A program made the position numbers and the translations under genes. Below are positions 1-64,000 of a stretch of 64,000 nt of DNA, piece by piece. Under the pieces are notes generated by a model. The model saw nothing but the letters and a program-made list of their open reading frames with translations. It made no database searches and had not been told where the DNA came from. How positions within the stretch are numbered: position 1 is the stretch's first letter; each line of letters opens with the position of its first letter. This DNA is from Mustelus asterias. Taxonomy: Eukaryota. Location: the NCBI RefSeq assembly GCF_964213995.1, contig NC_135830.1, positions 7,130,001 to 7,194,000 of the forward strand, in the 5' to 3' direction.

Positions 1-562
1 TTGGGACTGCACGCCTCAGTAATATGGTATTGAACTGAGAAGCAGATTTGTGTACTGTGAACGGGATAGGAAGATTCCACCCAGAGTGTTGATCAAAAAG
101 AAAGAGGGGAGACGAATAAGCACCATTGTTCTGTTTAAACCTTTGTAATTGTGAATTACACAGGCTTTTCATTTTGTTGTTGAAAAATAAATTCTCCTCA
201 TATCAGTCCCATATTCTTTGACTATGAACGCCGGTTCTGGACCCTGCTGCCATCCTGCATTTCTCGTGTCGAATCCTGCATTATGGGTTTTAATGAGATC
301 TTCTGCTCCTGCCTCCCTTCTTCTGAACCACAGACAATAAAATCCTAACCAACTCAATCTCTCCTCATATGTCAGTCCTGCCACTCCAGAATCTGTCCGG
401 TGAACCTTCGGTGCACTCCCTCTTTAGCCAGAACATCTTTTCTTGGATATTGTTTTGCATTTTTTTCTGGATGAAATAATGAACCAGCTGTGGAAGCAAA
501 TCGAATCTCAAAAACCTTAGCATGAAAAGCAATCCTTACATTGCTATTCATGTGGGTTATGT

Positions 563-590
563 CGATTTTGTACCATCTGGAATCACTGTG
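563..590 (-). other. 12-bp-spacer recombination signal sequence (12-RSS) 5' of the J segment
   Basis: + strand reads CGATTTTGT (563-571; 7/9 match to GGTTTTTGT), 12-nt spacer ACCATCTGGAAT, then a perfect heptamer CACTGTG (584-590) abutting the J coding sequence. Confidence 0.92.
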
Positions 591-650
591 CAAACTATGC
601 AACCAGAAAGCTTACCTTTGGCAGTGGAACCAAACTCACTGTAGAACCCA
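591..650 (+). CDS. TRDJ: TCR joining (J) segment, probably J-delta
   Basis: Translates NYATRKLTFGSGTKLTVEP (FGxG motif). Followed by a GTAAGT donor at 651 in phase 1, matching the C exon acceptor at 8100. Confidence 0.92.
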
Positions 651-1354
651 GTAAGTGAAACTATTCTCTGCATTTTGTGTCTGGTTATAGTTTACGAAAG
701 TAATGTCCGATTCTCATACACCTGTAAAGAATCTTTATCCTGTAATTGCTGCTGTTGAGTTGATTAGGAGGAGCAGGAGGCGAGAGGGTGGAGTGAAAAA
801 TTAAAACGTCCTCTGACAACTCTGTGTTAGAATTTACAAACAGCAAATTATTAGACTCCTGCAACGATGGAGGAGACCATTAAGCCCATCGCTCTTGCTT
901 TGGGGACAGTAGAATCATCGTCATTGAATTTTACAGAACAGGAAGAGGTCCTGCGGCCCATTGTGCCTGCTCCAGCCATTATAACCATATCTATTCCAGT
1001 CGCATTTTTCAGCACTTGGTTGTAGCCTTGAATGCTACGGCATAAATGATCTTTGGACTTGCATGCCAAGGTCCCTCTGGTCCTCTGCACTTTCTCGCGT
1101 CCTGCAGTTCATGGCGTATTCCCGTGCCTTCAAAATGCATCACCTCACACTTTTCAGGTTTAAATTCCGTTTGGCACTGCTCTACCTGTCTGACCAGCTC
1201 ACCCATATCGTCCTGTAATCTTTGCAAGTCAGTGACACTTAACCTCACACGAAAAACATGTGTGCATCCTTGGCTTGACTTTGTGTGAAATTTGTATACA
1301 GCGCTCTCGAAATAATGCAAATTAAATGTCTTTCTTCTGTCCTCTGTGAGGTAA

Positions 1355-1575
1355 ATATGACTCAGCTGCTGCAATGCGAAGTTTCTGTCTTGGAAATTCT
1401 TCCTGCATATTTATTAATCACAGTGAGACACCCACATTCAGCAGTGAAATATGTGACCAGTAAGGATAAGCTTACTTAATGTCATTATCTGCTGTGTGAT
1501 AGACAGGGAGCCAGCATCATGTGGGAAGGTAATTGAGGACATTGCACTGATATAATGAATTTGCGCAGCTGAATA
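1355..1575. promoter_or_regulatory. Candidate J-C intronic enhancer
   Basis: Unique sequence with TGACTCA (1358-1364), CAGCTG (1363, 1566), GATA sites (1465, 1485, 1497) and TGTGGGAA (1520-1527). Motif inference only. Confidence 0.35.
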
Positions 1576-3829
1576 TCCACCTCAGCTCGTCCTAAATTGC
1601 AGTGTCCAGTCTTTTTTTAGCTCCAGTCCTTAGTAATGTCATATTGGACTAAAAATATCATAATTTTACTTTTACTTCTTGGATGTGGGCATTAAATCAA
1701 ATCAAATCAAATCAAATCCGAATTGCCCTCTGGGCAATTTCAGGTTCCATGACATCGCTTCTTGGATCCAAACCACTGGACGACATATTTCCTTCTCTAA
1801 AGGACATTGTTGATCTAAATGGGCATTTACAACCCATGGCAGAAGTCCTGTTTTCATTCGCAAACTTGGCAATAATAAATTCACTTCCCTCGTCCAAGTC
1901 ATTATGTATATTGTAAATAATTGTGGCCCGAGCATTGATCGCTGAGGCACTCCACTTGTAACAGATTGTCATCCTGAAAATGCTCCTCTTATCCCAACTC
2001 TCTGTATCCTATCGATTGGCGAATCCTCTTTCCATGCGAATATATTACCCCAAAACGCATAAACTCTGAATTAGCCCTCTGGCCGAGATCTTATTCAAAG
2101 CTTTTTTCTGCAAAGATAAGATGCCAACCATTGAACGGCAATGTTTTTTTACGGCAATCGTCGATAGTTGCCGGAGTTTTTACTGGAGGCTACACTTCGA
2201 TCAATTTATTTGAAATTACTCTGAGTGCTGGGGTGGGAATTGAACCCATTCCTTCAGAGAAATTAGCCCGGGGCTCTGCGCTGCTAATCCAATGACATTG
2301 CCATTTCGCTGCAACCATCCCACAATGTTGCATGAAGAATGTTTAGTGATAGTTTCAATCAAAAGTTTGTTACAGAGTCAGATATCACTGTGATTAATTT
2401 CGTCTTGTGAGTTTTATGAAAGAATTAATATTCAGCGCTATCACCCAGCACTTTCCTTCATGGACATATATAATATAGAGAAAGATAGAAAATAGGAGCA
2501 CGAGTGGATCAGTCGACACTTAGACCCTGCTCTGCCATTCGATACGAACGTGGCTGACCCTGTAACTCAACACCATACTAGCCCTCTCCTCATAATTCTT
2601 GACACCTTTAGAGTATAGAAATATATATCATTTTAAAATATATTCACTGATTTCGCATCCACAAACTTCTGTGGTAGAGAATTACAGTTTTACCAGCCTC
2701 TGAGTCAAGACAAAATGTCCTCATCTCAGAATTAAATGTCCAACCCTGAACACTGAAACTTTGCTCCCTTTTTCTGGACCCCACCCCGCCAAAGGAAACA
2801 ACATCCCTGCACCCAGTCTGCTCATCACTGCTAAAATTCTGTATATTTCAATGACATCGCCTCTCATGTTCTAAACTCCAAGTGAATACAGATGCAGTCG
2901 CCTCTCCTGAAACGACAATCCTGCCATCCTAATAATCAGTCTGGTGTACTTTTTCTGCACTCTTTCTATTGCAAGTGTATTTTTTCTTCGAAAGGGGACC
3001 AAAACTGCACACGATATTAGATTTCATCAAAAAAGGATTGGATTTAGGAAATGTCTTAATGGAGGAAAGTGAGGTATTAAGTTGAAAAATGTTTCCTGAT
3101 TTCGCTCCTGAAAGTCTTAAACATTAAACATCGTCAAAAATCCAATTTGCTTGAATCTTGAACTCCCCAACCAGCAGCAAATGTTCCTGTTTATCAACCC
3201 TCTCCGTTTGGGAATGATTAAGTCACTCCTTAACTAAATTCCAGCGTTTTAGAGTTAAACATCATCTACACTGTTAATTGGGTACTCTGAACATACATAC
3301 AGCTTACAGAGTAAAATTTCTTCTCCTCCTGCTCTGTTCAAGGAATTCTTAAATGCTGATTTTTAATTTTATGAAAACCAGAACAAAAATGTTGCCGGTT
3401 CTGATTGCGGACTCTTCTTTATTTCAATCCTGATCTCAGATCTTCACATTCAAACATGAATATTAAGCTCCGAATATATTTTTCGGTCTCTCAGTGTTTA
3501 TGCATTCTATCTTCTTTACGTGTCTAAAGAATTTGAATAAAGACATTCGTTGATCAATGCTTAGTCTGAGCATATGGACAATTATAAACAACATGGTTCA
3601 CTGATTTTTAATTCTAAGGTGCGTTAACTTACATTTCCCTGCACTGAAAACATCCATTAGTTTTATCCATTCACAAAATATTGATATTTCTTTGCAATTT
3701 GATGCTTCCAGCTACGCTGCTTACAATGCTGTTTATTGTGTCATTTGCATATTCAGCATTCTATCACATTTTATCACATTGTCTTAATAAACACGACTAC
3801 ACTGCATATCATTCTGTATAGATATATAT

Positions 3830-4730
3830 GTGCGTGCGTATTTGTGCGTGCGTGTGCGCGTGCGTGTGTGTGTGTGTGTGTTTATGTGTGAGTGTGTTTG
3901 TACGTCTGTATGTCCATACCTGTCTGTGTGAGTGTCTGCGGCGTGTGTATGTATTCAAATCTCGAATCAACATAGAAGCAGGTATAGGCCATTTGGCCCA
4001 TCAATACTGATCGAACATTCAAACCGATCATGGCACATTCACACACGTTCACAGACGTGCACACACGCACCCACCCATAGAAAAGCACACACAGAAACAC
4101 TCACACAGATGCACACAAACACACACACAAGCTACACGCACACTCACATTAATATTTTGTGACACAGAAACGTAGCATTTGCCTTCCTCATTGTTTGCTG
4201 TACCTGAATGCTAGCTTTTAGTGAACAGGTCTCTCTGGAAGTCAACTCTTTTCAACCTTGCACCATGTGGGACATATTCTGTATTTCTGTTTTTTTTTCC
4301 CCCAACCAGAGTGGATAACTTCATACTTAGTTACTTTTTATTCCATCTGCCATGTCTTTGCGCATTCACTCAGCCTGTCCAAATGTCCTTGAAGCCCCCA
4401 TTGCATCCTCCTCTCCATTATGTCTGTGCCATCAGCAAGGTTTTACCTATTTTATTTGGTCCCCACATCAAGTTTCTGGGTGTGTTCCAGTCACTGTGTT
4501 TGTTTCTGGGCATGTCTGTCTCTCAATACCTCCGTCTGATTGTCTCTCGATCTGTGCGTGTGTGTGTTTGTATGTGTGTGTGTGGGTGTGTGTACGCCTG
4601 TGTGCCTGTACGTCCATGCTTGCCTGTGTGTGTCTGCGGCGTGCAAAAGTATTTCAGTCTCAAAAGAACATAAGAGCAGGAGTAGGCCATTTGGCCCAAA
4701 AATAATGCTCCAACTTTCAAACAGATCATG

Positions 4731-4775
<45 letters not shown>

Positions 4776-5200
4776 CTCGCGCTCTCGCGCTCTCGCGCTC
4801 CTATTTGATTCCACAAATATGTAGCACTTGCCTTCCACATGTCTTGCTGTGCCTACATGCTAATATTTACTGACCCGTGAACAAGGACATCCAGCTCTCT
4901 CTGGCAACAACCCTGTCCAATCTCGCACTGCTTAGGAAATACTCTGCCTTTCTGATGTCTTTTCTTTCTGCCAGAATGGATAACTTCACACATATTCAGT
5001 TGTATTTCATCTGCCATGTTCTTGCCCATTTACTCAGCCTGTCCCAACTCCCTTCAAGTCCTCCTTGTATCCTCCTCACCATTAGTTGTGCTCATCAGCA
5101 AGATTGGAAATATTTTATTTGGTCCCCAAATCCAGTCTCTCTGTGTTTGTGTGTGGTGCTGGGTGTGTGTGTCTCTCAATGTCTCAGTGTGTGTCTGTGT
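3830..5200. repeat. Old ~700-bp tandem duplication of (TG)n/(CA)n microsatellite plus LINE remnant
   Basis: GCAGGTATAGGCCATTTGGCCCA near 3978 and GCAGGAGTAGGCCATTTGGCCCA near 4676, with colinear flanks. Confidence 0.6.
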
Positions 5201-5208
5201 GTGTGTGT

Positions 5209-5241
<33 letters not shown>

Positions 5242-5297
5242 GGGGGGGAGGGGGGGGCGGGGCGGGGGTATGCATGCTTCCAGATGCATGTGTGTGT

Positions 5298-6955
5298 CAT
5301 AGTGTCATAGAATCATAGAGGTTTACAACTTGGAAATAGGCCCTTTGGCCCAACTTTTTCATGGCGCCTTTTTCATAAACCCTAAGCTAGCCCCAATTGC
5401 CTGCATTTGGCCCATATCCCTCTAAACCCATCGTACCCATGTAACTGTCCAAATGCTTTTTTAAAGACAAAATTGTACCTGCCTCTACTACTACCTCTGG
5501 CAGCTTGTTCCGGACACTCACCACCCTCTGTGTGAAAGAAATGCCCCTGTGGACACTTTTGTATCTCTCCCTCTCACCTTAAACCTATGCCCTCTAGTTG
5601 CAGACTCCCCTACCTTTGACTATCTGACTGATCTATGCCCCTCATTATTTTATAGACCTCTATGAGATCACCTCTCAGCCCCCTCAGAGAAAAAAGTCCC
5701 AGTCTATCCAGCCTCTCCTTATAACTCAAACCATCAAGTCCCAGTAGCATCCTGGAAAATCTTTTCTGCACTCTTTCTAGTTTAATCATATCATTTCTAT
5801 AATAGGGTGATCAGAACTGTACACAGTATTCAAAGTGTGGCCTTAACAATGTCTTGTACAACTTCAACAAGACGTCCCAACTCCGATATCCATTGAAACC
5901 AAGCATGCTGAATGCCGTCTTCACCAATCTGTCCACCTGTGACGCCACTTTCAAGGAGCTATGAACGTGCACCCCTAGATCTCTTTGTTCTGTATGTCTC
6001 CCCAACGCCCTACCATTAACTGAGTGAGTCCTGCCCTGGTTCAATCTACCAAAATGCCTCACCTCGCATTTGTCTAAATTAAACTCTGTCTGCCACTCGT
6101 CAGCCCACTGGCCCAATTGATCAAGATCCCATTGCAAACCGAAATAACCTTCCGCACTGTCCACTATGCCACAAATCTTGGTGTCACCTGCAAACGTACC
6201 AACCATGCCTCCTATATTTTCATCCAAATCATTAATATAGATGACAAATAACATTGGACCCAACACTGATCCCTGAGGCACTCCGCTGGTCACAGGCCTC
6301 CAGTTTGAAAAACAACGTCTACAACCACCCTCTGGCTTCTGTGATCAAGCCAATTTTGTATCCATTTGGCTTCCTCACGCTGGATCCTGTGAGATTTAAC
6401 TTTACAATCAACCTACCATGAGGAAACTTGTCAAAGGCCTTGCCAACTTCCATGTAGACAACATCAACTGCCTTCTTGGCTATCCCTTCAAAAACTCAAA
6501 CTCACAAAGCCATGCTGACTGTCCCGAATCAGTCCTTGTATTTCTCAATGCCTGTAGATCCTGTCTCTCAAAATACGTTCCAACAACTTACCCACCACAG
6601 ATGTGAGACTCACTGGCCTGTAGTTCCCAGGCTTTTCCCTGCAGCCCTTTTTAAACAAAGGCACAACATTTGCCACCCTCCAATCTTCAGGCACCTCACC
6701 TATGACTAACAATGATTTAAATATCTCTGCTCGGGAACCCGCAAATTCCTCCCTAGCCTCCCACAATATCCTGGGATACACTTCATCAGTTCCCGGGGAT
6801 TTATCTACCTCAATGCGCTTTAAGACTTCCAGCACCTCTTTCTCTGTTATATATACACTCCTTAAGACATCACTATTTATTTCCCCAAGTTCCCTAACAT
6901 CCATGCTTTTCTCAACAGTAAAGACTGATGAGAAATATTCATTTAGGATCTCACC
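5298..6955 (-). mobile_element. CR1-clade LINE, 5'-truncated and degenerate
   Basis: ORF2 RT motifs (KSPGTDEVYPRIL, SGVPQGSVLGPMLFVIYINDL) and 3' end with (CTATGA)n-type tail. Confidence 0.9.
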
Positions 6956-7720
6956 TGATAAATGTGAGGTGATTCATTTTGGTAGGACTAATTTAAATGT
7001 GGATTACGGGGTCAAAGGTACGGTTCTGAAGACTGTGGAGGAACAGAGAGATCTTGGGGTCCATATCCACAGATCTCTAAAGGTTGCCACTCAAGTGGAT
7101 AGAGCTGTGAAGAAGGCCTATAGTGTGTGGAGTTTAAGAGCCGTGGGGTTATGCTGCAACTGTACAGGACCTTGGTGAGACCACATTTGGAATATTATGT
7201 GCAGTTCTGGTCACCTCACTATAAGAAGGATGTGGAAGCGCTGGAAAGAGTGCAGAGGAGATTTACCAGGATGCTGCCTGGTTTGGAGGGTAGGTCTTAT
7301 GAGGAAAGGTTGAGGGAGCTGGGGCTGTTCTCTCTGGAGCGGAGGAGGCTGAGGGGAGACTTAATAGAGGTTGATAAAATGATGAAGGGGATAGATAGAG
7401 TGAACGTTCAAAGACTATTTCCTCGGGTGGATGGAGCTATTACAAGGGGGCATAACTATAGGGTTCATGGTGGGAGATATAGGAAGGATATCAGAGGTAG
7501 GTTCTTTACGCAGAGAGTAGTTGGGGTGTGGAATGGACTGCCTGCAGTGATAGTGGAGTCAGACACTTTAGGAACATTTAAGCGGTTAATGGATAGGCAG
7601 ATGGAGCACACCAGGATGATAGGGAGTGGGATAGCTTGATCTTGGTTTCAGATAAAGCTCGGCACAACATCGTGGGCCGAAGGGCCTGTTCTGTGCTGTA
7701 CTGTTCTATGTTTCTATGTT
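6953..7720 (+). mobile_element. CR1-clade LINE 3' fragment
   Basis: LYRTLVRPHLEY...RRLRGDLIEV...FFTQRVV and 3' tail TTCTATG repeats. Confidence 0.9.
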
Positions 7721-7744
7721 CACCCGTGTGTGTGTGTATGTATA

Positions 7745-7775
<31 letters not shown>

Positions 7776-7854
7776 TTGTGTGCATATGTGTCTATGCATG
7801 TCCGTCTATCTGCTTATATGCCTGGGCATGTGTGCGTGTGCATGTGAGTGTGTG

Positions 7855-7897
<43 letters not shown>

Positions 7898-8099
7898 AAG
7901 AGAGGCGTCACTCCTCAGCCTTCTCTGTGCCAAGCGAAAAAGCCCTAATTATCCAGTCTCAGCATTCGGTAAATTCATGGAGAAACTCACATAGGGTTAA
8001 GACATAGAAAAAATGCGGGTCTAATCGAATGGCTCAGCAGGTTGGAGGAGGTCACTCTGTTGGATTCTGATTATTTCCTTTTATTTATTAAATTTTCAG

Positions 8100-8414
8100 A
8101 GGCGAAAGGCCCGGTGGAGCCTACATTGAGCGTCTTTTACCCGCCAGTGCCACGGGGAGCCACCGGCATCGACACAGCTGCAGTTTGCTTGGCCTCGGAC
8201 TTCTCGCCCAACGCAATCATGCTCTCCCTGTACACGGGAGGATCGGGCCAGGAGGTCAATGTGACAAGACCCAGTGTCCTATTGGAGAGCGGGAATTACA
8301 GGAGCTCGGGTTTTCTCTCTTTCCCCCAATCCGAGAAATCGCCAAACATCACGTGCAAGGCATTTCACGATAATCGAAATTACTCAGTAAACATCCCGCC
8401 CACAGCTGAAATTG
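8100..8414 (+). CDS. TRDC: TCR constant exon 1 (C1-set Ig domain), delta-like
   Basis: TTTTCAG acceptor (8098-8099), phase 1. Protein (K)AKGPVEPTLSVFYPP...TAAVCLASDFSPNAI...NVTRPSVLLESGNYRSSGFLSFP...NITCKAFH has both Ig cysteines and N-glycosylation sequons NVT, NIT and NYS. G|GTAAGT donor at 8415. TCR C identity is near certain; delta rather than alpha is my recall-based call. Confidence 0.85.
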
Positions 8415-9204
8415 GTAAGTTTATTTTATTTTCGTTCACGTGATGTGGGTGTCGTTGGCTTGGCCAACATTTATTGCCCATCCTAAATTGCCCTTCAGCA
8501 GAGGACATTTACGAGTCACTTGCCGGCCAGACCATGTAAGGACGGCAGATTTCGTTCGCTGAAGGAAGTTAGTGAACCAGATGAGTTTTAATGATAATCG
8601 ACAATGGTTTCAGGGTCATCATGAAACTTTTAATTCCAATTTTTAAAAAAATGTTCAAATTTCGCAGCTGCCATCCCCAGGTCAGCATTCTGGGTCGTTG
8701 GATTACCAGTCCAGTGACAATGCCACTGCGCCACTGCGTCCTCTGAGAATGTTTTATGACAGGAAGAACTTGCACTAAATATTATCCATCCTCTTAACGA
8801 CCGAAGGACTCTCGGTGTCATCGTCACTCAAAGTGTAGTCTTTTTGAAAGGTTAGCTGACTAATGATTGACTGTCAATTATCCTAGTCTGGGGATTTCAC
8901 TGCAGGAGTTCCTCAGTGTCTCAGGCCTAACCAGCTTCAGTTGCTTCATCAATCACCTTCAATCCATTGTAAGGTCAGAAGTTGGGATGTTCGCTGATGA
9001 CTGAATAATTTTCAGCACCATTCATGACACCTCAGATCTTGAAGTAGTGCATTACAAATGCAGCAATGGCTGGACAATACTTTGACTGACAAGTTGCAAG
9101 TAACATTTGCGCCACACATGTTCCAGGCAATGACCAACTCCAACAGGAAAGAAGCTAACAACCGGCTCTTGACATTTAATGGCATTACCATGACTGAAAC
9201 AATG

Positions 9205-9585
9205 AACAAAGAACAAAGAAAATTACAGCACAGGAACAGGCCCTTCGGCCCTCCAAGCCTGCACCGACGATGCTGCCCGACTTAACTAAAACCCCTTTCC
9301 CTTCCGGGGACCATATCGCTCTATTCCCATCTTATTCATGTATTTGTCCAGGTGTCCCTTAAAACTCACTATCGTATCTCCTTCCACTACCTCACCCGGC
9401 AGCGAGTTCCAGGCACGCACCACCTTCTGTGTAACAAATCTGCCTCGTACGTCTCCTTTAAACCTCGCCCCTCGCACCTTAAACCTATGCCCCCGAGTAA
9501 TTGACTCTTCCACCCTGGGAAAAAGCTTCTAACTATCCACTCTGTCCATGCCTCTCATAATCCTGTAGACTTCTATCAGGTCAAC
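9205..9585 (-). mobile_element. CR1 3' fragment nested in an older LINE remnant
   Basis: TRGHRFKVRG...FVTQKVVRAWNSLPGEVVE; (TTCTTTG)n tail. Confidence 0.8.
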
Positions 9586-9850
9586 CCCCACTATCAATAT
9601 CCTGAGGGTTAACGTTGCTTAGAAACTGGAGTGGACTATCCATATAAGTGCTGTGGCTGCAAGAGCATGTCGGAGATTGGGAATCCTGTGGTGAGTAACG
9701 TATCTCCTCATCCCCCAAATTCTCTGCACCATCCACAAGACATAATCATGACTGTGGTAGTGTATTCGCCACTTGCCTCGATGAATGCAGCTCCAACAAC
9801 ACTCAGAAATTTGACACGACCCAGGACAAAGCAGCTCCGCTTGATTAACA

Positions 9851-10215
9851 GTTTGTTTATTAGTGTCACAAGTAGGCTTACATTAAAACTGCAATGAAGT
9901 TATTGTGAAAATCCCATAGTCGCCACACTCTGTGCCTGTTCGGGTACACTGAGGGGGAATTTAGCACGGCCAATGCATCTAATCAGCACGTATTTCGGAC
10001 TGTGGGAGGAAACCGGAGCACCCGGATCAAACCCACGCTGACACGGGGAAAACGTGCAGACTCTGCACAGACAATCACCCAAGCCGGGAATCGAACACAG
10101 GTCCCTGACGCTGTGGGCGGGGAGGTGGGGGGGGGGGGGGGGGGTGGGGGAGTGGCGGCGGGCGGGGAGGGGGTGAGGGGGGTTGCAGCAGTACTAACCA
10201 CTGTGCCACTGTGCC
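9851..10215 (-). mobile_element. tRNA-derived SINE (HE1-like family) with internal G-run
   Basis: Reverse complement carries GGCACAGTGGTTAGTACTGCTG (A box), GTTCGATTCCCGG (B box) and the conserved core. Confidence 0.75.
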
Positions 10216-11133
10216 GTTCTAGCACTAAGTACTCCATTCACAAACATCCACTTCTTCCACCACCGATGCACAGTGGCAGCAGTGTGTGCCATCCACAATA
10301 TACACAGCAGTAACTCTCCAAGTCTCCTTCCGCTGAATCTTCCAAACTCACGACCGTTATCATCTCGGAGGACAAGGGCAGCAGATACCTGGGAACACCA
10401 TCATCTGGACGTTACCCTCCATGTCACTCAGCATCCTGACTTGGAAATGTTTCGGCATTTCCTTCACTGTCGCTGCGTCAAAATGGTGGAACTTCTTCCC
10501 TAACAGCACTGTGTGTGTACGTACACCTGACAGACTGCAGAGGTTCAAGCAGGAGACTCACAACCACCTTCTGAATGGGGCAATTAGGGATTGGCAATAA
10601 ATGCTGACCTGCCAGCGATGTCCACATTCCGTAAATGAATAAAAATAATAAGAGCTAACTATTATAATTCAGGGCAGTGTCCAGGAGCCGCAGCTACTGG
10701 TGCATCACCGAGTTTAGGGAAGTATTAAATACTAACCAGGGTACTGGAGAACCCCGCTCCTCTGGAGAAATGCCCTGATATCATTTAATCCACTGCAGAG
10801 CTCAAATCAGGCCTCCGTTTCACGACTTTTTCGGAAGACAGTGAAATACTGCACTGATGGAACGGCCCTGGATCCTGGGTTTTAATCCCTGATGGGGAAT
10901 CGATCCTGCACTCTTTGAACTCAGATCTGGGCCGAACTAAACGGCAGAGCTACCAATGTTTCTCCGTTGTGAATAATCAAGTGAACAAGTCCAATCGTGC
11001 TGTTTGATTCTTACTTTCTTCGTGGCTTTTGGTTATGACAACAACATTATTCAAAATGACATTGAGAACAAACATGGTTACAGTAATGTCACTTGCTTGC
11101 TTAATAAGTCAAATGTCTTTTTTGCCCTTCCAG

Positions 11134-11196
11134 GTAAACCTAAATGCCCTACAGGTCGAAATGATCCCTTGACAGAATCAACTGACACGGAAAACG
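11134..11196 (+). CDS. TRDC: TCR constant exon 2 (connecting peptide with interchain Cys)
   Basis: CCCTTCCAG acceptor; 63 bp; (G)KPKCPTGRNDPLTESTDTEN; G|GTATGT donor; phase 1-1. The long hinge exon is more delta-like than alpha-like. Confidence 0.88.
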
Positions 11197-11634
11197 GTAT
11201 GTGCTTTATTCAACATTTATCAAAGTAAAATACTTGCAAATAGACAGATTGATAAGTGGACAAATAGGCACGGATACAGACCCGGAGATCGAATGATAGA
11301 CATATAGTGAGATGGGGAGAAATATAGATTGTCACACAGAGTGAGGGAGAGAGATATATAAATCGAGGGGGAAAGCGAGAGAGGAGGAGAGGCGGGGAGA
11401 GAGAGAGAGAAATTCAGAGTGAAAGAGAGGTGAAGATAGATAGACAGGCAGGCAGACGGGCGGACGGACAGACAGAGATGGACAGACGGACGGAAGGACA
11501 GGGATGGACAGACGGACGAAAGCCAAGCTGTTAGATAATGGAAAAAATATCACATTAGTGGTATACAGTTGTTTTTCAATTCAAAATGATATATCCATTA
11601 ACCAGATCTATCATTTGTTTCTCTTATTTGGCAG

Positions 11635-11745
11635 ATCGACTGAGGGTGAACTTTCTGTCTTTGACGGTGATGGGGCTAAGAATTTTGTTTTTCAAGAGCA
11701 TTGTCTTCAATGTCATGATGACGGCCAGGGTGTGGCTATTTTGAG
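11635..11745 (+). CDS. TRDC: TCR constant exon 3 (transmembrane and short tail)
   Basis: TTTGGCAG acceptor; (D)RLRVNFLSLTVMGLRILFFKSIVFNVMMTARVWLF* with the Arg/Lys pair diagnostic of TCR alpha/delta TM segments. TGA at 11742-11744, then GTAAG donor at 11746, implying an unlocated non-coding 4th exon. Confidence 0.92.
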
Positions 11746-13594
11746 GTAAGGTCGGTCACCTGAATGCATGCCAAGAAAGACAAACTGTGATGAACAATGA
11801 CCATTGACGGGATCTCGCGAGGCCACTGTTAAGGCAGACGCTGAAACTAACCCGTGGAGTGAGCATTAACTTGGATGCATTTAGACAAACGAACTCTTAC
11901 TCCAGTGCCCCATCCTCATCGCTTTTCATCCCTCCCTTGCCACCGCACCACCGCCCCCCCCCCGCCCCCGCCGCCCCCCCCCCGCCCCCGCCCCCGCCGC
12001 CCCCCCCCCCGCCCCCGCCCGCCAACCCCCGTTCCCAATCGCAGCCTTGACTTCTTAAACCTCTCCAGATTTTTGTTTAATTATGGGTGTCACTGACTAG
12101 CCTAACCTTTTCCGCCCATCCCTTGGTCTTGAGCTGCGTGGCTCTTTCGGAGAGTCGGTGCAGACTCTATGGGCCAAATCGCATCCTTCTGCACTGTCGG
12201 GGTTCTTGTGCAATTGCAGTGGCTTCTGAGAATATTATTGGAGAATGTTAATGGAGACCCTAAAGATACAAGGTGTTCTTTGCTTGCTGACTCTTTGATG
12301 TGCTACTACTGTTGCTCCTTCCATTCCAAACAGAACTGCATTGGACGATGAAATGCATTCAGGTGTGAACTCATTGACTGGGGTATCAAAATCCAGAGGC
12401 TTCCTGATCAGAAGTTCCGCTTCAAGCAATTCAATCTCGCTTGTTTTAAATGGCGACTTAACTTTAAAAGATCCTCTTTTCGGTCACTTTTTTCCACTGT
12501 TATTTTGATTTGAAATTCGTGGTTCTGCGAAAATTCTACTGCTTATGCTACATAAACATTTCAATTATGCATTTCAGCAACAGCGTGGAGCTAGCATTGA
12601 CATGGTGTCTGCCTGCATTAGTGTCGGAGACATTTTTGAAAACAGCATTTTCAATTTTAGGACGTATAGAACTTCGATTTTTATATTCTTTGCTTAGAAT
12701 AGTAGAATCCTATTCCGGAGAAAGCAGCCACTCAGCCCATAGTGACAATGGCAGCCCTTTACAGGGCAATCTAGGTAATGGCACCTCACATGTTCCTTTT
12801 GGTTGTTTTACTCTGGTAGTTATTTTAAACATTGTATTTTAATGCATGCAATTTAAGAGCGTAAGATACGTTAAATCAGCAAGGGTCTGATCGGATTTTC
12901 ATCAAACTTTTAGATTGTTGCCAAGGTGATATTCTCTCTCCCGTACTTAATCTTGGACTCCAGATTTTCCTCCCAGTGCCACGGAGGCACCAATCCCCAG
13001 CCTGTGCATCTGGGCCCTTAGAGATAATCGAGCCACCACTTGCCGCCGTGCAGAGCTTTATCATGACACGGCATTTCACAAGTAAGATGAACAAGAGTTT
13101 TTGAACATCTCGCCATGAGCTTAGCCTAAAATCAGGTTATTGCTCTCAAGTTATTTTACAGATGGGACATTCGTACACATTTAAGACCATCCGGTTAGTC
13201 AGGGGAAGCGAGAGTTATGGGGCTAAGGTGGTAAAGTGGAGTTGAGGATAATATCAAACCAACCATGATTTCATTGAAAGGCGAAGCAGCTCCTGTGGGC
13301 CGAATGGTCTACTTCTACTCCTCCGTCTTATGCTCTTCTGGTTCGTTAATCACACCTTTGTGCATATCTGTCACCTTGTTATTTTTTCATATGCATCGCT
13401 TATAATATTGAATAAATTTGCAGTCTTTAATGAAGGGTGTCTTCTGCTTCTTTGTTAACGCGATGGCAAGACATGCATTTGGTTTGGTTGACAGAGAGCT
13501 CTTGTAGTCGCGCAGCACAAATGGAGGCCACTGAGCCCATCATGAGGATACCAGCTCCCCATGGCAGATCCCGCCAATTGGAGCCAATTTATTT

Positions 13595-16500
13595 TTTAAA
13601 GTCTCTCATAGCAGGAAGGGCTTGGCTCTTAGTGAGCAATTAATGGAGGGGTCACCTGTGGTTGTCCCCCTCCAAAACAAGTATATTGCTTTGGATAGTG
13701 TGGAGGAGGATGACTCTCCAGGGGTAAGCCACAGTGACCAGGTCACTGGCACAGAATCAGGTTCTGTGGCCCGGAAAGGAAAGAGAGGAATTCGGAGAGC
13801 AATAGTGGTGGGGGATGCGTCGGTTCGAGGCACGGATAGGCGATTCTGTGGGTGCGAACGGGACTCCAGGATGGTAGTCTGCCTACCTGGTGTTGGGGTA
13901 CTGGATGTCTCCGAGCGGATAGGAGGCATATTAAAAGGGGAAGATAAAGAAACGGATGTCGTTGTACACATTGGTGCAAATGACGTAGATAGGAAGAGCA
14001 GGGGGATCGTACGAGAGCAATTCAGGGAGTTGGGAAATAGGCGAAAAGGTAGGGCCTCCAGGGTAGCAATAGCTGGGCTGCTCCCAATGTCTCGTGCCAG
14101 TGAGGCTAGGAATAGGGAGTTAATACAATTGAACGCTTGGCTAAAGGACTGGTCCAGGAGGGAGGGCTTCATTTTCCTGGATCATTGGGAAGTTTTCAAG
14201 AGAGGATGGCACCTGTACAAGAAGGATGGGTCACAACTAAATTGGAAGGGCACGAATATCCTGGCTGGGAGTTTTGCTCGTGCAGTTCGGGTGGGTTTAA
14301 ACTAATATGGCAGGGGGGTGGGGATCAAAAAATTAGGTCTACAAGTGTAGAGGCTGGGGACGAGCTTGGGGCCAGGACAAGGCTGGCAAAGAAGAAGAGC
14401 ACTCTGGGGGAGGATGAACTCACTGGGCCTGGAGGTCTGGAGTGCCTCTACTTCAAAGCAAGGAGCGTAGCAGGTAAGACAGACGAACTTAGGGCCTTAA
14501 TGCTTACGAAGAATTTGGATGTAGTTGCGGTGACAGAGACTTGGTTGAAAGAGAGACAGGACTGGCAGCTGAATATTCCGGGGTACAAGTGTTTTAGGCG
14601 AGACAGAGGAGGGGCCAAAAGAGGTGGGGGAGTAGCAGTATTCGTTAGAGAACATATTACAGCGGTGCAGAGGGAGGACAATTCAGAGGGGTCGTGTAAC
14701 GAGTCACTGTGGGTGGAGCTCAGAAACAGGAAGGGCGCAGTCACTATGTTGGGGATATACTACAGGCCCTCCAACAGCCCAAGGGAAGTGGAAGAACGGA
14801 TATGTCAGGAGATACTGGATAGGTGCAGGAAAAAATAGGGTTGTTGCAGTGGGAGACTTCAATTTCCCTGGTATAGAATGGAAATCGCTTAGAGCTGGGA
14901 CTCTCAATGGGGAGGAATTTGTAAAATGCGTACAGGAAGGTTCTTTGGAACAATATGTAGATAGCCCGACTAGAGAGGGGGCTATACTGGACCTAGTACT
15001 GGGGAATGAGCCCGGTCAGGTCTTCAAAGTTTCAGTAGGAGAACATGTGGCAAATAGTGACCACAATTCTGTTAGCTTTAGGATAGCGATGGAAAAGGAT
15101 GAGTGGTGTCCCAAGGGTAAGGTGTTGAATTGGGGGAAGGCTAACTTTAGTGGGATTAGGCAGAAATTGGCAGTTGTTGATTGGGAGAGACTGTTTGAGG
15201 GTAAATCCACAACTGGCATGTGGGAGTCTTTTAAGGAACAGTTGTTAGGGCTGCAGGACAGGCATGTGCCTGTAAAAAAGAAGGATAGGAAGGGTAGGAT
15301 TCGAGAACCGTGGATAAACAGGGAAATTGAGGGACTGGTCAAAAAGAAAAGGGAGGCGTACGTTAGGTCCAGGCAGTTAAAAACGGAGGGAGCTCTGGAG
15401 GAATACAAAGAAAGTCGGAAAGAACTCAAAAGAGGAATTAGAAGGGCAAAAAGGGGTCACGAAATGTTCTTGGCAGACAGGATTAAGGAGAATCCCAAGG
15501 CATTTTATTCATACGTTAGGAACAAAAGGGGTGTCAGGGAAAAAATCAGACCTCTCAGGGACAAAAGTGGGGAATTATGCTCAGAGCCCAAAGAAGTAGG
15601 GGAGATCCTAAATGAATACTTTGCGTTGGTATTCACAAAGGAGAGGGATGTGTTGACTGGGAGTGTCTCGGAGGGGAGTGTTGAACCATTAGAGAAAATC
15701 TCCACTACAAGGGAGGAAGTGTTAGGTTTTTTAGAGAATATAAAGACTGACAAGTCCCCAGGGCCTGATGGAATCTATCCAAGGCTGCTCAGGGAGACGA
15801 GAGATAAAATCGCTGGGCCTCTGACGCAAATCTTTATCTCATCACTGGACACAGGTGAGGTCCCAGAGGATTGGAGGATAGCTAATGTGGTCCCGTTATT
15901 TAAGAAGGGTAGGAAGGATAACCCGGGTAATTATAGGCCGGTGAGCTTGACGTCCATGGTAGGGAAGTTGTTGGAGAGAATTCTTAGAGATAGGATGTAT
16001 GCACATTTAGAAAGGAATAAACTCATTAACGATAGTCAGCATGGTTTTGTGAGAAGGAGGTCATGCCTCACTAACCTGGTGGAGTTTTTTGAAGAAGTGA
16101 CTAGAATGGTTGACGAGGGAAGGGCCGTGGATGTCGTCTCTATGGACTTTAGTAAAGCGTTTGACAAAGTCCCTCACGGTAGGCTGGTGCAAAAGGTTGG
16201 ATCTCATGGGATAAAGGGGGAGGTGGCTAGATGGGTGGAGAACTGGCTTGTCACAGAAGACAGAGGGTGGGAGTGGAAGGGTCTTTTACCGGCTGGAGGC
16301 CTGTGACGAGTGGTGTTCCGCAGGGCTCTGTATTGGGACCTCTGCTGTTTGTGATTTACATAAACGATCTGGAAGAAGATGTAACTGGGGTGATCAGTAA
16401 GTTTGCGGACGACACGAAATTGGCTGGAATTGGCGATAGTGAGGAACATTGTCAGAGACTACAGATGGATATAGATCGGCTGGAAATTTGGGCAAAGAAA

Positions 16501-17309
16501 TGGCAGATGGAGTTCAAACCAGATCAATGCGAAGTGATGCATTTTGGTAGAGCTAATGTAGGGGGGAGCAATGCGATAAATGGCAGAATCATAAAGGGTG
16601 TAGATACGCAGAGGGACCTGGGTGTGCAATTCCACAGATCCTTGAAGGTGACGTCACAGGTGGAGAAGGTGGTGAAAAAGGCATATGGCATGCTAGCCTT
16701 TATAGGACGGGGTATAGAGTATAAAGGTTGGGATCTGATGTTGCAGATGCATAGAACGTTGGTTCGGCCGCATTTGGAATACTGCATCCAGTTCTGGTCG
16801 CCACACTACCAGAAGGACTTGGAGGCTTTAGAGAGAGTGCAGAGGAGGTTTACCAGGATGTTGCCTGGTTTGGAGGGGCTTAGTTATGAGGAGAGATTGA
16901 GTAAACTGGGGTTGTTTTCACTGGAAAGACGGAGGATGAGGGGAGACCTAATAGAGGTGTATAAAATTATGAAAGACATAGATAGGGTGAACGGTGGGAA
17001 GCTTTTTCCCAGGCTGGTGGTGACGTTCACGAGGGGTCATAGGTTCAAGGTGAGAGGCGGGGGGGAGGTTTAACATGGATATCAGAAGGACATATTTTAC
17101 ACAGAGGGTGGTGGGGGCCTGGAATGCGCTGCCAGGCAAGGTGGTGGAGGTGGGCACACTGGGAACGTTTAAGACTTATCTCGATAGCCACATGAACGGA
17201 GTGGGTATGGAGGGATACAAAAGAATGGTCTAGTTTGGACCAGGGAGCGGCGGGGGCTTGGAGGGCCGAAGGGCCTCTTCCTGTACCGTATTGTTCTTTG
17301 TTCTTTGTT
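13595..17309 (+). mobile_element. Near-complete CR1 LINE (ORF1 SGNH/esterase part plus frameshifted ORF2 endonuclease-RT)
   Basis: IVVGDASVRG...VVVHIGANDV (ORF1); VAVTETWL, GGGVAVF, GDFNFPGIEW, SDHN, GVPQGSVLGP, FADD (ORF2). Frameshifts near 14835, 16250 and 17065; (TTCTTTG)n tail. Confidence 0.95.
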
Positions 17310-18040
17310 GAAAAAAGCTTCTGACTACCCACTCTGTCCATGCCCCTCATAATCTTGCACATTTTTATCAGGTCACCCCTCAACCTCCGTCGTTCCAGTG
17401 AGAACAACGCAAGTTTCTCCAACCTCCCCTCATAACTAATGCCCTCCATACCAGGCACCATCCCGGTAAATCTTTTATGTACCCTCTCCAAAGCCTCCAC
17501 ATCTTTCTGGTAGTGTAGCGACCAGAATTGAACACTATATTCCAAGTGCGGCCTAACTAAGGTTCTATAAGCTGCAACATGACTTGCCAATTTTTAAATT
17601 CAATGCCCCGGCTGATGAAGGCAAGCATGCCGTATGCCTTCTTGACTACCTTTTCCACCTGGGTTGCCACTTTCAATGACCTTTACACCTGATCCCTCTG
17701 CTATCAATACTCTTCAGGGTTCTGCCCTTTACTGTATATTTCCTATCTGCATTATACCTTCCAAAATGCATTACCTCACATTTGTCCGGATTGAGCTCCA
17801 TCTGCCATCTCTCCGCTCAAGCCTGTAACCGAACTATATCCTGCTGCATCCTCAGATGGTCCTCATCGCTATCTGCAGGTCTACCAATCCGCAAATCTAC
17901 CAACCTTTGTTTCGTCTGCAAACTTACTAATCAATCCGGTTACATTTTCTTCCAAATCATTTATATATATTACAAACAGCAAAGTCCCAGCACTGATCCC
18001 TGAGGAACGCCACTTGTCACAGCCCTCCATTCAGAAACAC
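17310..18040 (-). mobile_element. CR1 LINE fragment
   Basis: YRTLVRPHLEYSVQFWS...RRLRGDLI on the - strand. Confidence 0.85.
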
Positions 18041-19289
18041 TTTTATTTTAGTGGTCTAACCATTATAATGCCGTCCCCCCACTCACATCCTCCCCCACCC
18101 CCACCCCCCCCCCCGCCCCACCCCCCTCCCCAACCCGCCGAAAAATATGACAACGAAAAACAATGGAAGTTAAGGTAATTCCTGATAGGAATAACGAATT
18201 GAAGAGCTAACTGGTCACCTGGAAGCGAGAAGAACCCAAAAACGTTCCCAATACCCAAAGCGAAACGCTGCTCCTGTGCCTGGTTTGACTACATTGGCTG
18301 CAGCAGTGATTAGGGCCATTTGGAATGGGCTATAAACGTTAGCCAGGCCAGCGACTCCCACACACAATGTATTTGTTGCTTCACCCAGCGGTACGTGCAT
18401 TTCCGGCAGTGCCAGAATGTATTTCCCATCCCGAATCACCATTGAACCGCGTGGCTTGCATTGACCATGGTGTTGTACTTGAAGTCTCATGTAGTGAACC
18501 AGATGGGTTTTAACAACAATTGACTCATGGTTCGATTGTTGAATTCCAGGTTGCTTTTATTGAATTCAGATTTCTCCAGTTGCCATGGCAGGAATTCAAT
18601 CCTCATGTGTGTCCAAAGCTTTAGCCCTGGCTTTCTGGATTAATCGTCATGCCGTTACAGCACCCCTGAAGGGGGAGGGAGGAACAATTGATCATGGTGG
18701 GTTTTGTGCCCGTGTTCACCATAGAATATAATAATAGAATCGTAAAAACCATACACTGCAGAAAGTGGCCGTTCGGCCCATCGAGTCTGCACTGATTCTC
18801 CGAAAGAGAAATCAACCCAGACCCTCCCCTCTGCCCACGGTCAATCCACCTAACCTGCTCATCTGTGGGCACAAAGGTGCATTTTGCCATGGCCAATCTA
18901 CCCAATCTGCACATCCTTGGACTGAGGGAGACCAGAGCACCCGGATGAAACCCACGCAGACACGGCGAGAACGTGCAAACTCAACACAGGCAGCCACCCA
19001 AGGCTGGAATCGAACCCGTACCTCTGGCACTGCAGAGCTAACCACTGTGCCGAGGACTCTGGATGACTTGCCCAGAGACCGCTCCCCCGAGCAACAAACC
19101 CATAAAACTTTCGTGTGACTTCTCAACCTGTACTTGATATTTTAAGAGGAATGATCCAGCTCTCTAACAGGAATGGCACAAATTACACTTCTCAGTCTCG
19201 AAGTCCATGCTCTGAATTTCCTATCAGGTGTTGATTTTCTTTTGCTTCTCGGCAGTAGGGGGGTTAATCGACTTTGGCTTGCTTATTTT

Positions 19290-19500
19290 GATAGAAACTG
19301 TTGAGATAAAATGATACATGCGTTCACTGCTGATTGGGGGAACCAGGGTCTGGTTGCCAAGGCGACCAACGGCAGCAGGATGTGGGCCGAGTGTGCGGTT
19401 TCAGTCAAGAGGTCGCTGAGCCTCTCAGTTTACTCAAAGACCAGAACGTGTGGTTTAATCACCCGGGACTGGAAACTCCAGCAGCGAGGTGGCAGTTAGG
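19290..19500. promoter_or_regulatory. Candidate 3' T-cell enhancer (RUNX/MYB/ETS/GATA cluster)
   Basis: AGATAA (19304), CAACGG (19367), CAGGATGT (19376), TGCGGTT (19394), TGTGGTT (19449), CAGTTA (19493) in about 200 bp of unique DNA. Confidence 0.4.
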
Positions 19501-22500
19501 CAGTGCGGGGGGAGGGGTGAGAGGCCAGATGTTGCCAACTGTCGACAAGCATGAATCTTTTCAGAGACTTTCCCAGCGACTGAAGCTGCAGTAGATTTCT
19601 GCAGACGACAGTTCCAAAGGCACACAGGCATCTGAGAGAATAAACAATTATTTTCTTCGCCCTCTTTCCTATCTGTCCCGCAAAGGTTAAACATTCCGTC
19701 AGCTTCCACCCTCACACCGCTGGCCCCATTACCCCTCCGAACCCCCACCTCCCCACAACAACCGCCCCCCCCCCCCCCCGCCCAAAAAAGATCATATATG
19801 TTTCAAAAAATCATCACTCAATCTTCTGCACTCCAATGGACTCTGTCCGATCTTTCCTGTATAACCCCATTCCAACTCCCCAATTCAGTCGAGCTTCCCC
19901 GCCTTAAGAAAGAAAATCTGCGGTCTTTACGCCGTCTGGCTTTCATGACTCCTGACACGCAGTATTGTTTATTCATTCATGGAACATGGGCGTTTATTGC
20001 CCATCTCCAGTTGCCCTTGGAGGGCAGTTGACAGTCAACCACATTGATGTGGCTCTAGACTCACGTGTTGGCCAAACCAGGTAAGCACGGCAGATTTCCT
20101 TCCCCAAAGGACATCGTGACCCAACTGTTTTTTTTCTGACAATTGGCAATGATTTTACTGTCATCAGTAGATTCGAAATTTCAGATATTTTTATTGAATT
20201 GTGTTTCAAACACGGGACCCCAGAACATTAGCTGAGTTTTTGGATTGATACTCGAGCGATAATATCACTACGCCATTCCCTCCCCTGGGGAGATGGCCAT
20301 TAGCAAACTATACTGTTCAAGGGAAATTAGCAAGAGCAACACAAAACCAGAAAATACTGGAAAAGCTCTGCAGCTCTGACATCATCTGTGAAGAGAGAAT
20401 AGTGTTAGCGTTTCGAGTCCGGATGGCCCTGACGAATCGTCATCGAGACTCGAAACTTTGGCTCTATTCTCTCTCCACAGATGCTGTCAGACCCACTGAG
20501 ATATTCCAGAATGTTTTGTTTTTGTTTTGGATTATAGAATCCGCAGTAATTTGCGTTTCGGACAAGCAACAATTTTTGGCCTTGCGAATAATACTGATAG
20601 CCCAATGAATGAAAATTATTGAGAAAGAATCCAAGAATTAACAAGTATCTGTTTAACCGATTCTTCAGGAAGCAACTATTAGTGAATCAAATGAAAGTGT
20701 TGCACTCCAGTCAATCCTGTCACTCATCCGGTTCATACATTAAGGAACGAGGCAATTCGGCCTAACGAGCGCATGCTTGCTATCTCAATGAGCTCAAAAA
20801 AACCCACTGCATTTGCCGTTGGCACATGTCCCTCTGCATGTTATACTTTCGATTTTGTAATCATTCTCTTTTGAAAGTCACCACGGAAATGTTTACTCTG
20901 GTCTTTGAGACAATGAGTCCCAAACCCTAACAATTGGCAATGTAAACCCGACTTGCTCATCTTCGATTCCAGGAACAGTTCTTGCTCCGTCTCTTACACG
21001 TGCGCCTTACCAAGCCGCCGTGAAATTTTAATATGTATACAGTAACATACAGGCTACTGAGAAGTAGGAGTTGGTCACTTCCGGCCTGCTCTGCCAGTAA
21101 ATAAGATTATGGCCGATCTCATTATAAGCTTCTGCCAACACTGATCACCTTTCACCCTCCTTGTTCACTAAGAATCTAGCTCCTTCTGCCTTTAAAAATA
21201 TTGAAAGACTGCTTCCACTGCCTTCTGAGGAAGGGACTTCCAGGGACACATGACCCTCTGAGAGGAAAACCTCCCCACTCTTCCTCTCCTAAACGTGCGA
21301 CCCCTTATTTGTAAAGAGTGCCCTTGGGGCTTCAGTGGAGCATTGCAGCAGGCTAAGGAGGGACTCGTAGGCAGGAAGAGTGAAGATGAAAACAGGTTGT
21401 GCGTTGGAATTCTCGAAATGAGCCACGCATTTCTTTTCAGGGAAGAAACCAGCGTGAACGTAAGAGTTCAAAGTGCAGCATTTCTGACAAAAACAGGAAA
21501 CGCTGCTTGCATCATGCCAGCCGTAACTGCAAGTGAGAAACCGAGTTAAGGTTTCTGGTTCATGTCTTTGCATGAGGGCTGGAAGATGTAAGAGATGAAG
21601 AGTTATTTTTATTCTTCCGCCCTATGTGGTTGCTGCAGCCTCTCGCCTCTTGTCTCACTAAACATTTCAGAAGATAGCTAAATGTCGGCCACATTTCTCT
21701 AGGTCTTGTCTCACACATAGTCCAGGTCGTAGGCAGATTTCCTTTCTGAAAGAACATAAAAACTAGAAGCAGGAATAGGCCATCTGGCCCTCCGAGCCTG
21801 ATCCGCCATTCAATAAGATCATGGCTGATTTTTTCATGGGCTCAGCTCCGCTTACCCGCCCACTCACCATAACCCTGAATTCCTTAACTGCTCAAAAATC
21901 TATCTTTGCCGTAAAAACGTTTAACGATGTAGCCTCAACTGCTTCACTGGACAGAGATTTATACAGATTCACAGCCATTTAGGTGAAGAGGTTCCTCCTC
22001 AACACAGCCCAAAATCTCCTCATCTTTATTTTGAGGCCTTGTCCCTTAGTTCTAATTTCATCTGCCATGGAAACAACCTCCTTGCTTCTATCTTATCTAT
22101 TCCTTTCATAATTGTATGCGTTTCTATAAGAACCCCCATTTTCTTCCAAACTCCATTGAGCATTGGTACAGCATTGGTGCGCAGAATGTGCTTTTGCAAC
22201 AACGGATGACAGTTTTCTTAAGTTCTCTATTATTCAGCCGAATTTTCAAATCTGCATTTGTATTAATTACATTTAAATTCCACCTGTCACCGTTGGTGGG
22301 ATTTGAACTCGTGTTTCCAGAGCACCAGACAATACTTCCACGAGCCACAGCCATTACCGCGATAAAATCACAAGGGCAGTAGATACCTGAGGACACCATC
22401 AAAAGGAGATTCACCCTCCAAGTCACTCACCATCCCGACTTGGGAATATATCGGCAGTTCCTTCAGTACTGCTGGGTCATAATCCTGGAATTGTCAGAAA

Positions 22501-22669
22501 TGTATATCTTTCAATGAGATCTCCCATTCTTCAGAATTTAATTGAATGCACACCTCAATCTCTCCTCAAAGGACAATGCTTACATCCCAAGTATCAGTCT
22601 GGTGAACTTGTGGTGCACCCCATCTATAAGAAGTATGTTCTTTCTCGCCTTCCTATCTAAACCCAGATT

Positions 22670-22975
22670 GGCGGGACATTGACATAGTGGTTAGCACTGC
22701 TGTATCATAGCACCAGGGACCCGGGTTCGATTCCTGGCTTGGGTCACTATCTGTGCGAAGTGTGCATGTTGTCCCCGTGTCTGCTTAGGTTTTCTCCGGG
22801 TGCTCCGGTTTCCTCCGACAGTCTGAAAGATGTACTGGTTAGGTGCATTGACCAAGCTAAATTCTAAATCAATGTACTGGAACAGGCGCCGGAGTGTGAC
22901 GACTAGAGGATTTTCACAGTGACATTATTGCAGCATTAATGTAAGCCTACTTGTGACACAAATAAATAAACTTAA
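22670..22975 (+). mobile_element. tRNA-derived SINE
   Basis: TAGTGGTTAGCACTGCTG...GGGTTCGATTCC A/B boxes; AATAAATAAAC tail. Confidence 0.75.
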
Positions 22976-23207
22976 AAGTTATTGCTGAATGCAAAAATTC
23001 AAATTGCATTCGGTGCACTGAGGGTGCTGGGTGGGGAATTGGATTGAACCCCTGTGCCCAGAATATTAGTCTCGGACTCTTCAGTGACATGGTCATTGCC
23101 CTACGATCTCCACCTTCCAAATATGTTATTCAGATTTGAATTAATTATTGAGCAACCCATATGAATGCATGAACATTTCTGTTTCAGTGTCCAGATGCGC
23201 CCTACGT

Positions 23208-23221
23208 CCGCCCCCTGCTGA
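23208..23221 (-). promoter_or_regulatory. CTCF-like motif
   Basis: Reverse complement TCAGCAGGGGGCGG, close to the CTCF core CCAGCAGGGGGCGC. Confidence 0.6.
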
Positions 23222-23579
23222 CTGCCCATTGCACAGCGGGAACAGGCGGATGCCACGATTCTCTCTGTCTTTCCTCTGGATGACCAGAGGTGCAGAAAAT
23301 AATACAACTCAAACATTAGGCTGCAAACGGCAAGAACCAAAAGTACAACTGCAGAGTCCAAAAGCAGAAAGAAAGGCACATTCTGGGCTGTTTCGACGGT
23401 TTCAGGGCATAGAAATTAATCTGTTCTTATGTGTGCTGTAGATTTGAACCTAACGGCTCAGCGCTGAAAGAGTAAATCGAAAAGTGAGCATGCGATGAGC
23501 AGGAGCTACTGTAAGTGCTTCAGTGCAAGGGAGCCCCATCAGTAAGCCTTGCAGTCATGGAGTATAGTGAGGAATCTCA

Positions 23580-24350
23580 CTCTCTCTCTCTCTCTCACTC
23601 TCTCTCACGCACACATACTCTCACACACGCACATACACACACTCAAATAAACACGCACACAGGAAAACGCACACTCAGACATGCACACACACTCAGGTAA
23701 ACGCGCGCACACACTCAGACAATCAGAAACAAACACACATACAAACACGCACCCAAACGCACAGACAAATACACGCACACAAACACACACCCATAGGCAT
23801 ACACACACACTCAGACAGAAATGCAAACTCTCTTAGACAAAAGCTGACACACACAAACACAGACGTCGACAAAGACACACAGATTACCTCAGGCAAAATA
23901 ACACACACAAATATACACACGCACACACACAGATACATACATGCACACAAGCACACGCATAGATACACACACTGTCAGATAAACACACACACAGGCACAC
24001 ACACACATTGACAAGCAAACACAAACACACACTCTCAGACAATACAAATATACACACACTCAAACAAGAACATAGAAACACACACACTCTCATAGAGCAG
24101 ACACAAATGCTCAGACAAACTCAGACACACATACACACACGCTGCCTCTCAGCTAAATACACACACTCAGACAATCACAAACACAGACACACACAAACAG
24201 AATTTCAGAAATCATACGCACGGATACACCCACACAGACCCCAGACAGACACACACATGCAGTATCAAAAGAACATGCAGAGAAAGATATACACTGTTGC
24301 TCAGGGAAAACAAAAAACATACACAGACCCACACACACAGAAACAGAAAA
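23580..24350. repeat. Degenerate (CA)n low-complexity tract
   Basis: CA/CAGA-rich; produces spurious CV/HT ORFs. Confidence 0.9.
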
Positions 24351-25800
24351 AATAGAAACCGGAAAGGCCTTTCGAGTCTTCTTCGCCACTCATTATGATC
24401 ATGGATGATCATCAAATTCAATATCCTGATCGTGCCTTCCCTCCAAATCCCTTGATCCCTTTAGCCCCAAGAGTTATGTCTAATTTCTTCTTGAAATCCT
24501 GCAACGTTTTGGTCATAATCACTTCCTGTGGTAGTGAATTCCACAGATTCACCACTGTCTGGGTGATGAAGTTTCTCCTTCACCTCAGTTCGAAAGGTTT
24601 TACCCCTTATCCTCAAACTATGACCCCCCTAGTTCTCGACTCCCCAGCCGTCTGGTATATTCTTTCTGAATTTACCCTGTCTAATACATTTAGAATTTTA
24701 TCAGTCGCTATGAGATTCCTTCTCACTCTTCTAAACTCCAAATAATATAATCCTAACTGACTTCGTCTCTCCTCACACGACAGACCAGGAATCAGTCTGG
24801 TAAATCTTCACTGCCCTCGCTCTGCAGTAAGGACATCCTTCCTCAGATAAGGACACCAACACTGCACACAATACTCCAGTTGTGGGCTCACCAACGCCCT
24901 ATAAAATTGCAGTAAAATATCCCTATCCTTATACTCAAATGCTATCGTTATGAAGGCCAGCATACCACTTGCCTTCTTTACCGCCTGCTGAACCTGTGGT
25001 GCTTTCTTTCAGCGCCAATACACGTGGATGCCAAGCTGTCGCTGAATATTCACCTCTCAATTTATTCAAATAATAATCTGCCGTCCTATTGTTGCCACCG
25101 AAGTGGATGATCTCGCATTTGCCCACATTATACTGCATCTTCTATGCATATGCCCAATCACTCTGCCTGTTTAAATCACGCTGAAGCATCGCTGCATCCT
25201 TCTCAGAGCTCACCCTCTCACCTAACTTTGCGTCATCTGCAAATTGGAGAAAACACATTTAGTTCCCTCTTTGAAATCAATTATACATAATATGAACAGT
25301 TGGACTCCTAGCATGGATCCCTGCGGTACCCCACTGGTCACTACCAGCCAATTGGAAAAACACTCATTTCTGCCAACTCTTTGCTTCCTATCTGCTAAGC
25401 AGCTTTCTATCCAGCTCAAGACACTATCCAGGCCACTTTTATGGTCGTACGCTATATGAGACCTTGCCGAAAGCCTTTTAAAGTCTCAATAACCCATACC
25501 CACCAGTTTTCCTTGGTCACCACTATTAGTTACATTCTCACACAATTTACCAAGCATGATTTCCCCTTTGCTAATCCATGTTTACTTCGTCTGATTTTAC
25601 CACTGCCTTCCAAATGCTGAGTTATGAAATCCTTAATAATTGATTCGAGCAATTTCCCAGTTCTAATGTTCGGCTCTTTGCCTTATGGTTCACCCTATTT
25701 CTCTCTACCTCCCTTTTTGAATGGCGGGCGTATATTAGCTACGCTCCAATCTGTAGCGACCAGTTTAGAGTCTAAATATATTTTCGAAAATGCCCACAAA
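24350..25800 (-). mobile_element. Degenerate CR1 LINE
   Basis: VTSGVPQGSMLG and KCEIIHFG on the - strand. Confidence 0.8.
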
Positions 25801-26479
25801 TGGATCAACTATTTGTTATGTTTCCCGCCTTCTTACTTTCATACTCTATTTTTTCCCTTCCGAATCAATTCCTTTTGTGCTGAATTGAAACTGCTCCAAA
25901 TTCTCAGGTCTATGGATTTATTTGCCAATTTGCATGTTTCTTCTTCCCTTGTACGCGATGGCTTGGCCACAGTTCCCTTACCAGTCTTCCACATCCTCTG
26001 TGCTAATGTCTTTCTTCAATATCACATAGGATCCCTACAGTGCAGAAGGAGGCCATTCGGATTATTGAGTCTGCACCGACCACAATCCCAGACCCTATTT
26101 CCGTAACCCAAATTATTTACCCTGTCAATCCCCTGACACGAGGGTCAATTTCGCATGGCCAATCAAGCTAACCCACACATCTTTGGACTGTGGGAGGAAA
26201 CTGAGGCACCCGGAGGAAACCCACGCAGACACCGGGAGAATGTGCCAACTCCACACAGGCAGTGATCCGAGGTCGGAATTGGACCCGGGACCCTGTCACT
26301 GAGGCAGCAGTGCTAACCACTCTGCCACCGTGCTGCCCCGCTTTAAGAAACAATGTACTCCATTTTTTTTGTTTTCTGTCTGTCCTTCCTAAACATCGAA
26401 TGGCCCTCAATGTTTAGTTCCCATCCTTGCTAACCTTGGAGCCATGTCACCATAATGCCAAGTATATCATACATTTTGA

Positions 26480-28590
26480 TATATTTCAAATGTTCACACA
26501 CACACACACACACACACAATCCGAGACCAACACACATATACATACACAGCACATACACATTCAGAAAAACACACAAGATCTGAGAAAAGCAGACACAAGC
26601 AAACTCGCAAACGCATACACACATACACACATACAGACACACGCACCTCTGAAAAACACACACACACACACAAACAGACAAATGGGCGGCACGGTAGCGC
26701 AGTGGTTAGCACTGCTGCTTCACAGCTCCAGGGACCTGGGTTCGATTCCCGGCTTGGGTCACTGTCTGTGTGGAGTTTGCACATTCTCCACGTGTCTGCG
26801 TGGGTTTCCTCCGGGTGCTCCGGTTTCCTCCCACAGTCCAAAGATATGCGGGTTAGGTTAATTGGCCATGCTAAAAATTGCCCCTTAGTGTCCTGAGATG
26901 CGTCGGTTAGAGGGATTAGTGGGTAAATATGTAGGGATGTGGGGGTAGGGCCTGGGTGGGATTGTGATCGGTGCAGACTCGATGGGCCGAATGGCCTCTT
27001 TCTGTACTGAAGGGTTTCTATGATTTCTATGAAACAGTCACGAGCACGCACACACATGATCTCACAAAAACCGATACAGGCAAACTCGCACACACAGGCC
27101 CATACACGGATATACTCGCTCAGACAAACACACACACGCACACACATACTTTCTCTCTCTTTCAGACACGCAGACACGCTGTCAGACAAATACATGCACA
27201 CACACACAGACAACCACACAGACACAAACACACACACGCATTTAGACAAGTACAGAAAACATACACGCAAACACACAGGCAAATGCAGGCACACGTATTT
27301 CTTAGACGGACAGACACAGGACAACTCGCAAACACAGAGACACTCTCAGAAAAACACAGGCACACAGTCACAGACAAAGATACAATCACAAGAACACACT
27401 CAGACAAACACACACAAGCAAACGCTTGCACACAGAAATATATAGAGAAAAACTCAGACAAACAGACAAAGAAAACATACACTCTCAGACATGCATGCAC
27501 ACACACAGACACACTCGCTGGCAAATATACACACACAGACCCACACACAGCTGTACTATCAAACGAACACACAGGCACACACATACAAATTCACTCTGAT
27601 GCAAACACACAGATACACACAATCTCTCACACAAAACACACACACTTAGAGACAAACACATAAGCACTCAGTCAGCACTCAGGCATACATACAATCACAG
27701 AAAAGCACATAGGCACCAACACACACACACACACAAACACCCAGGCAAACACAGTCACGTACACAGAAACACACGCACACAGTCCAACATAGGCACACAT
27801 ATGATCTCAGTCAAGCAACATAGGCAAGGTTGTAAACTCACAGACCCACACTTTCAGCATAATACACACACATACACACACATGAACAGACAAGCAAACA
27901 GACACAAGCACACGCACACACAGACTCAGGAAACAACAGTCACGATCTCAGAGAAATAGACACAAGCAAAGTCGCACATACGGACACATACTAATAAATA
28001 CTCAGACAAAAGCAAACACACACACACTCTCAGATAAACACAGAGACAAACCAAAAAAAATCAAGATGGCGTCGGACCATAGCGACTTATTGCATGCTGT
28101 GCCCCGCATCTCTCTAATGCTATCTTTTACTCTCGGTCTTTGCTTCTAAAACTCTATTCTAATTCTTTTGAAATCGATAACAATGTTTTAATTAAATTGA
28201 CCTTTCTCTACCCCCTAGCTATGACTGTAACATTACATTCTGCAATCTCTCCTTTCCTTCTCTATGTGCGTGTAATGCCGTGTTTTTGAAACCTACTTTT
28301 CCACTCACGTAATGAAGGAGCAGCGCTCCGAAAGCTCGTGATTCCAAATAAACCTTAACCTGGCGTTTTGAGCCTTCCTACTGTTCTCTATGTGCGGTAT
28401 GGGTTTTTTGTATAGCGCGTTTTAAGTACAGAAACAATACTTTTCACTGTATACTAATACACATGACAATAATAAATCAAATACAACAAAATCAAAAACA
28501 TATACTCTCAGAAGAACACACAGAGACACACACACACAGACATACACACTATTACGGACAGTCTCACAAACACAGAGACAGACAGAGACC
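26480..28590. repeat. Degenerate (CA)n low-complexity tract with nested SINE and LINE fragments
   Basis: CA-rich sequence throughout. Confidence 0.85.
26683..27030 (+). mobile_element. Young full-length HE1-like SINE
   Basis: GGGCGGCACGGTAGCGCAGTGGTTAGCACTGC...GGGTTCGATTCCC, CR1-like 3' end GGGCCGAATGGCCTC and (TTTCTATGA)n tail. Confidence 0.88.
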
Positions 28591-29361
28591 ATAAAGTGTT
28601 GATGTCAATTTCAGTTTACTCAACCTGCTGGGTAACGGAAGCAAACTTAAAACCGGTGTGTGGGTTTTATTGTGTGATGAGATAATGTATAAATGTATCA
28701 CCATAGCCCAGGGTGGGGTTGTAGTTGATCATTTATCTGCTGTCTGTACTCCTGAACAAATGTCAAATTGGAGAGGTTATCAAGTTTGTATTATAATGTA
28801 ATGATGTGAAATATGTGGGAGAAGAATTGGTGTGATAAAGGGTGGAAAACAAACTGGGGAATGAGACTGAAGCTGCTGTGCAGACTGAATAGTTCTTGTT
28901 GTGTGAATGGAGGGACACATGTAGGGACGGATGGAGGGAGGAAGGGATGGACGGATCGAGGGACCGATCGAGGGAGGGAGCAATGGATGGAGGGATGGAT
29001 GGGGGTGACCTGGGGGAAGTCATTGGGCAGAGACTGTGCTTGCTGCTGTTTCCCCTCCTGGCGCCAGGGGTCACTGGGACACTCCCTGCAGCTCCTGCTG
29101 CTGCTCCTCACAATGTCACATCTTGGCCGTACCCTGGACCAGCTGCAGCTCTTTGGCGGAACATCAGGAGCCAGTGGTGGGGAAGGACTGGCCGTCCTAC
29201 TCCAGTGACGTCACCACCAGCCCCGACACCCGCCGTTTATTTTAAGAAAAAAAACGACTATTCAGAAATGGAGAAAGTGACTGAAATTCTGAACCAGACT
29301 GGCCACCGGGAGGTGATTTATATGTAAATAAAAATACAATTATTAATTTAATATGAAAGAT

Positions 29362-30360
29362 GCCGCGACCAAAGCCATCCTAGACCTTAGGACGGTCGTG
29401 CTCGGCCCCGAAACTGCACGCAAACTTGAGACGGCGCAGGCGTGCGGTGGGATCCCGCCCGAGCGTTCCCCTGTTCGGGCGGAATTCCACATTGGCCCAA
29501 AGCCTCAGCCCCCTCCCCTGGGTGAGGTGCCCCACAGCCTGAGCCGCCTCGCGGAAATGCCCTCCGTGCCTTTTTCTACCGCGCGGAGGCGTTTCCTGTG
29601 CGGGCTGCTGCTGCACACCCTCCACTACCGCCTCCTCGCCTGTCGCCCGGATACACCTTGGCGGGCCTTGTTGCTGCCGGGCGGCGGAGGTCCCCGCTGG
29701 AGCTCCCTCTACGGAGGGATCTCCCCCAATTACGTCGGGGACCTGGGGTGGAGGGTGATGCATGCAGCAGTTCCGCACAACCGTAGGATTCACTGGTTCA
29801 CGGGCTCCGAAGACTGCCCTTTCTGCGGCCTTGTGGAGTCCGTGGACCATGTCTATGTTGAGTGTCTTAGGCTGCACTCCCTTTATGTTTTCCTGAAGAA
29901 CCTTTTATTGATGTTCTGTTTGCACTTCAGTCCCACGCTCCTGATCTACGGACACCCGGTGCGGAGAGGGGAGGGTCGGGATGGCGACCTCCTCGTGAAC
30001 CTGCTCCTGGGCCTGGCGAAACGCGCCATTTACCGGTCCAGGCAGCGGGTGATCGAGGGGGCCGTCCATCCTGACTGTCTTCCCCTCTACCGCGGCTACG
30101 TTCGCGGCCAGGTGTCCCTGGAGAGGGAGCATGCGGTGTCCACGGGCGAGGTTGACGCTTTCCGCGCCCGCTGGGCACCGCAGGGGTTGGGGTGCATTAT
30201 TGACCCTAATAATCACATTTTAATTTGATGTTTTTAAGTTTCCTTTGTATTTTGATTTTTGTTCGGGCTGTTCCCCCTCCTTTTTGGGGAGCTGCCCCTT
30301 TTACTTTGTCCCGATTTAATCTGAGTTTGTTTACTTGGTTTGGTTTGACCTAAAAAGAGG
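29362..30360 (+). mobile_element. Tx1/L1-clade non-LTR retrotransposon 3' end, copy 1 of 3
   Basis: ORF2 C-terminus with DLGWRVMH and CPFCGLVESVDHVYVEC (CCHC knuckle), T-rich 3' UTR, ends AAAAAGAGG. Confidence 0.88.
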
Positions 30361-31254
30361 TCCCCTGTTCGGGCGGAATTCCACATTGGCCCAAAACCTC
30401 AACCCCCCTCCCTGGGTGAGGTGCCCCACAGCCTGAGCCGCCTCGCGGAAATGCCCTCCGTGCCTTTTTCTACCGCGCGGAGGCGTTTCCTGTGCGGGCT
30501 GCTGCTGCACACCCTCCACTACCGCCTCCTCGCCTGTCGCCCGGATACACCTTGGCGGGCCTTGTTGCCGCCGGGTGGCGGAGGTCCCCGCTGGAGGTCC
30601 CTCTACGGAGGGATCTCCCCCAATTACGTCGGGGACCTGGGGTGGAGGGTGATGCATGCAGCAGTTCCGCACAACCGTAGGATTCACTGGTTCACGGGCT
30701 CCGAAGACTGCCCTTTCTGCGGCCTTGTGGAGTCCGTGGACCATGTCTATGTTGAGTGTCTTAGGCTGCACTCCCTTTATGTTTTCCTGAAGAACCTTTT
30801 ATTGATGTTCTGTTTGCACTTCAGTCCCACGCTCCTGATCTACGGACACCCGGTGCGGAGAGGGGAGGGTCGGGATGGCGACCTCCTCGTGAACCTGCTC
30901 CTGGGCCTGGCGAAACGCGCCATTTACCGGTCCAGGCAGCGGGTGATCGAGGGGGCCGTCCATCCTGACTGTCTTCCCCTCTACCGCGGCTACGTTCGCG
31001 GCCAGGTGTCCCTGGAGAGGGAGCATGCGGTGTCCACGGGCGAGGTTGACGCTTTCCGCGCCCGCTGGGCACCGCAGGGGTTGGGGTGCATTATTGACCC
31101 TAATAATCACATTTTAATTTGATGTTTTTAAGTTTCCTTTGTATTTTGATTTTTGTTCGGGCTGTTCCCCCTCCTTTTTGGGGAGCTGCCCCTTTTACTT
31201 TGTCCCGATTTAATCTGAGTTTGTTTACTTGGTTTGGTTTGACCTAAAAAGAGG
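30361..31254 (+). mobile_element. Tx1/L1-clade 3' end, copy 2 of 3
   Basis: Near-identical to 29467-30360. Confidence 0.88.
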
Positions 31255-32142
31255 TCGGGCGGAATTCCACATTGGCCCAAAGCCTCAGCCCCCCTCCCTG
31301 GGTGAGGTGCCCCACAGCCTGAGCCGCCTCGCGGAAATGCCCTCCGTGCCTTTTTCTACCGCGCGGAGGCGTTTCCTGTGCGGGCTGCTGCTGCACACCT
31401 TCCACTACTGCCTCCTCGCCTGTCGCCCGGATACACCTTGGCGGGCCTTGTTGCCGCCGGGCGGCGGAGGTCCCCGCTGGAGGTCCCTCTACGGAGGGAT
31501 CTCCCCCAATTACGTCGGGGACCTGGGGTGGAGGGTGATGCATGCAGCAGTTCCGCACAACCGTAGGGTTCACTGGTTCACGGGCTCCGAAGACTGCCCT
31601 TTCTGCGGCCTTGTGGAGTCCGTGGACCATGTCTATGTTGAGTGTCTTAGGCTGCACTCCCTTTATGTTTTCCTGAAGAACCTTTTATTGATGTTCTGTC
31701 TGCACTTCAGTCCCACGCTCCTGATCTACGGACACCCGGTGCGGAGAGGGGAGGGTCGGGATGGCGACCTCCTCGTGAACCTGCTCCTGGGCCTGGCGAA
31801 ACGCGCCATTTACCGGTCCAGGCAGCGGGCGATCGAGGGGGCCGTCCATCCTGACTGTCTTCCCCTCTACCGCGGCTACGTTCGCGGCCAGGTGTCCCTG
31901 GAGAGGGAGCATGCGGTGTCCACGGGCGAGGTTGACGCTTTCCGCGCCCGCTGGGCACGGCAGGGGTTGGGTGCATTATTGACCCCAATAATCACATTTT
32001 AATTTGATGTTTTTAAGTTTCCTTTGTACTTTGATTTCTGTTCGGGCTGTTCCCCCTCCTTTTTGGGGAGCTGCCCCTTTTACTTTGTCCTGATTTAATC
32101 TGAGTTTGTTTATTTGGTTTGGTTTGACCTAAAAAAAAGAGG
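31255..32142 (+). mobile_element. Tx1/L1-clade 3' end, copy 3 of 3
   Basis: Near-identical; frameshift near the C-terminus; A8 tail. Confidence 0.88.
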
Positions 32143-32660
32143 ACAGAGGGTAGCGGTAGAGGGGTGATTTTCTGACTGGAAGGCTGTGACTAGCCATGAT
32201 CCACAGGGATCAGTTCCGGAACCTTTGCTGTTCGTAGTATATGTAAATGATTTGGAGGAAAATGTAGCTGGTATAATTGTAAGTTCACAGACGACACAAA
32301 AATTTGTGGAGTTGCGGAGAGTGAAGAGGATTGTCAGAGGATACAGCTACAGCAAAAGATAAACCGGTTGGAGACTGGGGCGGAAAAATGGCAGATGGAG
32401 TTTATTCTGGACAAGTGTGAGATAATGCATTTTGGAAGGTCCAATGCATGTCGGGATTATATAGGAAAGATAGAACCCGTCGGAGTATTGATAAGCAGAG
32501 AGATCTCGACGTACATATCCACCGATCACTGATAACATCAAAGGACAGTGGCTGAATGACAGACTCTCCAAGGTTCAAACCCGAAAAAAAGAAATAAGAC
32601 GGTAGTGGGTTTAAATTTGTGATTCAAACCATGCTTGCGAACAGAGAGAAAATGTGCGAC

Positions 32661-33050
32661 ATGTTTTGTCCACAATTCCCAGTCTGGTGAGGTGACTGCG
32701 AGTAAATGGAAGAACACTGAACTGGGATATAATTAATGTCCTTATCGGGGCAAGGTGTCCTTTGGTGTTATTCACATCAGAAGAAAATCCTGATCTAGTT
32801 ATGGTAAGGCAGAGATTCTGGTCCGTAAAAGGTGTCAGGAAACAACAAAGCTCGAAAATTACGCTCGAAATGACAGTGGCATTGTGGGGAAATTCAGTAA
32901 TATTCGCAAAAAAGCATTCACAAAGCACGCTGTGTACCGACTGTGATCAAATGGACCGAGAAACGGAAAGGGGAGATGGGAAAGGGCTGGCCAATAATTG
33001 ATACAGACTAGGAAATAACACCAAAGACAAATTGTCAGCTGACGCACCAC
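32661..33050 (-). pseudogene. Possible highly decayed V-segment remnant
   Basis: Leader-like RQLTICLWCYFLV, FR3-like SGFSSDV...TLIISQ, and RSS-like ATGTTTTGT (32661-32669) plus 24 nt plus GACTGCG. No YYC motif. Confidence 0.3.
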
Positions 33051-33124
33051 GAACTCACTTTGGTGAGTGCCTTCGCTCGGAATTATAATACATTTCTGTT
33101 ACTCTCACTGTTTTTCGGGTGAGC

Positions 33125-33138
33125 GCGCCCTCTGCTGA
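33125..33138 (-). promoter_or_regulatory. CTCF-like motif about 25 bp beyond a V nonamer
   Basis: Reverse complement TCAGCAGAGGGCGC. Confidence 0.65.
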
Positions 33139-33163
33139 TCACGAACTGGAACTATCAGTGCGG

Positions 33164-33772
33164 TGCTTTTGTCCGGGATCCGCTCTATCTCTGCAGCAGA
33201 AACACAAGGCGGTATCGGAGAGAAGCGTCCTGGTGACATTTGAGGAACAGTGTTCCTTTGTACAAAGTAGGCAATATTTTTCCACATCCTCCGGGCTATA
33301 AATCCTCATTAAATATCTCGGAGTTTCGCTGGGATACAGGAACAGAGTAGGGAGAGTAGCTGTCGAGTATTTACAATCCAGCATTATGCTCTGTGCTTGG
33401 AGAACGCTTAATTCAGATTGATCATTGGACACAGAATCATCACTATTTCTGCAACAAAACACAGAATGTATCAAATATCTGCGAGTGAAAATAACACTTG
33501 GAACAAATATTCCCCATTTTTTAGTTCGTATATGTCTGTTTTGCTGCAGCTGTTTCTCTGATTGTATCTTCCTCTAAATCTATTCCTCATTCATTCATTT
33601 ATATCACCGGTTCTTGCTCTGCTTAACTCCAGGTCTCGACTCCAATTCCAATTATTCAATCCCTCTTGTTTTCTTCCCATATCTCCACCTACATTTCTCC
33701 CTTGTCTCTCCCTTACAGGTTTCAATAACAGATATCCCGCATAATGGACCATCAGCTGGTGCTCAGGTCCAT
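33164..33772 (-). pseudogene. TRAV/TRDV-type V pseudogene, inverted relative to J-C
   Basis: Acceptor TGTTGCAG at 33449-33450; DSVSNDQSELSVLQAQSIMLDCKYS...TLF[WYI missing]LYPSETPRYL...LSDTALCFC. Nonamer ACAAAAGCA (33164-33172) is retained but the heptamer is gone. Decayed leader at 33717-33772 contains stops. Confidence 0.85.
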
Positions 33773-34378
33773 CGTAATATTTTGATACTTTGAAAAAATT
33801 CCAGTAGTCATTTTACATTCCACTCCATGGAAGTACTCCAGAATGTGATGCATGTTGCTGTTGTTAGGAGTGAGATTAATCAACAACTTGCAGCCAATGC
33901 ACATAGTACAAATCATGTATATCCAACGCCCAACATATCGACAGACATATCAAACACTCCCGCATTAATATCAAATATTAATTTCCACACCAAATGCCGT
34001 TATTAGTCATTTCCTTGGATATAATGAAACACAGGAGGAATTGCAACCGACAGGAATGTTCTCGGTGCCAATATGAAATAATGCATGTCTATGTGTACAT
34101 ATGATAGGGGAGATCTGAAATAAAAACAGAAAATTGCTGGAAAGACTCTGTGGAGAGAGAAACTGAGCTAAACATTTGCGACTTTGAAACTCCGAGTTGG
34201 CTGAGCAAAGGAGATAATTCTGCCTTTTACTGTAAAGGATATATGAAAATTCTGTCCCAAGGCAACTAATCGAAAACCATACATCAGTGTTGCATTTCTA
34301 CTTTGTCCTCGGTGACGATATGAAAGATATTTACCATGGAAGTAATATATATGATTACGTATTCCATTAAACCTCCAT

Positions 34379-34845
34379 TGACGTCATTCCCCTTTAATAT
34401 TCTGGATCGAGAGAATGCCGAAACCAGGAAACGGCAATTAGTGGAATTGCAGCTTCCCGTTTTGATTTTAAGTGAGCAATTTTTGAAGGAGAGTGTTGAC
34501 CATAAAAAACAACTTTCTTTTGCATGGACAATTATCGGTGGAGTGTCTGCGATCTCTCAATCACAGCAGATATTAACACAAAAGAGACAATCGATTGAAA
34601 TCCAATGAAATACAATCACCTGATGCCCTGAGAGCATCCGCTCGTTCAGCCTGCAACAGAACCGTGGCCTGAAATTTGTCATTTCATCTGTTAGCAGAAA
34701 CACCACAGACTCTTCAAACTCTTCATTCACTCAACAAGACGTTTGACCAGTCCTAATGGAGACAGCACATCGGTATCAGGCGCTGGGGTGTGTTACTGTG
34801 TCAGTGAGTCACTGAGACACAAAACCCGCACGTCGCAGATAAACT
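34379..34845 (+). pseudogene. V pseudogene, same orientation as J-C
   Basis: CRE TGACGTCA at 34379-34386. AISQSQQILTQKRQSIEIQ*(Cys to TGA)...ESIRSF(Trp to Ser)SLQQNRGLKFVIS, then frameshifted VSGAGVCYCVSE. Degenerate RSS CACTGAG (34810-34816), 20 nt, AGATAAACT. Confidence 0.7.
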
Positions 34846-34864
34846 ATCCAGTTATATCCCGAGG

Positions 34865-35165
34865 TGATGAGAAGCTTTTTTTATTGGTCGTGGTTCATCC
34901 TGAGCAACTCCGTGACGAAGGACTCTGTGCTCTACGGGCTGTTCCCAGGGACAAACCGAGACAAGCACCAATTGCTGTTGGAGAATTTTCAACTGGGTAA
35001 AATACACCATTTGCCTTCCCGAAACCAGTTGATCTTCATGTGCAAAGAATTGTCCTCGATCGAGTGTTGCAGACAACACATTCCAGGCCACAGGGCTACC
35101 GATTGAGGGACGCACTAAACCTTGGGGCAGTTGCTGCAAAGGCGCAATCGGGAAAACTGCGACCT
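34865..35165 (+). mobile_element. Decayed Tx1/L1-like ORF2 C-terminal fragment (different family from the triplet)
   Basis: SVTKDSVLYGLFPGT...KELSSIECCR...LRDALNLGAVAAKAQ. Confidence 0.6.
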
Positions 35166-35789
35166 TTCGGCCATTGTGATCTGAGGGGAGCAGAACTCTA
35201 TATGAACGCCCCGTGCTGTTGGACTCACATTGAATGAATGCAGTGAATATTACACCTCTCGCAATTCTACTGAAGCACCTGAGAGTGTAACTTGTTCAAT
35301 GTCGACAACCTAAATAACATCGCCCTTCCTGTATTGACGATCTTGAAATATGTATTATGTTCCATTGATTGCACTGAAGCTCTTCAATGTGCAACATTAT
35401 CTTTGCAGAAAACTTCAGTATCACTGCACTTTCTGAAATGACCATTTTGCAACGTTCTGTAATGTTTCATTGAATGCGTTGAAGCGCGTCAGCGTGCAAA
35501 ATTATCTGTGTCCGAAACCTAAACGTTATTGCACTTTCTGTAAAAACCGTTCTGAAAAATTCTGTAATGTTCCTTTAATTATACACAGAGTGCAACAGCT
35601 TCATTGTCGAAACCTTGAATGTTATTGCACTTGCTGTTATGGCCATTTTGAAGTATTTTGTAATGTTCTTTCAGATACTTTATGAATAAGTTTTCTTTTG
35701 GAAAAAAGCACAACGTCCCAGTTTGCGAGTTCACAATCCTCACAGCTGTCACTGCTCCCTTCAGTAAGTTGACTACATTGTGAACTACT

Positions 35790-37627
35790 GGTGAATACAA
35801 AGAGCTTCTACAAATACATAAAAGGCAAAAGAGTAACAAGGAAGAGAGTAGGGTCTGTTAAGGATCAACTAGGTCATCGATGTGCGGATCCACAACAGCT
35901 GGGTCAGATCCTAAATGAATATTTCTTATAAGTATTTATTGTTGAGAAAAGCATAGATGTTCGGGGCCTTGGGGAAATAAATAGTGATGTCTTGAGGAGT
36001 GTACATATTACTGAGAAGGAGGTGTTGGAAGTCTTAAAGCGCATCAAGGTGGATAAATCCCCGGGATCTGATGAAATGTATCCCAGGACATTGTAGGAGG
36101 CTAGGGAGGAAATTGCGAGTCCCCCAGCAGAGATATTTGAATCATCGACAGTCACAGGTGAGGTGCCTGAAGATTTGAGGGAGGCAAATGTTGTGCCTTT
36201 GTTTTAAAAGGGCTGCAGGGAAAAGCCTGGGAACTACAGGCCAGTGAGCCTCATACCTGTGGTGGGTAAGTTGTAAGGTATTTTGAGAGGCAAGATCTGC
36301 AGGAATTTAGAGACGCAGGAACTGATTAGGGACATTCAGCATGGCTTTGTGAGTGGAAAATCATGTCTCACAAACTTGATGGAGCTTTTTGAAGGGGTAA
36401 CCAAGAAGGTAGATGAGGGCAGTGCAGGTGATGTTGTCTACATGGACTTTAGCAAGGCTTTTCACAAGGTACCGCATGGCAGGTTGTTGCATAAGGTTAA
36501 ATATCATGGGATCCAGGGCGACGTAGCTAAATGGATACAAAATTGGGTTGATGACACAAGCCAGAGGGTAATTGCCGAGGGTTGTTTTTCAAACTGGAGG
36601 CCTGTGACCAGAGGTTTGCCTGAGGGATCAGTACTGGGTCCGCAGTTATTTGTCATTTATATTAATGATTTGGATGAGAATATAGGAGGCATGGTTAGTA
36701 AGTTTCCAGATGACACCAAGATTGGTGGCATAGTACACATTGAAGAAGGTTTTCTCGGACTGCAACGGGATCTTGATCAATTGACCAGTGGGCTGACGAA
36801 TGCAGATGGAATTTAGTTTAGATAAATGCGAGGTGATGCATTTTGGTAGATTGAACCAAGGCAGGACTTACTCAGTTAATGGTAGGGCGTTGGGGAGAGT
36901 TACAGAACAAAGACATCTAGGGGTACATGTTCATCGCTCCTTGAAAGTACAGTCACGGGTGGACAGAGTGGTGAAGACGGCATTCAGAATGGTTGTTTTC
37001 ATTGGTTAGAGCATTGAATACAGTAGTTAGGACGTCTTTTTGAAGTTGTACAAGACATTGGTAAGGCCACACTTAGAATATTGTGTACATTTCTGGTCAC
37101 CCTATTATAGAAAGGATATTATTAAACTAGAAAGAGTGGAGACAATATTTACTAGGATGCTACCGGGACTTGATGGTTTGAGTTGTAAGGAGAGGCTGGA
37201 TAGACTGGGACTTTTTTTCTCTGGAGCGTCGAAGGCTGAGGGGTGATCTTACATAGGTCTATAAAATAATGAGGGGTAGATCAGCTAGATAGTCAATATC
37301 TTTTCCCAATGGTGGGGGAGTCTAAAGCTAGAGGCATAGGTTTAAGGTGAGAGGGAGACCGTACAAAAGTGTCCAGAGGGGCAATTTTTTCACACAGAGG
37401 GTGGTGAGTGTCTGGAACAAGCTGCCAGAGGTATTAGTAGACGCGGGTACAATTTTGTCTTTTGAAAAGCATTTAGAAAGTTACATGGGTCTGATGGGTA
37501 TAGAGGGATATGAGCCAAATGCGGGCAATTGGGACTAGCTTCAGGGTTTGAAAAAAAGGGCAGCATGGACAAGTTGGGTCAAAGGGCCTGTTTCCATGTT
37601 GTAAACTTATATGACTCTATGACTCTA
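35790..37627 (+). mobile_element. Degenerate CR1 LINE
   Basis: QHGFVSGKSCLTNL, YMDFSKAF, YINDLD; (CTATGA)n tail. Confidence 0.9.
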
Positions 37628-37954
37628 TGGTGCTATCCATTCCTCAGGAAAATGGTTACTCGGGCCGGCTGAAGCATGTTAGCATTTTACTGCTCTTTAT
37701 TTCTATGTATTTTGTTAACGTTGAGCTCTTGACTGTTGTGCGGGAAAGGTTAATCCAAATTAATATCATCACCGCGATATTGAGCCAGGTCTGCACCGAC
37801 AGCAGTTATTTGTTCAGTCACTTCAGTTGCAGACGGAGATCTGTGCACCGTACAGACAAGGAGGAGTCTGTTGACCTATTGTGCCTGTGCCAGGACTTCG
37901 CATGGGCTATCCAAATAAGTCCACATCGCTGCTCTTTACAAAGAGTCCTGAAGG

Positions 37955-38360
37955 AAACTTGGTCCATCACGCAAACCAGCCTCCCATCCACTGACTCTGT
38001 CTACACTTCCCGCTGCCTCAGAAAAGCGCCCGGCATAATCAAGGACCCCATGCACACCGGGCATACGCTTCTCCACCTTATTCCGTTGGGAAAAAGAAAC
38101 GGATGTCTGAGGTCACGTACCAACCGACTGAAGGACGGCTTCTCCCCTGCTGCCATCGGACTTTTAAATGGATCTACCATACATTAAGCTGTTATTTCTC
38201 TACACCCTGGTTTTAATTGTAACACTGCATCCTGCACCCTCTCCTGTCCTTCTCCCCTATGTTCTCTATGTATGGTAAACTTTGTCTGTATAGCATGCAA
38301 GAAACAATACTTTCCACTGTAGACCAGTGTTTGTGAAAATGCTAAATCAAATCAAATCAA
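37955..38360 (+). mobile_element. Non-LTR retrotransposon 3' end (Rex1/Babar-like)
   Basis: IIKDPMHTGHTLLHLIPLGKR...RTNRLKDGFSPAAIGLLN; (AAATC)n tail. Confidence 0.6.
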
Positions 38361-38837
38361 GTTTATCCAAACCCAAGACAATTCCTCCTATACATCTTTT
38401 GAAACAATATTCAGTTATTTCATTCAGAAAAACAATGAGAGAAATAAAACCTGAAATAGAGGCATGCATTCTAATGAGCATTTTCTAAAATTTTATACTG
38501 TTGACGGATTGCGATATTAAGAATGCTGAAAATTTATTGTACTGAGCTGGTGCTCCCAGTTTGTCTGATTCTAGGAGCAGCGCTCCGGAAGCTTGTGCTA
38601 CCAAATAAACCTGTTGGACTTTAACCTGGTGTTGTGAGAGTTCTTACTGTCATGAATTAGCGCAGAAAGGAGCTCTCAGCTAATTGGATGAATCCAGAGC
38701 AAAGAGCCCAGGAGCTTATTGGATATCAGCTGATGACGCTGCCAGGAATAAACCAATTTGTAGATTGTGGTATCCAATCTGCTCGTTATTCTCTAATCAG
38801 TGCTCTCCACTCTTCCGACCATAGGTTCTGTAGGGTG

Positions 38838-38845
38838 TGACGTCA
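38838..38845 (+). promoter_or_regulatory. CRE in V promoter
   Basis: TGACGTCA about 90 bp upstream of the leader ATG (38937). Confidence 0.7.
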
Positions 38846-38936
38846 GATCAGCCACAGCCAATGCTCTCAGCTTTATCTTGTTCAAGCTTCTGCAGCTTTT
38901 GGAGAAACAAGTCCCTGGAATCCAGGAGCAGCAGCA

Positions 38937-38982
38937 ATGCGGCTCCCCGTTTTCACTCTGATCTGGGTGACATTCATTGTTG
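38937..38982 (+). CDS. V leader exon with non-canonical donor
   Basis: MRLPVFTLIWVTFIV(G), 46 nt, phase 1. Followed by ATGAGT instead of GTGAGT. Confidence 0.8.
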
Positions 38983-39673
38983 ATGAGTTTAATACTTTAA
39001 AAATGAGTTATTTTCTGGAGGAATAAAGTTGAAAAGCAGGACATTCATGTTATACAGGTATTGGACAAATGAATTCTTGCGAGTGGTTTTAGTCTTTTGA
39101 AAATAGATTCGAAAAGCACACTGAAAAGGCGATTTCGAGAAATGGTACTCGGATTGGGAGATGAGAGCTATCAGAATGCAAGATTATGATTACTTTCTCG
39201 ACTGACCAAAGAAACTAACGCAAACCTGACTGATCTATTTATAATGATAACGAGGATTGGTGTGGTGGACGGGGAGAGGATGATTCCACTTGTAGGAGGA
39301 ATCCAAATATATGTCCCAAAATTCTAATGAAACAAATAGATCAACTGGGAATCGGAGAGAAACATCTTTAGAAAGAGTTGGGTAGAATGTGACTCATATT
39401 AACACAATGAACACTTGAGGAGAGGAGCAAATACTTATTTAAAGGTAAACTAAACTAAACAGCTGAGGAAGAAAGGGACAACTGCATTGAGAAGAGGCGA
39501 GAGGGAGGAATCTCCAGGGGACTGTAAACGGGAACATAGATCAGTTGGAGAGAATGTGGTATGATTCAATACATTCAATACATATTTTTATGTTGCACTG
39601 TCAATGAATTTTCTCCCTTAGTTCAATTGAACTTTTAATCAATGTTTTTCCTTTCTTTAACCGTGTGTTTCAG

Positions 39674-39977
39674 ATCTGAGCGATGGAGATTCTGTTCCTC
39701 AGCGGGAATCCTCACTCACACGGACAGAGGGAGAAGATGTCACTTTAAACTGCACCTTTACCGACGATGCTTATTATTTATTTTGGTATCGTCAATACCC
39801 AGGAAAACAGCCTGAGTTTGCAGTCCGGAGAGACAAGAAGGGCGGTTTTGAATTAAAGGCGGATTTCGCTCGGACTCGGTTTTCTGATTCAGTCCAGCAG
39901 TCAGACAATTTGTACCGAGTGACTATTTCGGAGCTGCGGCTGTCTGACACCGCGGTCTATTACTGTGCACAGAGTCT
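39674..39977 (+). CDS. TRAV/TRDV-type V exon with fully open frame (missed by the ORF track)
   Basis: GTTTCAG acceptor; (D)LSDGDSVPQRESSLTRTEGEDVTLNCTFTDDAYYLFWYRQYPGKQPEFAVRRDKKGGFELKADFARTRFSDSVQQSDNLYRVTISELRLSDTAVYYCAQS. Both Cys, WYRQ and DTAVYYC are intact. Confidence 0.95.
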
Positions 39978-40016
39978 CACAGTGATGAGAACGAGTGAAA
40001 TCCTCGTACAAAAACT
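39978..40016 (+). other. 23-RSS, near consensus
   Basis: CACAGTG, 23 nt, ACAAAAACT. Confidence 0.96.
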
Positions 40017-41380
40017 GCCGCAAGTTTCTGAGTCACAGCTGCTGTCTGTCGAGTGTTGTTTCTAACAGCGGGTTATACACTAACACGTCAATACATTCCT
40101 GTGAACGCAAACCAGCCCACAATTCACACAAACACCATCTAAAATCGTTCACAGAATCCGTCTGATTATTACATTCACTGTGCGAGGGAAGAATTAGCTG
40201 TTGTTTATTTGGAATCACCGGGAAATCGGCACTAATATTGAGAATTCAAAATGCTGCAGGTAGCCTTGAACTAGTTGTACCCTTGTTCTGATGTTTCAAA
40301 GAAACTCGGGGCAAAGAAACGAATACAGTTTGGTTTGATATGTCAGTCAATAGTGTAAACTGATGCCCGCCTGCTGAGGCAAATCCTCATAATCACAACA
40401 GCCTGATTAAACATCTCTCAATGTTACAGTAATGAAATAAAATATCAACTGAGAATCGAAGAGAAACTTCATTGGAAAGAGTTCGGAAGAATGTGACTCA
40501 TATTAACACAATGAACACTTGACACATATTAAAACTAAGAATCCTTAACAGTAAAGGTACAAAAGTTTATTTCAATACATGCTTAGAATCCAATGAACAA
40601 TGATTAATATCTCTATTAATAATCTCTAAGAACAGGTTTGGTGTACTCTAGACACTGGAACATTTGGTAAGAAAATCGACTGAATGCAGAAACCTAATTG
40701 AGAAGAGCGTCAGAAAGTTCCTGAAGGACAACTAGGGATGGGCAATAAATAGCGGCCGAGCCCGCGATGCCCACATGCCCGAAAGTCTTTCTTTAAAAGT
40801 CTGCTGTAATCACCAGAAGTGCTTTGGGAAATCGAAACCGCGGGATAAGTCTTCATGCTCAGGCAAATATTTTGTTGGGATATGGGCCAAACGCGGGCAA
40901 TTGGGACTTGCATAGTGGTTAGAAAAGGGTAGCATGGACAAGTTGGGCAGAAGGGTCTGTTTCCATGCTGTAAACCTCTATGACTCTGTGACTATTTCCA
41001 TATCCGTTATTTCCCTGAATATCCACAAATCTATCAACTGCCTTCAAGAAATCAAACGACTGTACAATCATTGCTCTCTTTGACACATAGAGTGCATTAA
41101 AGCGAATGTATGGTTTTTGACTGAGATGATTTTTGAGATATGACTCTGATGAGTTTTATTTCATGTTGTAATAACAGCACCAGAGTCTCCTATTCAGAGT
41201 TGCTCGTAAACGACAGAAACTACTATAAAGAGGGATTTTACATACACTGACAGACATTCAGCACAAAGAACCTGATCATTCGGTTTAATTGGTTTTAATG
41301 AGATGATTTTGTTTCTATTAACTGTTCACAATCCAGCTCAGAGATCGGATTCAGTGTGAGGAGGTGAGAATGCCTTTGCT

Positions 41381-41857
41381 GGTTTTTGTACGGACTAACT
41401 GCGTCTCTGTAACTGCGGTTCAGCGCACACTGTTACAGATACACGGCAGAGACAGAGACACGGACCCCGGTGATATTTAATGGAGCTGTTTTCTTGTCTC
41501 TGTCCAAATTAGCAGAAAACTGGTCCGAAAAATCAGGAGACTTATCCCCCTTCCCCTTGCCGTAACTTTTCAATAAATATCTCGGAGCTTCTCCGGGATA
41601 CAGGATGTACCAGAATAGAGTTTGGTCAGCGTATTTACCTTTATAACTGCAGTTCAAAATTACCGTCTGTCCTTCCTGAACCGTTAATTCAGGCGGCTCC
41701 TGGGAAACTGAAGTTTGGCCATTGGTTCCTGTAACAACATATAGACTGTGTGAGAAATCTGTGAGTGAATATAACCCATTGAACACACACTGAGGATTTG
41801 AGCTCAGACTCACGGGGCAGCATGTCCATTATTATCAGTAGAACACGCAGGGAACAT
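41381..41857 (-). pseudogene. TRAV/TRDV-type V pseudogene, inverted
   Basis: Leader 41857-41814 is 44 nt (+1 frameshift). V exon from 41728: TNGQTSVSQEPPELTVQEGQTVILNCSYKG...LFWYILYPGEAPRYLL...SAVYL*QCALN. Perfect nonamer ACAAAAACC (41381-41389), damaged heptamer (CGCAGTT). Confidence 0.93.
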
Positions 41858-42011
41858 GTGGTTCCTGAATGGACAGTAAACAGCGACACTGTTTAAAATA
41901 TGTTGTTGCTTCTAGTCTTATATCACGGAGTAAACTCAGATCAGAGGCAGCTTCAATCATTGGCAAATTGGGGGGTTTTCCCAGTGTTGCAATTTGCTGG
42001 TCCCCTTGAGA

Positions 42012-42023
42012 TGACGTCAGCTG
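42012..42023 (-). promoter_or_regulatory. CRE plus overlapping E-box in V promoter
   Basis: TGACGTCAGCTG about 155 bp upstream of the leader ATG at 41857. Confidence 0.65.
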
Positions 42024-42754
42024 TGGACCAAACACTGTTAGTGGAGGACTAAACACAGCTGGCTCCCTCCAAACACATTCCATCCCGGGCTGTGTGTGTT
42101 TTTCTCACTCTCTTTCTCTTTCCATGAAAGGTGAATAACGTTATCAGTTACACTGTCTCTTTCTCGGTTCACCCTCTTTCGATCGAACTCAATGTCCCCC
42201 TTTTTATAGATAAATCTTTCTTTATAAATAAAGTTAAAAGTGAAATAAATAATTTACACTCATTTACTCTGCGGGTATTAATGAGTGCATCCACTGCATA
42301 AACATAATAGTAGTTACTGCTTTATTTATACCGGGGATAAGTAATCACCCAAGTCCACATTGACTTGCGTTTCCACTGGGATTACTCTTATACTGGGAAA
42401 GTACTGATTCAATCAGTCATTATTTCTGTCCAGAAACTTCAAAATGTGACAACTCTCAGTGTGCCTTTGATATTAGATCACATTTAACAGGTGTTCCCTG
42501 ACAGATAAACATCTGACACAGAAAGATTAAAAATACTGATTTATTAAGTTATTCACCCGAGACATCTGTGTTTTGTGATTGGATTTATCCAGGAGTAATC
42601 TGAGCGCCAAATGTCACATTTTCCCAACTGTGACAATCACTGACGTTAGGGAGGGAAAGCCACTCAGATGAGGCTGCATTGTCACGTTCATTTTCTCTGA
42701 AATTCAACGCAATGTGTTTTGCGGACAAGGAACCATTGATTGTGGACCTGCGCC

Positions 42755-43276
42755 AGTTTTTGTACGAGGTCCGCGGGAGCCTCATTTACTGTGGGTCTGA
42801 GTGCACAGTAATACACGGTGTTGTCTAACATCTTCAAATCTTTCATGGACAAGTGAAAAGTGTTTTATGTCTGGCTGAGATTCCTGCTGAAATGTTTAAA
42901 GCCGGGAGCCGTATCGGTAAATCCATAGCCATCGCTCTGAGCAGATACTGAGGAGCTCGGTGTGGATAGTGGCGATACCAGAACAGGACATAGACTGTAG
43001 CTGAACTCGATACAGAGTAACTGCAGGGTATTGCTGAATCTTCACCCTCTGCTGCTTCAACTCCTGGTTCTGACTGGGATACTGAGTCACCGTTACTCAT
43101 CTCTGAAAATAGACAACAGACACGCAGCGGGTTAGAAGGAGTAACAACAACGGAATAATCGCCTAGAAATGGAAATGGGCAATGAATATGGTGGTTGGCG
43201 GATTTCAGTCAAAGGTTCAAAATGACCGACCTGTGATCAGGACAATAACCAGGGACAGACAGAGCTTCACCCCCAT
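42755..43276 (-). pseudogene. TRAV/TRDV-type V pseudogene, inverted, with usable-looking 23-RSS
   Basis: Intact leader MGVKLCLSLVIVLIT(G) at 43276-43231 with GT donor. V exon from 43102: DSVSQSEPGVEAAEGEDSAIPCSYS...LFWYRHYPHRAPQYLLR, frameshift, a TAA stop, then FHLSMKDLKMLDNTVYYCALR. RSS CACAGTA (42793-42787), 23 nt, ACAAAAACT. Confidence 0.93.
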
Positions 43277-43467
43277 GGTTCCAGTCTGAACACCAGAAAC
43301 AGAGGCAGTGATCACTGTCTGCATAACACCTGGAACTGTAAAAGTTGAAACAGTCAGTGGACTGTTATGAGGTCGAATGTAACTCCGTCTCTCCGCCCAT
43401 TTTTACATCTTCAAACAGTCGCTTCCTCCAGAAGGGAATCGTGATTTTTTTTATAAGTGATCAGAGA

Positions 43468-43481
43468 GCGCCCTCCCGTGG
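43468..43481 (-). promoter_or_regulatory. CTCF-like motif in V promoter region
   Basis: Reverse complement CCACGGGAGGGCGC, about 190 bp upstream of the leader ATG. Confidence 0.6.
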
Positions 43482-44288
43482 ACTACATTGCCGCATTTGG
43501 AAACAGATACACACACGGCAACCTGCAAAGACTGACACATATCCAGACAATAGAATCATAGAATCATAGAATTTGTACAGTACAGAAAAATGCCATTCGG
43601 CCCACCGAGTCTGTACCGATCACAAGCCTCCCAGGCCCTATTCCCGTAACCTCATACATTTACTCCGCTAATCCCCCTGACACTCGGGTCAATTTCGCAT
43701 GGCCAATCAAACTAACCTGCACATCTTTGGACCGTGGGAGGAAACCGGAGCATCCGAGGAAACCCACGCAGACACGGGGAAAGCAGATACACACACGGCC
43801 ACGTGCAAAGACCAACACGTGTAAGGATATATAACCATATAGATATATGCCCAGACACTGACATCAATTCTAACGTCCATCGTTATAAATACAGAATTAT
43901 TCTGTAGATTTCTGACACATTAGTCTGAGTTGCTAACTATGAAAATACATGAATAACTCCAACTCCGTGTTCACTAGAAGCCTCGTATACCGCACAGAAT
44001 CAACAAAAGCATAGACACAGGGACAAGTAAACACAGTGATCGATTCTCAAACTGATCGACTCAAACATAGACACACAGACAATCACTGAGGAAGATAAAC
44101 AAACAGATTAACACAGCCACTGACACACTCAAGAGAAGTTCACTCATTGACAATCTCAAAAGCGTACTAGTTCCAGAGTAACTTTCTGAACTGGAATTCC
44201 CTGGGGTCGTGTCAGTGCGGCAATATCGTGTTAGATATTCATTGCGATGGAACTGTCCATTTTAACAACGAGGACAGCCAGAAATCTA

Positions 44289-45259
44289 TTCCTCATCAAT
44301 GGTTGCCTGAGTGATTTTTTCCCATTTCTTTATTATGAAGAACAATTTTAAAAATATGCTTCCGGGAAATGTGCGCCATTTCCTCTAGTTCAGTTACAGT
44401 TTCACTTGTCTCTGTCTTTATGAGCACACTCTACTATTACACCTGTTTCAGATGGTGATTAGCTATGTTCGTCTGCATTTATAAAACCATTAAATTCTGT
44501 TATGGACTGAACAAGTTGCTAATATGCGCGCGGTGTCAAAGTACAAACATTTATTTCCTCATTGCGTCTTAAAATACAGCATTTCTGATTTTGCTGAAAG
44601 CATTTGTGGCCGAGGTCAGAGCAAAGATAACATGGCTGTAACATCGAGATTCGGATAATGTCCAGCAACAACTGAAACCATGCAAAACTTCCCTCATACG
44701 AAATGAATAATTGCAATAAATGTTTCTGCCCGGTTTCGAACCGGGGACCTTTCGCGTGTGAGGCGAACGTGATAATCACGACACTACAGAAACAACTGAC
44801 AGCATAGCGCCGCCAATTGGCCTGACCACAATGTTCAACTCGACTGTGTTGCTGCAGGTTCGAATGGTTATACTGAGAGCCCATGTCACTCAATACAAGA
44901 CAAAAACCGTTTCTTTCAACCTGATTTCTCAACTCATCTTGAACTTCAACATTTATAAGTGGTCGTCCGGCAAATATCTAAGGAGCAATGATTTTAAGAT
45001 GCAGTTGCAGGAAAGAAATGTTTGTATTTTGACACCGTGCATATATAAGCAACTTGTTCAATCCATGGGTTTATAGATGTAGACTAACATAGTTAATCAC
45101 CATCTGAAACATGTCTAATAGGAGTGTTTGCTCATAAAGACAGACACAAGTGATACTGTAACTGAACTAGAGGAATTGGTGCACATTGCTCAGAAACATC
45201 TTTTTAAAATCGGTTTTCATAATAAAGCTATCGGGAAAACCATTCACGCTGATGAGGAA
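44289..45259. repeat. Long diverged inverted repeat (arms ~44289-44575 and ~44991-45259) enclosing the tRNA
   Basis: Left TCCTCTAGTTCAGTTACAGT...TCTGTCTTTATGAGCA...TGTTTCAGATGGTGATT...TGAACAAGTTGCT...CGGTGTCAAA matches the reverse complement of the right arm. Confidence 0.9.
44721..44793 (-). tRNA. tRNA-Val(CAC), D-loop variant and possible pseudogene
   Basis: GTTTCTGTAGTGTCGTGATTATCACGTTCGCCTCACACGCGAAAGGTCCCCGGTTCGAAACCGGGCAGAAACA, 73 nt. Differs from the usual vertebrate Val-CAC D-loop (TGTAGTGGTT) at two A-box positions. Confidence 0.9.
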
Positions 45260-46018
45260 ATCGAAGCTCAGAACAGATCTATTGGACTTTCTGATAGATG
45301 AATGGGATTTAGGCGCCAGGATGTTTCACACCCAGAATAAACTAATTGATCATTCTTAAATCTCTTCCCATTAAAGATATTTGATTTTGTTCATAAACTG
45401 ACTGTCGTCAATCTCAAATAAGCATAATGGGATGTGCATTAACCAGTGACTCGATCTGTTTTGTTGGTCAAACGTATTTGCAATTCAATGCTGCATATGT
45501 CAGAGATATTCAATTCAGAATCAGGAGATGCAGAATAAATAAATGTATCGATGTTAAATGTTGAATAATGAAACAAGTACCTAGTAAAATAGATTGAGAA
45601 TGATGCATTTGCCACAGTGGTTCATTTTCAGTTTTTGTTTCAGATTCCAGCATTCACAGTTTTTTGCTTTTATTTATTCGCTCTGACCTGGCCCTCAAAT
45701 TTCATTCAGGGCGATCGGAAATACTGGATTTTCATGAGAAGAAAAAGAGGAGCATGTTCTCCAGGAGCACCTGGAGAACGTGCAGACTCCGCACAGACAG
45801 TCACCCAAGCCGAGAAACGAACCTGAGTCCCTGGTGCTATAACGGTTGTCCACAGAGAGAATGTGGACAGCCATTAGCAGTCTTTTCCCCTGGTTTCTGT
45901 GGCTATGGCTCATTTTTCATTTCCTCACCCTGCAGTATAAATATCTCCCACTTTCTATTTATTTTTGCTTTGACAAAGGGTCATCTGGACTCAATATTGC
46001 AAATATCTCTGACATTAA

Positions 46019-46552
<534 letters not shown>

Positions 46553-47019
46553 GAAGTTTCTTCAATGAAATAAAAGCAACATGCTGAGAATCTGGGGGGA
46601 AACAAGAACAAACACTGGAAAAAGTCAGCTGGTGTGGTAGCATCTGTGTAGAGGGTGGAATAGTTAATGTTTTGAGTCATAGAATCATAGAATCATAGAA
46701 ACCCTACAGTGCAGAAGGAGGCCATTCGGCCCATCGAGTCTGCACCGACCACAATCCCACCCAGGCCCTACCCCCACATATTTACCCGCTAATCCCTCTA
46801 ACCTACACATCCCAGGACTCTAAGGGGCAATTTTTAACCTGGCCAATCAACCTAACCCGCACAACTTTGTCAGTTGTCAACAATGTAATTGATTCTCTCT
46901 GCACAGACGCTACCGGGCCTGTTGTATTTTTCCAGCACTATTTTATTACAAGTTTCTGTATTGGACCTGAAAAATAAAATACTTCATGTTGTTAAAAAAA
47001 AACAGATGTGCTCCTAACA

Positions 47020-47400
47020 AAGATGACGTCGATGTGGGGGCGGGGCTTTGGGCGGTGCACGCAGAACGCTGAGGCTGTTGGGTTTGCACATGCGCATTGC
47101 AGCGGGAGTGTTTTGTTGACGGAAGCGCGCGGCTTCTTCTCTTGCTCGGAATCAGATTTGAAAGCGGGGGACGGTTAACGGTCGACGGCGTTGCCATGGC
47201 TGCAGGGGCGTGGCTTGTCAACCGCGCGCGCTGGCACAAGTGGACCCTCGAGCTCAACCTGAGCGGCAGCAGGTGCGGAGGCCGCGCAGGAAACCGGGGG
47301 CTCGAGTAGGTGGCAAGCCGGGCCAGCCCGCCTCTCCCGAGGGGAGGCCACCGCACACTGACCCGGGGATGTGGCACCAACGCAAAACTTCCCAACCCCG
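47020..47400 (+). promoter_or_regulatory. CpG-rich promoter of EMC4
   Basis: GGGGCGGGGC box, CGGAAG ETS site, TGCGCA motif, high CpG around exon 1. Confidence 0.7.
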
Positions 47401-48201
47401 GGTTTTTCACGCCTCTTTTACCCCTCACGGAGCTCCTCATCACAAAGCAGCCCCTCAAATCCCCCAGAAATCACTCAGACCCCACTTGGCATCTTTTCCC
47501 CAGGTCATGACCCTGAGATGTCCTTTTGGTTTCAGCCCCTCCACCTGATCAGGTGCCAACTGCGGTGGTGGTTGGAGGAACGATTGCTCGTTTCCAGGAC
47601 CCGGTGCTGAACTGGATCTCTCTCAATGTCCCGCAGTGTTTGTTTTCAAGACACAATTTGGTACATGTGGTGATTTGTCGCTTTGTCCCTAAATGGAGGG
47701 CAAGTGGATTGGCACCCTGATTATCAATTGGCACTAATCCACTTCTGCCATCCTCCATTCCCCTGGCAGTTTGGTACATGCAATGGCAGTGTGTGTCTGA
47801 GGTTTGCCCAAGCTTTAGTTCGTGCTGGCACTATTGCCACCATGTTGGGGTCCTCAACAGAGAGACTCCCTCTTTAAAGAAGGTCTTGAAAGAGTGACCA
47901 ATTTGTGTTCTCTGTTTCTCATAGGAGCCGTGATCAACAGTGTGGCCAGAGAGACTCCATGTGCCCAGTCGCATATTCAGACAAACAGCTACCCGGACAT
48001 CTGCGTCCAAGAAACAGACCGGATCCTGGTTGAGAAAGTAAGTTGGATTTGAATGTGTCTTTAGTGTGTGGCTGACAACGCCCCTGGTTTGTCCACGGTG
48101 GTGAAGTACCTTGGTGAACCACAGCAGCCTGTGTGATAAAGGGTTAATCGTCATCCTAACTTCCAGACCTGGGTATAAGATCAGTATATGGCCTCCCCTA
48201 A

Positions 48202-48345
<144 letters not shown>

Positions 48346-48749
48346 TGAGCATGATGGCCTGGAGACCCATACAGGCCTTGATGTCCATGTCTGCAAGTGA
48401 GTATTGTATTGAATCTACAGCTCAGAAACTGCTCTGAACCGGCATCACTTGAGCAGCTTAGAATAGAGTGCTGAGAGTTGGGTAATTAAGGGAGTTAGGG
48501 AAGGAAGGGAAAGAGGTGCCCTTTTGCTTTCTAATTTTCTCAGCTTTCAGGAAGTGATCTTACACTTCTACAGGAGAAGAAGCTAGATTTTTGGTGAGTA
48601 TCGGCTGAGTGACTACGGTTTATTCTATGCTTAAGGATTAAAATAGCAACTGGTGGTAAGATTAATAAAATACTTAAAAACTAAAATATTTAAAACAAAA
48701 ATAAAATATGTAATTGGATAAAATAATTAAAGAGCTTATTGTGACACAT

Positions 48750-51700
48750 TAAAGATGTGTCACAGCTGCAGCATGTGGGAGCTCCTGGCTGTCAGTTTGA
48801 TCCAGGGCAAACATGTCTGCAGTAAGTGAAGTTCAAGCAGCTCTGGTTCAGAGTTTATGAGCTGGAGGCTGAACTACAGACACTACAATGCATCAGGGAG
48901 GGGGAAAGTTACCTGGATTCTTTGTATCAGGGAGCAGTCACACCTCTTGGCACAGGGTCTGCTGATTTGGTCAGTGGTCAGGAACAGGGGAGTGACTGTG
49001 AGAGAGGCAGATAAGGGAACTCACAGACAAGAGCCTTTACCATTGTCCAGTCAGTTTGAGGTATTTTCAGCTTGTTTGGATGAATGGGAGCTCCAGGATG
49101 GATGAGCCAATTACCCATGGCACTGTGGTACAGGAAGCCATTCTAGTGAGGGGAGCAAAAAGGAATGCAGTGATAATGGGGGACAGTATAGTCAGAGGGA
49201 TTGGCTCATTCTCTGCAGCAAAGAATGTGAATCCAGGCGGCTGTGGTGTCTGTCTGGGCATCTGATCAGGGCTGGAGAGGAACTTTCAGTGGGGAGGGGA
49301 AGGTTCCATTCGTCGTCATCAATGTAGGTATAAACAACAGGGACAAAGAAGGAGGTTTTCAGTGTCAATATGAGGACCTGAGCACTAAATTAAGAAGCAG
49401 AACCTCAATGGTTATAATCTCTGAATTATTACCTGAGCCACATGCTAATAGGTATAGGACAGATCAGATCGGAGGGATGAATGCGTGACTGAAAGGCTGC
49501 GTTAAAGTTTGTTTATTAGTGTCACAAGTAGGCTTACATTAACACTGCAATGAAGTTAGTGTGAGAAGGCCCGAGTCGCCACACTCCAGTACGTGTTCGG
49601 GTACACTGAGGGAGAATTTAGCGTGGCCAGTGCACCTAACCAGCACGTCTTTCAGACTGGGAGAAAACCGGAGCACCCGGAGAAAACCCACACAGATATA
49701 GGGTGAAAGTGCAAACTCTGCACAGATAGTGACCCAAGGGTGACCATGGTGGCACAGTGGTTAGCACTGCTGCCTCACAGCGCCAGGGACCCAGGTTCAA
49801 TTCCGGCCTCGAGTGTGTGTGGAGTTTGCATGTTCTCTGTCTATCTGCGTGGATTTCCTCCGGGTCCTCCGGTTTCCTCCCACACTCCAAAAGATGTGCG
49901 GGTTAAATTGATTGGTTATGGTAAGTTGTCCCATAGTGTCAGGGGGACTGACAGAGTAAATACGTGGTGTTACAGGGATAGGGCCTGGGTGGGATTATGG
50001 TCGGTGCAGAAGCAATGGGCTGAATGGCCTACTTCAGAACTGTAGGGATTCTAAGCCTGTATAGAACCCAAATCCCTGGTGTTGTGAGGCAGCAGTACTA
50101 ACCACTGTGCCGCCCTAACTGGTGTGGGAGGTGGGTTCTGGTTGATGGGACACTGACATCAGTACTGGGTAAAGTGAGATCTGTACCATTGGGACAGTCA
50201 ACACCTGAACTGTGCTGGGGCCGGTGTTCTTGCAACCGCATAAGTGGGAAAATAGAGACGGTTTTAAATTAAATAGTGGAAAAGGAATCAAATTTGGGGC
50301 AAGGAATGAAATTTATATGAATGACTGGATGAAGGGATGTTTGGCAAATTTGCCGATAACGCACAGATAGGTGGGAAAGTAAGTTGTGAAGAGGACATAC
50401 AGAGGGTACAGAAAGATAGAAAGGTTAAGTGAGTGGGGAAATATCTCAAATGGAGTAGAATGTGGGCAAATGTGAAATTGTCCATTTCGGCAGGAAGAAT
50501 GAAAAAGAAGCATTTTGTCTAAATGGTGAGAGATTGCAGAGCTCAGAGATTCAGAGGGATAGAGTCATAGAGGTTTACAGCATGGAAACAGGCCCTTCGG
50601 CCCAACTTGTCCATGCCGCCCTTTTTTAAAACCCCTAAGCTAATCCCAATTGCCCGCGTTTGGCCCATATCCCTCTAAACCCATCGTACCCATGTAACTA
50701 TCTAAATGCTGTTTAAAAGACAAAATTGTACCCGCCTCTCCTACTACCTCTGGCAGCTTGTTCCAGACACTCACCACCCTCTGTGTGAAAACATTGCTCC
50801 TCTGGACACTTTTGTATCTCTCCCCTCTCACAAACCTATGCCCTCTAGTTTTAGACTCCCCTACCTTTGGGAAAAGATATTGACTATCGAGCTGATCTGT
50901 GCCCCTCGTTATTTTATAGACTTCGATAAGATCACCCCTCAGCCTCCTCTGCTCCAGAGAAAAAAGTCCCAGTCTATCCAGCCTCTCCTTATAACTCAAT
51001 CCATCAAGTCCCAGTAGCATCCTAGTAAATCTTTTCTGCACTCTTTCTAGTTTAATAATATCCTTTCTATAATAGGGTGACCAGAATTGCACACAGTATT
51101 CCAAGTGTGGCCTTACCAATGTCTTGTACAACTTAAACAAGACATCCCAACTCCTGTATTCAATGTTCTGACCGATGAAACCAAGCATGCCGAATGCCTT
51201 CTTCACCACTCTGTCCACCTGTGACTCCACTTTCAAGGAGCTATGTTCCTGCACCCCTAGATCTCTTTGTTCTGTAACTCTCCCTAACGCCCTACCATTA
51301 ACTGAGTAAGTCCTGCCCTCGTTCAATCTACCAAAATGCATCACCTCGCATTTGTCTAAATTAAACTCCGTCTGCCATTCGTCAGCCCACTGGCCCAATT
51401 GATCAAGATCTGGGTGACTGAGTGCATAAATCACAAAAGGCTAATATGCAGGTACAGCAAGTAATTAGGAAAACTAATAGAATGTTATCATTCATTGTGA
51501 TGGGAATTAAATACAGAACTAGGGAGGTTATGCTTCAGTTGTACAGGTCACTAGTGAGACCACATCTGGAGTAGTGTGTGCAGTATTGGTCACCTTATTT
51601 AAGGAAGTGTGCAAGTATGCTGGAGACAGTTCAGAGACGGTTTACCAGACTAATACCTAAAATGGATAGGCTAAAATGTTATGAGGAAAGGTTGTCACAC
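48750..51700 (+). mobile_element. Old fragmented CR1 in EMC4 intron 3 with nested SINEs and a younger CR1
   Basis: ORF1 remnants (ELEAELQTL, IMGDSIVRG, IISELLPEP) and ORF2 3' remnants. Confidence 0.75.
50560..51410 (-). mobile_element. Younger CR1 3' fragment
   Basis: 264-aa ORF with LYKTLVRPHLEYCVQFWSP. Confidence 0.9.
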
Positions 51701-52247
51701 GTTCCTGAACTTCCTGCTTTTCCATTCTCGCTCTCAGTCTTTAGGGTCCTGGGGAATTCGAATCAGCACTGGCTGCAGCGTCTCATCTACTTCATCGGCA
51801 ACCTGCTGGGGTTGGCCCTGGCCACCTACAAGTGCCAGGCGATGGGGCTGCTGCCCACACATGCCTCTGACTGGCTGGCATTCATCCAGCCGCCCCAGGT
51901 GAGACCCGCACTCTGTATGTGAGGGGGAGCCAGGAAAATAGGAAGAGGAAACCATTCAGGGCTGTGGAGCCTGAGAGGTTGAGTAGATTGGGCCCAATTA
52001 TTTTTATTCATTTGTGGAACATGGGCATCACTGGCTGGTCAGCATTTATTGCCCATCCCTAGTTGCTCTTGGAGGGCAGTTGAGAGTCAACCACGGGAAA
52101 TCTGCCACCCTTACCTGTTCTGGCTGACATGTGACTCCAGAGCCACAGCAATGTGGTTGACTCTCAACAGCCCTCGGGCAACTAGGGATGGGCAATAAAT
52201 GCTGGCCAGTCAGAGACGTCCATATCCCACGAATGAACAAAAACAAA

Positions 52248-52565
52248 TGAGGGATGGGGGAGGAGTGCAGGGAAAGTGGGGATATCTTTGGGAATTGAAG
52301 AATGGGGAGGAGTGCAGGGAAAGTGGAGATATCTTTGGGAATTATGGGATGAGGGAAGACTGCGGGGAAAGTGGGGATACCTTTGGGAATTGAGGGATGG
52401 GAAGGAGTGCGGGGAAAGTGGGGATATCTTTGGGAATTATGGGATGAGGGAAGACCGGGGAAAGTGGAGATATCTTTGGGAATTGAGGGATGGGGAGGAG
52501 TGCGGGGGAAGTGGAGATATCTTTGGGAATTGAGGGATGGGGAGGAGTGTGCGGAAAGTGGAGAT
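52248..52565. repeat. G-rich ~47-bp minisatellite (about 6.5 copies) in EMC4 intron 4
   Basis: Unit about ATCTTTGGGAATTGAGGGATGGGGAGGAGTGCGGGGAAAGTGGAGAT; TATCTTT recurs at 52471 and 52518. Confidence 0.9.
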
Positions 52566-53619
52566 GAGGTTGATGATGAATAGTGGAGCAGGCTCGACAG
52601 AAGCTATTCCCACTCTGATTCTTACCACCTTCTCCTTTCACACAGAGAGTGGAGAACACAGGCGGGGGCCTGGTCCTGTGATGGTCCCACTCTCCTCCTA
52701 TCGCTCACTGAGACACGGTCCGAGGACGATGGACACCCGACATAACCTGCTGCCGTCTGGCTAGCCTGGGACCAGGCTTTCTGTAGGTAACATGCCCTCC
52801 CATCACTGCCCCCTACACACACAGAGAGACACTGGCCCGTGTACCTGTGACCGATGTGGAATGGCCGGAGATATTGACAGCAGGGACTGTGTATTTTTTC
52901 ACTGGGTATTCAGTTGTTTGTCATGTTGACCCCTTTTGCTGAGCCTCGGATAAGGGACCTGTTGGGGTTGACGATGGGACTGGAGGTTCCTGGATCAGTC
53001 ATTCCAGGCTTATCCTGGTGCCTCTCATTCTCTCTCACCCAGGTCAGAAGGTCACAGGTTTGTGTAACCTGTTCCTGAGATTCAAGCTGCTGTAACAGGT
53101 TCTCCCAGGGGTCCCTCAAACCGTCTCTGAAATTAAGTTCCCTGGCTGTGTGTTGCATCGTGCCTTGTGGGATCTTGCTGTGCAGTCACCATCTCTTCCC
53201 ACAGAACGGCAGGGACTGCGCTGAGGGAGTGACCCATCGAAAAGAGGGAATGATTTAGCTCCCGTGCTTGTTCTGGGCTGTTCCAGAGCACTCTGAATCA
53301 ACACAGCAGCTTCCTGTTTCCCAAACACAGTCACTGCTGTTCACCTGGGAAACCCGGCAGGCACTGCACACAGCACATCCCACAAACTGTCGGATAACCA
53401 CCAAATGTTAGGCTGTTTGAAGGATAAAGATCGACCCTCGGAAACCAGCGGGAGCTCTCCTTCGCTCCATCCAGTAATGGCCGTGGGATTTCACTATCCA
53501 CCTGACACAGCAGTGAGTGAGGAGGGGGGCGGGGGGGGAGCTTGGTTTCACTTCCTCAGCACTGACAGCTGGAGGCAGGTGATTGACAGTGTAATGTGTG
53601 CAGCTGTCTGTGTGCCCAC

Positions 53620-54285
53620 CTGGGCGGCATGGTGGCACAGTGGTTAGCCTCACAGCGCCAGGGACCTGGGTTCGATTCCAGCCTTGGATAAATCATAGAA
53701 TCCCGACAGTGCAGAAAGAGACCAATCGGCCCACCGAGCCTGCACCAACAACAACCCCACCCAGGCCCTATCCCCATAACCCCACGTATTTACACTGATC
53801 ATATCCCCAACACTAAGGGGCAATTTAGCACGGCCAATCCACCTCAATCACACGTCTTTGGAGTGTGGGTGGAAACCGGAGCAACTGGAGGAAACCCTCA
53901 CAGACACGGGGAGAATGCACAAACTTCACACACACTTCACACAACCTGAGGCTTGATTTGAACCCAGCTCCCTGGTGCTGTGAGGCAGCAGTGCTCCCCA
54001 TTGTGCCGCCCCTGTGTCTGTGTGGAGTTTGCACGTTCTCCCCGTGTCTGCATGGGTTTCCTCCGGGGGCTGTGGTTTCCTCCCAAACTTCAAAATGTGC
54101 TGGTTAGGTGGATTGACCATGCTAAATTGCTGCTTTATGTCACAAAATATGTCGATCAGGGTGATTAGTGGGGTAAATATATGGGGTAACGGGAATAGGG
54201 CCCGGGTAAGATGCTCTGTCAGAGAGTCAGTGCAGACTCAAAGGGCTGAATGGTCTCTTCTGCACTGTAGCAATCCTACGATTTT
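53620..54285. mobile_element. Nested SINEs (a - strand copy inside a + strand copy)
   Basis: A/B-box heads on both strands, with shared core and tails. Confidence 0.7.
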
Positions 54286-57200
54286 GTCTGTGAGCATGCA
54301 CGCTTGTGTCTGAGTGTGTGTCTGTGTGGGTGTACACGCATTTCAGTTCATGTGTGTGTGTGTACCTGTGTGCGAGCACATACACACACACACAAAACAT
54401 GTATGTCTGCTTTCGCTTTATTTAATGATTGTGTTTGAGTCGTTCCTCTGTGTGTGTTTGTGGGGGGAGGGGGGTGAGGGGAGGTGGTCACTAATCCTCC
54501 CACTCCCCATTCTGAGACTACACCCGAAGCAGGAGTGAACTGAAGAGGCCGGAGGCGAATCGATAACCTCGAGGTGAGTGAGGAAACAGTCAGTGCGAGT
54601 TTGATGCTGCTGTGAAGAATGTGTCATGTCTTTTCACTGATTCTGTAACTGTGGAAATAAAGAGTTTCAGCAAAATGGGATAAAAGCAAATTACTGCGGA
54701 TGCTGGAATCTGAAACCAAAAGAGAAAAAGCTTTGTCAAAGGGTCATCCAGACTCGAAACATCAGCTCTTTTCTCTCTTGACAGATGCTGCTAAACCTGC
54801 TGAGATTTTCCACGTTTTCTCTATTGCTTTCAGCAAAACGGGGCCTCTGTAAAATGACAGCAGACAAAGACGAGACTCAGATTTCACTGACTTCACCAGC
54901 TTAAGACTCTCTTGTTCCACTTTAAACTCTGCAACACTCTCGCCTTTTCTCTCCCACAATATTCAGGCTTCAGTAACCCGAGCTGGTGGTTAAATAACCA
55001 TTCCCTATTTGCTGACTCATTTCACCATCACTCCTGTTCTTCCAGCACAATCCTGATCCCCACTTCCACTGCTGAAGAACACTAACAGACATACCTCCCT
55101 CCGTGTTCGAGTCTTCAATGTTCACCTTTTCAGTTGGGTAGGGTTTCAATTGAGAATCAGAACACATCCCATTTCCATCTCCTCGTGGTGTCTGGGCCAG
55201 ATCAGGTAAATTTTCCATTAAAAGGTCTGTTTAATCTTTCTCCCCAAAGTCCAGCATCTACAAGGGACAACTCTTCTGTCTAATTGAATAAGCTCCAATT
55301 TTCTGAATTAGTGCAGCTCCAACAACTCAGGAAGCTCAACACCATCCAAGACAAAGCAGCTTGATTGGCAATCCTTCTACAAACATCTACTCCCTCCAAC
55401 ACTGACTCACGTGGCAGCTGTGTGTACCACCTACAAGATTCACTGCAAGCACTCACCAAGGCTTCTTTGACAGCATCTTGCAAACCCGCAACCTCCAGCA
55501 CCTTGGAGAAGGGCAGCAAATGCATGGGAACATCATCACCTGCACGTTCCCCTCCAAGTCACTCACCATCTATACTCAGAGATTGATTACAATGTGAAAT
55601 TCACTGCCACAGGAACTAGCTGGACAACTCATCATTTAAAAAGAAAACGTGATGAGTACATGAGGGAAAGGAGATTAGAAAGATGAGCTGGAAGGCTGAA
55701 ATGAGGGAGATGGAATGGGAGGTGTCTTGTATGAAATATAAACACCAGCACAGACTAGTTAAACCGAACAATGTCTTTCTGGTCTGGATATTCATAGAAT
55801 CCCGACAGTGTAGAAGGAATCCATTCGGCCCATTGAGTCTGCACCCACCACAATCCCACCCAGGCCCTCTCCCCATAACCTCATGCATTTACCCTAGCTA
55901 GCCCCCCTGACACTCAGGGCAATTTAGCATGGCCAATCCACCTAACCCACACATATTTGGACTGGAGAAGGAAACCGGAGGAAACCCACGCAGACACGGG
56001 GAGAATGTGCAAACTCCACACAGACAGTGACCCGAGCCGGGATTCGAACCCAGGACCCTGGCCATGTGAGTCAGCAGTGCTCACCACTGTGTCACCGTGT
56101 CGCCCAAGAATTAGAGAATTCTCTGTGATTCAATGTAATCTCTGACCGGTTCCTGATCAGTAAGTTCCAACATTTGCACTGCACCGGTTCAGAGTATAAC
56201 CTGATGCTGAGTAATCACACTGAGATTCTGTCATGTGTAACGTCACGAATTGTAACATTGTCATTGAAATTGGTGCACAGAAATTTTCATCAACCAGATC
56301 CACTCTCGAAAATGTTCTCCCAAACAATGCGCTCTCTCAGATCTTTTCAGCAAGGATCCACTTCCAGGATTTCAATCTCTCCTTTCACTATTCTTCTGCC
56401 TTAGATTATCACATGCATTCAAGCTTCCACGTAATCTCTCAGGTACCCAGCCATGCCAACAGAACACTACTGTTTCACAGGTGGTACCAAAGTCCTCAAC
56501 CTTAGGATTACTTCAGAGTCTGGCTTTTCACCAGCTAACGTCACCATGTGTGTTGCCTTTAACTGGAAACCACTCTTTGCCCCTTTCTTTAACTTCAGGG
56601 AACAGTATCTTGTTCAGATTCCCTTTGACTTCAGTTTTCCTCAGACTTTTTTCATGCCCTGGTTTCTAGAACTATCTGTTCTTAAACTTCTGGGACTTTC
56701 TTTCTTGTCCTTACTCCATTGTTCTGCCCAGTGTTTCTGGCAGTTTCCTCTTCAGCTAACTCAGAAATTCTTTCGAACCCAAAATGGCCACTGGTTGCCA
56801 AGTAACAACCTAATCTTTTTTTACACTTGTGTGTTTTCACATTGTAAATTCTCTAAACAGAATACGGGCACAGTTTGAAATGAAACCAAAACCTCATACA
56901 TGCAAACACCTTTATTTAACATTAATCTATGAAAGTTTTAACCCTTCTGTACACAGAAACACCGAATTAAACTCACTTAAATCTATACCTTATTTCTAAT
57001 ATCCAATAATACAAATATAGATTACTAAATCTACTGCTTGACAGAGAGAAACTAAAGAAAGATGAGTTTAAGCTTGGGAAAATTGTTAGACACAGTTTGA
57101 CCCAGTGGAAGGGAGGGAAACAACAGAGGCAGCTGATCAGGTTGTCTCCATTTTAGTGACAAAGGAGCTCCATGAGCTCCTCAGACTTCTTGTTGTCGGT

Positions 57201-57379
57201 GAGGATGGAGGAGAGAGGGAGAACCCTTCAAAAGGAACTAAAACAGAAAATGCTGGAACGGTAGGCTTTGTCTGTATGGCGCGCAAGAAACAATACTGTT
57301 CACTGGATCCCAATGCATGCAACAATAATAAATCAAACAAAAAATCAGATCAAAATAAGGTAATGTAGATACTGGAAAT

Positions 57380-57660
57380 CGAACCTCAAAACTGAGTGAA
57401 TCTCTTCCCAAACTCAGAGCAGGTGAATAGCCTCTCCCCAGTGTGAACTCGCTGGTGGACAGTGAGTTGGAATGATTCCCTGAACCCTGTCTCACAGTAA
57501 AAGCAGCTGAATGGTCTCTCATCAGCGTGAACACATTGATGAGACATCACTTTTCCACAGCTTTTATAGCAGTTCTCACAGTCTGGGCATTTAAAAGGTC
57601 TCTCCTCAGTGTGAAGCGGGGGTGGTTGGAGGGTAGATTATTGAGTGAATCCCTTCCAAA
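57380..57660 (-). pseudogene. Decayed C2H2 zinc-finger repeats downstream of the ZNF stop
   Basis: [65 protein letters not shown]. Confidence 0.75.
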
Positions 57661-58182
57661 AGTGTCCTGGACCAGAACCCATAAATTATGTTCGGAAGCC
57701 AGATTAGATCCAAACAAAGTTTTCTATTTTGGCATAAATGTGAGGATAGGATGCTTCACTCCAGGAGTAATTCCACTGACAAATTAGGAATCTTTCATGG
57801 TAAAACAAACTTTATTTAATAACAGCTTAAATATAATTCCATAAAATGAAGCAGCTTAACTATTAACAGTTGAACAATATTTAAAAGTGAAAGGAAACAA
57901 CTTTAATTTCTAATTTAGCACAATTTCAGTTCCAAATATGCAACATTCCTCAAAGATGTAGATGCCACTTCAATTACAGTTAGAAACCATAAATATACTT
58001 GCTATAATGAGTCTAGACTGTCCTGAAGCTTTCAGAGAGAAGACAAGTCTTAGAGCAGCTTGTAGAAACCCTCCATCTTCAAACAGTCCCCGGTGCTTCC
58101 AGCTCTGACAGGTAACTGAAACTCTCCTCACAGTCTGCACATTTTCATGGTTTCTCCCTAATTTTAAATCCAATTACAATAG

Positions 58183-59142
58183 TTAGTTGTGAATTCGCTG
58201 GTGCGTCAGAAGATTCGACGAGGTAACGTATCCCTTCCCACACTGCAAGCAGGTGAACGGCCTCTCCCCAGTGTGAACCCGCTGATGTATTGCTAGTTTA
58301 GACGACTGATTGAATCCCTTCTCACACACAGAGCAGGTGAATGGCCTCTCCTCTGTGTGGATTCGCTGGTGTATTGCTAGGTTGGATGAGTGATTGAATC
58401 CTTTCCCACACACAGAGCAGATGAATGGTTTCTCCCCAGTGTGAACTCGCTGGTGTGTCAGCAGAGTTGATGACCGACTGAATCCTTTCCCACACACAGA
58501 GCAGGTGAATGGCCTCTCCCCAGTGTGAATTCGCTGGTGTGTGAACAAGGTGGCTGACTGAGCAAATCCCTTTCCACACTGGGAACAGGTGAATGGCCTC
58601 TCCCCAGTGTGAACTCGCTGGTATTTCAACAAAGTAGATGAGTCAGCAAATCCCTTCCCACACTGGGAGCAAGTGAATGACCTCTCCTGAGTGTGAGTTC
58701 GCTGGTGTATCAGCAGAGTGGATGAGTGAGAAAATCCCTTCCCACATTCAGAGCAGGTGAACGGTTTCTCCCCAGTGTGAACACGCTGGTGTATTGCTAG
58801 GTTGGATGACTGATTGAATCCCTTCCCACATTGGGAGCAGGTAAACGGCCTCTCCTCAGCATGAGTCCTCTGATGTATATTTAAGCTGGATAACTGAGTG
58901 AATCTCTTCCCACACTGAGAGCAGATGAATGGCCTCTCCCCAGTGTGACTGCGTCGATGAGTTTCCAGCAGGGATGGGTAATTGAATTCCTTCCCACAAT
59001 CCTCACACTTCCATGCCATTTCCCTGTTGTGACTGCAATTATGTTCCCAAAGGCCAGATGATTGGTTGAAGTCTTGTCCACAAACAGAACACATGTACAG
59101 TTTCTCTCCACTGTGAACGGTGCTTTTTTCTTCCAATTTCAA
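58183..59142 (-). CDS. Tandem C2H2 zinc-finger protein (11 fingers, finger 6 His to Tyr)
   Basis: Repeated CxxC-x12-HxxxH with TGE[RK]PF linkers. Exon acceptor at 59245-59246. The ORF track start is TTG; the first ATG is at residue 17. Confidence 0.9.
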
Positions 59143-59809
59143 AATACAATGATATTCAGGTTACAATAAATTGGCCGACTCATCAGATTCTGATATCATA
59201 TTTTGTTTCAGTTTCTCAACTGCAAATCTTCTTCTTGTAAACCCCTGTGAAATTGATTTAAAACAGAAAAAAGTGAGTGAGAAAGAACCCACAAAAACAC
59301 AACGGTGGGTTGTGAAATTGAGCTGAATGAATCTGCTCATTTGTGGAGCTGCCGTGAGGAAAGGGTAACCAAGAAAGCTGCTGGATTGTCATACAAACCC
59401 AACTGGTTCACTGATATCCTTCAGGGAATGAAACCTGCCACACAGCCTGGGTCTACATAAGACTCTTTTGGCACTTTGGGAGGAGATAGAGAGAAGTAGG
59501 AGTGGCTGAGGTGAAGGCAAGGGATTTTATACATCTACAACTTGACAAGAACTTTGACAGAATCTCACAAACCCTCAACTTCACCAACAAGAAGGACCGA
59601 GATAGCAGATGGGTATAAACACCATCACCTCCGAGTTCCCCCAACTCACACACCATCCTGACTTATCTGACTTCCAGTACTAAACAAACAGAAATTTCTT
59701 TCGTATAAATACTGGGAAGACTGAACCCACTGTCTTCAGTCCCCTCTCCAAACTCCACTCGCTTGCCAACAACTCTATCCCTCTTCCTGGCAACATGTCA
59801 AAGAACATG

Positions 59810-60780
59810 TTGTTTGTCATCTATATCAATGATCTGGATGATAATGTGGTAAATTAGATCAGCAAGTTTGCTGATGATACAAAGATTGGAGGTGTCGTGG
59901 ACAGTGAGGAAGGTTTTCAAAGCTTGCAGAGGGATTTGGACCAACTAGAAAAATGGGCTGAAAAATGGCAAATGGAATTTAACGCAGACAAGTGTGAGAT
60001 ATTGCATTTTGGAAGGACAAACCAAAGTAGAACGTACAGGGTAAATGGTAGGACTCTGAAGAGTGCAGTTGAATAGAGGGATCTGGGAAGACAGGTACAG
60101 AATTCCCTAAAAGTGACATCACAGGTGGATAGGGTCGTAAAGAGTGCCTTTGGTACATTGGCCTTTATAAATCGGAGTATCGAGTATAAAAGTTGGAGTG
60201 TTATGGTAAGGTTATATAAGGCATTGGTGAGGCCGAATTTGGAGTATTGTGTACAGTTTTGGTCACCGAGTTACAGGAAGGATATAAATAAGGTTGAAAG
60301 AGTGCAGAGAAGGTTCACAAGGATGTTGCCGGGACTTGAGAAGCTGAGTTACAGAGAGAGATTGAATAGGTTGGGACTTTATTCCCTGGAGCGTAGAAGA
60401 TTGAGGGGAGATTTGATAGAGGTGTATAAGATTTTGATGGGTATAGATAGAGTGAACGCAAGCAGGCTTTTTCCACTGAGGCTAGGGGAGAAAAAAACCA
60501 GAGGGCATGGGTTAAGGATGAAAGGAGAAAAGTTTAAAGGGAATATTAGGGGGGGCTTCTTCATGCAGAGAGTGGTGGGAGTGTGGAATGAGCTGCCGGA
60601 TAAAGTGGTAAATGCGGGGTCACTTTTAACATTTAAGAAAAACTTGGACGGGTTCATGGATGAGAAGGGTGTGGAGGGATATGGTCCAAGTGCAGGTCAG
60701 TGGGACGAGGCAAAAAATGGTTCGGCACAGACAAGAAGAGCCAAAAGGCATGTTTCTCAGCTGTAATTTTCTATGGTTCT
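59810..60780 (+). mobile_element. CR1 3' fragment in ZNF intron
   Basis: YINDLD, FADD, LYKALVRPNLEYCVQFWSP. Confidence 0.9.
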
Positions 60781-62066
60781 AACAAAGAACAATACAGCAC
60801 AGGAACAGGCCCTTCGGCCCTCCAAGCCCGCGCCGCTCCCTGGTCCAAACTAGACCATTCTTTTGTATCCCTCCATTCCCACTCCGTTCATATGGCTATC
60901 TAGATAAGTCTTAAACGTTCCCAGTGTGTCTGCCTCCACCACCTTGCCTGGCAGCGTATTCCAGGCCCCCACCACCCTCTGTGTAAAATATGTCCTTCTG
61001 ATATCTGTGTTGAACCACCCCCCCTTCACCTTGAACCTATGACCCCTCGTGAACGTCACCACCGACCTGGGGAAAAGCTTCTCACCGTTCACCCTATCTA
61101 TGCCTTTCATAATTTTATACACCTCTATTAAGTCTCCCCTCATCCTCCGTCTTTCCAGTGAGAACAACCCCAGTTTACCCAATCTCTCCACATAACTAAG
61201 CCCCTCCATACCAGGCAACATCCTGGTAAACCTCCTCTGTACTCTCTCCAAAGCCTCCACATCCTTCTGATAGTGTGGCGACCAGAACTAGATGCAGTAT
61301 TCCAAATGTGCCCGAAGCAACGTTCTATACATCTGCAACATCAGACCCCAACTTTTATACTCTATGCCCCGTCCTATAAAGGCAAGCATGCCATATGCCT
61401 TCTTCACCACCTTCTCCACCTGTGACGTCACCTTCAAGGATCTGTGGACTTGCACACCCAGGTCCCTCTGCGTATCTACACCCTTTATGGTTCTGCCATT
61501 TATCGTATAGCTTCTCCCTACATTATTTCTACCAAAATGCATCACTTCGCATTTATCAGGATTGAACTCCATCTGCCATTTCTTTGCCCAAATTTCCAGC
61601 CTATCTATATCCTTCTGTAGCTTCTGACAATGCTCCTCTAAGGAGCGGCATGGTAGCACAGTGGTTAGCACTGCTGCTTCACAGCTCCAGGGTCCTGGGT
61701 TCGATTCGTGGCTCGGGTCACTGTCTGTGTGGAGTTTGCACATTCTCCTCGTGTCTGCGTGGGTTTCCTCCGGGAGCTCCGGTTTCCTCCCACAGTCCAA
61801 CGGTGTGCGGGTTAGGTTGATTGGCCAGGTTAAAAATTGCCCCTTAGAGTCCTGAGATGCATAGGCTAGCGGGTAAATATGTGGGGGTAGGGCCTGGGTG
61901 GGATTGTGGTCGGTGCAGACTTGATGGGCCGAATGGCCTCCTTCTGCACTGTAGGGTTTCTATGATTCCTCACTATCTGCAAGTCCTGCCAATTTTGTGT
62001 CGTCCGCAAACTTACTGATCACCCCAGTTGCACCTTCTTCCAGATCGTTTATATAAATCACAAACA
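60781..62066 (-). mobile_element. CR1 3' fragment (same subfamily as 13595-17309), interrupted by a SINE
   Basis: 3' end nearly identical to 17100-17309 in reverse complement. Confidence 0.9.
61640..61968 (+). mobile_element. HE1-like SINE with short target-site duplication
   Basis: Full head, core and tail; TCCTC on both flanks. Confidence 0.85.
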
Positions 62067-62621
62067 TGTCTGACCTGAAACAGGCTGTTCACAACCCTGG
62101 TGAAATATTTCACCCCAAGATGAGCTTCCAGCCACACATCCACATCATTATCACTATTTCCACCTCAGTAACATCACCCGACTCCACCCCAGTCTCAGCT
62201 CATCTGGAATTCTCATCCATTCCATTGTGATGTGAAACTCAGGGGAATGGGAGTACAGAGAGGGAATGGGACTGACTGAATTGCTCCACAGAGGGTTGGC
62301 ATGGATTTGAATTGCCAAATGGATTCCTTCTGTGTTGGAATGTCTCCATCAGTGGAAATAGGTAATGTTGACACAGTGCCTTTTATATGTCAAGACAAGA
62401 AATAGGGAATCATAAATAACATAGCACGTACCATATAACTACATTAAACATATCTTTGTCCCAAGCGAATTTACTGTTCATTTAAACAGTCTTCTCCTGG
62501 GAAAACTCCCCCTTTAATTGTGAACATTAGGTAAGAGGTTATCTTGTCAGACAAATAAATGTGACAACCTGAGGGAGCCAAAAGATGTCAATATCTTTGA
62601 GAGAGAGAAAGAAAAAGATAC

Positions 62622-63440
62622 CTGGGTCTCGTCCTGCTCCTAATTCCGATGTTCGTCTGTAATAGTTCCAGTCTGCAGCCTCCCTGAATTCACTTCCTCT
62701 CCCTTCAGTTGCTGCGAGTCCCCAATTTCCCCCAGAATGAGAAAAGAAATGGAAAGGGGGAAACATTGATTTCCTCCCTGATGTTGTCCAGAGGAGGAAG
62801 TTTCACTCTGAAGCTCATTGGACAACTTCCGCATTGTGATGTCAATGGAGGCCTGCCTATATCAGCCAATAGGAATCAGTCTGCACCGCAGTGACATCCT
62901 CGGGTTCCAGTGCGCAGGCCCGGGCGAGCGGACACGGGAGCCCCGCCCCCACCCATTGTTCCCCTCCCTCTGCACCTCGTCGAGCCAAGGTTTCCGGGCA
63001 ACCGGCTGGCGGCTCCGGGCAACCGGCTGGCGGCTCCGGCCAGAGCGAGAAGCCGCTCGGTGATCGCCCCCTCCCCCCTCTCTCTACGGCGGCTGCTGCT
63101 CCAAAAAGAGATCGAGAGCGACCGCTGGCGGCAGCCGCACTGCGCCTGCTCCGGACAGCTCGGCTGAGCAGCGCTCTCTGCGCCTGCTCCGGACAGCTCG
63201 GCTCAGCAGCGCTCTCTGCGCCTGCTCCGGACAGCTCGGCTCAGCAGCGCTCTCTGCGCCTGCGTGCTGGGCTGCCAGCTGAGGGAGTGGGGGAGGGGAC
63301 TTTGCAAAATCTCTTCCCATCATTTTCTTCCAAGTCCCGCAGTTTGATTTGAAACAGAACAGCTTCTGTTTGTAGCTTCACCACAGACTCAAACTTCACA
63401 CACAGACTCAAACTTCATCCTCTGGACAACAGCTGTGAGT
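62622..63440. promoter_or_regulatory. Probable bidirectional CpG promoter with non-coding first exons on both strands
   Basis: - strand CAG|GTATCT donor at 62621; ACTTCCG (62825), TGATGTCA (62837), CCAAT (62866); CpG-rich 62900-63290; + strand GTGAGT donor at 63435. Confidence 0.55.
63140..63262. repeat. ~38-bp GC-rich tandem repeat (about 3 copies)
   Basis: TGCGCCTGCTCCGGACAGCTCGGCTCAGCAGCGCTCTC repeated. Confidence 0.85.
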
Positions 63441-64000
63441 AAAACACTTTCTTTCTCCCCCTGGGAATTACAGAGAGTTGTGGGACTCTGGAACTGGAAT
63501 TAGAGCCAAATATACTGAGGGGGAAATGTTTGTGATTTTGTGAAACCTGTTTTTATTGTCTGAGCTTTTTAAAGTGTAATTTATCTTGTGCATTCAAATA
63601 GTGTTTCTCTCTTTGCATGATTTAGTGATGCTGGTTTTAGATTGATTTGTAAAGTATTTTTTAAAATGTGAAACCTTGTCCTTCAGTATTCCATTGGAAC
63701 TTTCTGGAAATTTGTTTACTTTTTAGATTAGTCACAACAGAGATATAACTTGTGTTCATATATTTGGTATATTTATGTTTCGGTAATAAGATTCATTGTT
63801 TTATTCTTGTAATTGTAGCATGTAGTTATGTTATATAATTCCAGTCAAAGAGACATTACAATTCAGAAAGATTGCTTTTAAAATCTGGAGTAAATATAGT
63901 TTTCTCAAATCTCCTTCCCATCACCTATCTAATTAAGAAATGCAGCATTGTATACCACATGTTTTTAGTCCAGTTATATTCAGAATTATCTGTTCTGAAT

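What the first reader, a model, noticed from the sequence alone, without database searches (positions are those of the whole stretch)
563..43481. TCR-delta-type J-C unit followed by a mixed-orientation V array and no J-alpha/C-alpha
Seen: an intact J and C with matching splice phases, then 5-6 V segments 21-32 kb downstream of C in both orientations, then non-immune genes (tRNA, RPS13 copy, EMC4, ZNF). I found no FGxG J segment with a 12-RSS after C, and no DAD1. Known: in the usual TRA/TRD layout C-delta is followed by J-alpha and C-alpha, in mammals with a single inverted V-delta in between. Inference: this is either a stand-alone second TCR-delta locus (separate delta-derived loci exist, such as the avian second TRD and TCR-mu) or a rearranged TRA/TRD locus with J-alpha/C-alpha at the other end.
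Basis: partly seen in the sequence, partly recalled or inferred. Interest (0 to 1): 0.85.

Follow-up and report, generated by a model that had tools for sequence, protein, structure and literature searches.

The report
Shark TCR-delta gene, no alpha unit
This stretch of starry smooth-hound shark DNA holds an intact T-cell-receptor delta J-C gene that is followed by four mostly broken V segments and ordinary genes rather than by the alpha-chain unit seen in other vertebrates, and it is one of many such delta copies in this shark.

Summary
The observation largely holds. The window comes from Mustelus asterias. It carries one J segment (12-RSS, FGSG, phase-1 donor) and one intact constant gene with three coding exons plus a 3'UTR exon. 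NCBI's own gene model joins those exons as I predicted.

By association the C is delta-type. It is 83% identical to the C of a two-V-domain (NAR-TCR-like) chain, and it matches ray and skate proteins named "T cell receptor delta constant". No hit is named as an alpha constant.

No second J, C-domain exon or alpha/delta-type transmembrane exon lies in the 52 kb after C.

There are four V elements, not 5-6:
- One faces the same way as J-C. Its V exon and 23-RSS are intact, but its leader lacks an in-phase GT donor.
- Three are inverted, and all three are pseudogenes or relics.

tRNA-Val, an intronless RPS13 copy, EMC4 and a zinc-finger gene follow.

The species' annotation holds at least 11 delta-C gene models on 10 contigs, two of them on this contig. 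This is therefore one cassette of a multi-copy delta family, not "a second locus".

I could not determine where J-alpha/C-alpha lie. Expression of this exact copy was not shown, because the RNA contigs matched close paralogues. This scan had already noted similar delta units on other pieces of this genome.

The parts
563..590 (+). 12-RSS of the J segment (nonamer 563-571, spacer 572-583, heptamer 584-590)
   Evidence: RSS scan: heptamer 7/7, nonamer 7/9, spacer 12. Sequence read.
591..650 (+). J coding segment (FGSG motif). It ends in phase 1, with donor GT at 651-652.
   Evidence: It is the only J-like hit in the window on either strand.
8100..8414 (+). C exon 1, an Ig C1-set domain
   Evidence: Pfam C1-set E 1.5e-4, profile positions 4-84 of 86. 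100% identical to P0001 over the 65 residues that model covers. 83% identical to P0003.
11134..11196 (+). C exon 2, the connecting peptide with one Cys
   Evidence: Sequence read. P0001 has the same residues. Joint 11195/6 to 11634/5 with GT..AG ends in runs X5 and X6.
11635..11745 (+). C exon 3: transmembrane segment with Arg and Lys four residues apart, short tail, stop codon at 11742-11744
   Evidence: PDB search: mouse TCR alpha 30.6 bits, human TCR delta 30.2 bits. It is the only such exon in the window.
12334..12600 (+). Start of exon 4 (3'UTR). Its end lies beyond 12600 and was not determined.
   Evidence: Joint 11743(+2) to 12332(+2) with GT..AG ends in X5, X6 and X1.
33190..33447 (-). 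V relic (V4), heavily decayed
   Evidence: tblastn with V2, E 1.7e-10. V profile E 6.5e-6. No Pfam hit.
38937..38979 (+). Leader exon of V1 (14 codons plus G). The expected donor position 38980-38981 reads TT.
   Evidence: Sequence read. The leader scan finds no in-phase GT after a hydrophobic leader.
39674..39977 (+). V1 V exon: open, with both Cys and the YYC motif. It has the same orientation as J-C.
   Evidence: Pfam V-set E 7e-15. 63% identical to the V of skate delta chain P0042.
39978..40016 (+). 23-RSS of V1 (heptamer 7/7, nonamer 8/9)
41381..41728 (-). V2 pseudogene, inverted relative to J-C. V exon 41728-41418 with an in-frame TAA at 41435-41433. The RSS remnant has no CAC in its heptamer; the nonamer is at 41389-41381.
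   Evidence: Sequence read. Pfam V-set E 1.2e-12. Not reported by the RSS scan. Only a 5-codon leader before a GT.
42755..43276 (-). V3 pseudogene, inverted. Good leader 43276-43231. V exon 43102-42794 with a frameshift in FR3 and a TAA at 42867-42865. The 23-RSS at 42793-42755 is preserved.
   Evidence: (V1 matches two different frames).
44720..44794 (-). tRNA-Val (CAC); flanking, not part of the receptor gene
   Evidence: ARAGORN.
46097..46552 (+). Intronless full-length RPS13 copy (processed retrocopy); flanking
   Evidence: Pfam Ribosomal_S13_N E 3.7e-31 and Ribosomal_S15 E 4.9e-13, both in one ORF.
47990..51892 (+). EMC4, a multi-exon gene. Its last coding exon lies at about 51749-51892. 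The earlier exons were recognised by eye only.
   Evidence: Pfam EMC4 E 9.5e-15 on ORF 51575-51919. ORFs 47819-48049 and 48219-48434 gave no Pfam hit.
58186..59160 (-). C2H2 zinc-finger gene exon; flanking
   Evidence: Pfam zf-C2H2 E 2.4e-68, 11 stretches.

Best explanation
The window holds the 3' end of one self-contained TCR-delta cassette of Mustelus asterias. Its last J and an apparently functional delta constant gene are followed by the edge of the cassette.

That edge consists of three inverted V segments, one same-orientation V, and then housekeeping and zinc-finger genes.
- The inverted Vs sit where the mammalian inverted V-delta sits and could only have joined by inversion. All three are now dead.
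- The same-orientation V cannot serve this J-C on the chromosome. If it joins anything, it would join a J-C further to the right.

The cassette is one of many delta cassettes in this species, several of which have their own NAR-type V, supporting V, J and C. No alpha J-C unit follows it.

Shown: the gene anatomy, delta-type kinship, absence of a second J or C in the window, the state of the Vs, and the many copies in the annotation.

Inferred: that the cassette works on its own, that the copies are separate loci rather than assembly duplicates, and what lies upstream (earlier notes only).
For: - Anatomy and phases. NCBI model P0001 joins the same exons.
- Exon junctions are used in spliced contigs of close paralogues.
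- Delta kinship: 40 proteins at E<=1e-3. I asked names for 20 of them. Two are "T cell receptor delta constant" (skate, stingray), and none is named an alpha constant. The best hit, P0003, and also P0009 and P0032 carry two V domains before this C type. P0004 carries an antibody-VH-like V before it.
- Flajnik et al. [quoted passage not shown]
- One C only: C1-set matches 1 of 202 ORFs and V-set matches 3 of 202. The transmembrane exon profile hits 1 of 2,070 pieces; the next best is E 2.4.
- V states.
- Copies: 14 hits at E<=1e-10 among 133 candidates. Eight are M. asterias proteins on 8 contigs. With the query P0043 plus P0001 and P0002, that makes 11 models on 10 contigs.
- P0055 lies on the same 20.43-Mb contig and is 93% identical in exon 1.
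- In the tree, the Mustelus copies do not form one tight set: nine rows (eight models plus the window's exon 1) form one clade, P0003/P0059 form a second starred clade, and P0060 stands apart.
Against: - No alpha-constant sequence could be brought into the tree, so "delta, not alpha" rests on association and on names given by NCBI's pipeline.
- The transmembrane exon matches mouse alpha and human delta equally well.
- PDB hits to exon 1 are antibody C domains, not TCR chains.
- Every RNA contig that covers position 8325 shows the paralogue's base, and the J spliced onto exon 1 in run X6 is not this window's J. Expression of this exact copy is therefore unshown.
- Some of the 11 models may be uncollapsed haplotypes. 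P0054 is 99% identical to P0043, and P0057 and P0058 are identical in exon 1.
The cassette may therefore still belong to one very large alpha/delta complex.
Confidence: 0.6

Rival explanations
1. The window is a small part of one giant alpha/delta translocon. In this reading delta D-J-C sits at one end and alpha/delta V segments are spread over megabases among IgM clusters and zinc-finger genes. J-alpha and C-alpha lie far to the right on the same strand. V1 would be the first V of that shared pool and would join J-alpha by deletion.
For: - V1 faces the right way for a J-C to its right and keeps a perfect 23-RSS.
- Earlier notes, unverified, place an IgM cluster with an alpha/delta V array 122.6 kb beyond the window's end and an "alpha-type V-J array" 3.80 Mb beyond it on the same piece.
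- Flajnik et al. 2025 report alpha/delta-type V exons between IgH clusters and call the TCR alpha/delta arrangement a translocon (PMC12227049, section 6 read).
Against: - Nothing beyond the window could be read.
- V1's leader lacks a usable in-phase donor.
- EMC4, a tRNA gene and zinc-finger genes lie between this V and anything further right.
- At least 10 other delta-C gene models exist, which one translocon with one delta C does not explain.
Confidence: 0.25
2. The layout is an assembly artefact. The antigen-receptor region is highly repetitive and many near-identical delta cassettes exist, so the join between C and the downstream V relics and housekeeping genes could be a misjoin. The many copies could be uncollapsed duplicates.
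For: - Many delta-C models sit on small contigs of 34 kb to 1.8 Mb.
- Some pairs are 99-100% identical in C.
- The 21 kb between C and the first V relic is dense in LINE and simple-repeat sequence.
Against: - C identities among copies go down to 81-83%, too low for alleles.
- DNA-like contigs of run X4 match the window without any difference over 7900-8115 and 8515-8728.
- The window contains no N.
Confidence: 0.08
3. The C is really an alpha constant, giving a teleost-like C-alpha followed by inverted Vs.
For: - NCBI's automatic name for several relatives is "T cell receptor alpha chain MC.7.G5-like".
- The transmembrane exon scores as well against mouse alpha as against human delta.
Against: - The same C type follows two-V-domain NAR-type chains and a VH-like V, both of which are delta traits (PMC12227049 passages).
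- Skate and stingray relatives are named delta constant.
- Exon 1 is a full canonical C1-set domain.
- Only one J lies in the 7.5 kb before C.
Confidence: 0.03

Closest known systems
Mammalian TRA/TRD locus (delta nested in alpha, with one inverted V-delta just after C-delta)
   Same: V segments in inverted orientation lie downstream of C-delta. V carries a 23-RSS and J a 12-RSS. The C has three coding exons plus a UTR exon.
   Different: No J-alpha array or C-alpha follows within 52 kb, and housekeeping genes follow instead. The inverted Vs are all dead. The mammalian layout is cited from general knowledge, not from a call.
Teleost TRA/TRD locus (TRDD-TRDJ-TRDC-TRAJ-TRAC, then V genes downstream in opposite orientation; PMC8559430, passages read)
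   Same: D-J-C-delta comes first and V segments lie downstream, mostly in opposite orientation. Atlantic salmon also has same-orientation V genes downstream, an unexplained feature like V1 here.
   Different: There is no TRAJ-TRAC between C-delta and the Vs. Only four Vs are present, none clearly functional. According to earlier notes, V segments also lie upstream.
Second TCR-delta locus of galliform birds and the TCR-mu clusters of marsupials and monotremes (PMC3457774, passages read)
   Same: A V-D-J-C-delta-type cluster exists apart from an alpha J-C unit. It uses antibody-like or extra V domains. TCR-mu likewise occurs as duplicated clusters.
   Different: Those loci are unlinked to TRA/TRD, and linkage here is unknown. 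The number of copies here (11 models) is much higher than the two delta loci of birds.
Newt TRA and TRD on separate chromosomes (PMC12698447, abstract and passages read)
   Same: The delta J-C is not followed by an alpha J-C.
   Different: In newts the separation is shown at chromosome level. Here only 52 kb downstream was examined.
Elasmobranch antigen-receptor complex (Flajnik et al. 2025, PMC12227049, section 6 and passages read)
   Same: TCR alpha/delta genes, NARTCR, VH-like V segments and IgH clusters are linked, with alpha/delta-type V exons scattered among them. This matches the window and the earlier notes on this genome.
   Different: The text I could read gives no order of C-delta, J-alpha and C-alpha and no count of delta constants. 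Fig. 1 and table S1 could not be seen and may already show this layout.

Membership tests
TCR delta constant gene (TRDC) | Ig C1-set domain exon with the two conserved Cys | tested here: met
   Pfam C1-set E 1.5e-4, above the curated cut-off (22.5 vs 21 bits), covering profile positions 4-84 of 86.
TCR delta constant gene (TRDC) | Connecting-peptide exon with an interchain Cys, then a transmembrane exon with Arg and Lys four residues apart (alpha/delta type) | tested here: met
   Sequence read. The transmembrane exon hits only TCR alpha and delta chains in the PDB: 22 of 22 hits at E<=10, best 30.6 and 30.2 bits.
TCR delta constant gene (TRDC) | Groups with delta rather than alpha constants | tested here: inconclusive
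   Relatives include two proteins named delta constant and chains with NAR-type or VH-like V domains. None of the 20 hits whose names I looked up is named an alpha constant. No alpha constant sequence was available for the tree.
TCR delta constant gene (TRDC) | Fed by D segments (V-D-J joining) | not testable with these tools
   The window starts 562 nt before the J. D segments would lie further upstream.
Nested TRA/TRD locus (tetrapod type) | C-delta followed by a J-alpha array and C-alpha | tested here: not met
   No further J on either strand, no second C1-set exon and no second transmembrane exon within 52 kb.
Nested TRA/TRD locus (tetrapod type) | [quoted passage not shown] | tested here: inconclusive
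   No DAD family hit among 202 ORFs of 80 aa or more. DAD1 exons are shorter than that, so they could have been missed.
Teleost-type TRA/TRD locus | V genes downstream of the C genes in opposite orientation, joined by inversion | tested here: inconclusive
   3 of 4 V elements are inverted, but all 3 are pseudogenes or relics. TRAJ-TRAC is absent.
Stand-alone or multi-copy delta cluster (bird TRD2 / TCR-mu-like) | Own V, (D), J and C in one compact unit, in more than one copy | tested here: inconclusive
   11 delta-C models on 10 contigs, 5 of them with two V domains plus J plus C. For this copy the upstream V and D segments are known only from earlier notes. Haplotype duplicates are not excluded.
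Stand-alone or multi-copy delta cluster (bird TRD2 / TCR-mu-like) | Unlinked to, or clearly apart from, the alpha J-C unit | not testable with these tools
The position of the alpha constant gene in this genome is unknown to me.

The most novel reading that the evidence does not exclude
In this houndshark the TCR-delta chain is no longer encoded by a single gene nested in the alpha locus. Instead it is encoded by about ten self-contained cassettes (NAR-type V, supporting V, VH-like V, D, J, own C-delta), arranged like shark antibody miniclusters. These cassettes are scattered through the Ig/TCR complex and uncoupled from J-alpha/C-alpha.
Probability: 0.35. Interest if true: 0.7.

Novelty: new variant of a known kind. 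Interest (0 to 1): 0.5.

Why it matters
In nearly every jawed vertebrate studied, delta is nested in or directly abuts the alpha unit. That layout ties the alpha-beta versus gamma-delta lineage choice to deletion of delta.

A shark in which an intact delta J-C is followed by housekeeping genes, and in which delta C exists in many copies, would show that this coupling is not universal at the base of jawed vertebrates. It would also link TCR-delta to the minicluster style of shark antibody genes.

It gives a concrete place to test this: copy-specific transcripts, inversional joints, and the position of the alpha constant gene.

The published elasmobranch maps I could not see (Fig. 1 and table S1 of PMC12227049) may already show part of this.

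Tried and rejected
- PDB search with exon 1. The best 60 hits were all antibody C domains, so it did not separate alpha from delta.
- ESM Atlas. It returned only generic C1-set clusters.
- A search with the V region of skate chain P0042, meant to fish out shark alpha chains and thereby an alpha constant. It examined 24 candidates and none passed, so no alpha constant entered the tree.
- Possible fifth V at 34755-34950. It was seen as weak tblastn pieces but got no profile hit, so I rejected it.
- Three further RSS-like hits at 4471-4498, 24292-24318 and 41724-41750. They lie in repeats or inside V2 and have no coding segment beside them, so I took them as chance.
- Ten ORFs at 46.9-48.5, 57.4 and 62.9-63.3 kb, scanned for EMC4 and other genes. 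Only a zinc finger was found. EMC4 was then found at 51.6-51.9 kb.
- Papers by Deiss 2019, Ott 2021 and Criscitiello 2006 are not held. What I say of them comes from other papers' text or from recall.
- Paper searches found no description of the order of C-delta and J-alpha/C-alpha, or of the number of delta constants, in any shark. Supplements were closed.
- The Pfam family for alpha constants is recalled, not checked.


Full report
WHAT THE WINDOW IS

The window has no N and is rich in LINE and simple-repeat sequence. The translation of C exon 1 is 100% identical, over the part covered, to NCBI protein XP_078056376.1 of Mustelus asterias. That protein is encoded on a contig of 20,430,395 bp. 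The window is therefore starry smooth-hound DNA.

THE J-C UNIT

The J segment reads as follows:
- nonamer 563-571, a 12-nt spacer, heptamer 584-590;
- coding 591-650, ending in phase 1;
- donor GT at 651-652.

It is the only J-like element on either strand. The strict pattern gives 1 hit. Of 5 loose FG.G hits, only this one has both an upstream heptamer-like site and a downstream donor.

The C gene has exon 1 at 8100-8414, exon 2 at 11134-11196 and exon 3 at 11635-11745, with the stop codon at 11742-11744. All junctions are phase 1 with AG/GT sites.
- Exon 1 is a C1-set domain (Pfam E 1.5e-4).
- Exon 2 carries the single Cys of a connecting peptide.
- Exon 3 is a transmembrane segment with Arg and Lys four residues apart.

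I searched each exon on its own and never joined them. NCBI's model P0001 joins them exactly at these ends.

Contigs of runs X5 and X6 are spliced and show these joints:
- 8415>11135;
- 11195>11634 (GT..AG, cut +1);
- 11743>12332 (GT..AG, cut +2; also seen in X1).

The last two are my predicted junctions, and the third defines a fourth exon (3'UTR) starting at 12334. The first joint is 1 nt off my prediction. The likely reason is that the contig's first exon-2 base differs from the window's.

These contigs come from paralogues, not from this copy:
- they lack 3 nt at 8237;
- they read T at 8270 (in X6, two of the contigs that cover it);
- every contig that covers 8325 reads G, which gives the residues of P0002, P0057 and P0058;
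- the 30 letters spliced onto exon 1 in X6 encode a different J.

The gene family is therefore transcribed and spliced this way. Transcription of this exact copy is not shown.

ALPHA OR DELTA

A search of 1.84 billion representative proteins with exon 1 gave 40 hits at E<=1e-3, 11 at E<=1e-10 and 1 at E<=1e-30. I asked names for 20 of the 40.
- Two are "T cell receptor delta constant" (Leucoraja erinacea, Hypanus sabinus).
- Three are "T cell receptor alpha chain MC.7.G5-like", an automatic name.
- One is "Ig heavy chain Mem5-like".
- The rest are uncharacterised or, among the weak hits, Ig light chains.
- None is named an alpha constant.

Read directly, the best hit P0003 (83% identity) and also P0009 and P0032 carry two V domains before this C type. 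P0004 carries an antibody-VH-like V before it. Flajnik et al. [quoted passage not shown]

That is association, not a tree with alpha constants. My attempt to fetch shark alpha chains found nothing. The transmembrane exon does not discriminate: mouse alpha scores 30.6 bits, human delta 30.2 and human alpha 23.5. Exon 1 hits antibody C domains in the PDB. I put delta at about 0.9.

WHAT FOLLOWS C

I scanned with Pfam all 202 stop-free ORFs of 80 aa or more. ORFs starting at 57.3-59.2 kb were left out because they are zinc fingers.
- C1-set matched 1 ORF, the known exon 1.
- V-set matched 3 ORFs.

A profile of the transmembrane exon, built from only 3 proteins because my cutting pattern was strict, hit 1 of 2,070 six-frame pieces (E 1e-23). 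The next best was E 2.4. tblastn with exon 3 gave the same picture. The 52 kb after C therefore contain no second C gene and no J array.

THE V ELEMENTS

Four places are supported.
- V1 (+ strand). The V exon at 39674-39977 is open, and a perfect-heptamer 23-RSS lies at 39978-40016. V1 is 63% identical to the V of a skate delta chain. Its leader (ATG at 38937) has TT where the phase-1 donor should be, and no other in-phase GT follows a hydrophobic leader. It may therefore be an ORF-type gene or a pseudogene.
- V2 (- strand, 41728-41418). It has an in-frame TAA two codons before the second Cys, a heptamer without CAC, and only five leader codons before a GT.
- V3 (- strand, 43102-42794). It has a good leader and a preserved 23-RSS, but also a frameshift and a TAA in FR3.
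- V4 (- strand, 33447-33190). It is a relic (V profile E 6.5e-6, no Pfam hit).

V1 and V2 were in the V profile, so their own scores are circular. V3 and V4 were not in it.

GEOMETRY

This part is inference from the established rules of V(D)J joining.
- A V lying downstream of J-C in inverted orientation can join by inversion. The three dead Vs are of this kind.
- A V lying downstream in the same orientation would put the coding joint, together with J-C, on an excised circle. V1 therefore cannot serve this J-C on the chromosome.

FLANKS

Downstream of the Vs lie tRNA-Val at 44720-44794, an intronless full-length RPS13 copy, EMC4 (last coding exon matched at E 9.5e-15) and a C2H2 zinc-finger exon.

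MANY COPIES

A search with the C part of P0043 gave 14 proteins at E<=1e-10 among 133 candidates. Eight of them are from M. asterias, on 8 contigs. Adding the query P0043, P0001 and P0002 gives 11 models on 10 contigs.
- P0055 lies on the same 20.43-Mb contig as the window and differs at 7 of 104 exon-1 positions.
- Five of the 11 models carry two V domains, a J and a C.
- In a tree of 24 rows, the window's exon 1 sits with P0001. Its nearest relatives are P0057 and P0058 (97% identity).
- In that tree, nine Mustelus rows (eight models plus the window's exon 1) form one clade, P0003/P0059 form a second starred clade at 81-82% identity to the window's exon 1, and P0060 (83%) stands apart.
- The tree has no alpha outgroup, and several branches are long.
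- Some pairs are 99-100% identical and may be haplotype duplicates.

Other species gave one or two hits each. The database collapses sequences at 90% identity, so that comparison is rough.

CONTEXT FROM EARLIER NOTES (UNVERIFIED)

- A NAR-TCR cassette, a supporting V-delta and VH-like V genes lie 27-39 kb before the window.
- An IgM cluster with an alpha/delta V array lies 122.6 kb beyond the window's end, and an "alpha-type V-J array" lies 3.80 Mb beyond it.
- Delta-C units were also noted on other pieces of this genome.

LITERATURE

[quoted passage not shown] Salmon also has 29 unexplained same-orientation V genes downstream (PMC8559430, passages).
- Galliform birds have a second delta locus, and TCR-mu occurs in duplicated clusters (PMC3457774, passages).
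- Flajnik et al. 2025 map TCR alpha and delta within the elasmobranch Ig/TCR complex. Their Fig. 1 and table S1, which I could not see, may bear on both the order and the copy number.
- Five paper searches found no text giving the order of C-delta and J-alpha/C-alpha, or the number of delta constants, in a shark.

VERDICT

The best reading is one delta cassette of a multi-copy family, ending in dead inverted Vs and ordinary genes, with no alpha unit beside it. It is a new variant of a known kind, of moderate interest. It depends on checks of the whole assembly that I could not run.

Noticed in passing
window 8100-8414, with runs X5 and X6: The abundant spliced delta-C contigs in two runs come from paralogous copies: a 3-nt gap at 8237 and G at 8325. 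In X6 a different J (..GNGTRLIVEP) is spliced onto exon 1. The window's own variant at 8325 was seen in none of the four runs laid.
   Followed up: partly
window 38937-38981: The best-preserved V has a plausible signal-peptide exon, but the expected phase-1 donor reads TT instead of GT. Its leader intron would be about 690 nt, against about 130 nt in V3.
   Followed up: partly
window 29347-31999: Three tandem units of about 0.9 kb in a GC-rich block (GC 0.59). Each has a near-identical ORF with a weak zf-RVT match (E 0.002-0.003). They look like repeated LINE tails.
   Followed up: no
window 13535-17070: A LINE on the + strand. Its first ORF is esterase/OSK-like (GDSL-like E 6.5e-6), and it is followed by an endonuclease plus reverse-transcriptase ORF (RVT_1 E 4.6e-17). 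It lies directly after the C gene.
   Followed up: no
window 46097-46552: A complete, intronless 151-codon RPS13 reading frame with no internal stop codon. It is a processed retrocopy that could still be coding.
   Followed up: no
window 23500-28600: About 5 kb of CA/TG-rich low-complexity sequence with strong strand skew, between the LINEs and the tandem block.
   Followed up: no
proteins P0055 and P0001 (same 20.43-Mb contig): A second delta-C gene model, with two V domains, lies on the same contig as the window. It differs from the window's exon 1 at 7 of 104 positions.
   Followed up: partly
window 62800-63400: A GC-rich stretch with long open frames on both strands and no Pfam hit. It is possibly a CpG-island promoter of a gene that runs off the window.
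   Followed up: no

Follow-up and report, generated by a model that had tools for sequence, protein, structure and literature searches.

A wrong-way V gene behind a TCR-delta constant region in Mustelus asterias is probably an ordinary segment of an amplified locus

Why should a V gene with a good 23-RSS lie downstream of a constant region and on the same strand, so that joining it to the local J would carry the constant exons away? This arrangement occurs in the window, that is, the whole stretch of 64,000 nucleotides analyzed here (C71:7,130,001-7,194,000 of the shark assembly G000, C71 being the window's own scaffold, of 20 Mb). The window sequence contains no N, and its features are as follows.

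563..590, minus strand: 12-RSS of the last J-delta, CACAGTG-12-ACAAAATCG, full-length in 19 of 19 copies of J
591..650, plus strand: J-delta, the final one of the cassette's five J motifs (D-delta and the first four J lie left of the window)
8100..8414, plus strand: TCR-delta constant Ig-domain exon
11134..11196, plus strand: C-delta connecting-peptide exon
11635..11745, plus strand: C-delta transmembrane/cytoplasmic exon, with stop
38838..38845, plus strand: TGACGTCA motif upstream of V1, read from the sequence and presumably of CRE type; the preliminary description began here
38937..38982, plus strand: V1 leader exon, 46 nt
38983..38984, plus strand: V1 leader splice donor, mutated (AT, not GT)
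39674..39977, plus strand: V1 exon, TCR alpha/delta-type, open frame
39978..40016, plus strand: V1 23-RSS, near consensus, CACAGTG-23-ACAAAAACT
42755..42793, minus strand: V2 23-RSS, CACAGTA-23-ACAAAAACT, in inversional geometry to J-C
42794..43102, minus strand: V2 exon, frameshifted pseudogene (leader 43231-43276), duplicated along with V1
44720-44794, minus strand: tRNA-Val(CAC) gene, 1.4 kb upstream of V2

The geometry is real. As the preliminary description stated, V1 and its 23-RSS (39978-40016) lie 3' of J (591-650) and of C (8100-11745), all on the plus strand. Since the J-RSS and the V1-RSS face apart, a local join would place V-J-C on a circle and leave the signal joint on the chromosome; with the 12-RSS at 563-590 this circle, previously put at about 39 kb, comes to 39,387 bp. 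The D 12-RSS that had been guessed to lie further left is found at C71:7,117,135-162, 12.9 kb left of the window. V genes 3' of a constant gene are familiar from human TRDV3, mouse TRDV5 and TRBV30, all of them inverted genes that rearrange by inversion. This TRDV3-type geometry is that of V2 and not of V1.

V1 had also been called the best-preserved V, which holds against V2, the only other V of the window, minus-strand and frameshifted, but not for its leader donor. The 23-RSS of V1 has no heptamer mismatch and one nonamer mismatch; no other 23-RSS of the window equals it, and one of its quality arose in 0 of 200 first-order Markov simulations. The exon is open and contains the V-domain Cys, Trp and YYC motifs, and Pfam PF07686 is assigned to shark homologues at 61-80%; the relatives matched were four genomic models, and no named cDNA relative that could distinguish alpha from delta use was found among them. 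The leader donor is GT in 17 of 24 examined paralogues and AT in 7, as in the window copy. After the leader, the first phase-1 GT, at 39007, makes a weak site, and reading through leads to a stop at codon 30. Given the AT donor, the weak alternative GT and the read-through stop, the window copy of V1 is, judging from its sequence, likely non-expressible. At position 38983, a contig of sequencing run X1 lacks the G and runs X2 and X3 have it; the runs may represent other individuals, and the difference is given no weight here. Run contigs (four runs of unrecorded kind, from one study) contain the V end without a V-J or V-D junction, a result that weighs neither way.

What kind of constant region does V1 stand behind? 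Among named proteins, models of Mustelus asterias come closest to the C exon (81-97%), and one C-containing model matches at 48% the catshark protein 'Ig heavy chain Mem5-like', which is the NCBI name of the catshark entry IgWVTCRD in Table S1 of PMC12227049. A D with a 5' 12-RSS and a 3' 23-RSS and a few J precede the window C. The 160 kb left of the window contain an IgH-like V-D-D-J group and a NAR-TCR-like V with its D, the V family labels being assigned from motifs and from PMC12227049. They also hold a supporting V followed by a stack of two 23-RSSs, additional V RSSs, a single D (12-RSS/23-RSS) and the other four J, and everything is on the plus strand. The catshark TCRD name match, together with the upstream D, NAR-TCR-like and IgH-like segments, identifies the window C as TCR-delta. 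Supporting V genes followed by a stack of two or three 23-RSSs are seen at C71:7,091,239-7,091,338, 12,229,725-885 and 11,087,676-836.

This Cdelta has many sisters. A search with the C exon gave 19 matches at 82-100% amino acid identity and one weak match (112 of 112 candidates scored), the latter being a Calpha-like exon at C71:18.419 Mb, 29% identical to the window C. Three of the 19 lie on C71, at 7.138, 11.043 and 12.271 Mb, all on the plus strand, and the window J is full-length at the same 19 places. All 19 Cdelta exons are open, and they differ pairwise by 0-116 mismatches per kb, so that they cannot all be allelic. One pair is identical (C71:12.27 Mb and C850), and its members differ at D and downstream. 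Segments of C71 may be present a second time, as haplotype copies, among the unplaced contigs (there are identical V matches and this one 0-mismatch Cdelta pair), and we therefore estimate the true number of Cdelta at about 10-19. The window copy has one extra Gly codon at 8247-8255 (TGGSG, against TGSG in the other 18 copies). Two Cdelta-like models (P0010, P0013) of Heptranchias perlo hint at duplication in another shark. Listings of the open-access literature showed no account of numerous Cdelta in sharks or of shark TCR signal joints in the germline; an earlier description of several Cdelta, or of pre-joined TCR-delta segments, is possible.

V1 lies 27-35 kb behind C in 13 of the 19 Cdelta copies, including those of the 82-83% clade. 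This bears directly on one proposal of the preliminary description, namely that V1 represents a recent inert inversion, a private haplotype or an assembly artefact. The many near-identical duplications of the region, and possible haplotype copies among the unplaced contigs, would favor such a reading. However, the orientation recurs on 13 separate sequences, the window is free of N, and Cdelta copies up to 116 mismatches per kb apart are involved; the proposal is hardly credible and is already largely refuted. V1 probably looks backwards only because the assembly has 19 copies of the Cdelta cassette among V pieces, one of them in front of V1. The wrong-way observation would thus follow from cassette amplification, and V1 is an ordinary V in an unusual locus.

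Is V1 nevertheless adapted to its place behind C? A deleting element is expected to be dedicated to C, with an RSS conserved beyond any coding role, and KDE and deltaRec are non-coding elements. The preliminary description had suggested a comparable role for V1, and there is a likeness: in the accessible parts of PMC3666889 and PMC2118853, IGKDEL/RS and deltaRec-psiJalpha are RSSs tens of kb 3' of C whose use removes C on a circle, KDE lying about 24 kb behind C-kappa (PMC3666889), and the V1 RSS is likewise so placed that its local use would remove C. The V1 RSS might then be under selection to remove Cdelta cassettes, for exclusion or for alpha-lineage commitment. The position shared by 13 of 19 cassettes, the most diverged clade included, agrees with this, as does the window copy, which combines an intact RSS with a dead donor; besides, many Cdelta cassettes would presumably need exclusion.

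The V1 family argues otherwise. Half of the 26 close V1 copies (at least 88% amino acid identity) do not lie behind a Cdelta; we examined all 13 that do and 11 of the 13 others. The RSS (CACAGTG...ACAAAAACT) is kept in 11/13 copies behind C and in 10/11 elsewhere, thus equally well at a distance from C; in two of the copies behind C the heptamer is weakened to CACACTG. The gene is fully intact in 5 of 13 copies behind C versus 8 of 11 elsewhere. The dead AT donor is commoner behind C (6/13 versus 1/11), in near-identical copies that possibly record one mutation, an excess that fits relaxed coding selection there. Pooled pN/pS is 0.33 over six unique V1-family exons, the pairs compared not being independent; since the exon is under purifying selection as protein and the RSS is no better kept behind C, the family appears to be maintained as coding V genes. 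In six Cdelta copies the 60 kb behind C contain no V1 match (the contigs C115 and C3311 stop short of this distance), and co-duplication with V2 and flanks explains the shared position. Moreover, KDE and deltaRec keep the coding joint in the chromosome and send the signal joint to the circle, as the accessible text of PMC3666889 has it, whereas V1 would leave the signal joint on the chromosome, and its family is protein-coding. This opposite placement of the joints takes V1 out of the KDE class, although a local join would still have a like effect. Exact-pattern searches of the assembly gave no signal joint using the V1 RSS, and a KDE-like role is therefore unsupported; we regard a dedicated C-deleting function as very unlikely.

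If V1 does not serve the J-C in front of it, which segments could it serve? The preliminary description had also considered J segments outside the window, and this option gains support from downstream cassettes and a Jalpha-Calpha array on the same strand. As assembled, a D-J-C at 12.25 Mb and a J-C at 11.02 Mb lie on the plus strand of C71, in deletional orientation to V1. The Jalpha-Calpha array at C71:18.37-18.42 Mb is also on the plus strand as assembled, and V1 faces it in deletional orientation: of the J motifs at 18.355-18.435 Mb, many of which have 12-RSSs, 34 are on the plus strand and none on the minus strand; Calpha (plus) follows them, and no Cdelta match adjoins the array. A second Jalpha array is carried by C546 (120-240 kb), with many J motifs at 175-215 kb and a Calpha of 72% identity; a degenerate D-delta lies upstream of it. 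No 12-RSS partner with a J was found in the 100 kb right of the window. Between C and V1, an insulator search with a CTCF consensus gave 11 matches, versus 11.98 expected. The nearest same-strand D-J-C found is 3.9 Mb from V1, and Jalpha is 11.2 Mb away, whereas the local J and D are at 39-53 kb. In one case, at C436:132k, an intact V1 copy and a D-J-C 81 kb downstream of it share both contig and strand. V1 is not alone in its position: among the 19 V matches listed on C71 (best 150 of 1808 candidates scored), 11 are on the plus strand between the window C and Jalpha, and so share its wrong-way geometry, and 8 are on the minus strand. Same-strand V genes also lie behind the Cdelta at 11.04 and 12.27 Mb.

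Given this layout, the copy counts, the downstream partners on the same strand and the AT donor, we consider it quite probable, on sequence grounds, that V1 is an alpha/delta-type V in a megabase-scale V field of mixed orientation, that it came to lie behind Cdelta by cassette duplication, and that its family likely joins downstream partners and not the local J-C. Block duplication would have spread D-J-Cdelta cassettes, together with neighboring V genes, through the V field. V1-family genes would then join downstream J or D by deletion, V-to-Jalpha or V-to-D, as the observed geometry permits; the window copy, with its dead donor, would mostly form non-productive joins. In mammals, V-Jalpha joins delete TRD. 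A V1-Jalpha join would delete two intervening Cdelta cassettes and leave the window's own Cdelta in place.

Other cassettes carry segments that are already joined. Seven of the 19 contain pre-joined V-D or D-D segments. The 22 matches to D comprise 12 at full length (7 inspected and unjoined, 5 taken as such from match length), six in which a V is fused to D with the D 3' RSS intact (C850, C401, C436, C119, C96 and C71:11.024 Mb), one in which an IgH-type D is fused to D-delta (C138), one degenerate copy (C546), and two in which the D 12-RSS stands alone, head-to-head with a V-type RSS. The fused V is the NAR-TCR supporting V in C850, C401, C436, C119 and C96, and belongs to another family at C71:11.0237 Mb, where a 99% identical unjoined sibling exists at C71:4.704 Mb (minus strand). 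One V-D junction is common to C436, C119 and C96, whose C regions are 11-45 mismatches per kb apart, which suggests that it was inherited and then duplicated. The D-D fusion of C138 (217.4-218.2 kb) puts an IgH-like V with a 23-RSS immediately ahead of D-J-Cdelta, 0.8 kb before J-delta, forming a compact VH-TCR-delta cluster. At C110:85,017-85,098, a NAR-TCR V is fused to its own D (V, then 12-RSS); the two are unjoined in the sister copy at C71:14.348 Mb.

Exact-pattern searches of the assembly found three precise signal joints, none with the RSS of V1 or of the window J. Together, these three and seven coding-type joints, with cuts at the heptamer border, have the character of RAG joints, putatively germline ones. 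Two of the signal joints look inversional, as their flanks are inverted. At C110:113,669-114,525, a D-delta 12-RSS is joined to a NAR-V 22-RSS and followed by a flipped piece of D; with the adjoining apparent hybrid joint to an inverted NAR V, the site reads as a multi-break RAG scar. At C122:398,901-398,967, the 3' 12-RSS of a NAR-cassette D (inverted) is joined to the first of three stacked supporting-V 23-RSSs.

The third, at C71:14,376,776-14,376,842, is a precise fusion of a D-delta 12-RSS with a V 23-RSS; the surrounding 100 kb contain no N, and no Cdelta lies nearby on C71. Its left flank is the cassette sequence upstream of D, 98.2-98.8% identical to three intact cassettes and identical to none, and along 28.7 kb it is 99.2% identical to the sequence that flanks the second D-delta signal joint. 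The right flank is the 3' flank of V0, a different V from V1, and matches C87 (99.7% over 17.8 kb) and C471 (99.9% over 9.6 kb), where V0 is unjoined; it includes a truncated V1 relative and sequence 93-95% like the window at 45.5-59.8 kb, in the same orientation. Among the best 40 of 98 candidates, the ones scored, the flank of the V0 RSS has 20 matches at 95% or more, two of them on other Cdelta-bearing contigs, C119 and C90, where V0 lies downstream of C on the same strand, at 390 and 654 kb, respectively. The V-D joint at C71:11.024 Mb was considered as the reciprocal product of this signal joint and rejected, because the V families differ. Just upstream of the signal-joint cassette, at C71:14,317-14,346 kb, is about 29 kb of CA-rich satellite with many CACAGTG heptamers.

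The C71 joint has the form predicted for the D 12-RSS further left. The product foreseen by the preliminary description, a chromosomal signal joint between a D-delta 12-RSS and a V 23-RSS, thus has one example in the assembly, but with the RSS of a different V, and in candidate geometry only. A single divergent join is the simplest account of it, though not a proven one; it could also stem from an inversion followed by loss, from reinsertion of a circle, from exchange in trans or from a somatic event captured in the assembly.

Divergent joins of this kind are termed 'pseudonormal'. Might they be the commonest fate of V1 itself, an incidental target without a dedicated role, removing D-J-Cdelta and leaving a signal joint on the chromosome? 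The strong RSS, near consensus, is only 39-53 kb from the J and D 12-RSSs, which is the ground for this proposal. Inverted V genes just behind C (V2, and another family at 42-54 kb in C119, C106, C90 and C436) suggest that the region is reachable by RAG. The C71 joint, without a D-J-C nearby, adds to this, as do the same-strand position of V0 behind C in C119 and C90 and the absence of a V0-to-D coding joint among the 22 D matches. On the other hand, the partner in the C71 joint is V0, the assembly searches returned nothing with the V1 RSS or the J at 563-590, the other two signal joints look inversional, and circle reinsertion, trans-chromatid exchange or inversion then loss could yield the C71 scar. 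In the mouse, RAG scanning proceeds upstream from the J-RSS, according to the accessible text of PMC11153149; the same source describes strong Igk RSSs that join by diffusion whatever their orientation, so a local V1 join is not mechanically barred. We judge it unlikely that this is the usual fate of V1, and retain the reading of an ordinary V with downstream partners.

How does the locus compare with known systems? In the part of PMC12227049 available, the elasmobranch TCR alpha/delta locus is similar in having NAR-TCR and IgH-type V near Cdelta and a Calpha behind a J array, and its Table S1 places alpha/delta V genes in both orientations over megabases in four other elasmobranchs. It presents the TCR as a translocon with a single TCRD entry per species, 15 kb before TCRA in catshark and 80 kb before it in stingray, and translocon is also the term in the shark TCR reviews (PMC6795676; PMC12227049, section 6, in the passages available). 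Mustelus differs by its 19 Cdelta copies within the V field and by the second Jalpha-Calpha-like array on C546. The mouse Ig-lambda clusters, as sketched in the accessible text of PMC3014032, show the same wrong-way geometry, the V of a later cluster lying behind the J-C of an earlier one; they have one orientation, and cross-cluster rearrangement is rare. Unlike these, Mustelus has a shared V field of mixed orientation, not cluster-private V genes, and megabases separate V1 from the closest downstream partner found.

Inherited RAG-type joints in a clustered locus are known from germline-joined shark Ig genes and germline hybrid joints (excerpts of PMC2193156 and PMC2193153). Pre-joined V-J is also described for newt TRD, whose hap2 has two C-J-V clusters (PMC12698447, in the portion available), and Table S1 of PMC12227049 contains 'gj' NARTCR V entries. 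Mustelus departs from the shark Ig and newt cases in its V-to-D-delta and IgH-type-D-to-D-delta joints and in the retention of precise signal joints. Germline signal joints are postulated in PMC2193153, the available text of which cites shark evidence for coding and hybrid joints only.

A broader scenario can be imagined, in which a TCR-delta translocon became about 10-19 Ig-like D-J-C cassettes in a V field, and RAG prunes these cassettes by divergent joins to V genes behind C, the signal joint being kept and D-J-Cdelta lost. This would occur in thymocytes as a form of exclusion and occasionally in the germline, the joint at C71:14.377 Mb being a fossil of it, and V1, whose RSS is near-perfect and whose leader is dead, would be a target in transition to a pure deleting element. 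As a whole we find this scenario rather improbable.

V1 itself is an ordinary segment and probably non-expressed; what matters is the locus, with its 19 Cdelta, seven pre-joined cassettes and three signal joints. If inherited, the joints would be direct footprints of germline RAG activity on a TCR locus, including the reciprocal product that the accessible text of PMC2193153 postulated. They would then make three matters testable: the passage from a translocon to a cluster locus, the way in which a T cell escapes the expression of many delta chains, and the use of divergent RSSs in vivo.
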